Origin: Thermoanaerobaculia bacterium | GTDB lineage: Bacteria > Acidobacteriota > Thermoanaerobaculia > UBA5066 | Direction: 5' to 3' | DNA length: 64,000 nt | NCBI GenBank assembly: GCA_963719225.1 | Contig: CAVRAY010000001.1 | Coordinates: 3,136,001 to 3,200,000 of the forward strand | Shown: piece after piece, positions 1-64,000 of the stretch | Numbering within the stretch: the stretch's first letter is position 1 | How the letters are laid out: each line of letters starts with the position of its first letter | Notes under the pieces: model-generated | What the model was told of the DNA's origin: nothing | Databases searched by the model: none | What the model saw: only the letters and a program-made list of their open reading frames with translations | Translations under genes and position numbers: made by a program

Positions 1-1
1 C

Positions 2-169
2 GTTTCGCGCAAGCACGCACAGGTGATCGTCGGGCCCTCCGGCGTCTTCGTCGTCGACCTCGAATCGGAGAACGGCGTCGTCGTGAACGGGCGGCGCGTG
101 GACAAGGTGCAGCTCGCGGACGGCGACGTGCTCACGCTCGGCAAGCAGCGGCTCGTCTTCCACGCCTGA
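2..169 (+). CDS. FHA-domain protein, C-terminal fragment (5' end outside window)
   Basis: Manual translation VSRKHAQVIVGPSGVFVVDLESENGVVVNGRRVDKVQLADGDVLTLGKQRLVFHA* has the FHA SRxHA, DLxSxNG and L.DGD.L.LG motifs; TGA at 167-169. Confidence 0.9.
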   Translation, partial: VSRKHAQVIVGPSGVFVVDLESENGVVVNGRRVDKVQLADGDVLTLGKQRLVFHA

Positions 170-234
170 CGCGGCCACGGGCTGCGCCGGCCCCGCTTCT
201 TGACGGAGTTACCGGGTAATCCGATCATCGATCG

Positions 235-2361
235 GTGCAAGAGTCCGAAGGAATCGAGACCGCGCGACTTCTGCCGCCGGCGGGGACGAATGCTCCCTTC
301 GGCCTGCACGTCGTTCTGGACGTCCCGGGCACCGACCCGGGCCGGTCTCCTTTCGTGCGGCTTTCCGAGGCCGACGACCTGGCGCGCGTCTATCTGGCTG
401 CCGTGAAGGGGGACGACGGCACTCTGATCGAACTTTGTGCGCTGAAGCTGGTACCGGACGCATGGCCGGAAGGCGTCGCGCCGGGAGCGCTCGATCTGAC
501 GAACCGCGATCTCGAGGAGCGCTGGGAAAGAGAGAGATCGCGTCTCGTCGGTCTCAACGCGCAGTCGCCCCACTTCCCTCGCCTCGTCCGGCTCGACGAT
601 CCCGCAGGAGAGACGGGCGACCGCCTCCCCCCGCTCCTCTTTTCGCGCGTCGAGCGCTCGTTCTTCGTTCCGCCCTGCCCCGCCTGCAAGAGCCCGCTCT
701 CGCTCTGCCGCGACGAGGCATGGCTCGCGCACACGGGCCTCCCTTCCTACGCTTCGTCGCGGGAGCGCTTCGTCTGGTGCGAAAGCTGCGCCCAGGGACA
801 CGGAGCGCCGACCGTCTACTCGACGTCGAAGATCACCACACCGGGCGCGATCGTCCGCTCGGCCGGCGACCTTCTTGACGACCTCCAGCGCGCTCTCCGC
901 GAAGTCCTGACGGAGGAGGAGGCCGCGGCTCTGGTGGGCCCCCAGACCGCGAAAGCCGCACGGGCCGACCGGGCCAACGTGCGGGATCTCTTCACGCCGC
1001 TGACGTTTTACGGATCGCCCTTCCTCGTGACCGTGGCGGCTCCTCTCGACCTCGAGTCCCTCGCCGATGCGCTGGGCGGCAGGCCCTGGGAGGAATTCGA
1101 AGTGCGCCTCGCCCGTGCGGGCGGCGCCCTTCCGGCACGTTGGGCCTGGCTCGTCAAGGCCCCGCCACCGAATCGGCGGCTCCTTTTCGCTCAGGAGAGC
1201 AGCGGCCTCGATGCCGTCGAGATCTTCTTTCTGAAGCTCACCGCGTTCCGCCAGATCCTCGACGGTCTCGTCGACTATTACCGGGCCGCGGGACGGCCTC
1301 ACCTGGACCTCCATCCCCGTCATCTGCTCTTCGAGCTTTCGGGAGCCGGCGACGGCCTTCCGCTCCTCTGGACGTTCCAGGTCCGGATCCACGGGCTGGC
1401 CGCGGCCGCGCTGGCGCTCAAGGCCCCGGGCAATCCCTCGGTCGTCCTCCCCGGACACGGCATCGGCGTCCCCTACGCGTCCTCCGAGATCCAGGAGTTC
1501 CGCCTGGCCGGCTACCGGCCGTGCGAGCTCGTCTTCACCGACCTCGAGGAGGACAGCGCGGGATCGCGCCGCTTCCACGTACGCGGCCGCGTCTCCGATG
1601 CGTACGGGCTGTATCCCGCGCCGCAGCCGCGCGACACGATCTTCCTGTCGGTCCCCGATCCGGCTCTCGACTTCGGATTCACCGGCCTCTCCGTCCGGGC
1701 GGTGCCCGGAGAGATCCGCTCGGGCGAAGCCGTGTTCACGAGCGAGCTCGTCGCGCTCGAGGAAAACGGACTGCGCCGGCTCCGGATGGCTCTCGGCACG
1801 AAGATCCCCGGCGCGCGCTACCGCGTCTTTCCGGATTTCGGCACGCCGAGCGACCTGCACGCGCTCGGCGTCTCCCTGCTCCGCCTCCTGCTCCGGAACG
1901 ACGGACAGGACGTCGCGACCGTGGTCCGGACCGCCGAGCGGCTCTCCCGCGAAATCTCGGGACTCGCGCCCGGAGAGTCCCGCCGCGGCGTCACTCTCTC
2001 CGCGCTGCTCAAACGCGTTCCCGATGCGGCGGGAGTCTTCTCGAAGACACAGATCTTCTGGAGCCAGGACGACCGCCGCGCCGGGCGTCCGAATGCCGTT
2101 CCGGAGACGCTCTGGGAGCGTGCCCTCCTCCTCGCTCTCCGCCTCGTCACGCGCGCCGCGGGCTTCTCGGTCGCGGCGACTCCCGCCGACTTCGATCCGC
2201 TCTTCCGGGAGGAGAAGCTCGAACGGATCATCCCCGAGGTCGTGTCGCTCCTCGCCGAGCTTCAGACGCTCCTCTTCGAGCGGCAGTCCGTGCACCTCGA
2301 GATCCAGCAGGTTCTGGCGGAGATCCAGGAGAGCGAGCGCTCCTCCGAGGCGCGCCGATGA
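235..2361 (+). CDS. Divergent Ser/Thr kinase-fold protein (probable pseudokinase) with Cys4 Zn-ribbon-like insert
   Basis: 708 aa. Kinase-like motifs in order: ARVYLA, CALKL, EERWERE, HLDLHPRHLL, SDLHALGVSLLRLL. CPAC...C...CESC lies in an insert. Stop overlaps the next ATG (ATGA). Confidence 0.65.
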   Translation: MQESEGIETARLLPPAGTNAPFGLHVVLDVPGTDPGRSPFVRLSEADDLARVYLAAVKGDDGTLIELCALKLVPDAWPEGVAPGALDLTNRDLEERWERERSRLVGLNAQSPHFPRLVRLDDPAGETGDRLPPLLFSRVERSFFVPPCPACKSPLSLCRDEAWLAHTGLPSYASSRERFVWCESCAQGHGAPTVYSTSKITTPGAIVRSAGDLLDDLQRALREVLTEEEAAALVGPQTAKAARADRANVRDLFTPLTFYGSPFLVTVAAPLDLESLADALGGRPWEEFEVRLARAGGALPARWAWLVKAPPPNRRLLFAQESSGLDAVEIFFLKLTAFRQILDGLVDYYRAAGRPHLDLHPRHLLFELSGAGDGLPLLWTFQVRIHGLAAAALALKAPGNPSVVLPGHGIGVPYASSEIQEFRLAGYRPCELVFTDLEEDSAGSRRFHVRGRVSDAYGLYPAPQPRDTIFLSVPDPALDFGFTGLSVRAVPGEIRSGEAVFTSELVALEENGLRRLRMALGTKIPGARYRVFPDFGTPSDLHALGVSLLRLLLRNDGQDVATVVRTAERLSREISGLAPGESRRGVTLSALLKRVPDAAGVFSKTQIFWSQDDRRAGRPNAVPETLWERALLLALRLVTRAAGFSVAATPADFDPLFREEKLERIIPEVVSLLAELQTLLFERQSVHLEIQQVLAEIQESERSSEARR

Positions 2362-4328
2362 GCGCGCCTGCTTTCGTCGCCGTCGAGGTGTGGCTCGGAC
2401 CGATGGAAGGCCTTCGCTACGTCGCCCCGGCCGGGAACGCGACGGCCACGATCCACATCGGCCGTGTCTCCGTGGACAAGAAGACGAACACGAAGAACGA
2501 GTTCGTGCTCTCCTACGGCCACGGCGTGTCGTCGACGCACGCCGAGCTCCGCTTCGAGCGCGGCCGCCTCTTTCTGAAAGACGCCGGGTCGACGAACGGG
2601 ACATCGATCCAGTCCGGTCACGTCACCGGCGAGGTCGAGATCCGTTCCGGCGACGTCTTCCTCGTCTCCTCGACTCCGGTCAAGGTCCGATTCGTCGACG
2701 CGCCCCTTCCCGAGATGCCGTTCCCGCGCGTCCTCAGGGGGGAGGCGTGGCCGGACCCTGCGGTTCAGAGCATCATGCAGGGTGCCCGCGAGGCGGCCGT
2801 CCAGCGCGGCGAGCTGTTCACCGACACGCGCCACCTCTGCGACGCGATACTCCGCTCGCGCAGCCCGAGCATTCAGCGGATCCTCAGGGACGCGACCTGG
2901 TCGCGCGAGCAGGCGCTGACGGAGCTCTGGGAAGGCCGCCTCTTCGCGGGGACCTACACGTGGCTGAACGATCTTTTCCTGCAGCCCATCGGCCTCAAGA
3001 CCGGCTCCGACGAGCTGATCCTCTCGCCCAAGGTCGGGTTCCTGCTCGAGGAGGCCCAACGCAGCCAGGTCGAATCGTCGGCGGTGGAGCTGGAGACGAC
3101 GCTCCGCCACGAGCTCCTGACGTTGCTCAGGCGGGACACGGAGAGCGCCGTGGGCTCGTGGCTCGCCCGACGGCTTCCGGACCTCACCCCGAAGGAGAAG
3201 CCGAAGCCGTCGACGCCTGCCGCCTCCGGTCGTCCGTCGACACCCGCCGCGACGCCTTCGTCGCCTTCCGGCCAGATCCGGCGCCCGCCGATCACGAAGA
3301 CGAAGCCCGTGAAAGCAGCGGAGGTCTTCGTCGAACGCGTCGCGAACCTCCTCGACGAGAAGACCCCGAAAGCCAGCTCTCTTCCTCCGGTCGAAGAGGC
3401 GGCGCTCGAGCACGTGCACGCTCCCGCCGGACCGGGCGCAGCGCTCGCCGGCGCTCCGCTCACCGCGGAGGAGATCGCTCTCGACCGGAAGGCGCGTGAG
3501 CTCGGCGACGCGCTCCTGCGCGAGTCCGCCGCCTATCGCTTCTCGACGCCGGCCGACCGGCGCGAGGCTCTCCGGTCACTCGTCGTCAAGGAGCTTCACA
3601 CTCTCCAGCCCGGGCGCCGGCCGCGCGTGCTGGAGCAGCTCCGGCTCCAGTTTCCCGTCGTCGCCCCGGGCGACGTGCCGAACCTCGAGGAGCTTCGGCT
3701 CCGACGCCGGGTGGCCGAGCTGGAGAAGCGTCTCGCCGAGGCCGCCTCCCGGCCGGCCGCGGCCGCCTCCAAGACGGCCGTCGCCTCCGCTCTGCCGTGG
3801 CGGACCCTGCTGACGAAGGACGACGACAAGGCTTCGACCCTCGAGCCCAGGCTCGCCGTCGTGCGCGACGTCCTCCGGTTCGCCCAGGACGTCGAGACGT
3901 TCGTCCTCGGGCTCGTCGAAGCGATGACGATGCCGGGGGCCGAGACCGCGAGCTTCCGCCTTCCGAACTTCCGCGACCGGCTGAGCGGTTTCCTCGCGAC
4001 GGCCGCCGAAGGGAAGGACGTGAACCCGGACGACGTCCGGGACTACCTCGCCGAGCTGCGCCGCTGGCAGATCGCCATTTCGGCGGGGCATCACGAGGCT
4101 CCGAAGTTGTGGTTCACCAAGCTCTGGAAGAGAATCAGCCCGTCCGTCATCGAGGCGGGGAAACCGGGAGGAGCGGGGTGGAAGCTCCGCGGGGAGACGG
4201 CCGAATGGTGGAACCAGTATCGCGACCTCGTGAAGGACCTCAACCCCGATCTCGTTCAGGACCAGGTTCTCCAGGCCGCGGCGCACTTCTCGCAGGCGGA
4301 ATACGACAAGCTCAACAAGAGGAAGTAG
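2358..4328 (+). CDS. tagH: T6SS FHA protein (TagH/Fha-like) with inserted Clp N-terminal-like repeats
   Basis: N-terminal FHA (IGR...VSSTHAEL...LKDAGSTNGT). Clp-N-like segment (QSIMQGAREAAVQRGELFTDTRHLCDAIL; ILSPKVGFLLEEAQ). C-terminus resembles the TagH C-domain (LAELRRWQIAISAG...ISPSVIE...AEWWNQYRDL). Start set at ATG 2358. Confidence 0.75.
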   Translation: MSAPAFVAVEVWLGPMEGLRYVAPAGNATATIHIGRVSVDKKTNTKNEFVLSYGHGVSSTHAELRFERGRLFLKDAGSTNGTSIQSGHVTGEVEIRSGDVFLVSSTPVKVRFVDAPLPEMPFPRVLRGEAWPDPAVQSIMQGAREAAVQRGELFTDTRHLCDAILRSRSPSIQRILRDATWSREQALTELWEGRLFAGTYTWLNDLFLQPIGLKTGSDELILSPKVGFLLEEAQRSQVESSAVELETTLRHELLTLLRRDTESAVGSWLARRLPDLTPKEKPKPSTPAASGRPSTPAATPSSPSGQIRRPPITKTKPVKAAEVFVERVANLLDEKTPKASSLPPVEEAALEHVHAPAGPGAALAGAPLTAEEIALDRKARELGDALLRESAAYRFSTPADRREALRSLVVKELHTLQPGRRPRVLEQLRLQFPVVAPGDVPNLEELRLRRRVAELEKRLAEAASRPAAAASKTAVASALPWRTLLTKDDDKASTLEPRLAVVRDVLRFAQDVETFVLGLVEAMTMPGAETASFRLPNFRDRLSGFLATAAEGKDVNPDDVRDYLAELRRWQIAISAGHHEAPKLWFTKLWKRISPSVIEAGKPGGAGWKLRGETAEWWNQYRDLVKDLNPDLVQDQVLQAAAHFSQAEYDKLNKRK

Positions 4329-4333
4329 ACGCG

Positions 4334-4804
4334 ATGCCGATCTCCGAAGCGAAGCCCGACCGGTTCCTCCAACTCACCGCTCTCACCCTCGTGCTCGCAG
4401 GCGCCGCGTTTGCCGGAGCCTGCGGCTCCGCCTCGGCGACCGTGGCGTTCAAGTGCGCGCCCGAGATCAACGGCGGGACTCTCCTCACGGTCGACGTCGT
4501 TCGGGCCACCGAACCCGAGGTCGAGAGGATCCGCGCCCTCGGCGAAAAGTGGTTCTACGACCCGCTCCGCGAGTCCCTGCGGGACAGGACGCGGACGGCC
4601 ACCTTCTCGCAGAGCGAAGGCCGGTGCGAAAAGGAGGTGACCGTCCCGGCGACCAAGGATGACAAGTTCCTGGTGATCGTCGCGGACTACCGTTTCCAGA
4701 GCGCCGACCCGGGGCGCTACCTCGTCGTGCTGCGAAGGGACCAATGGAAGGGCCGGACGATCCGGGTCCAGGTCCGCGACCGGGAATTCTCGATCGTCCA
4801 GTGA
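4334..4804 (+). CDS. tssJ: TssJ-like T6SS lipoprotein
   Basis: Hydrophobic signal with lipobox FAGAC, EING...LTVDVV and LVIVADYR motifs; directly upstream of tssK. Confidence 0.7.
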   Translation: MPISEAKPDRFLQLTALTLVLAGAAFAGACGSASATVAFKCAPEINGGTLLTVDVVRATEPEVERIRALGEKWFYDPLRESLRDRTRTATFSQSEGRCEKEVTVPATKDDKFLVIVADYRFQSADPGRYLVVLRRDQWKGRTIRVQVRDREFSIVQ

Positions 4805-6171
4805 AGAAAAGCAGACCTGTCCTCTGGGCCGAGGGAATGTTCCTTCGGCCGCATCACCTGCAGGCGGCGGAGCGATTCCGGGAGGAGGCGCTCCACGACG
4901 AGGTGCGGCGCATCCAGCCTTTCTTCTGGGGCGTCACGCGAATGGAGATCGCCGCGGACCAGCTCGAGAACTTCGTCTTCGAGCTGCGCGACATCGAGGC
5001 GAAGCTGAAGGACGGGTCCGTCCTCTCGGCCGGCTCGAACCTCCGGATCTTTCCGCGCCCGTTCAAGGTCGAGCTCGAGCAGGCGGGCGGCCGGATGGAC
5101 GTTTTCATCGGCGTGCCGGTCTTCCGGGAGGACGCGCCGAACACGTTCTTTCCCGGAGAGGACCGGCGGGGCCAGGACCGCCGCCTCACGGCCGAAGTCC
5201 TCGAGGTGCCGGACGAGAACACGGGCGCGAACCGCCAGCCCGTCGAGACGCGCCTCGTGAACGGGCGCCTCTTCTTCGGGAGCGAGACCCGGGACGGCTA
5301 CGAGTGCGTGCCCCTCGCGATCGTGGAGCGCTCGGGCCAGGGGAAGAACTTCCCGATCCTCTCGAAGGACTTCATCCCGCCCGTGACGGAGATCGGGGCG
5401 TCGACCGCGCTCCAGACCCTCTGCGAGTCGGTCACGAACAGGCTCGAGGCCAAACATCGGCTCGTCCTGACCGAGGTCGCCTCGGGGCGGCTGACGATCG
5501 AGTCGGAAGGGACGTCGGGCTGGCAGACGCTCATGAAGCTGAAGATCCTCGGCAGCTTCGTCTACATCCTCCAGCAGCTCACGCGGATCCCGCGCGTGCA
5601 TCCGTTCCCGGTCTACTGCGAGTTCGCGCGCCTGCTCGGAGACCTCGCCATCTTCGACGAGGGGCGAAGGCCCCTGAAGGTGCCACTTTACGACCATGAC
5701 CGCCTCGGCCCCTGCTTCTTCGACCTCTGCCACAACATCGAGCTGCTCACCGAGAAAGTCGTCGCCTCGCGCTTCATCAGGGTCGAGTTCGTCCTCAAGG
5801 ACGATCTTCTCGTCGCCGAGATGCAGCCCGAATGGTTCACGAGCGAGGCGGAGTTCTTCCTCTCCGTGGAGACGGAGCTGCCCGAGCGCGAGCTCAAGGA
5901 GCGGCTCAACACGATGAAGGTCGGCGCCGTGCACGACATCCCGCTGCTGCGGCAACGGCGCCTCTTCGGCCTCGACCTCGAGATGCTCAAGCGGATCCCG
6001 TCGGGGCTTCCGGCCGGAGACGACCACTACTACTTCACGATCGAGAAGGAAGGGATCTACTGGGCCAACGTGGTGAAGGAGCACGTGATGGCCGTCTCGG
6101 GCATGCTCGATCCGAAGCTCAGGTTCTTCCTCTATGTCGTTACCAAGCCGATGAGCGCGACCCGTGGATAG
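4801..6171 (+). CDS. tssK: T6SS baseplate subunit TssK
   Basis: VLWAEGMFLRPHHLQ N-terminal signature and YDHDRLGPCF motif; GTG start overlaps the previous stop. Confidence 0.93.
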   Translation: MKKSRPVLWAEGMFLRPHHLQAAERFREEALHDEVRRIQPFFWGVTRMEIAADQLENFVFELRDIEAKLKDGSVLSAGSNLRIFPRPFKVELEQAGGRMDVFIGVPVFREDAPNTFFPGEDRRGQDRRLTAEVLEVPDENTGANRQPVETRLVNGRLFFGSETRDGYECVPLAIVERSGQGKNFPILSKDFIPPVTEIGASTALQTLCESVTNRLEAKHRLVLTEVASGRLTIESEGTSGWQTLMKLKILGSFVYILQQLTRIPRVHPFPVYCEFARLLGDLAIFDEGRRPLKVPLYDHDRLGPCFFDLCHNIELLTEKVVASRFIRVEFVLKDDLLVAEMQPEWFTSEAEFFLSVETELPERELKERLNTMKVGAVHDIPLLRQRRLFGLDLEMLKRIPSGLPAGDDHYYFTIEKEGIYWANVVKEHVMAVSGMLDPKLRFFLYVVTKPMSATRG

Positions 6172-6862
6172 CAGCAACAGCACGACCGATCTCTTCCGGC
6201 TCTGCTCCCGCCTTTTCCTGTTCCTCAGCTCGTTCCGGCAGAAGGTCCGCCGCGGCGTGAAGCTCGAGCCCGACGCGGTCGCCGCCGACCTCGAGGAGAT
6301 CTTCGACGAGCAGGCGCGCAACGCCCGGAGCGACCCGCGCCTCGACGCGCTCTACGAGAAGGCGCGCTATCCGCTCGTCGTCCTCGCGGACGAGATCCTC
6401 CTCCATTCCGGCTGGGAACACAGCGCGGAATGGGAGCAGCGCATCTTCGAGGAGAAGTACTTCAAGACGAACATCGGCGGCGACCAGTTCTTCTCGATCG
6501 CCAAGGAGCTCCGTTCCGAGGACGTCGAGCTCGCGGCCATCGTCTTCACCGGCCTGGCGCTCGGGTTCCGCGGCAAGTACCGCGAGCGCCCCGAGAAGGC
6601 CATCGAGATCAAGAACCGCGTCTACCGCCTCCTGGCGGAATACCTCGCGGACGTCGGCGACAAGATCACGCCCGAGGCGTACCACGTCACGGCGGCCCCG
6701 GCGCGCAAGCTCTCGCCCGCGATCACCCTCGCGCGCGTGGCGATCGTCGGCGTGGGAATCCTCTTCCTCTACTACGCGATCACGTGGCTCATGTGGGCCC
6801 GCTCGGTCGACGACCTCCGGACGGTCGTGCAATCCATGGGCCTCGCGATGGGGCTGATGTAG
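6164..6862 (+). CDS. tssL: T6SS membrane subunit TssL (DotU)
   Basis: ARYPLVVLADEILL, GGDQFF, LALGFRGKY motifs and a C-terminal TM helix. Confidence 0.93.
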   Translation: MDSSNSTTDLFRLCSRLFLFLSSFRQKVRRGVKLEPDAVAADLEEIFDEQARNARSDPRLDALYEKARYPLVVLADEILLHSGWEHSAEWEQRIFEEKYFKTNIGGDQFFSIAKELRSEDVELAAIVFTGLALGFRGKYRERPEKAIEIKNRVYRLLAEYLADVGDKITPEAYHVTAAPARKLSPAITLARVAIVGVGILFLYYAITWLMWARSVDDLRTVVQSMGLAMGLM

Positions 6863-6866
6863 AGCC

Positions 6867-9800
6867 ATGCAGGAGTTCCTTCAGCTCCTCCAGGGGCTTC
6901 CGCGGCCGCTCAAGTACCTCGGCGCCGCCATCCTGTTCATCCCGCTGGGCTACTTCCTCATCAACCTTCTCGGGCTCCAGAAATACTGGTGGCTCTTCCT
7001 GCTCGGCCTCCTCCTCATCGTGGTGGCCATCATCGTCTTCGAGCAGATTCGCAAGGGCCGGGAAAAGCAGAAGGGCGCGGCGTTCGAGGGAGAGCTCCGG
7101 AAAGACTCGCAGTCCGGCGGCGCATCGCGGGAAGAGGTGCGCGAGGCCCTGAAGGACCTTTCGGCCAAGTGGCTGGAGGCGGTCCAGAATCTCAAGGCCG
7201 CCGGACTCGACATCTACTCGCTGCCCTGGTACCTCCTGATCGGGGAGCCGCAGTCGGGAAAGAGCACGACCCTCAAGAACTCGGGGCTGGAGTTCCCCGT
7301 GGGCGGGGACGCGCTCTCGGGAGCCGGCGGGACGCGCAACTGCGACTGGTGGTTCGCGAACGAGGCGGTCATCCTCGACACGGCCGGGCGCTTCACGTTC
7401 CAGGAGGAAGCCGCTCCCGACGCTTCGGAGTGGTCGAGCTTCCTCAAGCTCCTGAGAAAGCACAGGCCTTACTGCCCCATCAACGGCGTCCTCGTCGTCA
7501 TTCCGGCGACGTCGCTCCTCGAGGACACCCCGGAAGAGCAGGACAAGAAGGCGCAGAACGTCCGGGCGAAGCTGATCCACATCCAGCGGCTCCTCGACAT
7601 CCGGTTCCCGATCTTCTTCCTGATCACCAAGGCCGACCGCGCGCTCGGCTTCTCCGAGTTCTTCACGAAGCTCGACCCGGTCGAGCAGCGACAGCTCTTC
7701 GGCTGGTCGAATCCCGCCGGCCCCGAGAAGCCGTACGAGCCGAACGTCGTGGATGCGGCCTGGGACCAGATCGTCACGCGCGTCCACAAGCTCCGGCTGA
7801 AGTTCCTCTCGGGCGAGGAAAACGCCGCGAACGCCGACCGGTTCATCGTCTTCCCGGAGGAGCTGCGCGCCCTGAAAGAGCCGGTCCGGCGCTATCTCGA
7901 CGGCATCCTCACGCAGAGCCGTTACGACGAGCCGTTCGTCTTCCGCGGGTTCTACATCTCGAGCGGCGTCCAGCAGGGCAAGCCGATCGCGCAGGCCACG
8001 CGCGACCTTCTCAAGGGTCCGTCGGGCACCCAGGGCGACATCATCGAGAGCCTCGAGAACATCTTCAAGAAATCGCGCGCCTTCTTCATCAAGGACTTCT
8101 ACGAGAAGAAGGTCTTCCCGGAGCAGGGCCTCGTCGTGCGGACGCGCGCGGCCGCCGAGCGCGAGAAGAAGACCACGCTCGTCTTCCGGATCCTGACGTG
8201 GGCGATCCTGCCGCTGATCATCCTGACGATGATTCCGGCGTTCCTGTCGCTCCGCCGGATCCTGAACCCGATCCGGACGCACGCCGCGCAGGCGCAGGCC
8301 TGCATGAAGCAGCCCTGCTCGATCGCCCAGAAGTACGAGCTGACCCGGCTCCTCTACGAGGACCGCGTCGGCCTCGGCCGGCACCCGTTCCTGCTCGGCC
8401 TCTTCCTGAGGGGGGCGAAGTCGAACGAGATCCACACGCTCCTCGCGACCGTCCAGCAGAAGCTTTTCTTCGACGGAGTCGTCCGGCCGCTCCTCAAGGA
8501 GTCCGAGGCGCGGATGGCCGCGTTGAACTGGGAGACCTTCTCCGACTACTCCGCCTTCTTCGGCGCGCTTCAGAGCTTCCTGTCGTGGCGGGGCTTCGAC
8601 CAGTCCCTCAAGAAGGCGGACGGTACGGACGCCTTCCGCGCGGAGGACCTGCGTCTCCTCGGCCTCGTCAACTTCGCCCAGAAGACGAAGGGGATCACGG
8701 GGAGCGAGTACGCCGCCGAAATCGACGAGTGGGCCGCCCAGATCACGCCGGCCGATCCGAGGCCGGACCAGTTCGTCACGCAGCTCGCGCGCGGGCGCAC
8801 GGCGGGCGACCTGAAAGTCGCCGTCCCCGATCCGAGCCGTCCGATCGACACGTTCGAGCGGTACTGGACCGTGGCGAACCTCGCGCGCTGGGACTGGAAG
8901 CTCATGAAGGGGCTCGAGGAATGGGTCCGGCTCTACACCTCTCTCACGGGGATCGTCGATCCGCAGCAGGCGAGCTACCTGAAGCGCGCTGCCGACACGG
9001 GCAAGCAGTTCAAGGCGAACTACGAGGCCCTGAGCAAGCACCTCGAGACCCCGCGTCCGGGAGAGAGGGGATTCCCGGGGGCGAACGTCGAGCAGTGGCA
9101 GCGCTACCTGACCGAGTCCTACGCGCACCTCCTGACGTTCGGTCCGCCCGCCGCCTCCGCACCGGCCGCTCCCGCGACCGCCGCGACCGCGCCCGCGACG
9201 ACCGCCGGCAGCGTCGCGCCGCCTCCTCTCCCGGCTCTGCCTCCGCCTTCCCTCCCCGGCGGGACGATCGCGGCGACCTTCCACCCCGCTGCGCAGACGC
9301 GCGTCAACACGTCGAAGCTCCAGGAGCTGATCGGGCGCCTTCAAGTCGACTCCGCGAATCTGGGGGCGCAGAAGAGCGGCTTCGCGTTCCTTCTCGACGA
9401 GACCTCGATCCCCGGAAAGACGAAGCTCGCGAACCCGACCGTTCTCGTCAGCGGACTGCTCTCCGACGTCGCCGGCTACGCGGACCTCGAGGCTTTCCGG
9501 GCGACCGACGACGGGAAGATCCTGACCCAGGTGAACACGATCTCCTCCCTCGACGGCAAGAAGCAGAAGCTCGAGGAATGGCAGAAGCGGCAGGAGGATT
9601 CGAAGAACGCGGCCGTCGCGAAGGCGCCCGATTTCGAGAGGGCGAATCCGGACCCGCGTTTCCGCGCGGGCGAGGTCGTTCCCTTCGCGCGAAGGACCGC
9701 GGAGCTCGCGCTCCTCGCGCGCGTGCTTCCGCCGGTTCAGGAGTTCCTGACGGCGTCCATCGGCTCGAGCTGCAACCCCGCCATCTGCTTCCAGAAGCCC

Positions 9801-11252
9801 TTCACGCAGATGATGATTCCCTACGGGAACGGAGTCGTCTCGCTCGCCGAGAGGCAGACGAACGCGCTCGCCCGCGACGACGCGAAGAACGAAGTCAAGG
9901 CGCTGTCCCAGGGCGAGATCGAGTACCTTCAGCGCTTCCTCGACGCCACGGGGGCTCCGGTGAGGTCGGGAGGCGGCGGATTCTCGATCCCGTCATCCGC
10001 GCTGACCGCCCGCGCCTGGCGCAACTTCCAGATCGCCGTCGGGACGTGGAGTCCGGGCGGAGGAGGAGGCGGGGGCGGCGCGCCCGACCAGGCCGGACAG
10101 CTGACGCTCGCCGATCTGCAGGGCTTCGTCCAGACGAACGCGAACCTCAACCCCATCATCGGTTATTACAAGAGCCGCTTCGAGGCGCGCGTTTCGGCGA
10201 AGCCGGCCGTGATTCCCGACTACCTCCTCGCCGCCGCCGAGACCTTCAAGAAAACCGTCGGCGCTCTCGGCGACAAGGACGAGCTGAGGTCGTGGAAACA
10301 GCTCGCGACGGGAGGCGAAGGAGCGACCCTCAGGGGATGGCACGCGTTCACGGGCGACCTCAGGATCCGAGGAGGCCGGTACGGCCGGTCGCTGAAGAGC
10401 CTCGAGGACCGGGGCGCCAACCTGATCAAGACGGCGATCGAGCCGCAGTTCAATCCCAAGTGGGACGCCCTTTACCAGAGGCTCGCGTCCTGCTGCTCCG
10501 GACAGTTCCCCTTCATCACGGAGAGCCGCCTGAAGCAGCAGCGTGCGGAGTACGCGGCCGAGGTCGTTTCGGGCGGCCTGTCGCTCCGCCGCAACCTCCC
10601 CACGATCGGGCAGGCCGACGTCCTCGGTGTTCTCACGGAAGTCGGCATCCTCTCCGACGAATACGCCGTCGACCCGCTCCTCACCGGCGGCGAGCCGTCC
10701 TTCGACTTCATCCTCCAGAACCGGGGCTCCCTGGCGGTGGCCCGGGGCTGGCAGCGCTTCATCGCCGGCGCCAGCGCTGCCTCCTCTGCCTCCCTTGCCG
10801 GCAAGCCGGGAGGACCCGGCGGGCGCGAAATCAGCGTCCTCGCCCTCGACCGCGAACCCGGCCCGGGACGCCGTTCGTTGAAAGACCGCGTTTCGCAGAT
10901 CACGCTCTTCGACCGGGGGGTGATCCTGCGGCCATCGACGGACATCAAGTCGCAGCGGATCCCGCCGCCTTTCGTCTGGCGGCTCAGCTCCGCCGATGCC
11001 CTTCTCACGATCAGCGGCCGCAACGAGCAGACCGGCGAAGGGGGATGGACGAGCACCTACGAGGTGAGCGGCGGACCCCTGAAGCTCTTCTACTTCATCC
11101 GTCTCGCGAGCGAGAGGCGAACCGACCTGTCGGACCCCAAGGTATGGACGATTCGCGTCCAGATCCCGGATGGGAAGAACCCGCGGGAGCTTCTCGAAGG
11201 GGCTTTCGAGGTCCGCCTCGACGAGCCGATGCCTCCCATGCTCCCGAACTGA
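6867..11252 (+). CDS. tssM: T6SS membrane subunit TssM (IcmF)
   Basis: Two N-terminal TM helices, LPWYLLIGEPQSGKST Walker A, CDWWFANEAVILDTAGR, PINGVLV, TKADRALGFSEFF, FRGFYISSG, third TM; 1461 aa. Confidence 0.95.
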   Translation: MQEFLQLLQGLPRPLKYLGAAILFIPLGYFLINLLGLQKYWWLFLLGLLLIVVAIIVFEQIRKGREKQKGAAFEGELRKDSQSGGASREEVREALKDLSAKWLEAVQNLKAAGLDIYSLPWYLLIGEPQSGKSTTLKNSGLEFPVGGDALSGAGGTRNCDWWFANEAVILDTAGRFTFQEEAAPDASEWSSFLKLLRKHRPYCPINGVLVVIPATSLLEDTPEEQDKKAQNVRAKLIHIQRLLDIRFPIFFLITKADRALGFSEFFTKLDPVEQRQLFGWSNPAGPEKPYEPNVVDAAWDQIVTRVHKLRLKFLSGEENAANADRFIVFPEELRALKEPVRRYLDGILTQSRYDEPFVFRGFYISSGVQQGKPIAQATRDLLKGPSGTQGDIIESLENIFKKSRAFFIKDFYEKKVFPEQGLVVRTRAAAEREKKTTLVFRILTWAILPLIILTMIPAFLSLRRILNPIRTHAAQAQACMKQPCSIAQKYELTRLLYEDRVGLGRHPFLLGLFLRGAKSNEIHTLLATVQQKLFFDGVVRPLLKESEARMAALNWETFSDYSAFFGALQSFLSWRGFDQSLKKADGTDAFRAEDLRLLGLVNFAQKTKGITGSEYAAEIDEWAAQITPADPRPDQFVTQLARGRTAGDLKVAVPDPSRPIDTFERYWTVANLARWDWKLMKGLEEWVRLYTSLTGIVDPQQASYLKRAADTGKQFKANYEALSKHLETPRPGERGFPGANVEQWQRYLTESYAHLLTFGPPAASAPAAPATAATAPATTAGSVAPPPLPALPPPSLPGGTIAATFHPAAQTRVNTSKLQELIGRLQVDSANLGAQKSGFAFLLDETSIPGKTKLANPTVLVSGLLSDVAGYADLEAFRATDDGKILTQVNTISSLDGKKQKLEEWQKRQEDSKNAAVAKAPDFERANPDPRFRAGEVVPFARRTAELALLARVLPPVQEFLTASIGSSCNPAICFQKPFTQMMIPYGNGVVSLAERQTNALARDDAKNEVKALSQGEIEYLQRFLDATGAPVRSGGGGFSIPSSALTARAWRNFQIAVGTWSPGGGGGGGGAPDQAGQLTLADLQGFVQTNANLNPIIGYYKSRFEARVSAKPAVIPDYLLAAAETFKKTVGALGDKDELRSWKQLATGGEGATLRGWHAFTGDLRIRGGRYGRSLKSLEDRGANLIKTAIEPQFNPKWDALYQRLASCCSGQFPFITESRLKQQRAEYAAEVVSGGLSLRRNLPTIGQADVLGVLTEVGILSDEYAVDPLLTGGEPSFDFILQNRGSLAVARGWQRFIAGASAASSASLAGKPGGPGGREISVLALDREPGPGRRSLKDRVSQITLFDRGVILRPSTDIKSQRIPPPFVWRLSSADALLTISGRNEQTGEGGWTSTYEVSGGPLKLFYFIRLASERRTDLSDPKVWTIRVQIPDGKNPRELLEGAFEVRLDEPMPPMLPN

Positions 11253-11271
11253 AGGTTCCCGAGAGCGTCCC

Positions 11272-12693
11272 GTGGGCTTCCTGTCCCGATTTCGCAAACC
11301 CTCGGCGGACGATCCCCCCGCGATGGAGTCCTGGCCTCTCTTCGCGTTCGGAAAGCTTCCCGTCTACAAGGACTTCATCTCGGCGGGACTCACCGACGAC
11401 GTCTCGCGCGAATTCCGCGACTGGCTGTCCAACGGATTCAGCCGCCACTGGTCGTCCCGCGACGACTGCCGTTCCGAGCAGATTCCCCTTCACGCCTTCC
11501 TGCTCCGCCTGCCTCAGAGCCGCAAGCTGGCCGTCGGCGCGCTCTGGGGAAGCACGGATCAGGGAGGTCTCAGGAAGTTTCCGTTCGCCCTCTTCACGAT
11601 CCTGCCAGCCGGGAAGCCCGCGGCGTCCGTGCTGGCGGCCCTCGACTATCTGCCCGTCTTCGAAAACCGCGCCCGGGAGATCCGTCGGAAGTACGACGCG
11701 GGAGGCTCGCTCGCGGCGGTCTATCAGGAGCTGCGCGGAGCCTCGATCCAGATTCCCGTCCGGAAAGACGAGCAGATCCGCGCGCGCCTCGCGGAGGCGC
11801 TCGGGCGCGCACGCGTCGGAGATCTCGCGACGGCCCTCTTCGGTGAAGACGCGGAAGCACGGTGGGCCGCCCTGCTTAACGGTCTCGATGCGGCGGCGCG
11901 AAGTCCGACGGCCGGGGCCGCGGCATTCCGCTTCCCGCTTGCCGACGAAACCGCCCCCCTCCATCAACTGCAGCTCTGGACGGTCAGGCTGATGAAGGGC
12001 TCGCCCGCCGGAGCAGCTCCGACCGGCGTGCTCTATCGGATCGGAGGCGACGTGCCGAGCGGCGTGATCTTCTTCCGCGACGCGAGAGCGGAGGACATCC
12101 TCCTCTTTCACCCGGCCGCGATTCCGACCGATTTCGTCGAGGAGATCCCGAAATCCACCGCGCCACTCACGGTGATTCCGCCGGCGGTCGAGGAGATTCT
12201 CCGGCTCGGAGCGGCCGCCGGGACCGAAACCGCCGACGCCCGGCCGGCTCCCGTTCCCGCAGCGGCCACGCGGGATGCCATTCCCGAGGCGCCGGCCGTT
12301 CTGGAAAATGCAGCCGCGCCGGAGGCGCCCGCAGTCCAGGCGACTCCGGTCGCTCCCGAGCCGCCCGCCGCTCCGGAACCTCCTGCGACCCCGGAACCGT
12401 CCGCCGCTCCCGAACCATCTTCGACTCCGGAACCGTCTGCGGCTCCGCAACCGCCCACGCCTCCTGAACCCGCACCCTTTCCGGAGCCATCCGTCGCTCC
12501 CGAGCCGCCCGCCGCTCCCGAACCGGCGCCCGCTCCCGAACCGCCGGCCGCTCCGATCGCCGCCGATTCCACCGCCGAAGCGCTTCCGCCCTCGCCATCG
12601 ACGCCCCCCGCCGAACCACCGCCGATCGCCATCACTCGGCCCGCGACCGCGGGCTGGGATTCGCCGCTCGCCACGCTACTCGAGAGCGGCTGA
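11272..12693 (+). CDS. tagF: TagF-like T6SS regulator with long Pro-rich C-terminal tail
   Basis: FGKLPVYKDF and STDQGGLRKFPF match TagF (FGKLPxxGDF; SxDxxGRxFP); follows tssM. Start approximate (GTG 11272). Confidence 0.8.
   Translation: MGFLSRFRKPSADDPPAMESWPLFAFGKLPVYKDFISAGLTDDVSREFRDWLSNGFSRHWSSRDDCRSEQIPLHAFLLRLPQSRKLAVGALWGSTDQGGLRKFPFALFTILPAGKPAASVLAALDYLPVFENRAREIRRKYDAGGSLAAVYQELRGASIQIPVRKDEQIRARLAEALGRARVGDLATALFGEDAEARWAALLNGLDAAARSPTAGAAAFRFPLADETAPLHQLQLWTVRLMKGSPAGAAPTGVLYRIGGDVPSGVIFFRDARAEDILLFHPAAIPTDFVEEIPKSTAPLTVIPPAVEEILRLGAAAGTETADARPAPVPAAATRDAIPEAPAVLENAAAPEAPAVQATPVAPEPPAAPEPPATPEPSAAPEPSSTPEPSAAPQPPTPPEPAPFPEPSVAPEPPAAPEPAPAPEPPAAPIAADSTAEALPPSPSTPPAEPPPIAITRPATAGWDSPLATLLESG
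12352..12549 (+). repeat. About 11 tandem 18-bp units encoding (A/T/P)PEPxx hexapeptides within tagF
   Basis: APEPPA APEPPA TPEPSA APEPSS TPEPSA APQPPT PPEPAP FPEPSV APEPPA APEPAP APEPPA. Confidence 0.85.
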
Positions 12694-12801
12694 ACCCGCT
12701 CCTCGTCCACCCGGGGGCGGGGAAATCCACCGCAACTTCCGTCCTCTTGACCCACGGCATATGATTCGCACTCTCGACGAAAGGGGTGAAAGGAAAAAGC
12801 C

Positions 12802-13287
12802 ATGGCACTCGTCGACATGTTCCTGAAGCTGGACGGCGTGGACGGCGAGAGCCCGGATCCCGAGCACAAGAGCGAAATCCAGATCGCCGGCTTTCGCCTG
12901 AGCGCGTTGAGCCCTCGCGACGCCTTCACGAACCAGGCCACCGGCAAGGTCCGGATGTCGCACTTGACGATCAAAGCGAAGATCGACAAGTCGACTCCGA
13001 AGCTCTTCACGAAGATCAAGGCAAACGAAAAGATCCCGACCGCGACCTTGTCGTGCCGCAAGGCGGGCAAGGAGCAGTTCGAGTACTTCAAGATCACGCT
13101 CACGGAGGTCCTCGTCGTGAAGGTCGAGGCGGGCGACCTCGGCGAGGGCGGCGGCGACGACGTGATTCCGACGTGCGAGTTCGACCTCGCATACGGACAG
13201 ATCGAGATGAAGGCGATGGAGCAGACGTCGCGTGGTCCGACGTCGGGGCCCGTGGTGTTCAACTTCAACCTGATGTCGAACGCGTGA
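12802..13287 (+). CDS. hcp: T6SS tube protein Hcp (divergent copy 1)
   Basis: MFLKLDGVDGES...HKSEIQI, IDKSTPKL, RKAGKEQFEYFKITLTEV; RBS GAAAGGA upstream. Confidence 0.92.
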   Translation: MALVDMFLKLDGVDGESPDPEHKSEIQIAGFRLSALSPRDAFTNQATGKVRMSHLTIKAKIDKSTPKLFTKIKANEKIPTATLSCRKAGKEQFEYFKITLTEVLVVKVEAGDLGEGGGDDVIPTCEFDLAYGQIEMKAMEQTSRGPTSGPVVFNFNLMSNA

Positions 13288-13490
13288 GAGATTCTGTGAC
13301 GTGCCTCCACGCGCAGCACGATCGTTGCGAATCCTTGATGATAGACGTCACGCGTCTGTCGGAGCGAGGTTGAATTTCGCCATGCGCGACCTATGTTTGC
13401 TACCGAGAACGAGCCGCGATCGGGACGTTGTCAACGGGATCACGAAAAAGAGCACGACATCCACCGCACCCGGATGAAAGGAGCAGCCAA

Positions 13491-13979
13491 ATGGCATTAG
13501 TCGACTATTTTCTGAAACTCAACGGAATCGACGGCGAGAGCAAGGACGAAAAACACAAGAACGAGATCGAGCTCGAATCCTGGTCGTGGGGCGAGGCCAA
13601 CACGAGCACCGGCCACTCGGGAGGCGGACACGGGGCCGGGAAGGTCAACGGCCAGGACTTTCACTTCGTGATGAAGGTCAACAAAGCCTCGCCGAAGCTG
13701 ATGCTCGCGTGCGCCGACGGGCACCACATCCCCGACGCCACTTTGGTGGCCCGCAAGGCGGGAAAGGGCCAGCACGACTTCCTGAAATACAAGTTCACCG
13801 ACGTCTTCGTCTCCAGCTTCCAGACGGGAGGCTCGGGACACGGCGACATCCTCCCGGTCGACCAGATCTCGATGGGCTACGCCAAGATGGAGGTGGAGTA
13901 CAAGGAGCAGAATCAGGACGGTTCTCTCGGCGGCTCGACCAAGGCGGGCTACAACTTCCAGACGAACAAGGCGCTCTGA
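13491..13979 (+). CDS. hcp: T6SS tube protein Hcp (canonical copy 2)
   Basis: YFLKLNGIDGESKDEKHKNEIELESWSWG, NKASPKLMLACADG, EYKEQNQDGS; RBS AAAGGAG. Confidence 0.96.
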   Translation: MALVDYFLKLNGIDGESKDEKHKNEIELESWSWGEANTSTGHSGGGHGAGKVNGQDFHFVMKVNKASPKLMLACADGHHIPDATLVARKAGKGQHDFLKYKFTDVFVSSFQTGGSGHGDILPVDQISMGYAKMEVEYKEQNQDGSLGGSTKAGYNFQTNKAL

Positions 13980-14010
13980 GCTTCCTCGAACCGCTCTCGC
14001 CCACATCCGC

Positions 14011-14047
14011 GAAGACCCTCGCCGTCCGGCGAGGGTCTTCTTCTTTT
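14011..14047 (+). terminator. Rho-independent terminator after hcp2
   Basis: 13-bp perfect stem GAAGACCCTCGCC-gtcc-GGCGAGGGTCTTC followed by TTCTTTT; lies between convergent hcp and tagJ. Confidence 0.88.
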
Positions 14048-14051
14048 GCGC

Positions 14052-14864
14052 TCAGCTGACGGCGGCGGGGGGCGACGGGAGGAACTCGACCTGCCGGGCC
14101 TCGAACAGCGCCACGTCGTCTTCGTCCGTCTGGAACGTCTTGAGCCCAGCGCCACGGGACAGGTCGTCCGACAGCGCGATCCAGGAGGTCATCCTCCCGA
14201 GCCGAAGCTGGTCGTCCGCATTCCGGCACGTCCCTTCGTAGAGGGCCGGCAGGTAAACGTCGCCGACCGTGCCGTCCAGGGCTTCCACCTTCGCGCGCGC
14301 CCAGACGAGGTCCCGGAGCTTCGACGGCGGGGTGACCTCCATGCGGCGGATCTGCTCGAACGGGAGCCACGCGTACTTGTCCTTGACGATGAGCTCCAGG
14401 ACGGGCCCGATCACGTCGTCCGAGTCGCGAAAATCGCCGAAAGGCCTGCCGTTCAGAGTGCCGGACAGCGCCGGGCGCTCCTCTTCGGCCCGGTCGAGGA
14501 GCTCCCGGGCCTCGGCGAAGCTCCCTTCGCGGATCCGGTTGATCGCCTCCAGGTGCCGGTCGACGTAGGGCGGCGGCTCGTTCAGGAAGTGGGGATGGAG
14601 GCCCTCCGAGAAGAGGCGCTGCCGCAGCCGCTCGGCCTGGATGTTCGACTGGTAGACGAGGACGGCGAGCGCCTCGTTCGGGCCCGCCTGCCCGAGGACC
14701 TCGATCTGCTTCTGCGCCCGATCCCATTCGCCGGCGAACGAGAGGAGCTCGAACAGGAAAATGCGCGCCGGGGCGTCCGCCGGGTTCGCGCGGACCTCGG
14801 CGGTGAGGGCCTGGATCGCCGCCTGGAGTTGACCGGCCTGATAGAGTTCGCGTGGTGTCGGCAT
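14052..14864 (-). CDS. tagJ: TagJ / ImpE (SciE) T6SS accessory protein
   Basis: LYQAGQLQAAI...VRANPADAPARIFLFELLSFAGEWDRAQKQ; RDSDDVIGPVLE; PSKLRDLVW; LRLGRMT. Confidence 0.92.
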   Translation of the reverse strand: MPTPRELYQAGQLQAAIQALTAEVRANPADAPARIFLFELLSFAGEWDRAQKQIEVLGQAGPNEALAVLVYQSNIQAERLRQRLFSEGLHPHFLNEPPPYVDRHLEAINRIREGSFAEARELLDRAEEERPALSGTLNGRPFGDFRDSDDVIGPVLELIVKDKYAWLPFEQIRRMEVTPPSKLRDLVWARAKVEALDGTVGDVYLPALYEGTCRNADDQLRLGRMTSWIALSDDLSRGAGLKTFQTDEDDVALFEARQVEFLPSPPAAVS

Positions 14865-14986
14865 GGTCTCTCCTCGCTTCTCGACGAGCTCTTGACCGCG
14901 GTCCGCGCCGTCAGTATTCTCCCCGCATTCTAACTGTTGGCCGCCGAATGGCATAAGCGTCTTTCTAACCGGAGGAAATCGTCGCG

Positions 14987-16098
14987 ATGCCGTCAGCTCC
15001 CGTTTTCAACCTGGACGCCCTGCTCGCGCCGATCCCGGGAGAAAACCCGAGCGGCGAGAACCTCCAGTACTCGGGGCTCCACGACGAGATTCGCGAAGCG
15101 CGCCGCGCCGACGACGACGTCCCGCAGGGCGACTGGGTTCACGAGCTGAAAGTCGCCGACTGGGAAAAAGTCGCCGAGCTCGCCGGCGAGAGTCTCGCCG
15201 GGAAGACGAAGGACCTCCAGATCGTGGCCTGGCTTTCGGAAGCCGCCGTGAGCATGAACGGATTCCCGGGCCTGAGAGATTCGCTGAAGCTCGCAAACGG
15301 GTTCCTCGTGAACTTCTGGGACACGCTGTATCCCGAGATCGACGAAGGGAACGACCTCGAAGCGCGCGCGAACGCCCTCGCGTGGATGGACCGCCAGGCC
15401 GCGGACGCGGCCCGGAAGATCGTGCTCACGAAGCGCTCCGGCACGAACTACAGCTTCTTCCAGTGGGAGGATGCGCTGCAGTACGACTTTCCGGCCGACA
15501 CCTCGAAGCTCTCGGGCGAGGCGCTCCAGCAGCTCGAGGAGAAGCGCGCACGCGCCCAGATGGAAGGAAAGGTCACCGGCGAGGAGATCCGGAAAGCCAA
15601 GAGCGAGACGCGACGCGCCTTCTACGAAGAGCTCTACGCGGACGTGGCCGACAGCACGGCGGCCCTGAAAGCGCTCGACAAGGAGATGGACGCCCGCTTT
15701 GCGCGCCAGACTCCGGGGCTCGGCAGCCTCGCGAAGGCTCTCGAGGCGATCCGGACCCTGCTCGAAAAGGTCGTCAAGGAAAAGAGGATCGAGGAGCCGG
15801 ACCCGTCCGACGCGGCCGAGGGAGCCGAGGGCGAAGCGTCGGGAGCCGCCGCCGGCGGGCCCGGCGGGGCCATTCGGGCCCGGGACCAGGCCCTCGCCCA
15901 GCTCGCGCAGGTCGCGGACTACTTCCGGAGGACCGAGCCGCACAGCCCGGTCTCGTATCTCGTCCAGCGCGCCATCACGTGGGGGCAGATGCCGCTGGAC
16001 GCCTGGCTTGGAGATGTGATCAAGGACGCAACGTTCTCGACGGTCTGCGCGAAACTCTCGGCCTCAAGGGCGGCGAGTCCGGCAGCACGGGAGCCTGA
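14987..16098 (+). CDS. tssA: TssA (ImpA N-terminal domain); frameshift near 16030
   Basis: LLAPIPGENPSGENL, KTKDLQIVAWL, FWDTLYPE, YFRRTEPHSPVSYLVQRAITWGQMPL; C-terminus VLDGLRETLGLK...* continues in another frame to TGA 16098. Confidence 0.9.
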
Positions 16099-16109
16099 GG
16101 GAGGGGACC

Positions 16110-16650
16110 ATGCCGAAGAAAGAGAGTATCCAGCAGAAACTCAAGAGGGTCCGGCCTCCCCGCGTTCAGATCACGTATGACGTGGAGATCGGCGGGGCCA
16201 TCGAGATGAAGGAGCTGCCGTTCGTCGTCGGAGTCCTCGGCGACTTCTCCGGCCAGCCCGCCGAGCAGCTCCCGAGGCTGAAGGACCGGAAGCTGGTCGA
16301 GATCGACCGCGACAACTTCGACCAGGTGCTCGCGGCGCAGGCGCCGCGCCTGGCCCTTCGCGTCGACAACAAGCTGTCCGACGACGGCAGCAAGATGAAC
16401 GTCGAGCTGAGGTTCAACAACATCGACGGATTTCGAGCCCGAGCAGGTAGTCCAGCAGGTCGAGCCGCTCCGCAAGCTCGTCGAGGCGCGCCAGAGGCTC
16501 CGTGACATCCTCTCCAAGACCGACGGCAACGACAAGCTGGAAGCCATGCTGCACGGATCGTCCTCAAGAACCCGAACGCGCAGAAGCAGCTCGGCAAGCA
16601 GCTCGGCGTCGTGACGGACGAGGAAGGCAAGAAGGAAGAGGACCCCATGA
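16110..16650 (+). CDS. tssB: Sheath small subunit TssB (VipA); frameshifts near 16430 and 16555
   Basis: [47 protein letters not shown]; [23 protein letters not shown] in a shifted frame. End approximate. Confidence 0.9.
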
Positions 16651-18153
16651 GTAAGAACCCCGAGAAAAAGGCCGAGTCGATCGTCCGAGAAGAGCAGGAG
16701 GCGGGACCTTCTCGACCAGATCCTCGAGAGGGGCGGCTGGCCCGCGACGAGGACCAGGTCGACCACGCCAAGGACATGATCGGCGAGTTCGTCCAGCAGG
16801 TCATGCAGGGACGAGGTCGTCGTGTCTCGAAGGACCCCGAGGCGATGATCAACGCGCGCATCGCGGCAGATCGACCGGCTGCTCTCGGCGCAGCTCAACG
16901 AGATCATGCACCACGCCGGACTTCCAGAAGCTCGAAGGCTCCTGGCGGGGCCTGCACTACCTCGTGCACGCAGACCGAGACCGGCACGATGCTCAAGATC
17001 CGGGTGCTGAACGTCTCCAAGAAGGACCTGCTCAAGGACCTCGAGCGGGCCGCCGAGTTCGACCAGACCGCGCTCTTCAAGAAGGTCTACGAGGAGGAGT
17101 ACGGCACGTTCGGCGGCGCGCCCGTTCGGCGCGCTGGTCGGCGACTACGAGTTCGGCAACCACCCGCAGGACATGGCGCTGCTCGAGAAGATCTCCAACG
17201 TCGCGGCCGCGGCGCACGCGCCGTTCATCTCCGCGGCCTCGCCCGAGCTGTTCGGCTGGGACAGCTTCACCGAGCTGGCCGAGGCCGCGCGACCTGGCCA
17301 AGATCTTCGAGACCGGACCGAGTACGCCAAGTGGCGGTCGTTCCGCGAGTCGGAGGACTCGCGCTACGTCGGCCTCATGCCTGCCGCACATCCTGATGCG
17401 GCTCCCTACGGCAAGGACACCGTCCCGGTCGAGGCGTTCAACTTCGAGGAGGACGTGGACGGCAAGCGACCACAAGAAGTACCTCTGGGGCAACGCCGCG
17501 TACGCCTTCGGGACGCGGCTGACCGAGGCGTTCGCGCAAGTACCACTGGTGCGCCGCGATCCGCGGCGTCGAGGGGGGCGGGCTGGTCCAGGGCCTGCCG
17601 GCGCACACGTTCCAGACCGACGAGGGCGACGTCGCGCTGAAGTGCCCGACCGAGATCGCGATCACCGACCGCCGCGAGAAGGAGCTCTCCGACCTCGGGT
17701 TCATCCCGCTGGTCCACTGCAAGAACACCGACTACGCGGCGTTCTTCGGCGCCCAGTCGGCGCCAGAAGGCGAAGATGTACGACACCGACTCCGCCAACG
17801 CCAACGCGCGGCTGTCGACGCAGCTCCCGTACATCTTCGCCGTCTCGCGGTTCGCCCACTACCTCAAGGCGATGATGCGCGACAAGATCGGCAGCTTCAT
17901 GTCGCCGCGCCGACTGCGAGCGGTTCCTGAACACGTGGATCTCGAACTACGTGACCCCGGACGACACCGCCTCGCCCGCAGGTCAAGGCGCAGTACCCGC
18001 TTCGCGAGGCGCGGATCGAGGTCGTGGAGTCGCCGGCAAGCCCGGCGTGCTACAGGGCGGTGGCGTTCCTGCGGCCGCACTTCCAGCTCGACGAGCTCCG
18101 GTCTCGCTGCGGCTGGTGGCCGAGCTGCCCAAGCCTCCGACGGAGGGGCGTAG
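16647..18153 (+). CDS. tssC: Sheath large subunit TssC (VipB); many single-base frameshifts
   Basis: Fragments across frames: [109 protein letters not shown]. Confidence 0.92.
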
Positions 18154-18251
18154 AGGGAAGCGCGGGAGGCGAAGGGTCGAGAGGACGCCCTCTGCGCTAA
18201 TCAGTCGGAGCCGGCCTGCGGCGACCCGGCCGCCCGGCCGCGCGAAGCGGC

Positions 18252-18747
18252 ATGCCGAGCGCATGTCCGATCGACAAGGAGATCCGGATCAACCTGTCGG
18301 TCCTCGACCGGCTGCTCGACTATCGGCCGGAGGTGAAGCCCGAGCCTCCCGCTTCGCGCGCAGAAGAGCCCTTCGCCAGGTGAAGCAGGCCGTCAAGCGG
18401 GACCTCGAATGGCTCCTCAACACGCGGCGGGTGCTCGAGGTGCCCGAACGAGCTGCCGCTCCTCGGCGACTCCATCGCTCGCGTACGGCCTTCCGGATTT
18501 CTCCAACGTCAGCGTGAAGAGCGCGGGGGACCAGGACGAGCTCTCGATGGCGCTCGAGACCGCGCTCAAGCGGTTCGAGCCGCGCCTCGAGGACGTCATG
18601 GTCACCGTCGCCAACGCGTCGGTGCTCGAACGCGCCTACCGGTTCAGGATCGAGGCGCGGCTGCGAGTCGATCCGGTTCCGGAGCCGATCTCCTTCGACA
18701 CGACCCTTCAGCTCGGGAGCGGCAACTTCGCGGTCAAGGGCGACTGA
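18252..18747 (+). CDS. tssE: Baseplate TssE (gp25-like); frameshifted
   Basis: SVLDRLLD, VKRDLEWLLNTR, YGLPDFS, ALKRFEPRL, FRIEARLRVDPVPEPISFDT. Start approximate. Confidence 0.88.
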
Positions 18748-20607
18748 TGCGCAGCGACCTCCTGGAGTATTACGAGCGCGAGCTCGAGCTTCCTCCGCCA
18801 GATGGGAGCCGAGTTCGCCGACAAGTACCCGAAAATCGCCTCGCGCCTGCAGCTCGAGCCGGACAAGTGCGAGGACCCGCACGTCGAGCGGCTCCTCGAG
18901 GCGTTCGCGTTCCTCGCGGCGCGCGTGCGCCTCAAGATCGACGACGAGTTCCCCGAGATCACGGAATCGCTCCTCGGAATCCTGTATCCGACGTTCCTCG
19001 CTCCCGTGCCCTCGATGTCCGTCGCCCAGTTCGTCCTCGATTCCGAGCAGGTGAGCTTGCAGACCGGACAGGTCATTCCGAAAGGCGCGACGCTCGCGTC
19101 CGCTCCCGTCGACGGGCATCCCATGCCGGTTCCGGACCGCGTATCCGGTCACCATCTGGCCGGTCGAAGTGCGCGCCGCTCGGTTCGAGCAGGCGCCCGC
19201 GGTCACGATCGAAGGTCGCGACGCGCGGACGATGCTTCGCCTCGACCTGCACATCCTGGGAGCGGCCGCGCTGTCCGAGCTCAAGCGAGAAGTCGGTCCA
19301 GGGCGTCGAGCACCCGCTTTCGAAGCTCCGCTTCTACCTCCAGGGCGAAGGGAAGGTCGTCCACTCGCTCTACGAGCGCTCTTCAACGACGCGCTGTCCG
19401 TCGAGCTCCGCCCCAATTCGTCGGCTGGAGACGCCGCGGCGATCAAGCTGGGGCCCGGAGGCGCTCCGGCCGGTCGGTTTCGGCGAGGACGAGACGCTCC
19501 TGCCGACGCCGGACCGCCTTTTCCGGGGTTACCGCGTCCTCCAGGAATACTTCTCCTTCCCGGAGAAGTTCCTTTTCGTGGACCTCGAGGGGCTCGAGCG
19601 GCGTCCAGGGAAGCGCGTTCCGGACACGCTCGACGTCAGGATCCTCCTGGGACGTCCGTTCGCCGCCGAGCGGAGCGTCTCGGCGCAGACCTTCCGCCTC
19701 CACGCGACGCCGATCGTCAATCTCTTCTCGCAGATGGCGGAGCCCATTCGGGTGAGCACCTGACGCACGAGTACCGCGTCATTCCGAACCTGGGCCGACC
19801 GGGCGCGCACGAGGTCTGGTCCGTCGACAGCGTGACGTCGACGGGCGAAGACGTCGAGACCGTGCGGACCTTCCATCCGTTCTTCGCCTTCCGCCATGAC
19901 GCCGAACGCTCCGGACAGCAGGCCTTCTGGCATGCGAGCCGGCGCCCGTCGGAGCGCAAGGACGACGAGGGGACCGAGGTCTTCCTCACGCTCGTCGACA
20001 TGAACTTCGATCCGACCGTGCCGGATACGGACACGCTCACCGTGCACGTGACCAGCTCGAACCGCGACCTCCCGGCGCGCCTCCCGTTCGGGAATCCCGA
20101 GGGGGACTTCCAGCTCGAGGGACCTGGCGTTTTCACCGCGATCCGAAGCCTCGTGAAGCCGACCCCGAGCCTCCGGCCGCCGCTCCGGCGCGGGGCGCAC
20201 TGGAGGCTCATCTCGCATCTCGCCCTGAACGTTCTGTCGATCGTCGAGCGGGAGGGCGAGAAGGGTCCCGAAGCGCTCCGGGAGATCCTGCAGGCTCTAC
20301 GACATCTCCGATTCGTCCGTCACGAGGCAGCAGATCGACGGGATCTCGAAGCTCTCGGCGCGCCGGGTCGTCCGTCCGCTCCGCGACATCCACCCGGGAT
20401 TCGTGCGGGGACTCGAGGTCTCGATCGACTTCGACGAGCAGAAGTTCGTCGGGTTCGGGCGTCTACCTGTTCGCGTCCGTGCTCGAGCGGTTCCTGTCGC
20501 TCTATGCCTCCGTGAACTCCTTCAGCCAGCTCGTGGCGTCGACGAAGCAGCGCGAGGGCGTCCTCAAGCGCTGGCCGCCCCGCACCGGCGACCAGATCAT
20601 CCTTTGA
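18747..20607 (+). CDS. tssF: Baseplate TssF; multiple frameshifts
   Basis: LLEYYEREL, EFADKYPKIASRL...CEDPHVERLLEAFAFLAAR, GYRVLQEYFSFPEKFLF, HWRLISHLALN, LERFLSLYASVNSFSQL, WPPRTGDQIIL*. Confidence 0.92.
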
Positions 20608-21596
20608 ACGAGCGGCTGCGCACCCGACCCGAGCGATTCGGGTTCTTCCAGGCCGTCCGGCTGCTGGCGCGGCTGTCGCCGTCGCGCGTCCCGGTCGGTT
20701 ACGACGGGCCGCCGGGGAACGAGACCGCGCGCTTCAGGACCCGTGCGACCCTGGAATTCCCTCCCAGCGAGATTCACGACCTGCGAGTCGATCCGGACGA
20801 TCCGGACCGCCCGCCCGAGGTCACGGTGGCGATCGGAGGGACGACGGGCCCGCTCGGCGTACTCCCCATCCCCTATACCGAGCTCCTCATCGAGCGGGTC
20901 CGCTACAAGGACTACGCGCTCTGGGAGTTCTTCGATCTCTTCAACCACCGCTTCCTGTCTCTCTTCCACCGAGCCTGGCGGAAATACCGCTTCCCGCTCG
21001 TTTACGAGAGCGGCGGCGACGATCCCTTCATCCAGGGCCTCTTCGCGCTGATCGGCCTCGGAACGGGGAGCCTGCAGGGGCGCCAGAGCGTCTCCGACGA
21101 CGCTCTCCTCCTGTACGCCGGCCTCATCGCCCAGCGCCCGCACTCGGCGAGCGCGATCGAGGGAATGCTCCGCGATTATTTCGGTGTCCCGGCCCGGACG
21201 CGGCAGTTCGTCGGACAATGGCTGGACCTCGAGCCGGAAGACGCGTCGAGGCTCGGCGCCAGGAACAGCCGTCTCGGCGTCGACCTCGTTTGCGGCGACC
21301 ACGTCTGGAACAACCAGTCCCGCTTCCGGATCCGTCTCGGCCCGCTCGGATTCGCGTCGTTCCGGGCCTTTTTGCCGCGCGGAGACGCCTGGAGGCCGCT
21401 GAACGACCTCGTCCGGTTCCTCGTCGGCGTCGAGTACGACTTCGACCTGCAGCTCGTCCTGAAGAAGGAGGAGATTCCCGAATGTCACCTCGAGTCCGAC
21501 GCCCCGGCCCCGCCGATGCTCGGCTGGACGACCTGGCTCAAGAGCGCCCCCGCGCCCGAGGATGCCTCGGACCTGATTCTCGAGTCCATGAATTAG
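20604..21596 (+). CDS. tssG: Baseplate TssG
   Basis: FGFFQAVRLL, GPLGVLPIPYTE, FFDLFNHRFLSLFHRAWRKYR, QFVGQW, LGWTTWL; TTG start overlaps the tssF stop. Confidence 0.93.
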   Translation: MNERLRTRPERFGFFQAVRLLARLSPSRVPVGYDGPPGNETARFRTRATLEFPPSEIHDLRVDPDDPDRPPEVTVAIGGTTGPLGVLPIPYTELLIERVRYKDYALWEFFDLFNHRFLSLFHRAWRKYRFPLVYESGGDDPFIQGLFALIGLGTGSLQGRQSVSDDALLLYAGLIAQRPHSASAIEGMLRDYFGVPARTRQFVGQWLDLEPEDASRLGARNSRLGVDLVCGDHVWNNQSRFRIRLGPLGFASFRAFLPRGDAWRPLNDLVRFLVGVEYDFDLQLVLKKEEIPECHLESDAPAPPMLGWTTWLKSAPAPEDASDLILESMN

Positions 21597-21638
21597 GATA
21601 AGAACCCGTCTCAAAGCGAGAAGAGGAAGGAAGCGACC

Positions 21639-24375
21639 ATGGGCGCGAATCTGAAATCCCTCATCGGCCGACTCAACGACACCTGCCGCAACGCACTGGA
21701 AGGCGCCGCCGGGCTTTGCCTGTCGCGGACGAACTACGACGTCGACGTGGAGCATCTGCTCGTCAAGCTGGGCGAAACGCCGGATACGGACTTCCACCGG
21801 ATCCTGCGCCGGTTCGAGATCGACGAGTCGCGGCTCGCGAAGGACCTCGTGCGGTCGCTCGACCGGCTCAAGACCGGGAACACGCGCACCCCGGCTCTCT
21901 CTCCGCGCCTCCCGAAGCTCATCGAGGAAGCCTGGCTCGTCGGTTCGATCGACTTCGGCGCCTCGAAGGTCCGGTCCGCGCACGTCCTCCTCGCGTTCCT
22001 CGAGAAGGACGAGTTCGCCCGCCTCGCGCGGGAGATCTCCAAGGAGTTCGCGGCGATCTCGGTCGAGGCGCTTCGCAAGGAGTTCGACAAGATCGTCTCG
22101 GGCTCGGTCGAGGATCGTGATGCGGCCTCGCTGAGCGAGGCGCCGTCCGGCGACGCGGCCGGCGGAGCGACGGGAGTCCCTGGCCGGACGAAGGCCCTGG
22201 ACCAGTACACCGTGGATCTCACGGCCCGCGCGAGGGCCGGTCACATCGATCCGATCCTCGGGAGGGACTCCGAGATCCGCCAGGTCATCGACATCCTCAC
22301 GCGCCGCCGCCAGAACAATCCCATCCTCACGGGAGAGGCCGGCGTCGGAAAGACGGCGGTCGTCGAGGGATTTGCCCTCCGGATCGCCGCAGGGGGACGT
22401 TCCCGGCCCGCTGAAGAACGTCGCCGTGAGGACCCTCGACCTCGGCCTCCTGCAGGCGGGAGCGGGAATCAAGGGAGAGTTCGAGAACCGCCTCAAGTCC
22501 GTGATCGAGGAGGTCAAGGCGTCGCCGCAGCCCATCGTCGTCTTCATCGACGAGGCGCACACGATGATCGGCGCGGGCGGACAGGCGGGACAGAACGACG
22601 CCGCGAACCTCCTGAAGCCCGCCCTCGCCCGCGGCGAGCTCAGGACGATCGCCGCGACGACCTGGGCCGAGTACAAGAAGTATTTCGAGAAGGACGCCGC
22701 TCTCGCCCGGCGCTTCCAGGTCGTCAAGGTGGAGGAGCCGACGGAGGAGTCCGCGATCATCATGATGCGGGGCCTCACGGAGCCCCTCGAGAACCATCAC
22801 AAGGTGCGCATCCTCGACGAGGCGGTCGAAGACGCGGTCCGCCTCTCGCACCGCTACATCTCGGGCCGGCAGCTCCCGGACAAGTCCGTCTCCGTGCTGG
22901 ATACGGCCTGCGCGCGTGTCGCGATCGGGCAGGCCGCGACACCTCCCGCGGTGGAGGACTCGCAGCGGCGGATCGACCACTGCGCGGCGGAGATCGGCGT
23001 CCTCGAGCGCGAGGCCGTCACGGGCGCCTCGCACGACAAGCGCCTCGCGGAGCTGAAGGAGCGGAAGGCCGCCGAAGAGGCGTCCCTCGCGAAGCTTCGG
23101 GCGCAGTGGGACGCCGAACGTGCCCTCGTCGAAAGGATCCGCGATCTCCGCGGCCAGCTCGAGGAGATCGCCTCGCCTTCGAAGAAGGGGAAGACCGCGG
23201 CGCCGCCCGCCGGCGCGAAAGCGCCGGCATCCGGAGCTCCGGCCGAGCCGGCGGCTCCCGCGGCACCCGTCCCTCCGCCCGATCCCGCCGCCCTTCGCGC
23301 CGAGCTCGAGAAGCTGAACGCGGAGCTCGACGCCATCCAGGGCGAGACGCCGCTCATGCAGGCGTGCGTGACGTCGCAGACGATCGCCGAGGTCATCTCG
23401 GGATGGACCGGGATCCCGGTCGGCAAGATGCTGACCGACGAGATCCACACGGTTCTCATGTTGAAATCGAAGCTCGAGCAGCGGGTCATCGGCCAGGCGC
23501 ACGGGCTCGAAGCGATCGCGAGCCGCATCCGGACCGCGCGCGCGAACCTGACCGACCCGCGCCGGCCGATCGGAGTCTTCCTCCTCGTCGGACCCAGCGG
23601 CGTGGGCAAGACGGAGACGGCGCTGACCCTGGCCGAGACGCTCTACGGCGGCGAGCGGAACCTGATCACGATCAACATGAGCGAGTACCAGGAAGCGCAC
23701 ACGGTCTCGTCGCTCAAGGGGTCGCCTCCGGGATACGTGGGATACGGCGAGGGAGGCGTCCTGACGGAGGCCGTGCGACGCCGTCCCTATTCGGTCGTCC
23801 TTCTCGACGAAGTCGAAAAGGCGCATCCCGACGTCATGGAGCTCTTCTATCAGGTCTTCGACAAGGGAATGCTCGAGGACGGGGAGGGCCGGGAGATCGA
23901 CTTCAAGAACACCGTCATCCTCCTGACGTCCAATGCCGCGACCGACACCATGATGAAGCTCTGCGCCGACCCCGAGACCGCGCCCGAGCCCGAGAAGCTC
24001 GTGGAGGCGATCAAGCCGGAGCTGAACAAGATCTTCAAGCCGGCCCTCCTCGGGCGCATGGTCATCGTGCCCTACTACCCGATCGGCGATGCGGTCATGC
24101 GCGAGATCATCAAGCTGCAGCTCGGGAGAATCGGGGCACGCCTTCTCGAGAACCACGGCGCGGCTTTCACCTACGACGACGCCGTCATCAAGGAGGTCTC
24201 GTCGCGCTGCAAGGAGGTCGAGAGCGGCGCCCGCAACGTGGACCACATCCTGACGCGGACGGTCCTCCCGGAAATGTCCGGCGAGTTCCTTTCGCGAATG
24301 GCGGAGGGGCGGATGATCTCGAAGGTGCACGTGACGGTCGGCGACGGGGGCGCCTTCCGCTACGAGTTCAGCTGA
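21639..24375 (+). CDS. tssH: ClpV / TssH AAA+ ATPase; one frameshift near 22390
   Basis: [26 protein letters not shown]; [18 protein letters not shown]; [21 protein letters not shown]; [11 protein letters not shown]; LLDEVEKAH. Confidence 0.95.
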
Positions 24376-24527
24376 TGCGAGTCGCGGACGGGCCTCGGTC
24401 GGACGCTCCCCTGCGGTATTCTTCGGCGTCGTCCGGAAGGAAACCACGGACGTGACTCGCGTTACAGCGCGAGGGGAACCCCAGCCCTACCTTTGTGACG
24501 CGTGCCGGGCGCGCAGAAGGGGACGCG

Positions 24528-25232
24528 ATGCACCATGACATCCTGAGAATGACCACCTCGACCGTCCTCGGATGGCCGCTCGGCGGACACGAGAGGATGT
24601 CGGCGGATGCCGCCGCCACGGCTCTCCTGCGGGCGGAGACCGGCGGCGTGCTCGGAGACGCGTCTCCCGAGCGTCGCGATCGGCTGCGCGAGGTGGTCCG
24701 GGCGATGTCCGGGTTCGTGCAGGTGCCCGACATGGACGGCGCCCTGACGGGAGGGCACTGGCGTGCCTGGGGACAGATGCAGCACTTCATGCGCGTCCCC
24801 GGAAGGACCGTGGCCGAGTCCTTCCGCCTCGCGAAGGATTCGCTGTGGGGCGCGGCCGACGCGGCGGTCTTCCAGTTCCGCAGGGACGATCTCGCGCGCG
24901 CCAAGTCGAGCCTGGGCCAGGCGCTTCATGCTCTCCAGGATTCGTTCTCGCCGGCCCACGTCAAGCGCGAGCCGGACGAACAGGGTCGGCTAGTCGTCAA
25001 GGATCTCTACGAGTACACCGCGCAGGATTCCAAGCAGCACGCAAAAGGCGACGAGACCTACAGGACCGGCGAAGGCGAACAGGGCCCCTATTCCGCCCTT
25101 GGAAAGGCCACCGTCCTCGCCTCGACGCTTCTTCTCGCCTACTTCATCCAGCGATGCGTGGGACGCGAATCCGACGCCGCCGGCCTCCGGCAGTCGCTGG
25201 ACGACACCTACCTGCGCGAGCAGGCCTCATGA
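24528..25232 (+). CDS. Putative Zn-dependent phospholipase C / P1-nuclease-fold protein, candidate T6SS effector
   Basis: W-x4-H near the N-terminus (WPLGGHERM), QHFMR, LGQALHALQDSFSPAH, later H (QHAKGD); between tssH and vgrG; RBS AGAAGGGG. Confidence 0.6.
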   Translation: MHHDILRMTTSTVLGWPLGGHERMSADAAATALLRAETGGVLGDASPERRDRLREVVRAMSGFVQVPDMDGALTGGHWRAWGQMQHFMRVPGRTVAESFRLAKDSLWGAADAAVFQFRRDDLARAKSSLGQALHALQDSFSPAHVKREPDEQGRLVVKDLYEYTAQDSKQHAKGDETYRTGEGEQGPYSALGKATVLASTLLLAYFIQRCVGRESDAAGLRQSLDDTYLREQAS

Positions 25233-25267
25233 GGATCGGCCGGTCATCGGCCTTCGAGGAGTGCTGA

Positions 25268-27512
25268 GTGGCCTACACGCAGGACAATCGCCGCCTCAAG
25301 ATCAAGACACCGCTGGGCCCCAACGATCTTCTCCTCAACGGCTTCGCGGGGCGCGAAGCGATCTCGCAGCTGTTTCACTACCAGCTGCGATGCGTGGGCG
25401 AGATCGCGACGAAGATCCCCTTCGAAAGCGTTCTCGGCGAACCGGTCACCGTGGAGGTCGCCCTCCCGGGAAACAAGAAGCGCTTCTTCAACGGCATCTG
25501 CGCGAGGATTTCGCAGGGAGCGCGGGATGCGACGTTCACGGGGTATCACCTCGAGATCGTCCCGAAGGCATGGCTCCTGACCCGGAAGACCCAGAGCCGG
25601 ATCTTTCAGCACCTCTCGATTCCGGACATCCTGAAGAAAGTGCTCACGGGTTTGCCCGTCACCTATGAGATCCAGGGGACGTTCGAGCCGCGCGACTACT
25701 GCGCCCAGTACCGCGAGTCGGACTTCGCGTTCGCGAGCCGCTTGATGGAAGAGGAAGGGATCTACTACTTCTTCAAGCACAGCGACGGTAGTCACCAGAT
25801 GGTGGTCGCGAACACGCCCGGAAGCCACTCCGACCTTCCTGTCAAGAGCTCCCTCATTTTCGAGTCCGTCGGCGGAGGGGCCCGAACCGAGGACCGCGTG
25901 AGCGCCTGGGAAAAGGTGCAGGAGCTGCGCGCCTCGAAGACAACGCTCTGGGACCACTGTTTCGAGCTCCCGCACAAGCACCTCGAGGCCGACAAGCCGA
26001 TCCAGGCATCCGTTGCCGCCGGCAAGTCCTCGCACAAGCTCGCCCTCTCGGCGAACTCGAAGCTCGAGCTCTACGACTGGCCCGGGGCCTACGCGCAACG
26101 CTTCGACGGCATCAACAAGGGAGGCGGCGAGCAGCCGGCGGAGCTCCAGAAGATCTTCACGGACAACAAACGAACCGTCGACTTGAGGATGCAGGCGGAG
26201 GCGGCCGCCAGCGTCCTCGTCAACGCGGCCAGCAACTGTCGCCAGGTCGTCTCGGGCCACAAGTTCACGCTCGAACGCCATTTCGAGGGGGACGGCCCCT
26301 GGGTCGTCTACCAGGTCGAACACGTGGCCTCCGAGTCCGCTGACCTGCGCTCCGGGGGAGGCGGGTTCAACTACCAGAACAGCTTCACGTGCTTCCCGGT
26401 CGCTCTGCCCTTCCGCCCGCCCCGCGTCACGCCGACCCCCGTCGTGAGGGGAACGCAGAGCGCGGTCGTCGTCGGGCCCAAGGGCGAGGAGATCTTCACG
26501 GACAAGTACGGACGGGTGAAGGTCCAGTTCCACTGGGACCGGGAAGGCAAGAACGACACCGACAGCTCGTGCTGGGTGCGCGTCGCGCAGCCGGTCGCGG
26601 GACGCCGGTGGGGATCCTCCTTCTGGCCGCGGATCGGCCAGGAGGTGATCGTCGACTTCCTCGAGGGAGACCCGGACCAGCCGATCATCCTCGGGAGCGT
26701 CTACAACGCCGACCAGATGCCGCCTTACCTCGGCGACGGCCTGGATAGCAAGCACAAGAACGACAACAAGTTGAGTGGGTTCAAGTCGAACACGACGATG
26801 GGCGGCGCCGGGTACAACGAGATGCGCATGGACGACACGAAGGGCAAGGAGCAGCTCTTCCTCCATGGCGAACGCAACATGGACGTCCGGGTGAAGAACG
26901 AGTCCATGGAGAGCGTCGGCAGCAACAAGCACCTGACAGTGGGCGGAGAGAAGGACGGGCAGACGTTTGGAAACTACAAGGTGCTCGTCCACAGGCACAT
27001 GGGCCTTCGCGTCAGGAAAACGTTGGAGCAGATCGTCGGCAGCACCATGTGGCTCACGGTCGGCACGGAGGGTGGGGATTCAGGCTCGAACATGGTTCTG
27101 GTCGTGAAGGGCAACCGCTACAAGCTCGTCGAGAATGAAGAACACGTTCACATCAAGACGGACCGGAAGGAAAAGGTCGACGGGGGACAGAGTCTGACGG
27201 TGGGCGGGGACCAGAACGAGAAAGTCCAGAACCATGCGCTCGAGGCCGTGCAGGAGATCCACCTGAAGGCCGGCACGAAAGTCGTGATCGAGGCGGGAGC
27301 GCAGCTCAGCCTCAAGGGCCCCGGAGGGTTCATCGACATCGGACCCGGCGGTGTCACGATCAACGGCACGATCGTCAAGATCAATTCCGGCGGCTCCGCC
27401 GGCTCTGGGGCTGGCGCGACACCCGGCGTCGCCCGACGACGCCGACGAGGCCAGGAAGCACGACCCGACTCCGGCAGACGATTCGAAGTCGGGCATGAAG
27501 TCATGTCCGTAA
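25268..27512 (+). CDS. vgrG: VgrG (TssI) spike protein; frameshift near 27420
   Basis: GREAISQLF, YCAQYRESDFAFASRLMEEEGIYYFF, EIFTDKYGRVKVQFHWDR, SSCWVRVAQ, PRIGQEVIVDFLEGDPDQP; the true C-terminus ...ADDSKSGMKSCP* ends at TAA 27512 in a shifted frame. Confidence 0.95.
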
Positions 27513-27524
27513 GGAGACACGACC

Positions 27525-28765
27525 ATGGCGGCCGAGAGAAGAAAAGGGCGGATAGGAGATGACGCCCGCTGCAAAGGTCACCAGCTTGACGGGTCACGGC
27601 ACACCCCTGAGTCCCGGCCCCGGCTGCCCCACCGTCCTGATCGGTTTCATGCCCGCCTGGCGTGCCCTGCCGGCGGCAATGGCGAGCGCAGTCCAGTCCG
27701 CCTGGAACGTGATGAACTCGTTCATGGTGAGGCCGCGGATGACGCCGGCCGAACGGGACGGCCAGCCTCGTCGGGATCTCCCAGTCGCTCTGTTCAGCAA
27801 GGGGCCAAGGCCGCCGGAGCCGGCGCGCCCGCTGCCGCGGGGACCGCGGGCAGCGCGGTGGCCGCGCTGAATACGGCGAACGTGGCGCTGACGGCGGTCT
27901 GGACGGCGGCCTCAGTCGTCCCGGGTGGCTCAGCCAGCCGCGAACATCGCCTACACCGAGGGGGTCAAGGCGGCGGCCGCGGCGGCAGCCAGCGCCGTCA
28001 TGGCGTCTATGGCGAGCCTCTCCGACATGCACATCTGCCCCATTCCCGTGCCGATCCCGCCGCACGGCCCGGGCTTCGTCACGAAGGGAAGCTCGACGGT
28101 CGTGATCGAGAACTGCCGCGGCACGCGCAGGGAGACCAGATCATCGAAGCCATGCGGCGGACCGGAACAAAATCGCGATGGGGGATCCGACGGTCATTAT
28201 CGGGGACTCCGGTAGCGGGGGCGAAGGGGGCGGCGGAGGCGGCGCAGGCGGAGGGGCGGCGCCGGCGCAGCTGGTGCCGGGGCCGGCACCGGCGCCGGTG
28301 CCGGCGCGGGTGCGGGCACGAAGCTGAACAAAGGACCATTCAAGACTGCGGACGAGGCGGCCAAAGCGGCGCTCAATGCCGCGAACCCTCAATCGATCAA
28401 GGACAACCTCGAGTATTCGGGTCTGATCTATCAGGGAAAGGACGGAGGGTTCTACTTCACGGGCCCGGCCAAGGGCTCCGATCAGGGCGCGAATCCGCAC
28501 AAGGATGCGCCTGCCCCGCCCGGTACGCACTGTGGTGGGCGACTACCACACTCACGGCGGACTACTCGACGCTGGACCCGAAAACGGGAGCAGCCGTACG
28601 AACGAATGACCCCTCGAAGGATCAGTTCAACAGCGACAACTTCTCGACGCAGGACAAGGCGGGACGCCGCGACGAAGCAGGGTTACCCGGAGCGGCTATC
28701 TCGGGACGCCGAGCGGAACGTTCCGAAAATTCGACCCTGCGACCGGAAGCGACACGGTGCTGTGA
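27525..28765 (+). CDS. PAAR protein fused to a C-terminal JAB-family (DUF4329 / Tox-JAB-2-like) toxin domain; several frameshifts
   Basis: PAAKVTSLTGHG...PTVLIGFMPAWR; DMHICPIPVPIPPHGPG...GSSTVVI; AMGDPTVIIG; Gly/Ala linker; FKTADEAAKAAL...NLEYSGLIY, VVGDYHTH, DNFSTQD, YLGTPSGTFRKFDP...VL*. Reconstructed across frames. Confidence 0.75.
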
Positions 28766-28818
28766 GCCTGCTTTCGGCGGCCTCGGCCGCCCGATGGATG
28801 ATGGGAGGATTGGCAATC

Positions 28819-29322
28819 ATGGCGACGACCGGCCAGATCAAGGTGCTGGAGAGCATTCAGGGGAGCAGCTTCCTGGCAAGCGAGTCCGCCATGGGAGTCT
28901 TCCAGAGCCACAAGCCGGATTTCGAGCACGGCACCTTCGAAGTCCTCCGGGAGGGGGATTCGGAATTCGTGGTCTTCACCGACGGACAGGGGCAGCTCGG
29001 CGTCCGGGTCGGAACGGCGGCGGAGCTGAACGCGCAGGATCTCAAGGTGTTCGCGTCGAACCGGGCCCGCATGAAAGTCGTCGACACGATCCAGGGAAGC
29101 AACTTCCTGTCCATGCGCGTCGCCGTGGAAGTCTTCCGCCGACACAACCCGGACCTTGCCGAGTATCGGATCGAGGTCGTGCGGGACGGGGACTCCCACG
29201 TGGTCCTCTTCTCCGACAAGGACCGGAGCCACGGGACCCGAGGCAGCGCCGGTCGACCCGGATTCGAAGTCGCGATCGACCCGCGCAACCGAAGGGTCAC
29301 GCGATCGAATTTCGTCCGATAT
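28819..29322 (+). CDS. Probable immunity protein (NTF2-fold, YbbC/YhhH-like) with internal duplication
   Basis: Directly after the toxin stop; RBS GGAGG; two related repeats; ends GSAGRPGFEVAIDPRNRRVTRSNFVR. No in-frame stop at the expected end (probably an error), so the end is approximate. Confidence 0.6.
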
Positions 29323-29397
29323 GTGAGGGTCGTACTCCTTGGAGTGACGGGAACGCGAGTCCCGGCGCCCGGAACCCCGGAACGAGAACGCCGCCGG

Positions 29398-29910
29398 TCA
29401 CTCCGCGAGGTCGATGATGTCGGAGCGTTGCGCGATCACGCTCGGACCCGGGCAGCCCAGGTGACCCCGCTGGAACATCGAGTGGTAGCCCAGTCCGAGA
29501 CCGTTGCGCGTGCTGGCGAGCTGCAGCGGCATTCCCCAGTTGGAATTGAACCAGGCGAGCAGGCGGGCGTTGCTCCTGACCTGCTCCTTCGTCAGCTCCT
29601 GGCCGGGCAGGGCGATGTTCTCGACGCTCACCCAGTGCGCGTCGTCGTTCCTCGTCTCGTCGCCCCCGACGCCCCACGCGATGTCACTCAGGTCCACGAA
29701 CTGTGCGATGTCGCCGTTCTTCGCGACGCAGAAGTGCGCCGATGCGCCGGCGCCCGGCACGTTGAACGTCGCAAAAATCCCGCCGAGGTCCGGCAGGTTC
29801 CCCTTCACTCCGTCCGTGATGTGCACCGCGATTCCCCGGGGGATCAGCGCCATGCCCCCCTTGGTGAAGTTGTGCTGAATGGGCCACCACCTCGCGAACG
29901 GAAGACGCAT
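29398..29910 (-). CDS. N-acetylmuramoyl-L-alanine amidase (Amidase_2 family)
   Basis: IAVHITDG, ASAHFCVAKNGDIAQFV, AWGVG, VSVEN, LTKEQ, GYH, CPG; no signal peptide. Confidence 0.85.
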   Translation of the reverse strand: MRLPFARWWPIQHNFTKGGMALIPRGIAVHITDGVKGNLPDLGGIFATFNVPGAGASAHFCVAKNGDIAQFVDLSDIAWGVGGDETRNDDAHWVSVENIALPGQELTKEQVRSNARLLAWFNSNWGMPLQLASTRNGLGLGYHSMFQRGHLGCPGPSVIAQRSDIIDLAE

Positions 29911-29912
29911 CG

Positions 29913-31418
29913 TTACCCCCTGCCTCTTTCCCAGCGGCCGGCGAGGGCGCGCATGGGTTTCGCGATCGACTGGAGGCGCGCGACGCGCACGCTCTCGCTG
30001 CCCTTGAGCGACAGGACCGGGACGAGACCGGCCTCGAGCAGCTTCTCCGCGGCGCGCACCGTGAGGACGACCTCGGACGGCGGAACGACGCGCGTCTCGA
30101 GGCCGTCCTTGAAGACATGCGTGGGGAGACCCTGGATTTCCGCCGCCGTCTCGGGACGGAGGTCCCACCCGCCTTCCTCGAACGCGCCCAGGAGGACGAG
30201 CGCGCCGGCAACCGCGCCATTCCCCCAGACGAAGGCTTCGTGCTCGGGAGAGCCCGGAATTTCCTCGAACGGGAAGGAGTCGATGGGCTCGGTCTTCGCG
30301 CCGTACGGGCGCCGCAACATGAGGCGCGGCAGCGCGAGCGCGACCCAGGCCGCCTCGTCGAGACCGCGAAGCTCCTCCCAGATCATGGCGCCTTCCTCTT
30401 CCGGTTTCCGCCAGTCGGCGGGATCGGGCGTCGCGGCCAGGGACGCGCACCCGACGAAGTCCGGGCGCGCGCCCGCGAGGAACGGAGCTCCCGCGGCACG
30501 GGCGACCTTCGCGACGCGCGCGAGGAAAGCCGCATCGGCGAGCGTCGGGCCGAACTCGTAGAGGCCGAGGACTGCTCCCCAGGGCTCGGCGCCCGGCGTC
30601 TCGACGGTCTCGGTCACGAGTCGCCGGTAGAGTCCGGTTCCCGACAGGTTCTCGTGGCTCGTGAGGTCTTCGAGCAGGGCCTCACGCGCGACGTCGAGGA
30701 AGAAAATGCGAACGCTCTCGCCCCCGGCACGGCGCACGAGCAGGTCGAGCGAGCGCCACGCCGCCTCGACCTTCCGGAATCGCGGATCGCGGAGGATCGT
30801 GCGGAGCAGCCCGGAGCGCACCTCGTCCACGGCGTCCTTGAGCCGCGGGAGATCGGCGTCCTCCTCGGGAGCGAGATGGGGCCGGACGATCGCCTTGAGC
30901 TCGGCCTCGAACGCCGAATCGGCGGGCTTCTGCCGCCGCGAAGCGCCCGCGAGAAGCTCGTTCACGATGTCCTCTTCCCCGCCGGCTCTTTTCGGAGCGT
31001 CTGCCCCGCGCCGCTCGGGAGGAGGGCCAGCGAAGGCGCGCACCTCGTTCGCCGCCTCGGCGAACGACCGGGGATTCTCGAGCCGCTCGCGCACGTCGCG
31101 CCACCTCGCGAGCGCCTCGACGCGCTCGAGCAGGCGGTCGGGATGGAGATCGTCGAAGTCGCGCAGAGAGATCCTCGCGGCCGGCCCTTCTCCGAGGCGC
31201 ACGTCCATCGTCGCGTCGAGGCCGCCGAGCACGTCCTCGAGGTCGTCCCGGTCCACGGCGTGAGTCTTTCGAGTCGCGAGGGGACCGGAGCCGCTTCCGC
31301 CGAAATCGCCGAGGACGAGAAGCCGAAAGGGCGTTTCGGGATCGAGCGGCTCGGCCGACGTCTGGGTTTCGCTCCCCAGCCTCACGTCGACGTTGCCGGA
31401 CGGCGGGCGCTTGGACAT
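29913..31418 (-). CDS. Fused TssB-TssC-like sheath protein lacking the TssC C-terminal region
   Basis: TssB-like N-half (PFRLLVLGDFGG, VDRDDLEDVL, FDDLHPDRLLERVEAL); TssC-like C-half (ILRDPRFRKVEAAWRSL, GAEPWGAVLGLYEF, AGAPFLAGA, LPRLMLRRPYG, FVWGNGA); 501 aa, intact ORF. Confidence 0.88.
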   Translation of the reverse strand: MSKRPPSGNVDVRLGSETQTSAEPLDPETPFRLLVLGDFGGSGSGPLATRKTHAVDRDDLEDVLGGLDATMDVRLGEGPAARISLRDFDDLHPDRLLERVEALARWRDVRERLENPRSFAEAANEVRAFAGPPPERRGADAPKRAGGEEDIVNELLAGASRRQKPADSAFEAELKAIVRPHLAPEEDADLPRLKDAVDEVRSGLLRTILRDPRFRKVEAAWRSLDLLVRRAGGESVRIFFLDVAREALLEDLTSHENLSGTGLYRRLVTETVETPGAEPWGAVLGLYEFGPTLADAAFLARVAKVARAAGAPFLAGARPDFVGCASLAATPDPADWRKPEEEGAMIWEELRGLDEAAWVALALPRLMLRRPYGAKTEPIDSFPFEEIPGSPEHEAFVWGNGAVAGALVLLGAFEEGGWDLRPETAAEIQGLPTHVFKDGLETRVVPPSEVVLTVRAAEKLLEAGLVPVLSLKGSESVRVARLQSIAKPMRALAGRWERGRG

Positions 31419-31497
31419 CGCGGCCTCCTGAGATGCCGGCCAAGTCTAGCGCGGGAAAGAGCCCTCGAAGGCCGCCGTTCTATGATCGCGCCTCCTG

Positions 31498-33048
31498 ATG
31501 TCGACGTCGCGACGAGAGCCGACCGAGTACGACGCCGTCTCGTATCCCGGGTCGCCGTTTTCCCAGACCCATCCGGATCGCCTCGCGACGACCGCCGCTC
31601 TGTACGGGCTCGCGGCGGCTCCCCCCGAGCGCTGCCGGGTGCTGGAGCTCGGCTGCGGAGACGGCGGCAACCTGATCCCGATGGCCTACGTCCTTCCGGA
31701 AAGCACGTTCCTCGGCCTCGACGCGGCGGGGTCGGCGATCGCCCAGGGCATGGAGCAGGTCGCCGCTCTCGGTCTGACGAACGCGACTCTCCTTCATGCC
31801 GACCTTCTCGAGGCTTCGAATCTCGGCACGTTCGACTACGTCATCGCCCACGGCCTCTACTCGTGGGTGCCGCCTCCCGTGCAGGAGCGGATCTTCGCGA
31901 TCGCCTCCGAGGCGCTCGCCCCGAACGGCGTCGCGTACGTGAGCTACAACGCCCTTCCCGGATGCCACGTGAGGAACGCGATGCGCGAGATGATGCTGTG
32001 GCACGTGCGGGGGATCGAGGACCCCGCCGAGAGAATCTCCCAGGCGCGGGGGCTCATCCGGTTTCTCGGGGAAGCTGCGCCGAAGCGCCCGCTCTTTTCC
32101 GCGATCCTGGACGACACGCTCGAGCACCAGGAGAAGCAGCCGGACGCCGTGCTGTTCCACGACGATCTCGCCGACGCCAACGAGCCTCTCCTGTTCGTCG
32201 ATTTCATCGCGCGGGCCAGCCGCCACAAGCTCAAGTTCCTCTCGGAAGCCGACTATTCCGACATGGCCGTGTGGAACGCGGACAGCCCGGCCGGCAGGTT
32301 CCTGCTCGGGTTCGGGGGCGAGAACGTGGTCGTGCAGCAGCAGTACCGAGACTTCCTCATCTTCCGGCGCTTCCGCCAGACGCTCCTCTGCCGCGAAGAG
32401 GCCTCCACCACGACGGAGCCCGACCCCGAGATCCTCCGATCCCTCTGGGTGAGTTCGAGCACGAGACCGGAATCCGCGAATCCAGACGTGGCTTCGGAGG
32501 AGCGCGTGACGTTCAAGACCGAGAAGGAAGGGGACGTGTCGACGCCGCACCCCCTGTCGAAGGCGGCTTTTCTCGAGCTCGGACTGATCTGGCCGCGGTG
32601 GGTCCGCGTTTCCGACCTCCTCGCCACCGCCCGCGCGCGCTTGTCGGCGGCCGGCGGCCGTCCGGTCACGGCGGAGGACGAGGCGCGTCTCCTCCGCTTC
32701 CTCCTCGGCGCCTACGGCTCGAACGTGGCGCAGCTGAGGAGCAGGGCGTGCCCCTTCGTCACCGAGATTTCGGATCGCCCGCGGGCGAGCGCGCTGGCCC
32801 GCTTCCAGGCGCGCACGCGGACCTCCGTCACGAACCTCAAGCATCAGACCGTGCGGCTCGAAGATCCTCTCGTCCGGACTTTCCTCGAGCTCCTCGACGG
32901 GACGCGCGACCGCATGACGATCGCCAGGGAGATGGCGGCGGCCCTCCGGGCGAGAGAACCGGCGGCCGAGGCGCTCGCGGCGGACGTCGAGAAGGGAATC
33001 GCCCTCAACTTCGACCGCGTCACCCGGCTCGCGCTGATCGAAGGCTAG
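31498..33048 (+). CDS. Class I SAM methyltransferase with regulatory domain (rickettsial PKMT-like architecture)
   Basis: YDAVSYP...FSQTHP, RVLELGCGDGGNLIPMA, FDYVIAHGLYSWVP, GVAYVSYNALPG, HDDLADANEP, QQYRDFLIFRRFRQTLLCR, C-terminal LLDGTRD wHTH-like region. Confidence 0.88.
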   Translation: MSTSRREPTEYDAVSYPGSPFSQTHPDRLATTAALYGLAAAPPERCRVLELGCGDGGNLIPMAYVLPESTFLGLDAAGSAIAQGMEQVAALGLTNATLLHADLLEASNLGTFDYVIAHGLYSWVPPPVQERIFAIASEALAPNGVAYVSYNALPGCHVRNAMREMMLWHVRGIEDPAERISQARGLIRFLGEAAPKRPLFSAILDDTLEHQEKQPDAVLFHDDLADANEPLLFVDFIARASRHKLKFLSEADYSDMAVWNADSPAGRFLLGFGGENVVVQQQYRDFLIFRRFRQTLLCREEASTTTEPDPEILRSLWVSSSTRPESANPDVASEERVTFKTEKEGDVSTPHPLSKAAFLELGLIWPRWVRVSDLLATARARLSAAGGRPVTAEDEARLLRFLLGAYGSNVAQLRSRACPFVTEISDRPRASALARFQARTRTSVTNLKHQTVRLEDPLVRTFLELLDGTRDRMTIAREMAAALRAREPAAEALAADVEKGIALNFDRVTRLALIEG

Positions 33049-33073
33049 AGCGGCCGCGTTCCGGCGCCTCCGA

Positions 33074-33682
33074 TCAATCGGGGGGCCGGACCACCAGTCG
33101 GTATTCCATCACGTTGTTGGCCAGCGAGGTCTCACCGGCCACAGGGTCCGCGGACAGCCTGAACAGGAGCTCGGCGGGCCAGTAACCCCGGTCCTTCCAG
33201 GAGGCGATCAGACGGGCGAGGTCGACGTCGGCATACTTGACGTCCGTCCGACCCTTGAGCCGAACGGTCTTTTCCAGCCGAAAACTCGCCGGGAACGTCG
33301 TCTTCGAGCTCTCGAGCAGTTGACTGTCCGTGATGCCTTCGGTCTCCTGCCAGTTCGTCAATCCCACGACGGGAAAGACCTCGAGAACGACCCGGACTTC
33401 CACGTCCCGGCCGTTCACGACGCCGACGACGTCGATCTTGTCCGGAGCGAGGCCTCCGTGCTTGTCCCAGCGAACGAGCCGCGGGTATTTTCCGTGCTCC
33501 TTCGCCTCCGCGCTGTCGGGCGCGAGCTTCGCGTAGAGCACGAGGCCGGAGACGAAGACGTCCCGCTCAGCGGCGGGTGCGACCCCCGGAGCGACGAAGA
33601 GGAGCAGCAGGGCGCCGGCACGCGCGGCCCGGCGCGTTTTCTCGGAGACCTCAGTCCACGGAGAGGTGAATGTGATCGTCAT
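33074..33682 (-). CDS. Hypothetical exported protein, candidate immunity partner of the upstream peptidase
   Basis: Signal-like RRAARAGALLLLFVAPGVAPA-A; overlaps the end of the upstream gene; coding-like codon usage. Start uncertain. Confidence 0.6.
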   Translation of the reverse strand: MTITFTSPWTEVSEKTRRAARAGALLLLFVAPGVAPAAERDVFVSGLVLYAKLAPDSAEAKEHGKYPRLVRWDKHGGLAPDKIDVVGVVNGRDVEVRVVLEVFPVVGLTNWQETEGITDSQLLESSKTTFPASFRLEKTVRLKGRTDVKYADVDLARLIASWKDRGYWPAELLFRLSADPVAGETSLANNVMEYRLVVRPPD

Positions 33683-34070
33683 GTGCGGCCACGGTCCAGT
33701 TCGACTTGTGCTTGTGAAGGAACTTCGGGCCGAAGTTCTCGCGGATCTTGGTTTGGTTGTCGGCCTCGTCCTGCAGAGCGTCGACGATCGCCTTGACGGA
33801 GGCGTCGCTCGAGTACGTCGTACTGATGTACTTGCCGTTGATGCGCGAGATGTCGATCGCCTTCCCGGAGTAGTGCCGCGAGCCGGTCGCGTGCGTTCCG
33901 TTCGTCGTGGCCGACACATAGATTTTTTCGAGGCTGTTCCCGGTCGCCACTCCGCTCTTGACGAAACCCGTGAGGAGGTCGATGAGATCCTGATTCACAT
34001 CATTGTCGGCACCCGACGCGTACTCGACGTCGACGTCGTTGATCTTGGCGCCGATCTTCGCATCGGCCAT
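33651..34070 (-). CDS. LAS / M15-like Zn peptidoglycan peptidase, candidate effector
   Basis: H-x6-D (SRHYSGKAIDI) and HxH (HDDHIHLSV); RBS GAGGGAGG; no signal peptide; 139 aa. Confidence 0.8.
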   Translation of the reverse strand: MADAKIGAKINDVDVEYASGADNDVNQDLIDLLTGFVKSGVATGNSLEKIYVSATTNGTHATGSRHYSGKAIDISRINGKYISTTYSSDASVKAIVDALQDEADNQTKIRENFGPKFLHKHKSNWTVAAHDDHIHLSVD

Positions 34071-34184
34071 GAAGAACCTCCCTCGTCGAGAGGTGCGGAC
34101 TCTAGCAGATCGTCCGGGCTCACGGCCCGGCCGTCGCCGGCGTGCGATAGACTTTGGAAAAGGGCCCGAGCCGAGGAGGTAACC

Positions 34185-35018
34185 GTGTTGCGCGAGCGGA
34201 TACATGGACCCGTGCTCGACTCCCACCTCTACACGGCCGAGCGCAACGCGCACCGGAACGCCGATCTCAACTTCATCCTGAGCGTCTACCTCAACCGCGT
34301 CGAGCCGGACGGCTCCGGGTTGTTCGCAGATTCCGGCGGAGGAATCACGCCGATCCTCCGCTGGCCCGACGACGAGTGGACGCACTTCCGTCGCGAGTTC
34401 TACAACTGGGTCAAGGGCTTCTTCAGGGAAAGGTTCTGGCTCGTCCCGCCTCGCGGGTATTCCGGCCTCGATTGGCCCGATATCCGGCCGACCCACCGTC
34501 CGAACGTGAAGTGCGGCCTGACGCTGTGGGTCCACGAGCGGCCCGAGCATGCCCGCATCGGCATCAACTGCATTTACCCGGTGCCGGGCCAGACCTTGCG
34601 GTCGGGCGTGAGCCCGTGGGACCACTCCGGCGAACTCGCCGCCGTCGACACCACCATGCAATCGGCGAACCCCGTGCCGACGACATCGGAGGTCCAGGAC
34701 CAGGTCACCGTCCTCCACGAGGTCGGTCATCTTCTCGGGCTCTCGCACGTCAACCGTTACGGAAAACCCTGCCCCAAACAGGACACGAACGCGGTCGCGT
34801 GCTACGGGACGACGACATGGCAGCGCGGCGACCTGATGGGCTGGGGAAGCCGGGTCGAGCTCTGGCATTCGTGGCCGTGGCGGGACCGGATCCGGTATCA
34901 CACCGGCGTCGGGGGCTGGACCGCGGTCATGTCTCGGCCGGAACCGCGGCCGCTCTCCCCCGATCCCGGGATGGACGCCGGAGTGAGGCCCGGCGTCATC
35001 CGCGACGCCGGCATCTAG
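34185..35018 (+). CDS. Metzincin-type zinc metalloprotease
   Basis: HEVGHLLGLSH (HExxHxxGxxH) with Met-turn DLMGWG; RBS GAGGAGG before GTG 34185. Confidence 0.8.
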   Translation: MLRERIHGPVLDSHLYTAERNAHRNADLNFILSVYLNRVEPDGSGLFADSGGGITPILRWPDDEWTHFRREFYNWVKGFFRERFWLVPPRGYSGLDWPDIRPTHRPNVKCGLTLWVHERPEHARIGINCIYPVPGQTLRSGVSPWDHSGELAAVDTTMQSANPVPTTSEVQDQVTVLHEVGHLLGLSHVNRYGKPCPKQDTNAVACYGTTTWQRGDLMGWGSRVELWHSWPWRDRIRYHTGVGGWTAVMSRPEPRPLSPDPGMDAGVRPGVIRDAGI

Positions 35019-35084
35019 CGGGGAGCGACCCTCTGAAAGGCCGACGGAGCGCGAGCGCCCCGACGCAGCCCGCAGTGTCTCCCG

Positions 35085-36603
35085 TCAACGCTTCGGCTTG
35101 CGCCCTCGGTTCGTATCCTGACTCGGAGCGCCCGACGCCGCGAGCTGGCGGGCTTCGCGGGTCTTGGGGTGATCCGCGCCCAAGGACGGCTGCAGGTTCT
35201 TGAGCGCCGAGGCAAGGGCGACCCGCGCTTCCTCGAGCTTGCCCTGAGCGTGGAGCGCGCGGCCTGACATCAGATATGCACGTCCGATACGGCTGGAGAA
35301 CGCTTCCGGCACGGTGGCCTTTTGCTCCATGGCGAGGGCCCTCTCGGCGTCGGCCCGCGCATCGTCGAAACGACCAACTTTCAGATACACGTCGGCCCGG
35401 CGCATCAGGTAGTTCGGGAGGTAGTCGAGGCCCTGCGGGTTCCGCTCGGTCAGAGCGAGCGCCCGATCCGCCTGCGCGACAGCCTGCCGGCCATCACCTC
35501 GCGCCATGGCAAGCATCGAACCGTATGACGCCAATGCCGAAAACGCGATGTGACCGGCGGGCATCATTCGTTTCCACCTCGGCTCGAGCTCGGCGAGAAC
35601 CTCCGATGCTCGCGCGAAGTCGCCCTGCTCGACGCAGATTCCAAAACGAACGGACAACGCCTGGTTGACCACGATCTCGTCACGTGCCTGCCTGGCCTTC
35701 GCGTACGCCCGACCGGCGTAGTCCGCCGCCTCGGAGAGACGGTTGAGCTCCGTGAGCGTGCGGGCGAGGTTATTGAGCAGCATCGGCGATACACGCGGTC
35801 GTGACCGCGCCGCTCCCCGCCATCTGCTCAGGAGCGGCGTATTCGGGCGTCAGCACCCGCCCACCTTCGCGTGTCAGCGCCGTAGCCTGGCCCGAGCCCC
35901 CTTCCCCCTCGAGCAGCTTCGCGATGCCGAAGTCGAGCAGCTTCACGCGACCGTCCGTCCCGACGAGCACGTTGGAGGGCTTGATGTCCCGGTGCACGAT
36001 CAGATTGGCGTGAGCATGGGCGACAGCAGCCAGCACGTCGAGGAAGAGACGAAGGCGGGCCTCGACTCCGAGTCCCTTGCCGTCGCAGTAGCGGTCGATC
36101 TCCTCGCCCTCCACGTAGTCCAGCACGAGATAGGGCTGGCCGCTCGTCGACACACCCGCATCGAGCAGACGCGCGATGTGAGGATGAGAGAGGCGGGCCA
36201 AGACGCTGCCCTCGCGCTGGAAGCGCTCCTCGCCGGCACGGCCGACGAGGCTGGCGTTCAAGAGCTTGACCGCCGCCTGGCCCTCGAAGCGGCCGTCGCT
36301 GCGCCGAGCGAGCCAGACGTTGCCCATACCCCCCTGACCGATCAGCGAGATCAACGTGTAGGCGCCTATCGTCTGGCCAGCCAACGACGCCGCCGGCCAC
36401 GGTCCCGGAGCGGCCTTTTCGAGGAATCCCTCCCGGCTCAGAACACTCCGTTCCTCGAGCAAACCCTCCAGGTCGGCGGCGAGCGCCGGGTCCTCGGCTC
36501 GCAGAGACGCCAGCCACGAGCTGCGCTCCTCGCCCGCCATCTCCATCGCACGTTCGAGATAGGGACTGAGGAGCTGCCAGCGTTCCCGGCTCAGCACGGA
36601 CAT
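35085..36603 (-). pseudogene. ECF-associated Ser/Thr kinase-TPR gene with internal deletion and frameshift near 35794
   Basis: IGQGGMGNVWLARRSDG, AAVK, VHRDIKPSN, LLDFGIAK, TPEYAAPEQ; breaks at VTTA (no DVYSLG) and joins out of frame to C-terminal TPRs (LNNLARTL...LGADHPKT). Confidence 0.8.
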
Positions 36604-36619
36604 GTCTTCTCTTCCCGTG

Positions 36620-37202
36620 TCAAGCGAGCGCCTCCCGCCGAAGAGCGCGATGGAGATAAATGCGGGCCTTCTCCCATTGCCGCTGCACCGTGCGTTCCGA
36701 CACGCCGCGCATGGCGGCGATCTCGGCGAAGGAAAACCCGCCGAAGAACTTGAGGTCGATGACCTGGGCCAGCCACGGCTCGACCGCGGCGAGATCGTCC
36801 AGGGCCGAGCTGATCTCGACCAGCTCCTTTTCGTCGGCCACCCCTTCGCCGGCCTCGCCGTCCAGCGACGTGATTTCGAAGCCGCCGCCTCGCTTTTGAG
36901 CCTGGCGGCTGCGCGCATAGTCGATGATGAGGCCGCGCATCACCTTTGCGGCGTAGGCCATGAAGCGCCCGCGGTCGGGGAAGACCGCGGCCTCGCGCCG
37001 GGAGATGTCGAGGTAGGCCTCGTGGAGGAGTGTGGTCGCGCCGATCGTCACGCCCCCCCCCCCCGCTGCGCGCCAGCTGGCGTTTGGCCAGCCGGTGCAG
37101 CTCCGAGTACAGCGCGGCGAAGGGGGCATCCGCCGCGGAGCGGTCGCCGCCCTCCGCTGAAGAGATGAGCGACGAAATTGTCGACGCCACGAGGGTCTCC
37201 AC
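36620..37202 (-). CDS. ECF sigma factor (kinase-associated, ECF43/EcfK-like); frameshift in a 12-bp G tract
   Basis: GDRSAADAPFAALYSELHRLAKRQL, then in another frame TIGATTLLHEAYL, FMAYAAKVMRGLIIDYARSRQAQKRGG, FFGGFSFAEIA...VSERTVQRQWEKAR; C12 at 37053-37064 on the + strand. Confidence 0.88.
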
Positions 37203-37321
37203 CTGAATAGAGCGCCGCGATGCTACACCTGCCCGGACACGCCCGTCTGTCGTCTTTTTCCCTCCGTTTTCGATCTCTTAGGTGAGAGGCGACGATCGCT
37301 TCGAGGAAGGAGGGTGATCCC

Positions 37322-38239
37322 GTGACGATAACAGCAGCGGGAATCGCATCGCTCGAGAACAGCTTGTCGACATCGGTCGAGGCCTTCATCGCGACTGGTC
37401 TCTCGGACTGGGCACAGGCAGCCGAAGGGGCGATCAACGACGCCAGAGATCCAGACGAGGCTGATTCGGAGATATTCTGGCTGATCGCTCTTGCGGGAAA
37501 CATGCTCTGGGCATCGACTGTATTTTTTCCGCCTGCAGCCGTGGTTGGCGAAATTACAACCGCCACGAAGGCCGCTTCCCTGCTGGGCGCAGCTCTGGGA
37601 TCAGGCACGGTCCAAAAACTTTTCATCCGCCCCCCGAAACCGGATGGCGCGAAGGCCTTTCTCCGCGACGTCGTCGCTGCCAGGAAAGACGCACTTCGGG
37701 AGATGTATGTCGGGGCCGCTGATGAATGGATAAAGCGGGTACTGGCCCCCTACGTCATCGAGGACGTCTCCGGACTGCAGTGGGAAGGCCGTGGCCGCCC
37801 TGCTCCTGAAGTATTCGACCAGGACCTGCAGAAAGTCACGGTTCATGGCCAGGCCAGGCTGCGCGACTTCACGGTAGAGCACTTCCTGTTCCCGGGCGCG
37901 CCCTTCACGGCCAAGGAACAAAGCGTCGGAATGAGAAACCTCATGGTCAAAGAGCTTCAAGGAGCGCTCCTAGACTTCAACCAACAGTACCTTTATTGGA
38001 TAGGGGGCCGACAGCTCTATATCGAGCAGAACAGTTCATACGATGATCTCATGCGTACCAAAGGCGAGGAGCGAGAGCTGGGTGAAGAGTACGAAAAACA
38101 GTCGCCGTTCAGCCCACAGCTAAAATTTACCGGCGTGCCCGCATCCGTTCGGATGTCCGCCCCCATTTCGAATTACTTCGTGTTCAACACGGTCGGAGCG
38201 GTCGTCGCGCGGTGGGTGGACGTCGTCTCGAGTCCGTGA
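37322..38239 (+). CDS. Hypothetical protein with hydrophobic hairpin and atypical codon usage
   Basis: 305 aa, RBS AAGGAGG, visibly more A/T third positions than flanking genes; IFWLIALAGNMLWASTVFFPPAAVV...AASLLGAALGSG. Confidence 0.7.
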   Translation: MTITAAGIASLENSLSTSVEAFIATGLSDWAQAAEGAINDARDPDEADSEIFWLIALAGNMLWASTVFFPPAAVVGEITTATKAASLLGAALGSGTVQKLFIRPPKPDGAKAFLRDVVAARKDALREMYVGAADEWIKRVLAPYVIEDVSGLQWEGRGRPAPEVFDQDLQKVTVHGQARLRDFTVEHFLFPGAPFTAKEQSVGMRNLMVKELQGALLDFNQQYLYWIGGRQLYIEQNSSYDDLMRTKGEERELGEEYEKQSPFSPQLKFTGVPASVRMSAPISNYFVFNTVGAVVARWVDVVSSP

Positions 38240-38286
38240 CTCCCGAGTCTCCGGACTCTCGGGCGAATCCCCTTCGCTTCTCGACG

Positions 38287-39063
38287 TCAGCCCTTCAGCG
38301 CTTCGGGAGCGTTCGCCTCGATGACCTCGAGGAGCTTTTCGCGGAAGGGATCCTTCATCTCCTCGATGTCCCGGGCGTTCACCACCTCTTCGAAGGCGTT
38401 CAGACCGGAGATCTCCGTGCTCTCGATGAGGACGTCGTCCGGGGGCCGCACGGTTCGGACGCTCGAGGAGATGCACGTGACCGGGACCTCGCCGAGACCC
38501 GGGAGCTTTTCCGTGACGACCGGGAACCGGAGAGCCTCGAAAACCGCGAGGAGCCCGGCCTGCCGCGTGAGAACGGTATCCAGGACGAGCGCGTGCAGGA
38601 TCACGTTCTTGACCTGCGAGGCGTCGGGTATTTTCGCGGACATGAGCTCCCTGAGGCGCGTGGGCGCGAGTCCCGAGTACGTGAGGATCCACTTGAGGGG
38701 CTGCGTCACGGTGACGGTCTTGCTCTCTCCCCCCGACTTCGCGACGTGCAGATAGTCGAGAGGAACGAGCTCGACGTTGGAGCTCAGGATCTCGATGGGA
38801 TGGCTCAGCTCCTTCGGAAGTCCGTAGGGCCGGCCTCCCGCGACCGCCTCGTAGCGGCTTCGGAGATCTCGGAAAGCCGCATCCGAGCCCTTGACCTCGG
38901 CTTTCGCGCTGCCCTCGACGAAATCGCCGAGGATCGTGCGCGGCCTCAGCAGCAGAGTCACGGTACTCAGATGCTCCTTCAGCTCCGAGCGGAGCGATTC
39001 CGCGATCGCCCTCGTCAGCTTCCGGAGCGCCCGGAGTTTCTGGAGATCGTACCCTTCGTCCAT
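38287..39063 (-). CDS. Hypothetical protein, paralog A
   Basis: 258 aa, RBS GAGGA; aligns along its length with 39098-40213. Confidence 0.8.
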   Translation of the reverse strand: MDEGYDLQKLRALRKLTRAIAESLRSELKEHLSTVTLLLRPRTILGDFVEGSAKAEVKGSDAAFRDLRSRYEAVAGGRPYGLPKELSHPIEILSSNVELVPLDYLHVAKSGGESKTVTVTQPLKWILTYSGLAPTRLRELMSAKIPDASQVKNVILHALVLDTVLTRQAGLLAVFEALRFPVVTEKLPGLGEVPVTCISSSVRTVRPPDDVLIESTEISGLNAFEEVVNARDIEEMKDPFREKLLEVIEANAPEALKG

Positions 39064-39097
39064 CTGACCTGAATCCTCCGTTCGGTCGCGGGGCGCC

Positions 39098-40213
39098 TTA
39101 GGCATTCCCGTTTTCCCCGTTCTTCTCGGCCTCGACGATTTCGAGCAGGCGCGCACGGCGCGGATCCGCCATTCCAGCGACATTCGTCACGCGGACGATC
39201 TCCTCGGACGCGTCCACACCCGAGAGATCGGTGCTCTCCAGGATGACGTCGTCGGAAGGGCGCTCGGTCTTCACGGCGGACGTGATCACCGTCAAGGGCA
39301 GCTCACCGAACTCGGGCAGCGTCTCGGTCCTTGCGGGAAAATTCAGCGCCTTGAGGAGGTCGGCGAGCCCGCTTTTGCGCTCCAGGACGACGTGCAGGAG
39401 GAGGTGGTGCGTCAGAACGCGCTGGAGCTCGTCGCGCGAGCGGTTCGGGTCCGCGATGAGGGCGCGAAGGCGCGCGAGGGAGAACCCGGCGTAGGTCACG
39501 ATCCACGTCAAGGGGGCGGTGACCATCACACGCTTGCTCTGACGCTCCGAGCGTGCGACGTAGGGATAGTCCAGCGGGAAGATCTCGAGGGCCGACGTGT
39601 TGATCGGGAGCGGAGGCGTCAGGCCGATGCCGATGTCGTAGGGCCTCTTTTTCGCGACGGAATCGTAGAGGCTCTCGACGTCCTGGAACGCGCGATCGGC
39701 CCCCTTCACGGCTTCCTTGAGGGCGATGTTCGCTTTCGCGTACTTCTTCGCGTCCTGCAGCTCTTTCACGGTCGGCGGAGCGGCCGCTTCGCGCTTGACG
39801 TTGAGCTCCGAGCCACGGCCCCACCGGTCGGGACCCAGCTGCGCGCGCGGGCCCGTCTCGACCTCGGGCTTCGCGGAAAGGACGCTTTTCTGCACGTAAT
39901 CGCCGAAGACGGTCTCGGCATGGAAGAGCGGCGTCAACGTCTCGAGAATCGTCTCGAGCTGCGAGCGCAGGTGCACCGACACGGACTTCGTCAGCTTCCG
40001 ATAGTGGCGCAGCCGGGCGAGAGTGACGGGCGGCTCGACGGGAAGCTGCAGGACGGCGGCTTTCGGCGCCGCCGGAGCCTTGCGGTCCTCTTTGGGGGCC
40101 GACCCGGTTTCACGTTTCCGAGCCAGATGCCTTCTCCTTCCGGACCTCCGGCTCGCCACGGGGCGGCGCGACGGAGCGCTCAAATCGCCTGAATCTGTGG
40201 AATTGTAATCCAT
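39098..40213 (-). CDS. Hypothetical protein, paralog B (N-terminal extension and internal insert)
   Basis: Shares RKLT...LRS.L, GD(F/Y)V, KG(S/A)D.AF, PLDY, PL.WI.TY.G, P.DDV..EST..SG..A.EE with paralog A. Start uncertain. Confidence 0.75.
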   Translation of the reverse strand: MDYNSTDSGDLSAPSRRPVASRRSGRRRHLARKRETGSAPKEDRKAPAAPKAAVLQLPVEPPVTLARLRHYRKLTKSVSVHLRSQLETILETLTPLFHAETVFGDYVQKSVLSAKPEVETGPRAQLGPDRWGRGSELNVKREAAAPPTVKELQDAKKYAKANIALKEAVKGADRAFQDVESLYDSVAKKRPYDIGIGLTPPLPINTSALEIFPLDYPYVARSERQSKRVMVTAPLTWIVTYAGFSLARLRALIADPNRSRDELQRVLTHHLLLHVVLERKSGLADLLKALNFPARTETLPEFGELPLTVITSAVKTERPSDDVILESTDLSGVDASEEIVRVTNVAGMADPRRARLLEIVEAEKNGENGNA

Positions 40214-40242
40214 GAGGGCCGCGCGCCCCGCTGGAAGCGCCC

Positions 40243-40989
40243 TCAAACGCCCTTCCGGCCAGTCAGTTCCGCGAAGACGCCACGGAACACGTCCTCGACG
40301 GGGCGGGGCTCGGAGACGTCGGGATGGGCCGAGGTCCACTCCGGGGCGAGGACGAGGGGAACCCAGGGAATGAAGCGCGTGATGGGGCCGGCCGCCCCGG
40401 CTCGCGCCAGCGCCGGCCAGACCTTCGTCGGCAGCTCGACCTGGTCGATGATCCCCGGTTTCGGGTCGGCGCAGTTCGCGGCCGGCGAGGTGACGAGGTA
40501 CTCGCGACAGCTGATCGGCCGATCGGCATGGATGGAGCAGCTTTCCTCTTCGAGAAACGGACACGGGATGCCGAGGTGGAAGTACGCGAGTCCGAATGGC
40601 GTCGCTTCGCTTTCCACGAAGCTCTCCCGGTCCTCGAGCTTCGCGAGAAGTCCCGCCCCAGCCAGGCGCTCGCGAGCGCGCGTGAACCGGTCGCGGATCT
40701 CCGAGCGCCGAGGCTCGGGAAGCTCGTCGACGAGCCGGCCGATGCGGCGCGCCTCGACCTCGGAGATCGGGACGAGCTGGCGGCAGCAGGCGCCGCAGCC
40801 CTTCCGGCACGAGACGGTTCGCCCCTCGGCGTTCGCCCGCGCCTCGGCCAGACCGACGATGCCGTCCGCGACCTTCTGAAAAACGGGCAGGAGCGATTCC
40901 AGCCGCGCGGGTGCCGCCGGGAGGCTCAGCTCCATCTCGACCTCGTCGTCCCAGACCTTCATTCCGACGCGAATCGTCACCTGACGCAT
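40243..40989 (-). CDS. YkgJ-family cysteine-cluster protein (CxxCxxCC, Zn/Fe-binding)
   Basis: SCRKGCGACCRQLV and CPFLEEESCSIHADRPISCREY. Confidence 0.9.
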   Translation of the reverse strand: MRQVTIRVGMKVWDDEVEMELSLPAAPARLESLLPVFQKVADGIVGLAEARANAEGRTVSCRKGCGACCRQLVPISEVEARRIGRLVDELPEPRRSEIRDRFTRARERLAGAGLLAKLEDRESFVESEATPFGLAYFHLGIPCPFLEEESCSIHADRPISCREYLVTSPAANCADPKPGIIDQVELPTKVWPALARAGAAGPITRFIPWVPLVLAPEWTSAHPDVSEPRPVEDVFRGVFAELTGRKGV

Positions 40990-41091
40990 GGAAGACGACC
41001 TCTCCGTCCGAACGTGTAGCGCCCCCTTCGGCGGGAATCAACAGAAATCTCCCGACCGGGCCGGCCTCCGATCGGGCCTAAGATTCGGACG

Positions 41092-41904
41092 ATGCCCTCG
41101 TGGATTCCGGGGTACCGCCTGGTGGAAGGTCCCGAGCAGACAGGAGTCCCTTTCCGCTACCGCGCGGTTCGCGAATCGGACGGTGTCGCGGCGTGGATCC
41201 GCGTCGACGGCTTCGACGCGTCTTCGGACCGTGCGGCGATGGCGGTGGACGCGATCTACACCGGCACGGCGCACTTCGACCATCCGCTCGTTCCGCCTGT
41301 TCTCGACTTCGGCTCCACAGAGGTTGCCGGACGATCCTTCATCGCCTACCAGATCTCCGAGCCGGTCGCCGGCGGCGGGCACCGGACGCGTCGGGGAACG
41401 ATGATCGCTCTCGCCGAGGTGCAGATCGCGGCTTTCGAGTGCGGCTTCGCGGGCATCCACCTCCCGCTCTCCGAGCTGCTCCGCCTGCGCGAAGGGGAGC
41501 GGCTCGAGGCACGGCACCTTCCCGTGAACGAGTTCCTCTGCGAGCCTCTTCCCGCGGGGAGCGGGAGCAGTTTCGCCGGACTCGAGGCTGAAGCGGAAGC
41601 CGCGCCCTTCCTTCCGCCGGAGATGCGCGCCGGGTCCCGCGGCCCTTCGATGCGCGCGGCTCTCGCCTACCGCCTGGCCGCGCAGCTCCACGTGCTTCTC
41701 GAGGGTCACGTCGCGTCAGACGCGCCCCTCGAAGAAGCGGAGAAGACGATTGCCCTGTCGGCCCTCCCGTTCCCGCCCCGAATCTCCGTGGAGCCGGACG
41801 CGCCGAGGGATCTCGTCCGGCTCGGCCTGTCCCCGCAACCGGACGATCGCCCGGATCCGGAGAGCTTCCTGACGTTCCGCCTTCCGTCCCCCAAACCAGC
41901 ATGA
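41092..41904 (+). CDS. Highly degenerate kinase-fold protein (pseudokinase)
   Basis: GYRLVE...YRAVRESDG, FDHPLVPPVLDFG, APFLPPEM, AYRLAAQLHVLLEG, LGLSPQPDDRP; no VAIK Lys, HRD or DFG at the expected positions. Confidence 0.6.
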   Translation: MPSWIPGYRLVEGPEQTGVPFRYRAVRESDGVAAWIRVDGFDASSDRAAMAVDAIYTGTAHFDHPLVPPVLDFGSTEVAGRSFIAYQISEPVAGGGHRTRRGTMIALAEVQIAAFECGFAGIHLPLSELLRLREGERLEARHLPVNEFLCEPLPAGSGSSFAGLEAEAEAAPFLPPEMRAGSRGPSMRAALAYRLAAQLHVLLEGHVASDAPLEEAEKTIALSALPFPPRISVEPDAPRDLVRLGLSPQPDDRPDPESFLTFRLPSPKPA

Positions 41905-41939
41905 GACGATCGAACAGCTCCTGCGTGGAGGGGACGACG

Positions 41940-42773
41940 ATGCAAAACGGGCGCAACCTCGGCAAGAGTGGTTTCTTCGCTGCCGCGCTCCTGGCCCTGG
42001 TGATGGCGGCCCGGGCCGGAGCGCAGACACCGATCCCCACGCTCCCGCCCCTGCCGCCGCTGCCGGCCGCAGGCGAAACGTCGACGCCGGCGGCCACCGT
42101 CACGCTTCCGCCTCCCACGCCGTCGTTCACGCCTGAAGCCGTCGGCACCCCACCGGCCACAACGCCGCCGCCCACGCCGGCCGCCGCGCGTCCGGCGGAC
42201 CGGCCCGCGGCCGCCGAGACACCCGGCGGCCTGCCGTCGACCGTCCTCCTCCTGCTCGGCATCGGCGTCCTCGTGCTCGTCGCGACGCTCGTCGTCGTGC
42301 TGACGGTGCTTCTCAAGAAGCCCGTCGTGATCAACGTTCCCTCGCGTTCCGCGGCGCCGCCGCCGGTTCCGCAGGGACCTTCTCCCGCGGGATGGACGGA
42401 CGGCGGCGTCGTCCATGCCGGGCAGCCGCCCGCCGGTGTGCTGGACGTCCTGCCGGGACGGTTCCTCGTGGACGAAGGCGACCACGAGACCGAGATCCGG
42501 ATTTTCCGCACCGCTCCCGGCGAGCGCGTCGAGACGACGATCGGCCGCGACCCGGGCCCGCCCTATCGCCACATCCAGCTCCTTCCGGCCTCCGTCTCCG
42601 GCAAGCACGCGAAGCTCGTCTTCGACAAGCGAAGCTACTCGCTCATCAACTACGCCCGGACCAACCCGACCAAGGTCAACGGCGAGGAGATCGAAGAGAA
42701 CGCTTCGCGGCGTCTCGTGGACAGCGATCGCATCGAGATCGGTGAGGTCGTCATGACGTACCGCGAGGATTGA
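41940..42773 (+). CDS. Membrane-anchored FHA-domain protein
   Basis: Signal peptide, Pro/Thr-rich segment, TM (VLLLLGIGVLVLVATLVVVLTVLL), C-terminal FHA (TIGR...SVSGKHAKL...TNPTKVNG...DSDRIEIG). Confidence 0.85.
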   Translation: MQNGRNLGKSGFFAAALLALVMAARAGAQTPIPTLPPLPPLPAAGETSTPAATVTLPPPTPSFTPEAVGTPPATTPPPTPAAARPADRPAAAETPGGLPSTVLLLLGIGVLVLVATLVVVLTVLLKKPVVINVPSRSAAPPPVPQGPSPAGWTDGGVVHAGQPPAGVLDVLPGRFLVDEGDHETEIRIFRTAPGERVETTIGRDPGPPYRHIQLLPASVSGKHAKLVFDKRSYSLINYARTNPTKVNGEEIEENASRRLVDSDRIEIGEVVMTYRED

Positions 42774-42782
42774 GGATCGAAA

Positions 42783-44240
42783 GTGGCCGTCGAAGAGGGC
42801 ACGCTCGCGCCCCGGTATGTCGCCGGCGGCCTTTCCGAGAAAGGGCGTCGGGAATCGAACGAGGATGCCGCCATTCTCGCGGTGCTCCCGCCGTCCTCCG
42901 CTCTTCGGGCGTTCGCCGTCCTCTGCGACGGCATGGGTGGCCACAACGCGGGTGAGGTCGCCTCGCGCCTCGCCGTCGAAATCATCAAGGAGAAGATCCA
43001 GGCCTTCGGCGCGCGCCCCGACGCTTCTTCCCTCCCGCCGCCGGCGATCGAGGCCGAGATCCGCGAGTGGATCGCCGAAGTCAACCGCGAGATCTACCAG
43101 CGCGGAAAAGCGTCGGCCGAGCAGAAGGGAATGGGGACGACCCTCGCGTCCGCGATGGTGCTCGCCGACGACCGCCTCATCGTGGCCAACGTCGGCGACA
43201 GCAGGATCTTCCTCGTCTCGGGATTGAGCGTGAGGCAGCTCTCGGTCGACCACACGGCCCTCGCCGAGCAGCGGCGTGCCCTCGGCTCCGATTCGGTCGC
43301 TCCCGAGGACGACGCCAGCAATCCCTTCGCGCACGCTCTCACCCGGAGCCTCGGCCAGGAGAAGAAGGTCGATCCCGACGTGCGCGGCGACGTGACGCTC
43401 GCTCCGGGCGACGTCGTCATCCTCACGACCGACGGCGTCACCGACGTCCTCGAAGCCGAGCGCTTCCTCACGGCGATCGAGGCGACGGGGAGCCTCCAGG
43501 AGACGGCCGAGGAGATCTATCGCCTCGCCTTCGAAGCAGGCTCGAAGGACAACATCTCGGTCGCGCTCCTTTCGCGCGGCACCCCCGCCCGGCTCGGGGT
43601 CGGCAAGACCGGCCAGCTGGCCGGTGTCTCGTCCGGACCTTCGCCGATCGACGACGAGATGCTCGTTGCGGGGGCAGCCTCGGGGCCCGTCTTGGAGTCG
43701 GCGCCCCCGCGGCGCGCGGGCCGGCGTGCCGCGTTCGGCGTCGCGGCGCTCGCGCTCGTCGCCCTCGTCCTCGCGCTCGGCGTCTTCCTGCGGCAGTCCC
43801 CGACTCCAAAAGTGGCGCCGGCCGCCGTTCCTCCGTCGCCCCAGCCGGTCCCGAGCGTCCCCGTGTCCGTGGCGCCCGCGGCCCCGACGCCGCTTCCGGC
43901 CGTGGCCTCGCCGCCTCCCCGGGCATCCGAGGCTCCCGCACCCGGCGCGCGGATGCCCGTGACGCCACGTCCCTCTCCCCGAACGGCTCGCGCGCCCGCA
44001 GAGCCATCGTTCCGGACTCCGGCCGCCCTCAGCGGTCTTCAGCCGCTCGAGTTTCCGCCGACTCCGACGGAGACGCCGACGGCAACCCACACGCCGATTC
44101 CGACGGACACGCCGACCGCGACGCCCACGGCCCCTCCCGCTGCATCCCCGGGAAAGGCGAAGCCGTCCACGCCGGCCGCGCCCGTTCCACAGCCCGTCCC
44201 GACGCCCGCAGCCACCGCCCCGAACGCCGTCAGTATTTGA
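42783..44240 (+). CDS. PP2C-family Ser/Thr phosphatase with TM and Pro-rich tail
   Basis: GRRESNED, LCDGMGGHNAGEVAS, GMGTT, NVGDSR, DHT, LTRSLG, TTDG, GSKDNIS. Confidence 0.93.
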   Translation: MAVEEGTLAPRYVAGGLSEKGRRESNEDAAILAVLPPSSALRAFAVLCDGMGGHNAGEVASRLAVEIIKEKIQAFGARPDASSLPPPAIEAEIREWIAEVNREIYQRGKASAEQKGMGTTLASAMVLADDRLIVANVGDSRIFLVSGLSVRQLSVDHTALAEQRRALGSDSVAPEDDASNPFAHALTRSLGQEKKVDPDVRGDVTLAPGDVVILTTDGVTDVLEAERFLTAIEATGSLQETAEEIYRLAFEAGSKDNISVALLSRGTPARLGVGKTGQLAGVSSGPSPIDDEMLVAGAASGPVLESAPPRRAGRRAAFGVAALALVALVLALGVFLRQSPTPKVAPAAVPPSPQPVPSVPVSVAPAAPTPLPAVASPPPRASEAPAPGARMPVTPRPSPRTARAPAEPSFRTPAALSGLQPLEFPPTPTETPTATHTPIPTDTPTATPTAPPAASPGKAKPSTPAAPVPQPVPTPAATAPNAVSI

Positions 44241-45387
44241 AGACGAGGAAGGCCGCGAGGGCGCACGCCGCCAGGAATGCGAGGATCCCCAAGGCCAGGA
44301 CGAGCCGGGCGACACCGGGTCGCGAGCCGATTCCGGGCAGGACTCCTTCGGACGGAGATGTTTCCCGGGCCGGCGCCTCGACACGGGCCGGCGGAGGCGG
44401 TGCCTCCGGAAACACGACGGCGCGCAGCCTTCGAAGCGTCGGCGCGGCTTCGAAGCGCCGCGGCAGGAGCGCATACCCGATCGACGCGGCGCTGTAGATG
44501 GAAGCAGGCGACGCCGGGAGATCGAGGATCGGCCGCGGGTGGAGCCGCCGAAGCTCGCCCAGCCGCCTCACGACGGCATCGGAAGGTGGCCGCTTTTCGA
44601 TCTCGGTCTCGAGCAAGCTCTCCACGAGCGCCGACAGGGCGCCGTCTCCCTCGCCCGCATCGGCTCTGAGCTCCAGCTTCGGCGCCGCTCTCTTCTTCTG
44701 CGCCTTCATGACGCGGTCCGGCGTCTCGCCGGGGAAAGGCGGCTTCCCCGAGAGCCACTCGTAGAGGAGGACTCCGAAGGAAAAGACGTCGCTCCGGGGA
44801 TCGACGAGACCGGCGGCTCCATCTCCCTGCAGCAGCTCGGGTGAAGCGAAGGGCACGCGGCCGAGGAAAGCTCCCGCCATGGTCAGATCCTCGTTCGACG
44901 AGATGTCCTTGGCGACGCCGAGATCGATCAGCCGCGGGTTGCGGCCGAAGCGCCGCGTCTCGACGAGGACGTTGTCGAACGCGATGTCGCGGTGGAGGAT
45001 TCCCTGGATGTGCAAGGCATCGAGAGCCGAAGCGATGCCGTAGGCGAGACGAATGACCTCGTGAAGGGGCGCGGAGCGATAGGCCGCGAGCGGCTCCCCC
45101 TCGATCCACTCCATCAGCGCCCAGCCGGTCGAGCCGTCCTCCTCCTCGCCACATCCGTAGAGGGCCGGGAACGCCGGATGCTCCATCCGCGAGAGGATCC
45201 GGCACTCACGCCGAAACCGCTCGCGGGGGCGGAAGGCGGGGTCCATCCGGTCGAACGGATAGATCTTCGCGGCGAGCCGGGTCCCGGTCTCGCGGTGCCG
45301 CGCCGAGAAGACCTCACCAGAGCCGCCCCGCCCCACCATCTCGCCGAGGTCGATCTCCTCGAGGCCGAATCCGAAGCGCGACGTCAC
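44230..45387 (-). CDS. Ser/Thr protein kinase with C-terminal TM helix
   Basis: VGRGGSGEVF, AAK, HRDIAFDN, IDLG, FASPE, SDVFSFGV. Confidence 0.9.
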   Translation of the reverse strand: MTSRFGFGLEEIDLGEMVGRGGSGEVFSARHRETGTRLAAKIYPFDRMDPAFRPRERFRRECRILSRMEHPAFPALYGCGEEEDGSTGWALMEWIEGEPLAAYRSAPLHEVIRLAYGIASALDALHIQGILHRDIAFDNVLVETRRFGRNPRLIDLGVAKDISSNEDLTMAGAFLGRVPFASPELLQGDGAAGLVDPRSDVFSFGVLLYEWLSGKPPFPGETPDRVMKAQKKRAAPKLELRADAGEGDGALSALVESLLETEIEKRPPSDAVVRRLGELRRLHPRPILDLPASPASIYSAASIGYALLPRRFEAAPTLRRLRAVVFPEAPPPPARVEAPARETSPSEGVLPGIGSRPGVARLVLALGILAFLAACALAAFLVFKY

Positions 45388-45399
45388 CTGCCGCTCCCC

Positions 45400-46038
45400 T
45401 CACTTCGTCGCGGGGGCGGGGGCGGGGGCTCCCTCGAGGCGCCGGAGGCGCGTGTCGAGGTTGCCGCGGTCCTGAACGTAGGTCTTCCCGAAGTCCTCGG
45501 CCCACTTCTCGACGGCCTTCAGGGAGGTCCTGAGCTCCGCGGTTTCCCGGCGCGCCGCCGCGGCCTCCTGCTTCGCCGCTTCGATGTCGGCCTGCAGCAG
45601 CTGACGGATCCCTTCCACCTCGCGACGTTGGGCCTCCTGCTGCTCGGCGAGCTTCTTCTCGAGGCCCGTCATGGCGTCGAGGACCGGCTGGATCTGCTTC
45701 CGCGTCGCCGCATCCATCGACTGGATCTGATTTTCGAGAGTCGTTTTCGTCGCGACCTGACTCCGAAAGGCCTGGAAGATGAGCGTGCCGAGCGCCGCCG
45801 CGACGACGACGAACGCGGCGGTCAGGAAGGCCAGCCCGATCTTCAGATTCCGGTTCGAATGCCCGATCGAATCGGCGAGGTTCTTGAAGAAGATCGTCGA
45901 GCCCTGAACCACACCCTGCCCCCTCGATCGGGCACGCGCGTCGGAGAGCATGTCTCTCAGGGACTTCGTTTCGGCGGCGGTCGTGCTCGAGGCGGTCGCG
46001 TCGACGTCGCCGGGACGTCCGGGTCGGTTCTCGGTCAT
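45400..46038 (-). CDS. Single-pass membrane protein with coiled-coil domain
   Basis: RBS AAGGAGG; TM IGLAFLTAAFVVVAAALGTLIF; heptad-rich C-terminus. Confidence 0.75.
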   Translation of the reverse strand: MTENRPGRPGDVDATASSTTAAETKSLRDMLSDARARSRGQGVVQGSTIFFKNLADSIGHSNRNLKIGLAFLTAAFVVVAAALGTLIFQAFRSQVATKTTLENQIQSMDAATRKQIQPVLDAMTGLEKKLAEQQEAQRREVEGIRQLLQADIEAAKQEAAAARRETAELRTSLKAVEKWAEDFGKTYVQDRGNLDTRLRRLEGAPAPAPATK

Positions 46039-46048
46039 GGCCCCTCCT

Positions 46049-47947
46049 TCATTCGAGCTCGGGGTGAACGAATCTCTGGGCCGCCGCGGCGACGACCCCC
46101 GTGGGACCGGCGTGGCTGCTCCGCCGCGGTTCACCTCCGGAGCCACGCAGGACGGAGATCAGGACCCACAGGATGGCGGCGAAGAGGACGACGATGGCGA
46201 CGATGATCGCTCCGATGCCGATCATGCGGAGGCGACGGCCGGCCGGATCGGGGACAACAGCCGAGACAACGGGCGCCCGCGGGGGCGGGACCGGGCGCGG
46301 CGCCATGGCGGCAGGCGGCGGCTCCCCGTAGACGACCACCCTCCGGCCGCCCTTCGGTCGCACCGCGGGGGGCGGCTGGGTCGTGTGGCCGGAGGGACGC
46401 TCCGGCTCGAGACGCATTACGGGCGGGGATGGTGGCGGTGACCCGAGAGCGTCCGGAGTCGACGGCTGCTTGAGGGGAGGAAGGGGTTCCCGGGAGGACT
46501 GCTGCCTCAGCTTCGCGATGATGTCGTCGAGCCTTTCCGTCTTCTCTTCGACGCCGTCCGACGGAGCGCTTTCCGGCTCGGGCGGCGAGCTCTTCGCCGC
46601 GCCACCCGACCACATGGAGATCTCGGAGAAGCTCAGCGGGGTCTCGGGCACGACGGTCGGCGCCGTTTTCGTCGGGGGAACGACGGTCGGCCCCGTTCTC
46701 GTCACCTCCGACGAGGCCGGCGGCGGAAGCTCCTCTTGAACCTGCTCCGTGATCCCTGGAGACACGGCGGAGAAGGTCCCGGGCGTCAGGGTCTCGTCGG
46801 GCAACGGGACGCCGGCCGAGGTCGACGTCGTCAGGCCAGGGATCGCGGATGCGTTCGAGGAAGCCTGCGAAGAAGGCAGTGATTGGAAGCGCTCCGTGGG
46901 CGACTCGGGCACTTCGAGGTCGGGCCATCTCTTCTGCTGGGAGGCCTCGACGGAAAGAGGGCGTTCCTCTCCCGCGGCCGCCGGAGCCGGGCGGGCGGCC
47001 GAGGGCGAAGGGGACGGTGGGGAGGAAGGGTTGGAGGAGCCGATCCTCCCTTCGACAGGCGGAGGGAGCGTCCGGAGCGTGAGAGGGTCGGGCTCGAGCG
47101 AATCCGGGACGCCGCGCTGAACGCGATCGAGCGCGTCGAGGATCTCCTCGTAGCTCTGGGGCCGATCCTCCGGGCTCTTCGAAAGCATCCGGCGGACGAT
47201 GGCCCGCATCGGCTCCGGCAGCGGCGGCGCGCCGGCCGGCGTCGGGACCTCGAACGTATTCTCCTTCTGGTGCGCCACCAGCCAGTCGTAGTAGTTCCCA
47301 TGGCGGGCTACCGTGATCGGCGGCTTTTTCGTCAGGAGCCGGTGGAAGATGACGCCGAGGGAGTACACGTCGCTCCGCCAGTCGATGCTCGCGGGAAAGA
47401 AATGCTCCGGCGAGGCGAACGCGAATTTCCCGAGGAACTGTCCCGTCCGCGTCTTCACGTCGCCGTCCTCGGCCTGCTGCTCGAGGATCTTCGCGACTCC
47501 GAAGTCGAGGATCTTCGTCACGCGGGTCTGGTTCTCGAGTGTCACGAAGATGTTGTTCGACGAGAGATCACGGTGAACGATGTTCTGGCTTCGGAGGTAG
47601 GAGAGGCCCATCAGGGCCTGGACCATCAGCGGCAGGAGCTCGGGATACGGCCGCCCTTCGAAGGCACGGAAGTCGACGCCGTCGACGTACTCCATCACGA
47701 TCGAGAGAACGCCGTCCGTCGACTCCGTGATGTCGTAGCAGCGCACGATGTTCCGGTGGTTCAGCGCCGAGAGGATCCTGTTTTCCTTCAGGAACCGCGC
47801 CCGATGCTCGGGGTCGAACTCCCGCCGCGACATGACCTTGATGGCCACGGGCAGGCCGGTCCGCCGGTCACTCGCCAGATAGACGAGCCCCATTCCCCCT
47901 TCGCCGAGGACGCAGGAGATCGTGTAGTTCTCGAACTCCGGCGACAT
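46049..47947 (-). CDS. Ser/Thr protein kinase with Pro/Ser-rich linker and C-terminal TM
   Basis: LGEGGMGLVY, VAIK, HRDLSSNN, DFGVAK, FASPE, SDVYSLGV, SKSPEDRP. Confidence 0.93.
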   Translation of the reverse strand: MSPEFENYTISCVLGEGGMGLVYLASDRRTGLPVAIKVMSRREFDPEHRARFLKENRILSALNHRNIVRCYDITESTDGVLSIVMEYVDGVDFRAFEGRPYPELLPLMVQALMGLSYLRSQNIVHRDLSSNNIFVTLENQTRVTKILDFGVAKILEQQAEDGDVKTRTGQFLGKFAFASPEHFFPASIDWRSDVYSLGVIFHRLLTKKPPITVARHGNYYDWLVAHQKENTFEVPTPAGAPPLPEPMRAIVRRMLSKSPEDRPQSYEEILDALDRVQRGVPDSLEPDPLTLRTLPPPVEGRIGSSNPSSPPSPSPSAARPAPAAAGEERPLSVEASQQKRWPDLEVPESPTERFQSLPSSQASSNASAIPGLTTSTSAGVPLPDETLTPGTFSAVSPGITEQVQEELPPPASSEVTRTGPTVVPPTKTAPTVVPETPLSFSEISMWSGGAAKSSPPEPESAPSDGVEEKTERLDDIIAKLRQQSSREPLPPLKQPSTPDALGSPPPSPPVMRLEPERPSGHTTQPPPAVRPKGGRRVVVYGEPPPAAMAPRPVPPPRAPVVSAVVPDPAGRRLRMIGIGAIIVAIVVLFAAILWVLISVLRGSGGEPRRSSHAGPTGVVAAAAQRFVHPELE

Positions 47948-48022
47948 GCTGGAAATGCTCGCGATGAACGGCTCCCGGAACCCCGTCAGTCTAGCAAACT
48001 CGAACCGTGTCACCCGGAAGAA

Positions 48023-48099
48023 TGGCGGGGCCGACGGGGCTCGAACCCGCGACCTCAGGCGTGACAGGCCTGCGCTCTAACCAACTGAGCTACGACCCC
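48023..48099 (-). tRNA. tRNA-Asp(GTC)
   Basis: Reverse complement GGGGTCGTAGCTCAGTTGGTTAGAGCGCAGGCCTGTCACGCCTGAGGTCGCGGGTTCGAGCCCCGTCGGCCCCGCCA; cloverleaf, GTC anticodon, CCA end. Confidence 0.97.
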
Positions 48100-48152
48100 G
48101 ATTCCGTCCCACGACGGTCGCGTCTGGGCGGGAGGCGGAGTATACAGAGACG

Positions 48153-51100
48153 GTGATCGGCCGCAAGCGCGAGCTGACTCTCGTCGTGCTCCTGCTCGGG
48201 GCGGCGACGAGCGCCGCATCGGAAGGGATGAGGATCCTGACGTTCGTGCCGGGTGTGGCGAACGGGCGCCTGCCCATCGTCGTCGATCTCGGATCTTCGC
48301 GGCCGCCGGCCGAGCTCCTTCAGAACGGCCGGCATGCATGCGCCGTCGCGGCCGTTCACCAGACGTGCGTCGTGGACCTCGGGCTCTCTCCGCGCGTCAC
48401 GCTCCTGGAGCTCGTGAGGCGCGACGGCTCCGGACGGGTCGTCGAGACGGCACGGCGGTGGGTGAACAAGCCGTCGGATGCCCGCGCGGAGGTCCTCGCT
48501 CGGAGCGACTGCACGCATGCGAACGAAGCCTGCACGTTGACGTTTTCCTGGTCTCACGAGAACGCCGCCGCCCCCCGCGCGCTCCTCGTCACGATCGACG
48601 GACGGAAGGTATACGACGGCGAACCGAAGGACGTCGCGATGCCGCCCGCCCGGGGGAGCGCGGCGCGCATCGTCTCGGTCGAGCTCTCCTTCGAGGATGG
48701 GGAGCGGGCGACCCGGACCCTGCTCGTCGGGAGCGGCGTCTCGAGCGCCGTCGACGCGCCGCTCAACGCCGTGCCGGTCCTTCCGCACGGCCCGGCCGCG
48801 CGGGATCCGGCGCGCCTCGAGATGCTCGGAGGACGTCGGGTGCACTCGGTCGAGCCCGGGGAACGGGAGGTTCTCTTCGTCGTGGCCCCCTCCGCAATCG
48901 CGAAGCTCAAGGCGCTCACCGAGGAATCGCAGAAGCCGTTCAGCCGGAGTGCGGGGCGCATGCACAGGCTTCTCGAGGGCGTGGACCACGTCGTCTTCTT
49001 CTCCGCCGTCGCGACGCGCGGCGCTTTCAGTACCGCGTCCCGTGTCTCGGACCGGATGTACCGCCTGCAGGGCTACGACTGCACCCCGAAGAACGACTAT
49101 CGCGAGCGCACCCTCGCTCTTCCCTGCGTGGACCAGAATCTCCTCACAGGGGAGCGGTACCGCCTCGCGGCGACCGTGGCGTCGGCCGCGTACGTCCGCG
49201 CCGCCGTGCCGCGGCGGCGCACCGTCGTCGTCGTCCTCGGAGACGAGGAGACGGCGAGCGACGAAAGCCCTTACGGCGCCGCAGACGCGCGACGGTATCT
49301 CGCCGATCTCCTCGTTCCGGTCGAGGTGTGGCGCCTGGGAAGCGCCGCGGCGCGCGACTGGCCTGAAGGCCGCCGGCTGTCCGGCGCGGAAGACCTCGTC
49401 CGCGGATGGGAGGCGCTGCGGGCGGGCCTGGATGCCCAGAGGCTCTGCTGGATCGCCGAAGACCTCGACCCGGCCGCGTTTCGCCTGGCGCCCGAAGATC
49501 AGGGGCTCGCGCTCGCGGGCCGCGGCGAGACCGCCGCCCCGCTGGCGGTCGCGTCCGGCGAGGAAACCGGTGAATCGGGCACGATCACTCGGGCCCCGGT
49601 TCCCGCAGAGGCGTCGAAGAAGAGCGTCTCGGCCTCGCAGGAGGTCGCCCTCGTGAACCTCGAGGCTTTCGTGACGGATCGCAAGGGCCGGCGCGTGCCC
49701 GGCCTCGCGGCCGCCGACTTCACGCTGAAGGTCGGCGGCAAGGTCGTCGCGATCACGAACTTCTCGGAGTTCCGGCCGCCGCGCTCCGCCACGGCTTCCG
49801 CAGAACCATCGCCCGCGCGCCCCAAGCGCCGCGTCGTTCTCTTCGTGGATCGCCTGACGCTCGGCGACGCGCGCCGCAGCGCCGTCTTCTTCGGCTCGCT
49901 GAAGGACTTCGTCGTCCGGACGGTCCAGCCAGGCGATGAGGCCGCGGTCCTCACGTTCGACGAGACGCTCGCGACGAGCGTGCCGTTCACGGGCGACGCC
50001 TCGAAGGTCCTCCAGGCGCTCGACCGCCTCGCGAAGGAGAGCGCCCGGCCACCGGCCGCGTTCGCGGGCACGGAAAGCGCCGAGAGACTCGTGGACGAGT
50101 TCGAGCAGGCCGAGCGCGAGATCGCCCAGAGGGACGCGAACATCCGGCGAGGCGCCGCGGCGCCACCGCCTCCCCCGCGGGAGGCGGTCGCGCCGCAGAC
50201 TGCCCCGATCAACCCCACGGTCCTCGCGGAGGCACGCGGGCTCGCGGCTCAGGAATGGGCGCGAATCCGCCGCAAAGCCGCCGCCGTGCGCTCGATCCTC
50301 GTGGCCCTCGGCGGCATGGACGGCCGGCGACTGCTCGTCGTCGCGTCGCATCGACTCTCGCGCTACACGGGTCTCGAGCATTTTCTGTCCAAGCGCCTCG
50401 ACAGGGACGTCTTCGTTCCGCAGGAGGCGCACGAGTTCGACGCGCGCGAGCTCCTCGTCTCGCTCGCCCAGGCCGCGAACAGCTACGGAGTGATGCTCCA
50501 CGGTCTGTATCCGGAAGCGGGAGGCGACTTCGACCTTTCCGTCGTCCAGCGCACGACTCCGCAGTTCACGGGTCAGGCCATGAACGGGCGGCGCGGAATC
50601 TGGATCGACGCGAACGAAAGCGACGGCCTGCACCTCGCCGTCGACGATACCGGCGGCCTGGTCGGCCTCGGGGCCGAGAGGGCAGCGGACGCGCTCTCCG
50701 GCGCGGCTGAGGACCTCGAGTCGTACTACTCGCTCGGCTTCCCGGTCGAGGGCCTCGCCGGCGGAAAGCCGCTCGCCGTGGAGCTCAAGGTCTCGGCTCC
50801 GGGCGCGGCCGTGAGGACCCGCCGGACGGTCGCACGGCGGAGCGCGGCGGACCGCGTCGCCGACCGCGCCGTGTCGAACCTCTTCAGTCGAGATCCGGCC
50901 TCGCGGCTGCCGCTCGAGGCGCGTGTCACGTCCACGTCGCCGGAGGCGAAAGGCCGCCTGAAGGTCGCGTACGAGGTCACGATTCCGGCCTCGTCGCTCG
51001 GTATTTTCCCGGACTCGGGCGGGCGCGTCGCGAAGATCGCGGCGTTCGTCGCGCTCCTCGACGGCGGCGACGTGACCCAGGCCCCGCCCGTCAGCCGGGA

Positions 51101-51266
51101 GTTCAGGACCGGCGAGGATGCCTTCGCGGACGCGGCGGGCCGATTCGTATTCGCGGGCGAAGCCGTCGTCGCCCCGGGTTCCACGATATCCATCGGCATC
51201 CTCGACGAGGCCACGCAGGAGGCCGGCTTCGAGAGGATCGACGTCCCGGGGCCGGCGACGAGATAG
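48153..51266 (+). CDS. Exported VWA-domain protein (acidobacterial VWFA-related type), two-module
   Basis: Signal peptide; VALVNLEAFVTDRKGRRVPGLAAADF, VVLFVD, VPFTGD, LAVDDTGG, YYSLGF. Confidence 0.85.
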   Translation: MIGRKRELTLVVLLLGAATSAASEGMRILTFVPGVANGRLPIVVDLGSSRPPAELLQNGRHACAVAAVHQTCVVDLGLSPRVTLLELVRRDGSGRVVETARRWVNKPSDARAEVLARSDCTHANEACTLTFSWSHENAAAPRALLVTIDGRKVYDGEPKDVAMPPARGSAARIVSVELSFEDGERATRTLLVGSGVSSAVDAPLNAVPVLPHGPAARDPARLEMLGGRRVHSVEPGEREVLFVVAPSAIAKLKALTEESQKPFSRSAGRMHRLLEGVDHVVFFSAVATRGAFSTASRVSDRMYRLQGYDCTPKNDYRERTLALPCVDQNLLTGERYRLAATVASAAYVRAAVPRRRTVVVVLGDEETASDESPYGAADARRYLADLLVPVEVWRLGSAAARDWPEGRRLSGAEDLVRGWEALRAGLDAQRLCWIAEDLDPAAFRLAPEDQGLALAGRGETAAPLAVASGEETGESGTITRAPVPAEASKKSVSASQEVALVNLEAFVTDRKGRRVPGLAAADFTLKVGGKVVAITNFSEFRPPRSATASAEPSPARPKRRVVLFVDRLTLGDARRSAVFFGSLKDFVVRTVQPGDEAAVLTFDETLATSVPFTGDASKVLQALDRLAKESARPPAAFAGTESAERLVDEFEQAEREIAQRDANIRRGAAAPPPPPREAVAPQTAPINPTVLAEARGLAAQEWARIRRKAAAVRSILVALGGMDGRRLLVVASHRLSRYTGLEHFLSKRLDRDVFVPQEAHEFDARELLVSLAQAANSYGVMLHGLYPEAGGDFDLSVVQRTTPQFTGQAMNGRRGIWIDANESDGLHLAVDDTGGLVGLGAERAADALSGAAEDLESYYSLGFPVEGLAGGKPLAVELKVSAPGAAVRTRRTVARRSAADRVADRAVSNLFSRDPASRLPLEARVTSTSPEAKGRLKVAYEVTIPASSLGIFPDSGGRVAKIAAFVALLDGGDVTQAPPVSREFRTGEDAFADAAGRFVFAGEAVVAPGSTISIGILDEATQEAGFERIDVPGPATR

Positions 51267-51323
51267 CGGCGGGGGGTTGCGTTTCGCGCCATCCGGCCAC
51301 ATCTTCTCGCCGGAGGAGGAGCG

Positions 51324-51695
51324 ATGCACGAATCCAAACCCTCTCGGCCCGTCGTCTTCCCGCCGACCGGCGGCACCCTGTACAAAGTCAAGACCGGCGA
51401 CACCTGGGCATCCATCGCGAGCGCGCACTCTCTCGACCCATGGTGGCTGATCGAATTCAACTTTCCCGTCATCGACTACGCGCCCGATTTTCAGACGATC
51501 TGCCGCCAGGTGAACTAGCTGCTGCGGCACCACGTGGGCTGCACGATGACGGCTGACGGGATGAACTACCGCTTCGATTCCTCCGATACCCCGGGCGCGA
51601 TTTACATTCCCTACCACGGTCGCGTGAGTGGATCGCGGGTGAGGTCCAAGTTCATGGAATTCAAATTGACCGACGTCTTCGTCACTGGGGTGTAG
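51324..51695 (+). pseudogene. LysM-like N-domain protein with premature TAG at 51516-51518
   Basis: Paralog of the N-terminus of 51760-52596. TAG replaces TGG (QVN*LL vs QVNWLL); similarity continues (VGCT...ADG.NYRFDS.DTPG.IYIP) and the frame ends at TAG 51695. Confidence 0.8.
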
Positions 51696-51723
51696 GCTTC
51701 GGGATCGAGACTATGATCCGCTG
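51686..51723 (-). repeat. Degenerate copy of the tRNA-Val 3' half (relic att-like site)
   Basis: aggcttcgggatcgagactatgatccgctg (51694-51723) matches tRNA-Val aggtatcgggatcgaaccgatgacctgctg at 23/30 positions, same orientation. Confidence 0.65.
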
Positions 51724-51759
51724 GTTCGCCATGCGGGCACCTCGCGGCAGGAGACGACC

Positions 51760-52596
51760 ATGCTCGAATCCAGACCGTCCCAACCCGTCGTCTTTCCCCC
51801 CACCAGCGGCATGCCGTACAGAGTCAGGACCGGCGACAACTGGGAATCCATCGCGAGCGCCAACGGCCTCGACACGTGGCTCTTGATCGAATTCAACTTC
51901 CCGGTCGTCCGGAGCGCACCTGACTTTCAAACGAAGTGCCGGCAGGTGAACTGGCTGCTGCACGACCGCGTGGGATGCACCCGGTCGGCCGACGGACTGA
52001 ACTACCGCTTCGACTCCGCCGATACCCCGGGAGTGATCTACATTCCATCGCCGGCGGTGGCCTTTACGCACCGGGTCAATCTCCACTTCCGGAGCCTGAG
52101 CCTGACCGCGGTCGCCTTCGACACCATCCTGCGGGGGGCGCAGAAGGTCTATGCGCAGTACGGCATCAGGATCGACTTCGCCTCGGGACTGTCGTTCGGC
52201 CTCCCCGAAGAGCAGGCGCGACGACTCGAGACGGTCGACGGCACGTGCGGCTGGTCGATCTCGTCCGGTGAGTACAGCGAGGTACAAAGCCTCGCCGGAG
52301 GAATCCCGCGCAACGACATTCTCGTCTGCTACATCAGCCGCTTCTCGACCGGTAATACGGGCTGTGGCGGCCACGCCCCCGACAAGCCCGCTTGCATCGT
52401 GGCCTCTTCGGGCAGCCAGTGGACGACCGCCCACGAGGTCGGACACGTGCTGCTCGGATCGGGCTTCTCTCCCGTCCACGAGTCGACCCGCTCGAATCTG
52501 ATGTACCCCACGATCAACCTCGGAAGCGCGACGCCCGTTCTGACCGACGCCCAGGTGGCGCAGATGAAACGATCGCCCTGCTGCGTGGCGATCTGA
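51760..52596 (+). CDS. LysM-like N-domain fused to a zinc metalloprotease
   Basis: YRVRTGDNWESIA; TTAHEVGHVLLGSGFSPVH...NLMYP (HExxH, third His, Met-turn); RBS AGGAG; no signal peptide. Confidence 0.85.
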   Translation: MLESRPSQPVVFPPTSGMPYRVRTGDNWESIASANGLDTWLLIEFNFPVVRSAPDFQTKCRQVNWLLHDRVGCTRSADGLNYRFDSADTPGVIYIPSPAVAFTHRVNLHFRSLSLTAVAFDTILRGAQKVYAQYGIRIDFASGLSFGLPEEQARRLETVDGTCGWSISSGEYSEVQSLAGGIPRNDILVCYISRFSTGNTGCGGHAPDKPACIVASSGSQWTTAHEVGHVLLGSGFSPVHESTRSNLMYPTINLGSATPVLTDAQVAQMKRSPCCVAI

Positions 52597-52620
52597 ACGG
52601 TCGCGACCGGGGGTCGGCGG

Positions 52621-52652
52621 GGGCGGTTCGTACCGGGTTCGAATCGGCGGCC
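52621..52652 (-). repeat. Second degenerate tRNA 3'-end-like fragment
   Basis: gtaccgggttcgaatcggcggcc matches tRNA-Val gtatcgggatcgaaccgatgacc at 17/23 positions and keeps the T-loop; intergenic. Confidence 0.45.
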
Positions 52653-52671
52653 ACCGGCCGGGCGAGCGCCC

Positions 52672-53256
52672 CTACGGGAGCATCTTGATGGCCACGGTAT
52701 TGGTCGACATGTGGGTCTCCATGCCCCCGCCCTTGACCAGTACCGCCTTGCCCGACCCCAGCCTCTTCGCGATGTAGTCTCTCGCCTTTTCGTTGTTGGC
52801 CCCGAACGTCGTGTAGACGTAGGTGATCTTCGCCGAGTTCCCGTCCGCCAGGGCCTTGTAGAAGTCCGGGACCGAGGAGCCGGAGCGCTGGGTCACGCCC
52901 ATCCAGATGTCGACCAGGAAGATCGACGAGAACAGGTCGGGCCCGTTGCTGGGCAGCAGGTCCATCCCGGGCCGGTATCCGCCCGAGAAGAGATAGAGGA
53001 TCTGCTGGGACGGAGTGAGGCTCTGCGCCTTGAGAGTGCTCGCCAGCGCGGTATGGGAATGAGTGCCGTTCACGGTATTGCTGCGCGCAACGAAGATGTG
53101 AAAGCGGTCCTTGACCTTGTTCATGTAGTTCCACATGTAGACGCCACTGTGAACACCACCCACGTCGATGCCGCCGAACACGACCAGCAGCGGGGCGCTC
53201 GCGTCGGGTGCCGCCGAAAACTTCCCGTAGCTCGGGACGTCGATTGGATCACCCAT
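52672..53256 (-). CDS. Small alpha/beta-hydrolase-like protein
   Basis: LLVVFGG, nucleophile-elbow-like YLFSGG, IFLVD, C-terminal His (ETHM); RBS GGGAGG. Confidence 0.65.
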   Translation of the reverse strand: MGDPIDVPSYGKFSAAPDASAPLLVVFGGIDVGGVHSGVYMWNYMNKVKDRFHIFVARSNTVNGTHSHTALASTLKAQSLTPSQQILYLFSGGYRPGMDLLPSNGPDLFSSIFLVDIWMGVTQRSGSSVPDFYKALADGNSAKITYVYTTFGANNEKARDYIAKRLGSGKAVLVKGGGMETHMSTNTVAIKMLP

Positions 53257-53323
53257 GTCGATCCTCCCTTTCGTCCAGGGTTCCAGTCCGTGGCGCCATG
53301 TCGCGAGCGGCGAGCGAGATGCA

Positions 53324-53398
53324 TGGTGGGAGGTATCGGGATCGAACCGATGACCTGCTGCGTGTAAAGCAGACGCTCTCCCGCTGAGCTAACCTCCC
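53324..53398 (-). tRNA. tRNA-Val(TAC)
   Basis: Reverse complement GGGAGGTTAGCTCAGCGGGAGAGCGTCTGCTTTACACGCAGCAGGTCATCGGTTCGATCCCGATACCTCCCACCA. Confidence 0.96.
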
Positions 53399-53459
53399 GC
53401 GAACAGTTTACGACTCGAAAAGTCCGAATTCACAGCCTCTGGAAGAAACGAGGGCGGCT

Positions 53460-53487
53460 TTGACATTTCTCATCTGATCGGAAAGAT
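53460..53487 (+). promoter_or_regulatory. Possible sigma70 promoter for the oxidoreductase operon
   Basis: TTGACA, 16-nt spacer, AAAGAT, upstream of RBS AAGGAG and ATG 53520. Confidence 0.35.
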
Positions 53488-53519
53488 CCCCCCGTTTCGT
53501 ATTCCCGCAAGGAGCGCAG

Positions 53520-54995
53520 ATGGAACGCTACAACCTCGTGGTGATCGGTGCGGGTTCCGGCGGTCTCGTCGTCGCCGCGGGAGGGTCGGGGCTCGGCGCG
53601 CGTGTCGCCCTCGCGGAAAAGCACGTTCTTCCCTTCACTCCCGAGGGTGGAACGCCGGTCAAGGCGATGGGCGGCGACTGCCTGCAGTACGGCTGCGTGC
53701 CCTCGAAGGCGCTGCTCCGCGCCGCTAAGGCAGCCCACGCCGCCCGAGAGGCGGGCCGCTTCGCGATTCGCGGCGTCCCCGATCCCGGCCCGCAGGACAT
53801 CGACGCGGTCATGGACTACGTCCGCCGCGCGCAGGCCGAGATCTCTCCGGCCGACTCGGTGGAGCGCTTCACGGGGCTCGGCGTGGACGTCCTCCTGGGC
53901 GCGGGACGCCTGAAGTCCGACCACGAAGTCGAGGTCGGCGGCACGACGGTGTGGGGGAAGCACGTCGTCATCGCGACCGGCTCGCGCGCCATGATCTATC
54001 CCATCCCCGGCCTGCAAGAGGCGGGCTACCTCACGAACGAGAGCGTCTTCGGCGTGACGAAGCTGCCCGAAAGCCTGCTCCTCATGGGGGGCGGGCCGAT
54101 CGGCACCGAGCTCGGGCAGGCCTTCTCGCGCCTGGGCTCGAAGGTCACGATCGTGTCGTCCACCCCGCACATCTGCCCGAAGGAAGACGCGGACGTCGCC
54201 GAAGTCCTCGTGAAGGCGCTCAAGAGAGAAGGCGTCACGATCCACGATGATTCGCGCGCCACGAAAGTCGCGAAGAAAGACGGCAGGAAGATCGTCACGG
54301 TCAAGCCCGCGGGCGGTCCCGAGTTCGACGTCGCGGTGGACGAGATCCTCGTCGCCACGGGCCGCCGCCCGAACATCGAAGGCCTGAACCTCGACGCGGT
54401 CGGCGTGAAGCACGACCAGAAGGCCATCGCCACCGACGCGAAGTGCCGCACGAACGTGTCCTCCGTCTGGGCCATCGGCGACGTGGCGGGGAACTACCTC
54501 TTCACGCACTGGGCGGGCTATCAGGCCGGCGTCGTGCTGCGCAACACGCTGTCCCCGGTGGCCCTCGCGAAGTGCGATTTCGAGAACACGCCCTGGGTCA
54601 CGTATACGGAGCCCGAGATCGCCCACGTCGGCCTCGGGGAGGACGACGCGAAGAGAAGGAACGTCCCCTATCGCGTCTTTCACGCCGAGTTCCTCCACAA
54701 CGACCGCGCCGTCTGCGACGGGACGCAGGAGGACAACTTCGCGAAGGTGCTCATCGATCCGAAGGGGAAGATCCTGGGCGCCGCGATCGTCCACCCTCAT
54801 GCCGGCGACCTTCTCGGCGAGATCGTCCTCGCGAAGAAGAACGGGCTCGGCCTCTCCGCCCTCGGCTCGGTGATCCACGCCTACCCGTCTCTTTCGCAGA
54901 TCAACGGCGCCCTCGCGCGCGCCTATCTCAAGACCTCGCTGACGCCGGGCCGCAAGAAGATCCTCACGAAGCTGGCCACGTTCCTCAGGAGATGA
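53520..54995 (+). CDS. Pyridine nucleotide-disulfide oxidoreductase (dihydrolipoamide dehydrogenase / mercuric reductase-like)
   Basis: GAGSGG, GGDCLQYGCVPSK, GGGPIGTE, ATGRRPN, WAIGD, IHAYPS. Confidence 0.93.
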   Translation: MERYNLVVIGAGSGGLVVAAGGSGLGARVALAEKHVLPFTPEGGTPVKAMGGDCLQYGCVPSKALLRAAKAAHAAREAGRFAIRGVPDPGPQDIDAVMDYVRRAQAEISPADSVERFTGLGVDVLLGAGRLKSDHEVEVGGTTVWGKHVVIATGSRAMIYPIPGLQEAGYLTNESVFGVTKLPESLLLMGGGPIGTELGQAFSRLGSKVTIVSSTPHICPKEDADVAEVLVKALKREGVTIHDDSRATKVAKKDGRKIVTVKPAGGPEFDVAVDEILVATGRRPNIEGLNLDAVGVKHDQKAIATDAKCRTNVSSVWAIGDVAGNYLFTHWAGYQAGVVLRNTLSPVALAKCDFENTPWVTYTEPEIAHVGLGEDDAKRRNVPYRVFHAEFLHNDRAVCDGTQEDNFAKVLIDPKGKILGAAIVHPHAGDLLGEIVLAKKNGLGLSALGSVIHAYPSLSQINGALARAYLKTSLTPGRKKILTKLATFLRR

Positions 54996-54998
54996 CCC

Positions 54999-55733
54999 AT
55001 GGACGACGTTTCCGCCGCTCCGGCGAAAAAGCCCTTTCCCGTCGCGAAGGTGGCGGTCGCCGTCGTCGCCGTCGCCGGCCTCTTCCTCCTCTTTCGACTG
55101 CTCCCCATCGCCGCGTGGATCGAGCAGTTCAAGACGTACGTCAGGGGCCAGGGCGCGCTCGGCTACGTCATCTTCGGCCTCGTCTACATCGGTGTCTCGC
55201 TCGTTCCCGCGGGCCCCGCGGCGATCATGACGCTCGCCGCGGGGGCCGTTTATGGCGTCGTGACCGGGACGATCCTCGTCTCCCTTTCCTCGATCACCGC
55301 GGCCACTCTCGCCTTTCTCCTCGCGCGCGGCGCTTTCCGGGAGCGCGTGCAGAAGATCGCCCGGGAAAACAAGACGTTCGGGAGCCTGAACCGGGCGATC
55401 GAGAAGGAAGGGGCGAGGATTGTCGTGCTCGTTCGGCTCTCGCCGGCCTTCCCGTTCACGATCGTCAACTACCTCTTCGGCCTCACGCCGGTGAAGCTCG
55501 CGTCGTATTTCTTCGCGAGCTGGATCGCGATGCTTCCCGGCACGCTCGCCTACGTGTACTTCGGCTCGGCGATCGGGGACGTGACGGGCAGCGCCACGGC
55601 GCTCCAGAAGGCCATCAAGATCACTCTCGCCATCGCGGCCGTCGTCGCCACGGTCTTCATCGCGCGAATCGCGGCGAAGGCGATCAAGAGCGCGGGCGTG
55701 GCGGAGGAGTCTCCCGCGACGCCCGCTACTTGA
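54999..55733 (+). CDS. TVP38/TMEM64 (DedA/VTT) membrane protein
   Basis: TLAAGAVYG, LAFLLAR, LVRLSPAFPFTIVNYLFGLT, MLPGT. Confidence 0.92.
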   Translation: MDDVSAAPAKKPFPVAKVAVAVVAVAGLFLLFRLLPIAAWIEQFKTYVRGQGALGYVIFGLVYIGVSLVPAGPAAIMTLAAGAVYGVVTGTILVSLSSITAATLAFLLARGAFRERVQKIARENKTFGSLNRAIEKEGARIVVLVRLSPAFPFTIVNYLFGLTPVKLASYFFASWIAMLPGTLAYVYFGSAIGDVTGSATALQKAIKITLAIAAVVATVFIARIAAKAIKSAGVAEESPATPAT

Positions 55734-56376
55734 CGCTGTCGGAGAGCACGGAGATCGTCTGAATCTCCGGCGGCAGGTGCGACACGTCGTCGAGCAGGAG
55801 CGGCGTCGCCGGCGCAGAGCCGTCCCACTCGAACGCGGAGAGCGAACCGTTCCGCTGGCGAATCTCGTCCATCCTTCCAAGATCCCGCCCGAGGAGCCGC
55901 GTCATGAGAATGCGGTTGAAGCGTCCGTGCGCCACGACGAGCGGCGCGCGCGCGCCCGACGCCCGCAGCCGTCCGAGAAAGCGGTCCGCCCGGATCGCGG
56001 TGTGCGCCGGAGACTCCCCTCCCGCGGGTGACACCTCCGTCTCGCCTGCCCGCCAGCGCGCCCTCACGCCCGAGACTTCCTTCTCGATCGCTCCGTTGTA
56101 GGGCCGGCCCGACCACACGCCCCAGTCGAATTCGACGAGATCTCCGTCCAGCGACACGTCGAGGCCGAGAGGGGCCGCGACGATGGCTGCGGTTTCGCGC
56201 GCCCGGATCATCGGGCTGGCCCAGACCACGTCGATGGGCTCCCCTTCGAGGCGCACCGCGAGAGATTCCGCCTGGCGCGTCCCTCGTGCCGAAAGAGGCG
56301 TGTCATAACGAGAGCCCTGCAGCGCTCCGGCGAAATTGCCCTCGCTCTCGCCATGCCGCGCGATCCGGACCAGCAT
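55726..56376 (-). CDS. Histidine phosphatase family protein
   Basis: RHGESEGN, SPMIRARETA, EFDWGVW, GGES, VVAHG. Confidence 0.92.
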   Translation of the reverse strand: MLVRIARHGESEGNFAGALQGSRYDTPLSARGTRQAESLAVRLEGEPIDVVWASPMIRARETAAIVAAPLGLDVSLDGDLVEFDWGVWSGRPYNGAIEKEVSGVRARWRAGETEVSPAGGESPAHTAIRADRFLGRLRASGARAPLVVAHGRFNRILMTRLLGRDLGRMDEIRQRNGSLSAFEWDGSAPATPLLLDDVSHLPPEIQTISVLSDSVK

Positions 56377-56422
56377 GCGAAGGGATTCTATGAAATGCGG
56401 CTCCCCGTATCATCTCGGGCCG

Positions 56423-57703
56423 ATGCGCACCGTCGCCCGAGACTTTCCCGACGTCGTCGGAGCCATTTCCGACGACGGCGTCCGTGCCCTCTTCTCGCAG
56501 AGATTCCTCGTCGCGACGGAGATCTACGACGAGCTCGTCGACGCGGCCTGCTGGAAGATCCTCGGAGACATCGGCGCGCGCCCGGCGCCCGGGGAGGAGA
56601 AGAACGAAGAGGAGATTCTTGCTCAATACCCCGAGCGCACCCACGCGGCTCTTCGATACATGTTCGAGAAGCTGGCCGGGAGCAAGTATTTACTTAGAAG
56701 GGTGAGTGAGGCAGGCGCTGCGGGCAACACCCCGGCGGTTCCCGACGCCGCAGCGTCCATTCACCTTCCAAGAAAGTCCACCGAAACCTCAGCCCCACCA
56801 GCAGCAGGAAACGTGCGGGAACAAGAAGATCTTCCGAAAACCACCATTATCCTGACGGGGACACAACCCGGAACGGTCGAGTCCCTTGCCGCCGAGCTCG
56901 CCGCCACGGAGCCCGATGCCGCCGTCGGCGCCGAGATCGTGAGTCTCCTCGCGTCGGAGGCCGCGGAGTACTTCCGCGGGAGCAAGACCGGCGAGGAGAT
57001 CCTCTTCTCGCCCGTTCGCCTGCTGCTCTGGATTCGGTACTTTTCGAACGCGAACATCCTGTACGCGATCAACAATACGCTCGGCGCCGAGGCGCTCGCG
57101 CGCGTCCTGCCGGAGAAGGGCGGCGAGATCCTCGAGGTCGGAGGCGGCTGCGGAAGCGCGGCTGAAGCGGCGCTCGAGCAGCTCGGCACGCGCGTCGCGC
57201 GCTGGCGCTTCACGGAGCTCGTTCCGACGTTCGCGCGACGGGGCGAGCGGGCGGCGCGCGCCGCGGCAGCCCCCGGCACGCTCGTGGAAGCGGCGAAACT
57301 CGACATGACGAAGCCCTGGGACGAGCAGGGCGTCGCACCCGGCTCCTGCGACGCGGTGTACTCCGTCAACTGTTTCCACGTCGCGCCCGATCTCGCCTTC
57401 GTCCTCGGCCAGGCGAAGGCCGCGTTGAAGCCGGGCGGGGTCGTCGTGGTCTCGGAGTGCGTCAAGCCCGGAGCGCACCCCCCGCCCTCGTACGTCGATT
57501 TCGTCTTCAATTTCCTCACGAGCTTCACGGACGTGAAGCTCGACGCCGATCTCCGGCCGAATTTCGGCTTCCTCTCGCCCCGTGCCTGGCGCGCGAGCCT
57601 CCTCGCGGCCGGCTTCCGCGACGTCACGTTCGTTCCCGACGTGGACACCGTCGCGGCGCGCTACCCGAAGTTCTTCGTCGGAGCGATCGCCGCGCGCGTC
57701 TGA
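56423..57703 (+). CDS. Class I SAM-dependent methyltransferase with in-frame insertion
   Basis: ILEVGGGCGS, FTEL, DAVYSVNCFH, LKPGG; atypical segment at about 56685-56880. Start uncertain. Confidence 0.85.
   Translation: MRTVARDFPDVVGAISDDGVRALFSQRFLVATEIYDELVDAACWKILGDIGARPAPGEEKNEEEILAQYPERTHAALRYMFEKLAGSKYLLRRVSEAGAAGNTPAVPDAAASIHLPRKSTETSAPPAAGNVREQEDLPKTTIILTGTQPGTVESLAAELAATEPDAAVGAEIVSLLASEAAEYFRGSKTGEEILFSPVRLLLWIRYFSNANILYAINNTLGAEALARVLPEKGGEILEVGGGCGSAAEAALEQLGTRVARWRFTELVPTFARRGERAARAAAAPGTLVEAAKLDMTKPWDEQGVAPGSCDAVYSVNCFHVAPDLAFVLGQAKAALKPGGVVVVSECVKPGAHPPPSYVDFVFNFLTSFTDVKLDADLRPNFGFLSPRAWRASLLAAGFRDVTFVPDVDTVAARYPKFFVGAIAARV
56693..56772. repeat. Imperfect 80-bp palindrome inside the methyltransferase ORF
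   Basis: Left arm cttagaagggtgagtg...ggcgctgcgg pairs with right arm ccgcagcgtcc-attcaccttccaag. Confidence 0.7.
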
Positions 57704-57733
57704 GAGGCGCTCAGCGCGGAACGGTCTCTCTCG

Positions 57734-59122
57734 TCAGTGAGCGGGCGCCGGCGGCGGCGTCTTCTTCACGAACGCCGCGATGTCCTCGACGACCTCGGCG
57801 GCGACGTGGCCGAGCTTTTCGTACTCGGCCGGCGTGCTTCGTCCCTGACCGGGCGCGAAGAGATGGTTCAGCGCCGGATACGACTTGAAGACGACGTCCG
57901 CACGGCCGCCGAGCTCCTTTTTCCACCCGGAAAAGTCGGCCATCGATACCTGATAGTCGCGTTCGCCCTGCAGGACGAGAATCGGCCTGCCGAGGGAGCG
58001 TGCAGCCTCGAGCGAACTCTGGACCCTGAGGTCGAGCCAGTACGACAGCGGGACGCCGAGAATCACGCCCGAGGGCGGACCCGCCCGGCCCGCGTAAAGC
58101 GCGGCCAGAGCGTCCGCCTCCTTGAGGATGCCGGGCGCCATGAGCCGCTGGGCTTCGGGCGCTCCCGGCTCGAGAAGAGAGCGCGCCTGGTCGCGGATCA
58201 CCTCCGACATGGGCCGTGACGGAGCTGCGAGAAGAACGACACCCGCCAGAGAGCCGTCGAGGACGCCGATCCGCGGCGCGAGAACCGCCCCGAGACTGTG
58301 GCCGGCGAGGAAGATCCGTTTGGGATCCGTTCCCGCCGTGGCCCGCAGGAGCTTGATGGCGGCGAGCGCGTCGTCGATCACCTCCTGGCGAATGGTCATG
58401 TCCCGGGTTCCCGCGAGATCCTTCCGGTAGACCTTCGTGCGCTTGTCGTAACGCAGCACCGCGATGCCCCGGGACGCGAGGCCCTGCGCGAGATCCTGGA
58501 ACGGGCGGTGGCCGCCGATCGTCTCGTCGCGGTCCTGGGGCCCCGAGCCGTGCACGAGGACGACACCCGGGAAGGGCCCTTCTCCCGCGGGCATGGCAAG
58601 CGTGCCGGGGAGAGACAGGGAGCCCGAGACGACCTGAACCTCGCGCTCGCGGAACGCGCCCGGCGTCACGTACGCCGGCGGCTTCCAGTCGGGACGCGAA
58701 GCGTCGCCGGCATCGAGAAACATGCCCGCCAGACGCCCGTCGGAGTGGAACGTGAGCTTCAATTCGGCCCGCTGCTTCTCGAACGTGCAGCTCGTGAACG
58801 CGAGCGTGTACTCCCCGACCCAGTTGATGCGCGGCTCGGCGCACGATCTCAGGTGTCCGCCTCTTGCGGCCACTCCCGCCCAGAATCCGCGCAGCTTGTC
58901 GTCCGGCAGCGCCGCCCGCAGCGGCTCGTCGAAACGGGACTGGAGCGCCACGAGGTCGTCCGCCTTCAGCTCCGCGACGATTTCCTTCACGAGCGACGCC
59001 GCGGCCTTCGCCGGAAGCGGTGCGATCTCGACGGCGTTGTCCGGCGTCTTCGCGGGTGCCTGCGCCGCGAGCGGGCCGGGCGCCGCGAGAGCGAGGACCA
59101 GGACATGAGGCAGTTTCATCAT
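57734..59122 (-). CDS. Exported alpha/beta hydrolase (DUF3887 plus esterase/peptidase domain)
   Basis: Signal peptide; [37 protein letters not shown]. Confidence 0.9.
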
Positions 59123-59160
59123 GGAGCGCGCCGTTTTCCTTTGATACCCTTCCCGGTCCC

Positions 59161-60327
59161 ATGAAAATACACGAATACCAGGCCAAGGAGATCCTCCGCA
59201 CCTTCGGCGTCGCCACGCCGCGCGGCCACGTCACGGACTCGCCCGAGGAAGCGGGCCGCATCGCGAAGGAATTCGGCGGGCGCGCCGTGATCAAGGCGCA
59301 GATCCACGCCGGCGGCCGCGGCAAGGGAGGCGGCGTCAAGCTGGCGAAGAGCCCGGACGAGGCCGTCGACCTCGCCAAGAAGATCCTCGGCATGCAGCTC
59401 GTCACGCACCAGACGGGGCCGCAGGGCCAGAAGGTCAAGAAGGTCCTCGTCGAGGAGGCGCTCGACATCGCCCGGGAGCTCTATCTGGGCATCACGCTCG
59501 ATCGCGGGATCGGCCAGCCCGTCATGATGGTGAGCAAGCAGGGCGGCATGGAGATCGAGGTCGTCGCCGCGAAAGACCCGACCGCGATCGTCAAGGAGCC
59601 CTTCGACCCGGCCTGGGGCCTCCAGCCCTATCAGGCACGCAAGCTCGCGGACGCGCTCGGCCTCACGGGCGACACCCACAAGAAGTCCGTCGGTTTCCTC
59701 ATCGCGCTCGCGAAGGCGTACGTCGCCACCGATGCCTCGCTCGCCGAGATCAACCCGCTTCTCGTCACGGGATCCGGCGACGTCATCGCGCTCGACGCGA
59801 AGATGAACTTCGACGACAACGCGCTCTACCGGCACCCGAACATCAAGGAGTACCGCGATCTCGACGAGGAGGACGCCCTCGAGGTCGAGGCGTCGAAGTA
59901 CGGCCTCAACTACATCAAGCTCGACGGGAACGTGGGCTGCATGGTGAACGGCGCCGGGCTCGCGATGGCCACCATGGACATCATCCAGTACGCGGGCGGG
60001 AAGCCGGCGAACTTCCTCGACGTGGGCGGCGGCGCGAACGAGGAGCAGGTCAAGAACGCGATGCGGATCATCCTGTCCGACGCGAACGTCAAGGCGGTCC
60101 TCATCAACATCTTCGGCGGCATCATGCGGTGCGACATCATCGCGACCGGCGTCGTCAACGCCATCCAGGAGATCGGCATCAAGATCCCCGTGGTCGTGCG
60201 CCTCGAGGGCACGAACGTGGAGGAGGGCAAGGCGATTCTCGAGAGCTCGGGCCTCAAGGTCATCGCCGCCAACGACATGAAGGACGCGGCCGAGAAGGTC
60301 ATCGCGTCGCTCGGAAAGGCGGCCTGA
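59161..60327 (+). CDS. sucC: Succinyl-CoA synthetase beta subunit
   Basis: [59 protein letters not shown]. Confidence 0.98.
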
Positions 60328-60328
60328 C

Positions 60329-61201
60329 ATGGCCTGGATCTCCAAGGACACCCGCCTCCTCGTGCAGGGCCTCACGGGCCGCGAGGGCAAGTTCCACGCG
60401 CTTCAGAGCCGCAACTACGGAACCGAGGTCGTCGCCGGCGTCACGCCCGGCAAGGGCGGAACGACGGTCGAAGGCATTCCCGTCTTCGACTCCGTGCTCG
60501 CCGCGGTGAAAGCCACGGGAGCGAACGCGTCGATGGTCTTCGTGCCCCCGCCGGCCGCGGCCGACGCGATCATGGAGGCTTCGGACGCCGGCGTTCCCCT
60601 CATCGTCGCGATCACCGAAGGCGTTCCGGTGAACGACATGATCCGCGCGAAGGATTTCCTCGCCAGGGGCACGAGCCGCCTCGTCGGCCCGAACTGCCCC
60701 GGCGTCATCCGCCCTTCGGCGAAGGTCAAGATCGGCATCATGCCTGCCCGCATCCACCGCGCGGGCTCGGTCGGCGTCGTCTCCCGCTCGGGAACGCTCA
60801 CGTACGAGGCCGTCGGGCAGACGACCGGCCTGGGCATGGGCCAGTCCACCTGCATCGGCATCGGCGGCGACCCCGTGAACGGCACGAACTTCATCGACGC
60901 GCTCACGCTCTTTCGCGACGATCCGGAGACGGAATCCGTGATCCTCATCGGGGAGATCGGCGGCAGCGCCGAGGAGGAGGCGGCGTGCTGGATTGCCGGC
61001 AACCTCAAGAAGCCCGTCGTCTCGTTCATCGCGGGCCGCACGGCGCCTCCGGGCCGGCGCATGGGTCACGCGGGCGCGATCATCTCGGGCGGAAAGGGCA
61101 CGGCCGCCGAAAAAGTGAAAGCGCTGCAGGCAGCGGGCGTTCACGTCGTGGACTCGCCCGCGCTCATGGGCGAAATGTTGAAGAAGGTGCTCGGGAAGTA
61201 G
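60329..61201 (+). CDS. sucD: Succinyl-CoA synthetase alpha subunit
   Basis: [36 protein letters not shown]. Confidence 0.98.
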
Positions 61202-61207
61202 CTCGGG

Positions 61208-61615
61208 TCAGCGTCTCGCGGTGAACTCCTCGGGGGAGAGGACGCGGCGAGGAAAGGCCTTCGCGAGCTTGCGATCAGCGCTGACGAGCGGCAGGCCGAG
61301 GCGCTGGGCTGCGAGGACGAACTCAGCGTCGTAGGCGGAGATCCTTCCCTGCTCCGCCAACCCGAGGCACGCCTCCGTGTCATCCTCGAGGGCGGTGTCT
61401 GTCACGAGTCGATCTGCTTGCTCGAAGGCTTCGACGGCGCCGGCCAGCTTCATTTTGCCGGCTCGCATCGTGGTGGCCAGGGCATTGCGGAGCTCGGACC
61501 GCCAGAGCGCTGGAGCCACCCACTCCGTGTCGGCCTCGAGCACCGCGAGGGCGGCGTCGGATCGTCCACCGGGAACGACGGCGTAGGCGATCAAGTTCGT
61601 GTCCACGACGATCAT
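61208..61615 (-). CDS. vapC: VapC-family PIN-domain toxin
   Basis: MIVVDTN, APALWRSE, SAYDAEFV, LVSAD; overlaps the antitoxin stop. Confidence 0.9.
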   Translation of the reverse strand: MIVVDTNLIAYAVVPGGRSDAALAVLEADTEWVAPALWRSELRNALATTMRAGKMKLAGAVEAFEQADRLVTDTALEDDTEACLGLAEQGRISAYDAEFVLAAQRLGLPLVSADRKLAKAFPRRVLSPEEFTARR

Positions 61616-61857
61616 GGACGCCCCTCTCGCCGGGCTCGCTCGAGCAGCGCATCCGTCAGAATCGGTCGGGAACCGAGCCTCTTGTGAAGTCGCCGCAACG
61701 CGGCGATGGTCTCTTCGGCTGAGCGCTTCCGAAGGGCGACGCTGCGCTCGAGGCGGGACAACGCTTCCTGGTTGAGGCTCCGCCGGTTCTGCTTTGCCTC
61801 CTCCTTCAGCTGTACGACCAGCTCCTCCGGGACGTTCTTGAGCGTCAACGTCGCCAT
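61612..61857 (-). CDS. Arc / ribbon-helix-helix antitoxin (FitA/VapB-like)
   Basis: MATLTLKNVPEEL...LKEEAKQNRRSLNQE; RBS GGAGG. Confidence 0.88.
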   Translation of the reverse strand: MATLTLKNVPEELVVQLKEEAKQNRRSLNQEALSRLERSVALRKRSAEETIAALRRLHKRLGSRPILTDALLERARREGRP

Positions 61858-61953
61858 GGCTTCCTCCTACATCCATTATGGAACCGTTTCGGTTCTTTGG
61901 ATAGAGCCCGCACAAGCCCTTGAGACCTGCCCTGACTCCGCGAACTCCGCCCT

Positions 61954-62403
61954 CTACGCTCCAAACTGCCTCAGGTGGTGGTCTAGGTGCTTGTGCATGA
62001 GGATGCCCCACTCGTCGCCCTTCAGGCGGCCGAAGAACGAGTGCATGCGGCCGTCCGCCGACGAGGCGCCGGCGTCCGCGAAGCGGTTGAGGAGGCCGAG
62101 GAGCCGAGCCTTCTCTTTCGTGAAGTCGCGCGTGTCGGACACGACGAATCCCGGATCGGTCGGAGAGTTCTTCGAAAAAGGCTCCTCGCCGAGAAACTTC
62201 TTCTTCACGAACGGAGCGAACACCTTCCCGATGAAGGCCTGATTCTTCGGCACGTCTCCGGTCGCGACCTCCAGCGCCGCGGCGCAGTGCGCGCACATCT
62301 GCGCCGGGTCCATCTTCCCCCACTGGCGCGTCGCGCCGGCCTGGAGGTTCCCGAGGCGGTCGAGGATCTGCTGTCGATCGGAAGTTTCGAAGAGGTTCTT
62401 CAT
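61954..62403 (-). CDS. DUF1569 / DinB-like protein
   Basis: QWGKMDPAQMCAHC, HSFFGRL...EW, KHLDHHLRQFG. Confidence 0.88.
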   Translation of the reverse strand: MKNLFETSDRQQILDRLGNLQAGATRQWGKMDPAQMCAHCAAALEVATGDVPKNQAFIGKVFAPFVKKKFLGEEPFSKNSPTDPGFVVSDTRDFTKEKARLLGLLNRFADAGASSADGRMHSFFGRLKGDEWGILMHKHLDHHLRQFGA

Positions 62404-62471
62404 GCGCGGAGCCTATTCAAGAACCGCGTGTCCCGGCAAGTCGCAAGCGGCCGCGTATACTCCGCGGCCGC

Positions 62472-62885
62472 ATGGAAAAAACGTTCGCCATCATCAAGCC
62501 CGACGCCGTCGAGTCGAAGAACGCGGGGAAGATTCTCACCCGCATCGAGGCCGAAGGCTTCCGCGTCCTGGCATTCAGACGGCATCGCATTTCGACGGCC
62601 GAAGCCGAGTCGTTCTACGGCGAGCACCGCGCCAAGGGCTTCTTCTCCTCCCTCGTCGCGTACATGACTTCCGGTCCGGTTTACGTCGCCGTCCTCGAGC
62701 GCGAGAACGGCGTCGCGCATTGGCGCGCGGTCATGGGCGCGACGGATCCCGCGAAGGCCGACGCCGGCACGATCCGGAAGGAATTCGGACAGTCCATCGA
62801 GCGCAATGCCGCGCACGGCTCCGCGAATGCCGCGGATGCGGCTCGCGAGGTTACGTTCTTCTTTTCCGCGGCGGAGCTCCTCTGA
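62472..62885 (+). CDS. ndk: Nucleoside diphosphate kinase
   Basis: TFAIIKPDAV, MTSGP, MGATDP, GTIR, NAAHGS. Confidence 0.96.
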   Translation: MEKTFAIIKPDAVESKNAGKILTRIEAEGFRVLAFRRHRISTAEAESFYGEHRAKGFFSSLVAYMTSGPVYVAVLERENGVAHWRAVMGATDPAKADAGTIRKEFGQSIERNAAHGSANAADAAREVTFFFSAAELL

Positions 62886-63009
62886 GCCGATCGGCTCGTG
62901 TAACCCCTACTTGGGTCGCCGCGGCGCCGCTGGCGGCCCCTTTGCTCTACGCAATTCAGAAAGGCGCCGACACTCCTCCAAGGAGTGCGCCCGCGACTCG
63001 CCACAATTG

Positions 63010-63972
63010 ATGCTGATGCAGAGACTTCCGTTTCTTTCGATCCTCCTTGCGCCCGCCCTGACGACGGGCGCCGGGCTTTCGGCGCAGGTCTCCACGCCGG
63101 CAAGAACTACCAGTGCGGTGTCCGTGGGCTACGTAATGGTGCCCTTCGTCCTCACCGACTTGAGGGGTAAGCCCATCCAGGACCTCAAGGAAAAGGACGT
63201 CACGCTCCTCGTCGACGGCCAGCCCGTCGTGACCGATCTCTTCTCCCGGAGCGACGACGCGCCCGTGTCGTTCACGATTCTTCTCGACGGCTCCGGCTCG
63301 ATGGGCCTCGTCGGGAAGATGGACGGCGTCAAAGCCGCCCTGCGCGCCCTCGTCCAGCAGCGGCTCCCCGGTGATGACTTCGCCCTTTACGTATTCGCGG
63401 CTGGCGCCGTGCGCGAGGAGGTCCCCTTCACGTCCGATGCGGCACGGCTCCTCGCGGCCGTCGACACCGTGAAACCCGCCGGCCGCACCGCGTTCTACGA
63501 TGCCCTCGCGAGGATGCCCGACCGGACTCTCCTCGGCAAGAACGGCTCGCGCGCGATCGTCCTCCTGACGGACGGGATGGACAACGCGTCCCAGCTCACG
63601 CGCGACGACCTCGCCGTCATGCTCGAGGGCGTGGACGTCCCGGTGTACCCCATCGGGCTGCGCTCTCCCGGCGTCCCGCTCGTCCCGCCGCCCGGCGTCA
63701 CCCCGGAGGCGCTCGTGAACCTCGAGATCCTCGGCCACATCGCGCGCCTTTCCGGAGGCGTGCTCTCGATCGTCGACGAGCCCGCGCAGCTGCCGGCCGC
63801 GATCGCGCGCGTCGAAAAGGACCTGCGCGCGCAGTACCTGATGGGTTTCACGCCCACGGGCACCGGACCGGTGCGCTACCGCCGCATATCGCTTCGACTT
63901 TCAGGCCCTGCACGACCCGTCCGCGTCCGGGCGGGCTACCGGGGCACGCTGCCGCCTCTCAAGGGCGGTTGA
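63010..63972 (+). CDS. Exported VWA-domain protein
   Basis: Signal peptide; MIDAS DGSGSM, TAFYDA, LLTDGMD, LSGG, QYLMGF. Confidence 0.9.
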   Translation: MLMQRLPFLSILLAPALTTGAGLSAQVSTPARTTSAVSVGYVMVPFVLTDLRGKPIQDLKEKDVTLLVDGQPVVTDLFSRSDDAPVSFTILLDGSGSMGLVGKMDGVKAALRALVQQRLPGDDFALYVFAAGAVREEVPFTSDAARLLAAVDTVKPAGRTAFYDALARMPDRTLLGKNGSRAIVLLTDGMDNASQLTRDDLAVMLEGVDVPVYPIGLRSPGVPLVPPPGVTPEALVNLEILGHIARLSGGVLSIVDEPAQLPAAIARVEKDLRAQYLMGFTPTGTGPVRYRRISLRLSGPARPVRVRAGYRGTLPPLKGG

Positions 63973-64000
63973 ACACGGAACAGGAGGACTCATGAAGACC

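Follow-up and report, generated by a model that had tools for sequence, protein, structure and literature searches.

The T6SS is a harpoon used by bacteria for injection, and the locus described here raises the question of which of the unusual genes around its core belong to the machine, and whether they make it a new kind of T6SS. The window (the whole 64,000 nt stretch that was analysed) comes from the genome of an uncultured Thermoanaerobaculia lineage (Acidobacteriota) and carries a T6SS-i locus (Table 1). A first-pass annotation, made from the sequence alone, had read it as possibly an uncharacterised subtype with one integrated accessory layer. Neither part was supported, and we tentatively read the locus as a T6SS-i whose sheath is i4-like and which is inherited along with two accessory modules: one likely gates assembly, the other likely tunes sheath recycling.

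Table 1. Features of the locus, in window positions.
Feature	Position	Strand	Basis or remark
FHA gene, 3' end (311 aa; coiled coil and FHA)	1..169	+	Left end of block; start 767 bases upstream of window
Pseudokinase, soluble (708 aa; Hanks-kinase fold, Cys4 insert, beta insert)	235..2361	+	Model, structure search, alignment
TagH/Fha-like (FHA, residues 33-102; Clp-N-like insert, ~2721-3173; TagH C-terminal helical domain, ~3471-4325)	2358..4328	+	Pfam, profiles
tssJ-like lipoprotein	4334..4804	+	No family match; IglE_N look-alike
tssK	4801..6171	+	Pfam/NCBIfam
tssL, short form, without OmpA domain	6164..6862	+	Pfam/NCBIfam
tssM (1461 aa)	6867..11252	+	Pfam
tagF, Pro-rich tail	11272..12693	+	Pfam/NCBIfam
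hcp, two copies (12802-13287 and 13491-13979)	12802..13979	+	Pfam/NCBIfam
tagJ (ImpE)	14052..14864	-	Pfam/NCBIfam
tssA, short type (397 aa)	14987..16180	+	Pfam/NCBIfam
tssB, tssC, tssE, tssF	16110..20607	+	Frameshifted in assembly; intact in relatives
tssG	20604..21596	+	Pfam/NCBIfam
tssH/clpV, one frameshift	21639..24375	+	N-domain groove uncharged
vgrG	25268..27562	+	Pfam/NCBIfam
PAAR + DUF4329 gene (frameshifted) and small gene 3' of it	27586..29319	+	Variable cargo
TssB-TssC fusion, TssBC (501 aa; VipA core, VipB N-domain)	29913..31418	-	Pfam, alignment to solved TssC
PKMT homologue, full-length relative to Rickettsia PKMT1/2	31498..33048	+	Pfam, sequence homology
Strain-variable cargo: ECF sigma, split kinase, TPR genes	33074..38239		Outside conserved system
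Par1 (258 aa) and Par2 (353 aa), paralogue pair	38287..40159	-	Confident model, no known fold
YkgJ-type CxxCxxCC protein	40243..40989	-	PF03692
Signalling block: degenerate kinase-like ORF (+), membrane FHA (+), membrane PP2C (+), membrane kinase (-), membrane coiled coil (-), membrane kinase (-)	41092..47947	mixed	Right end of block

That the locus encodes a T6SS is practically certain. Pfam and NCBIfam models confirmed tssA, B, C, D (two hcp), E, F, G, H, I, K, L and M, with tagF and tagJ, in place, so that the claim of a complete tssA-M core held for 12 of 13 genes, which are whole in orthologues. The thirteenth, TssJ, is a candidate by position, lipoprotein features and a look-alike: the lipoprotein in the TssJ position had no match in Pfam, NCBIfam or the PDB, PF12790 was unmatched in 13 homologues, and 37% of the members of the second ESM look-alike cluster carry IglE_N, a recognition below the tool's mark that serves as a lead. 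The C-terminal ~980 residues of TssM matched no Pfam family and no PDB sequence. The PAAR + DUF4329 gene and the small gene downstream are likely an effector/immunity pair.

Subtype labels for T6SS-i were taken from PMC9113992. In a quick IQ-TREE phylogeny of TssC (not TssB; 52 rows), the TssC of the window falls in one clade (SH-aLRT 96) with those of Ralstonia, Azospirillum and Granulicella (i4), at 62–66% identity; with 10 reference loci and the SecReT6 set left out, the tree separates group 4 but not i4a from i4b. The sheath thus lies inside i1–i5, and the locus is no new top-level subtype.

Around this core, the family-wide, conserved, unstudied and T6SS-linked set consists of the Cys-rich pseudokinase, TagH with its Clp-N insert, TssBC, the PKMT homologue and Par. 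Among 61 genomes, the pseudokinase was found in 22 (including 20 of 20 TssK-positive relatives), PKMT and Par in 20 each and TssBC in 19, against 0 (TssBC), 0 (PKMT) and 1 (Par) among 39 T6SS-negative relatives, a pattern drawn from non-independent kin and largely that of one island that comes and goes as a whole. Co-occurrence, as the first-pass annotation had expected, and not the lack of it that had been set beforehand as counting against the idea, was therefore what the relatives displayed. In other lineages, all 50 Par-carrying genomes also have TssK, yet the pseudokinase is absent from 45 of them, and within 10 kb of Par at 64 distant loci lie TssBC (14), PKMT (12) and YkgJ (4), so the genes do not make up a single obligatory unit. 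A functional link of the pseudokinase, TssBC, Par and PKMT to the T6SS, beyond a positional one, is nevertheless very probable.

The signalling genes behave differently. Three FHA proteins, three kinases, a PP2C and an ECF sigma are all present as annotated; however, the ECF sigma, its split-remnant kinase and the TPR genes are mobile cargo unrelated to the system, and the second Par, YkgJ, the two membrane kinases, PP2C and the membrane FHA protein accompany the T6SS in this genus only. Outside the genus the kinase/PP2C block is not adjacent to the T6SS, and the genome holds ~60 further kinase matches. The kinases at 44230 and 46049 have one membrane helix near the C-terminus with <50 residues beyond, short of the periplasmic sensor of PpkA/TagE. 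An ORF proposed as a second pseudokinase (41092–41904) bears only a weak likeness to a kinase C-lobe (hhalign E 0.045).

The kinase-fold/Cys4 protein upstream of tagH was correctly recognised in the first pass: a structure search with its predicted model returned the kinase fold (Z 17.3, rmsd 3.7, 262 aligned), Foldseek gave no match at E<=0.001, and the cysteines are at 148/151/182/185. It has no membrane helix, and so differs from the PpkA/TagE membrane kinases. It heads tagH-tssJKLM in 13 of the 13 relative loci with those genes on the fetched contig, sits next to tssKL at 16 of the 20 Planctomycetota loci, and forms an FHA fusion in 8 of 26 long homologues, seven of these with a TagH-C-like tail. 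The TagH C-terminal profile matches the tails of the fused homologues (E 7e-4). TagH itself has FHA above and T6SS_FHA_C below the cut-off (E 0.014), and classes as TagH/Fha. The profile of its insert matches Clp/Hsp100 N-domains only (43 of 43 rows, best E 1e-4), which bears out the proposed Clp-N insert for one repeat; the second is degenerate (hhalign probability 7.8, E 0.0045). In ClpV the alpha0 helix makes the TssC-binding groove, and a sequence alignment of the insert has no clear or conserved alpha0-like segment. The insert was not found in the 20 Planctomycetota loci. A predicted complex of the pseudokinase with the TagH C-terminal domain exceeded the best control (0.44 vs 0.00; >=48% of contacts, i.e., at least that share, common across runs; partner pLDDT at least 63) but reached only the tool's "weak support" band, which holds 18 of 157 solved complexes plus both of the 2 passing mismatches among 215 and, per the tool, is wrong more often than right unless the complex is likely beforehand.

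The annotated TssBC fusion is likewise real, with VipA and VipB matches within a single ORF. It lacks the TssB N-arm and the TssC C-terminal gp25-like domain, ending at residue 369 of the solved 494-aa TssC, ahead of VipB_2 (PF18945), for which there was no match, and is thus unlike TssC/TssC40. It retains an LLDEII-like helix, the strict pattern of which was found in only 9 of 23 TssBC sequences; a Gly at position 3 or the anchor search explains several of the misses. In the tree, TssBC homologues of Acidobacteriota, Planctomycetota, Roseobacteraceae and Betaproteobacteria group as a single clade (SH-aLRT 100), separate from every TssC. The PKMT-like methyltransferase, the Par1/Par2 paralogue pair and the YkgJ protein were also confirmed, PKMT by full-length homology to Rickettsia PKMT1 and PKMT2 (E 5e-64 and 7e-60). 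The 'methylase' label of the YkgJ-type protein, as in FliB/YkgJ, was not supported, the only feature seen being its CxxCxxCC motif (PF03692).

Could the locus be a pseudogene cluster in decay? The assembly carries frameshifts in tssB, tssC, tssE, tssF, tssH and the PAAR gene, and one relative has lost the block, but decay is very unlikely given the 51–54 non-triplet indels within 16.3–22.5 kb (43–45 single-base, 39–42 insertions), a substitution rate (10–14%) similar to that of the flanks, the absence of the extra base at the listed sites in contigs of related strains (four runs), and an otherwise intact block; the frameshifts in tssB/C/E/F/H most likely stem from read errors. We give as little credence to the idea that an ordinary i4 T6SS shares its island with extra genes that are inherited along with it as cargo and contribute nothing to the machine. 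It is true of the ECF/kinase/TPR genes, may be true of the kinase/PP2C/FHA block, and would fit the loss of the block as a unit (deletion scar, G012), but it accounts poorly for the pseudokinase-TagH fusions, for a pseudokinase that in another phylum adjoins tssKL on sheaths of differing clades, for a PKMT that follows the T6SS even where unlinked on the chromosome, for the constant company of Par and TssK, and for TssBC within the T6SS loci of Leisingera and Eleftheria.

Individual proteins also admit other readings. The 708-aa protein might be an active atypical kinase, a soluble PpkA substitute phosphorylating the TagH that it adjoins or is fused with; beta3 Lys71, alphaC Glu100 and catalytic Asp358 are retained, and X. 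citri PknS is in the tied top fold matches. This is quite unlikely, as the catalytic-loop Asn is His here and the DFG Asp is Gly, and the family keeps the catalytic Asp in 41 of 119 homologues while scaffold positions are almost invariant. The full Lys, Asp, Asn and DFG-Asp set of Hanks kinases, broken in the window protein, occurs in 10 of the 119, which, judged by these residues, could be active. For TssBC, a role as structural second sheath subunit has a precedent in Agrobacterium TssC40 (ImpD), which is needed for Hcp secretion, a non-redundant second TssC being known (PMC3702570), but in second TssCs of the Rhizobium/Planctomycetota type the C-terminal domain is present, and they branch as a clade of their own within TssC (SH-aLRT 99), whereas TssBC branches apart and stops near residue 370, making this role very improbable. 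Rather unlikely, too, is a phage-like length stop in which Par, as a remote gp15/Pvc16-like protein, caps the Hcp tube and TssBC is the sheath subunit that ends the chain. The two are neighbours with the same orientation in many loci, TssBC lacks the domain for recruiting the next ring, and a wide fold search with Par1 placed chains from contractile-tail neck or cap structures at ranks 1, 2 and 8 (8q01_M, 9b42_J, 7b5i_AA; Z 4.6, 3.9, 3.3; rmsd 6.5–10.9); however, Z <5 is the range of common arrangements, Par has no PHROG or PDB sequence support, and TssBC without an inner-layer domain may fail to dock on the sheath.

Under the two-module reading, we infer that phosphorylation and methylation exert control and that recycling is altered. 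The pseudokinase may be a non-catalytic scaffold binding the C-terminal domain of TagH/Fha, and this scaffold, with TagF, would decide whether the TssJLM-TssK platform forms; in the genus, two membrane-anchored, intact Hanks kinases and PP2C would provide phosphothreonine input for the FHA domains, replacing PpkA/PppA. Unable to build the inner sheath layer yet carrying outer domains and a ClpV-docking-type helix, TssBC would be a soluble, non-polymerising sheath mimic (ClpV bait or adaptor) that sets the level of free ClpV; the Clp-N insert of TagH might be a second, ATPase-free docking surface specific to this family. Par and PKMT may act on the tube/sheath side, with PKMT likely methylating lysines in T6SS proteins. 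That the gating and recycling mechanisms hold jointly is somewhat doubtful. It is on the unlikely side that, beyond Pseudomonadota, T6SSs rely on regulatory parts missing from model systems, i.e., a zinc-ribbon pseudokinase on TagH, a sheath mimic and ATPase-free Clp-N rationing ClpV, a phage-like cap Par, and lysine methylation of machine or cargo; if so, this would be the first pseudokinase-gated and the first methylation-tuned T6SS. The two-module reading, if right, would add routes by which contractile machines gate their assembly and recycling. Box 1 and Table 1 of a 2026 review (PMC13584744) confine T6SS-i to Pseudomonadota and name, as accessory factors, neither a pseudokinase nor a methyltransferase nor a sheath fusion. 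Four unannotated families track the T6SS in Acidobacteriota and Planctomycetota, and the accessory set includes a large protein family without annotation (1150 clusters at 50% identity). Cultured Pseudomonadota of marine and soil origin carry the sheath fusion as well, and it can be tested there.

Compared with T6SS-i group 4 (Ralstonia solanacearum i4b, Granulicella tundricola plasmid i4b, Azospirillum), the full core gene set is shared, but the membrane complex is divergent in TssJ and TssM, and the pseudokinase, Clp-N-bearing TagH, TssBC, Par and PKMT are extra; none of these five is named in the annotation of the Granulicella locus. As in the PpkA/PppA/Fha/TagF pathway (P. aeruginosa H1, Serratia, Agrobacterium), TagH with FHA, TagF, membrane Ser/Thr kinases and PP2C are in the locus, but here TagH has a Clp-N insert and a predicted soluble pseudokinase partner, PP2C is membrane-anchored, and the active kinases are genus-limited, with only a short segment past the membrane helix. 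In T7SSb, the EssB/YukC pseudokinase and the FHA protein EssC scaffold assembly of the secretion system; the likeness is one of analogy; the machine differs, and EssB is membrane-bound while the pseudokinase here is soluble with a Cys4 insert. Agrobacterium TssC40 is also a second sheath-like gene in its locus, but TssBC joins B to C, has no gp25-like domain and falls in a different clade. By the recycling classes in the relevant passages of Forster et al. 2014 (PMC4239648), which cover TagJ, ClpV, TssB and TssC, the uncharged ClpV groove, the LLDEII-type TssC helix (here LLxxIL) and TagJ place this system in the 'mixed' class of V. parahaemolyticus, from which it departs by having a truncated TssB-TssC fusion as well as a Clp-N-like domain that stands alone. 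Rickettsia PKMT1 and PKMT2, homologous to the window PKMT over its full length, methylate outer-membrane proteins, according to PMC8232902, whereas the gene here tracks the T6SS.

The window holds the sole T6SS locus of the host genome (4.75 Mb, 68% GC; Table), whose proteins have close homologues under the name Thermoanaerobaculia (Acidobacteriota). Genes were called with a codon model trained on that genome, and 51 ORFs were scanned with Pfam and NCBIfam, which recovered the following genes of the first-pass annotation: tssK, L, M, tagF, two hcp, tagJ, tssA, B, C, E, F, G, H and vgrG, together with a VipA+VipB fusion (TssBC), a PKMT-type methyltransferase (PKMT), an ECF sigma factor, three kinases, PP2C, three FHA genes and a CxxCxxCC protein (YkgJ). 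A complete tssA-M set had also been listed. Of its genes, TssJ matches no Pfam, NCBIfam or PDB entry; its position is occupied by a lipoprotein similar to an ESM cluster in which 37% of the members carry IglE_N, a lead only. Since the C-terminal ~980 residues of TssM, which are conserved (40%) across the family, are likewise without a Pfam or PDB match, these sequences point to a non-canonical membrane complex. The ORF annotated as a pseudokinase at the start of the kinase/PP2C/FHA block showed only a weak kinase likeness. Small strain-variable genes in the accessory block (amidase_2, peptidase-like and metalloprotease-like) are possible cell-wall effectors or cargo. Further downstream lies a pair of LysM genes, of which the first seems to be frameshifted, with a homologue within the T6SS cargo of the compared genome G028, and upstream of the window (fetched stretches L002:14996 to L001:4520, minus strand) there is very large, repeat-rich, adhesin-like coding sequence (one or more ORFs, >3000 codons).

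Features of the T6SS locus and its surroundings (window positions)
Feature	Position	Strand	Remark
708-aa protein	235-2361	+	pseudokinase
TagH	2358-4328	+	
TssJ-like lipoprotein	4334-4804	+	
TssM	6867-11252	+	
Small variable genes	29398-29910, 33074-35018, 37601-38239		
TssBC	29913-31418	-	
PKMT	31498-33048	+	
ECF sigma with split kinase and TPR genes	35085-37129	-	
Par1 and Par2	38287-40159	-	paralogue pair
YkgJ	40243-40989	-	
Kinase-like ORF	41092-41904		weak kinase likeness
Kinase/PP2C/FHA block	41092-47947		
tRNA-Asp	48023-48099		no att-like repeat for block
LysM genes	51324-52596	+	
tRNA-Val	53324-53398	-	no att-like repeat for block

Frameshifts disrupt six genes in the window assembly (tssB, C, E, F, H and a PAAR+DUF4329 gene), all of which are whole in the relative G003. 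Compared with three relatives, the 16.3-22.5 kb region contains 51-54 non-triplet indels (43-45 single-base, 39-42 insertions), at a substitution rate of 10-14%, the same as in the flanks, and the extra base at the sites inspected is absent from contigs of related strains (four runs). We infer a local patch of long-read errors, which fits better than gene decay.

The system had been proposed to be an uncharacterised T6SS subtype, and a sheath phylogeny (quick ML, 52 sequences, long branches flagged) spoke against this. TssC of this family is monophyletic (SH-aLRT 100) and nests in a larger clade (96) that also contains Ralstonia, Azospirillum and Granulicella, and Ralstonia and an Acidobacteriaceae plasmid are placed in i4b by PMC9113992, so that the window system is, by its sheath sequence, assigned to T6SS-i group 4; its membrane complex and accessory set are unusual. 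The TssBC sequences group on their own (100), and a further clade (99) is made up of second copies resembling TssC40, the protein treated in PMC3702570.

Co-occurrence of the accessory genes with the T6SS had been proposed as a check, and among 61 genomes of the relatives set (own, genus, family and order) it was found for the 708-aa protein, PKMT, TssBC and Par. TssK was detected in 20/61 genomes and the 708-aa protein in 22/61, including all 20 TssK carriers, the other two being fragmented assemblies. PKMT, TssBC and Par occurred in 20, 19 and 20 of the 61, corresponding to 18, 17 and 18 of the 20 TssK-positive genomes and 0, 0 and 1 of the 39 T6SS-negative ones; for two misses (G008 and G016), the contigs stop within or shortly past vgrG. 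Because kin are not independent, these counts show one block that was gained and lost rather than separate events. Outside the host genus PKMT is remote from the T6SS locus, yet it is present in 7/7 T6SS-positive genomes; tandem duplicates or triplicates of it were seen in several relatives (G003:C4:1282699-1287384; G007; G033:C82). All seven genus members for which the whole locus was fetched share the gene order tssBC, pkmt, par1, par2, ykgJ, kinase-like ORF, FHA, PP2C, kinase, coiled coil, kinase. The membrane kinase at 44230 was found in 12/14 T6SS-positive and 0/14 T6SS-negative members of the genus, and in only 2/7 T6SS-positive genomes of other genera (~50% identity). Both ends of the block are marked by a deletion scar in the relative G012 (G012:C18, L272), where the upstream FHA gene runs directly into the last kinase, of which 133 codons from the 5' end are left; what remains of Par2 is on a different contig of that genome. 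The tRNA-Asp gene was rejected as an integration site, there being no repeat of at least 14 bases on the left side and the block lying at a neighbouring position in relatives.

A precedent for an ECF sigma factor regulating a T6SS is EcfK/PknS in Xanthomonas, and the ECF sigma gene here had been counted as part of the accessory layer. A regulatory role in the conserved system was not borne out: the ECF/kinase/TPR block is missing at this place from 7/7 genus members with a whole locus, the genome has a 77% paralogue at another site (C1:2.28 Mb), and a whole 808-aa copy is carried by the T6SS-negative relative G021. The unit is a mobile ECF-kinase module.

The model of the 708-aa protein (pLDDT 80) shows the fold of a protein kinase (VIA Z 17.3 over 262 aligned residues, rmsd 3.7; the top rows are tied), and Foldseek gave no match to it at E<=0.001. 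The protein retains Lys71, Glu100 and Asp358 and lacks the Asn of the catalytic loop and the Asp of the DFG motif; among 119 homologues, the Lys, the catalytic Asp, the Asn and the DFG Asp are present together in 10 and the four Cys in 74. The family comprises 1150 clusters at 50% identity. In a Planctomycetota sample (301 genomes; the phylum of a Gemmataceae genome) there were 29 matches, 21 of them at E<1e-10, and 16 of the 20 loci fetched from these 21 had tssK and tssL in the stretch; the loci with T6SS genes have sheaths from different clades. An FHA fusion was found in 8/26 long homologues, 7 of these with a TagH-C-like tail. The TagH middle-domain profile matches solely Clp/Hsp100 N-domains (43/43, best E 1e-4), with an hhalign E of 0.0045 to the ClpV-N of its own locus versus 0.22-0.7 for five controls, and this Clp-N insert was not seen in the 20 Planctomycetota loci. 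Complex prediction, proposed earlier for the accessory proteins, was run for the pseudokinase and TagH-C and offered weak support (score 0.44, best control 0.00).

The Par1 model is confident (pLDDT 91), and a search of 48,161 chains gave Par no fold at Z>=5; there was also no Foldseek match at E<=0.001, and no PDB, PHROG or plasmid match. Three of the top eight rows in the Par1 fold search, all at Z<5, came from contractile-tail neck or cap structures, a weak lead to a possible kinship with such proteins. There were 103 genome stretches with Par, mostly in Acidobacteriota, of which the best 80 were kept and, after dropping 16 close rows, 64 remained. Within 10 kb of Par, these 64 had a T6SS gene in 44, TssBC in 14, PKMT in 12 and YkgJ in 4. 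Par-carrying genomes from these stretches had TssK in 50/50 searched (one, G110, unpublished) and the pseudokinase in only 5/50, and three of these 5 belong to the family and are included in the counts above. Of 30 distant metagenomic Par loci at least 5 kb long, roughly half showed T6SS genes, and TssBC also occurs on plasmids of Leisingera and Eleftheria, within T6SS loci. Because of this distribution beyond the family (Planctomycetota pseudokinase loci, Par loci and TssBC plasmids), the accessory layer is, as far as sequence can tell, two modules. The first consists of the pseudokinase and TagH together with the membrane complex, the second of Par, accompanied or not by TssBC and PKMT.

Upon the established anatomy, folds and co-inheritance, a scheme can be proposed in which the pseudokinase would be a TagH scaffold gating assembly, the genus-specific membrane kinases and PP2C would provide the input to this gate, and TssBC would serve as a non-polymerising ClpV bait. 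PKMT, which matches Rickettsia PKMT1/2 (the subject of PMC8232902) across 470 residues, may methylate T6SS proteins. The text of a 2026 accessory-factor review (PMC13584744) does not contain 'pseudokinase', 'methyltransferase', 'Acidobacter' or 'Planctomyc', and Acidobacteria T6SS genes are mentioned, not dissected, in the accessible parts of PMC9113992 and bioRxiv 2021.04.09.439258. A search of an open-access library found no paper on these accessory proteins.

TssBC covers VipA positions 17-125 and the VipB N-domain. Since the match extends no further than residue 369 of a solved TssC of 494 aa, TssBC is without the gp25-like domain, which we take to be the inner sheath layer. According to PMC4632598, the inner layer is joined by augmented beta-strands and domain 3 is used in ClpV recycling. 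In the Leisingera plasmid (L050:17592-21704) the TssBC unit forms the C-terminal part of a ~1370-aa protein with an N-terminal extension, and in the Eleftheria terrae plasmid (L051) an R-body (RebB) cluster adjoins a T6SS that has TssBC and four hcp genes. An LLDEII-like helix was found by strict pattern in 9/23 TssBC sequences. The ClpV groove residues are aliphatic, TssC has an LLxxIL helix and TagJ is present, a combination that corresponds to the mixed class of PMC4239648.

Follow-up and report, generated by a model that had tools for sequence, protein, structure and literature searches.

What could a protein contribute to a T6SS when it joins a TssB-like and a TssC-like part in one chain, ends where the handshake domain of TssC is expected to begin and is encoded at the far edge of a complete T6SS locus? 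This question is raised by the reverse-strand gene 29913..31418 of the window, by which the whole stretch of 64,000 nucleotides analyzed here from a Thermoanaerobaculia bacterium (Acidobacteriota) is meant. Sheath subunits are described as donating two linkers each to the neighbouring ring on the baseplate side, where Domain 1 or, as was proposed, TssE accepts them (PMC5813253), and deletion of the TssC C-terminus is reported to leave no tubules (PMC3597794). An earlier note on this DNA had taken the gene for an intact single-chain TssB-TssC protein lacking the C-terminal region of canonical TssC, and had suggested a cap or terminator, a baseplate-proximal ring or a ClpV decoy rather than an ordinary subunit.

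The single-chain gene encodes 501 aa in an uninterrupted frame ending in RLQSIAKPMRALAGRWERGRG; a Shine-Dalgarno-like AGGAGG was seen in the sequence at 31424..31429 on the same strand, and a promoter scan found none. An N-terminal arm (residues 1-29, 31332..31418), which the monomer model places with low confidence (pLDDT <50 for residues 1-17), leads into a TssB-like part (residues 20-118, 31065..31361; PF05591, T6SS_VipA, E 2e-10). Aligned columns locate the alpha0 helix, DIVNELLAG, at residues 149-159 (30942..30974; helix 151-159 in the model), and the outer/middle domain of TssC follows at residues 196-484 (29967..30833; PF05943, VipB, E 3.5e-59), with altered surface motifs and a 3-residue loop deletion in common with the roseobacter protein TssCL. 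The family-specific C-terminal motif R-x-x-R-L-Q-S-I-A-x-P-x-x-x-L-A-G-R-W (29931..29987) occupies the expected start of the handshake domain; all these features lie on the reverse strand. Open frame and Pfam matches confirm the intact ORF, TssB-like and then TssC-like, of the earlier note. The protein scores under the cut-off of both equivalogs, with 35.4 bits against 97.25 bits for TIGR03358 (TssB) and 192.5 bits against 271.5 bits for TIGR03355 (TssC), and as a TssB it is neither a separate gene, being fused, nor in possession of a full linker strand, of which half of the pattern is present. The AlphaFold2 monomer model (80-row alignment) reached a mean pLDDT of 89; the predicted structure found its closest Foldseek matches in T6SS sheath chains, and the comparison (VIA) of the model with 5n8n_B gave Z 33.7 and rmsd 2.5 A for 315 residues (chain range 63-401).

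The designation ‘stand-alone’ holds for the architecture of the gene and less so for its position: a complete T6SS locus has it at the far end, some 12 kb away from where tssC stops. On the forward strand this locus comprises a short tssA (14987-16180), canonical tssB-tssC with handshake domain (16110..18153, frameshifted, with alpha0 LLDQIL in a shifted frame), clpV (tssH, 21639..24375, one frameshift), which encodes an N-domain of the aliphatic-groove type (NLKSLIGRL), and tssK, tssL, tssM, tagF, two hcp, tssE, tssF, tssG and vgrG within 4744..27562. The two hcp are divergent and stand in tandem (12802-13979), with tagJ on the opposite strand (14052-14954). Also noted in the window (35085-37129, 44230-48013, 1140-4328) were an ECF sigma factor accompanied by a Ser/Thr kinase-TPR pair, a further two kinases and, upstream of tssK, an FHA-domain ORF. 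Single-base frameshifts are dense at 16100-22400 (tssB, tssC, tssE, tssF, clpV) and at 27300-29400 after vgrG. They are likely read errors in a poorly polished long-read patch: 12 of the 13 other tssC-bearing genomes of the genus yield an unbroken tssC match, and the contigs of relatives, which are other strains, are without the single extra bases at 10 of 12 indel sites displayed.

Next to the fused gene, and divergent from it, lies a recurring neighbour, a PKMT-like SAM methyltransferase (31498..33048, forward strand; PF10119, PF21782). It adjoins the gene in this divergent arrangement in 11 of 11 genus loci carrying the gene, with tandem copies in two (L166, L168), and occurs near it in 17 of 84 other loci (L045 and L052 among them), where it mostly has the same direction and stands upstream of tssB; a protein methylation linked to the T6SS is possible. 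On the other side an Amidase_2 gene (29398..29910, reverse strand) is not a conserved neighbour, no homologue having been found in the other loci compared.

Since the canonical tssB, tssC, tssE, tssF and clpV of the window are frameshifted, the truncation of the fused protein had to be checked. Pfam detects the gp25-like handshake domain PF18945 in canonical TssC (L001) and not in the 501-aa protein. An HMM built from 17 canonical TssC C-termini matched none of 115 fused ORFs, and 73 of 73 canonical ones, a class that is defined by that match. Beyond the last shared position canonical TssC continues for 119-133 aa, the window protein for 4 aa. Domain 1 and the C-terminal linker are absent throughout the family. 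Pfam, HMM and structure model agree with the loss of the C-terminal region as first described. Tails of 83-116 aa in the roseobacter and Eleftheria homologues were considered as handshake domains and rejected, being acidic and of low complexity. The amidase ATG follows 2 nt after the stop (29910-29398), and the next ORF is therefore not a frameshifted TssC tail. Moreover, G494, R495 and W496 each occur in at least 90% of 80 aligned homologues, and a LAGRW-like motif forms the end in 132 of the 150 best cluster representatives (50% identity), nearly all of which span the profile and then stop. Frameshift or assembly artefact as the cause of the truncation is ruled out by this conserved end, the amidase start and the intact gene in 13 of 13 carriers of the genus. 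Relaxed selection, which the earlier note had named as typical of a remnant, was not found either, Nei-Gojobori dN/dS being 0.13-0.19 in 13 of 14 pairs and saturated in the remaining one. A decaying remnant or artefact, for which the frameshifted canonical genes of the same assembly might speak, thus has a negligible probability in view of the same end in hundreds of homologues, the low dN/dS and the intact genus copies. Additional short stretches with resemblance to the gene lie close to an intact copy or on a contig of small size (L166:7177-7451 and G555:C366:1-189).

A search over lengths of 275-877, in which 7,993 candidates were scored, yielded 463 homologues at E<=1e-20. The family comprises at least about 150 clusters at 50% identity, and members are annotated as plain TssC or ImpC. 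Among 301 genomes of Acidobacteriota, for each of which 5 candidates were scored, canonical tssC was present in 34 and the fused gene in 14, all within those 34 and 9 of them from one family; at least 20 of the 34 tssC-bearing genomes have no copy under the same scoring, and the gene is hence dispensable. The phylum of a Geobacterales record (251 genomes) contributed three carriers, each with tssC. The 29 genomes of the window's genus include 13 carriers, 12 of them with tssC, the exception being a genome 56% complete, besides two with tssC only, in both of which the contig stops within about 8 kb past vgrG, and 14 with neither gene. The phyletic profile that the earlier note had proposed as a check consequently places canonical tssBC alongside the gene in 14/14, 3/3 and 12/13 carrier genomes. 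In 84 loci with uneven flanks a T6SS gene lay within the covered DNA in 39, and in 27 the fused gene preceded tssB, upstream of it by no more than 10 kb. In several genomes of one family it adjoins mnmG/gidA, apart from the T6SS cluster; in G262 the copy is intact and TssC is found elsewhere in the genome. Plasmid records add Leisingera, Ruegeria, Phaeobacter, Qingshengfaniella and Eleftheria as hosts.

Which parts of a sheath subunit the family has given up was traced in 148 representatives compared with 71 canonical TssC, with the positions of VipB K223 and D333 taken from the 5mxn alignment, where an offset of 16 gives Lys at 223 and Asp at 333. The K223 equivalent is Lys in a single representative compared with 62 of 71 canonical TssC and is Ile346 in the window protein; in V. 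cholerae, K223A stops sheath assembly (PMC5797969). Further positions that are invariant or nearly so in TssC are lost as well: the Y268 column, i.e. the Tyr of YEEEYG (0/148 versus 71/71), the second Arg of TDRRE (Arg or Lys in 2/148 versus 70/71), its Glu (0/148 versus 69/71) and the first Phe of AAFF (6/148 versus 70/71). A family-wide loss of D333 was rejected: the equivalent is acidic in 119 of 148 representatives, although Val454 in the window protein, and part of the contact residues is accordingly kept. A loop of 12 residues in 136 of the 148 and in three TssCL modules, compared with 15 residues in 71/71 canonical TssC, is a derived mark shared by the family and the TssCL modules. The arm retains part of the TssB linker strand: counted from the PF proline, position -16 is hydrophobic in 73%, -18 in 76% and -14 in 24% of 173 members, versus 100% of 74 TssB at each position; the window protein keeps two of these hydrophobic positions, V12 and L14. 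Compared with canonical TssB/TssC (VipA/VipB, HsiB1/HsiC1; PDB 5N8N, 3J9G, 5MXN, 5URW), it therefore resembles them in the outer/middle domain fold, alpha0 and a partial N-terminal linker, but differs in being one chain, in ending before Domain 1, tube-contact helices and C-terminal linker, and in many replaced invariant residues. That it is not an ordinary subunit, as had been suggested, is upheld by the missing handshake domain together with the loss of several invariant TssC motifs.

Fusions of this kind are already in print. Lossi et al. (2013; PMC3597794) mention DUF770-DUF877 fusions, likewise with TssB and TssC domains in one chain, with a 622-aa example that the available part of the paper cites only in support of evolutionary fusion and fission. 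Suria et al. (2022; PMC9515649) described TssCL of roseobacters as containing one VipB and two VipA domains, and in the accessible portion of that paper it is reported only from Alphaproteobacteria, without functional tests and without discussion of a missing handshake domain. In our analysis the roseobacter TssCL ORFs begin with a genuine TssB, which a long acidic linker containing 7-16 LDDLL-like motifs joins to the module, and close with an acidic tail; the TssC C-terminus HMM found no handshake domain in them. Several are annotated with truncated starts (L035:17097-21737, L037:17985-21650, L164:13553-17713), the full ORFs starting with genuine TssB. Their tail ends in a conserved amphipathic motif that also occurs in the stand-alone protein of Eleftheria, whose T6SS (L036:7198-9434, 35199-37298) has four hcp in tandem and a RebB R-body cluster nearby.

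In a careful tree of 38 rows, which left out class II (see below), L015 and L017 and sampled either group with fewer rows, a split at 100/100 sets canonical TssC apart from the window protein, the other stand-alone copies and the modules of TssCL; a quick tree of 85 rows also contained this split. The window protein was sister to Eleftheria plus TssCL at 94/83, a value below the star of the tool. With TssCL it shares a short divergent VipA fused to one VipB PF05943 domain and the retention of separate intact tssB and tssC in the genome. Unlike TssCL, it has no N-terminal genuine TssB (near-identical to the TssB of the cluster in TssCL), no long acidic linker and no acidic tail, measures 501 aa versus 1,221-1,684 aa, and belongs to a family found also in Acidobacteriota, Desulfobacterota and one betaproteobacterium. 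Forming one clade with the C-terminal module of TssCL, the window protein is a stand-alone variant of that module, which falls outside the definition of TssCL only for want of the extra TssB and linker. A literature search, with most subscription journals outside its reach, brought up neither a functional study of the stand-alone form without handshake domain nor a description of it; the fusion itself is known from TssCL and the remark of Lossi et al. (2013).

A second group of fused TssB-TssC paralogues, termed class II here, was met in seven loci (L148-L153 and L156). Like the window protein these are single-chain sheath paralogues beside a canonical T6SS, but they carry a tail of about 100 aa, and in six of the seven the chain starts at the PF motif and an arm is missing, whereas the window protein has the arm and no handshake-like tail. 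They form a separate clade in the 85-row quick tree, and in 4 of the 4 cases present in the tree their cognate TssC falls into the other main TssC clade. The model of one class II protein (mean pLDDT 71, 6-row alignment) aligns through the handshake domain, to VipB residue 477; this domain is supported by the structure model only, hhalign having given no significant match between the tails and the handshake profile (probability 0.2). Two further loci, L154 and L157, also grouped with armless fused paralogues, and the copy in G249 is class II.

The specificity of ClpV is described as determined by TssC's N-terminal helix (PMC5048182; PMC4239648), a single helix binding only weakly (26-39 uM) and requiring avidity (PMC5048182); in P. 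aeruginosa H1, binding of ClpV1 is reported not to require the TssC N-terminus (PMC4239648). Among 216 family members 120 have an alpha0 of the LLDxII-like type, 69 other amphipathic patterns and 20 none, while 7 offered no anchor. Wherever the module could be compared with its cognate TssC, the two have the same type (13 of 13 pairs), eight pairs being LLDx-type (L001, L044, L045, L087, L112, G500, G510, G262) and five of the alternative FxxLL/LxxLL-type (L035, L036, L037, L164, G089). This agreement amounts to two changes on the tree, one of them on a long, unstably placed branch, and is no more than suggestive. The ClpV N-termini seen follow the same two-way split. In the window's genus alpha0 is degenerate, DDIVxELLAGA versus LLDQIL of the cognate TssC; the helix of the window protein keeps its hydrophobic register with the Asp replaced and would, by alignment, be of the ClpV-binding type. 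TagJ, described in the available text of PMC4239648 only alongside charged-groove ClpV, accompanies aliphatic-groove ClpV and an LLDQI-type TssC in the window, a pairing equally present in L001-type loci.

Taken together, a protein with the outer fold of TssB/TssC and no handshake domain has been kept under purifying selection in company with canonical T6SSs. A part in regulating or recycling the canonical sheath encoded close by is likely, and of the roles first suggested a ClpV-related one and that of an end cap would fit the anatomy. We tentatively propose, somewhat short of regarding it as probable, that it acts as a sheath-docking ClpV adaptor which stops growth where it is bound. Judging from known structures, it would neither accept the linkers of the next ring nor grip Hcp. 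Its N-terminal arm may bind the free handshake sheet that an assembled sheath exposes at its distal end; in the roseobacter TssCL the genuine TssB on its long acidic linker would provide the tether. Once bound, the protein would halt growth at this site and offer alpha0 as a handle, by which ClpV might dismantle or limit sheaths in systems without TagA. The weak affinity of the single helix favours such tethering, and the tether of TssCL is a real TssB. Also in favour of the proposal are the lost invariant TssC positions, the match of alpha0 with the cognate TssC, the co-occurrence with canonical tssBC and a negative result for VasL/TagA in 5 of 5 carriers. Several facts stand against the proposal: only half of the TssB strand pattern survives in the arm, a single strand anchors weakly, and the spacing differs in TssCL; alpha0 is degenerate in the window's genus, and the H1 TssC N-terminus is dispensable for ClpV1 binding; the gene is dispensable, with at least 20 of 34 tssC genomes lacking a copy, and the D333 equivalent is mostly acidic.

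A freely diffusing decoy or buffer would be a stable monomer with alpha0 always exposed, titrating ClpV without docking to the sheath and thereby setting the rate of sheath recycling or protecting free TssBC. We hold this to be unlikely: it would account for the co-variation of alpha0, the lost invariant TssC surface motifs and the frequent placement of the gene apart from the cluster (mnmG/gidA) or, in the window's genus, on the opposite strand, but single-helix affinity is weak and dependent on avidity (26-39 uM; PMC5048182), neither the whole fold nor the conserved arm would be needed, and TssCL links the module to real TssB. Distinctly unlikely is an assembly chaperone or placeholder that occupies TssE, TssA Nt1 or the handshake domain of new TssC until the real subunits come. 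TssE was proposed as acceptor of the same linkers (PMC5813253), TssA Nt1 is reported to bind sheath protomers (PMC11106082) and in 27 of 84 loci the gene is found upstream of tssB at a distance of at most 10 kb; however, the match of alpha0 to the ClpV/TssC class is not explained by this role itself, and many T6SSs of the same clade do without a copy.

The sheath stopper TagA/TsmA, which also interacts with ClpV, VipA and VipB (PMC6745524), shares with the window protein a proposed function in stopping or holding the distal end, but it is unrelated in sequence and fold, with ImpA_N, transmembrane and VasL parts where the window protein has VipA and VipB only. Carriers of the fused gene gave no VasL/TagA match in 5 of 5 genomes, the survey covering carriers only. 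Together with the terminator geometry of an arm present and an acceptor domain absent, this could point to a protein that only caps the sheath or limits its length by closing the distal ring, ClpV doing no more than removing it; yet a six-membered ring should keep the within-strand contact, whose K223 equivalent is lost, and the C-terminal linker strand is missing, so that we consider such a cap quite improbable. An ordinary or minor co-polymerising subunit, or a first ring at the baseplate, agrees with the TssB/TssC fold and the mostly acidic D333 equivalent and is nevertheless highly improbable, as there is no handshake domain and C-terminal truncation abolishes tubules (PMC3597794). The baseplate-proximal ring among the roles first suggested has in addition to be given up on the geometry described in PMC5813253, by which a first ring must accept linkers and a protein without Domain 1 cannot carry further rings.

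For the family these results mean, first of all, that annotation as plain TssC or ImpC leaves a large group hidden in gene counts. The range of TssCL is extended well past the Alphaproteobacteria, and the handshake-less module emerges as the conserved unit. Its cultured hosts (Leisingera, Ruegeria, Phaeobacter, Eleftheria) make the question testable, and a natural non-polymerising protomer would serve as a reagent for structures of ClpV with its substrate. The family touches on the control of sheath length and recycling in T6SSs without TagA, which the available text of PMC6745524 associates with H1-like systems. It is a doubtful though conceivable generalization that TagA-less T6SSs devote a sheath paralogue to terminating the chain, which caps the sheath distally and loads ClpV at that place. 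If true, this family and class II, which has the acceptor and no arm, would each be specialised for a sheath end, in one T6SS lineage apiece, and TssCL would be the form that TssB tethers to the sheath and that carries a series of ClpV-binding helices.
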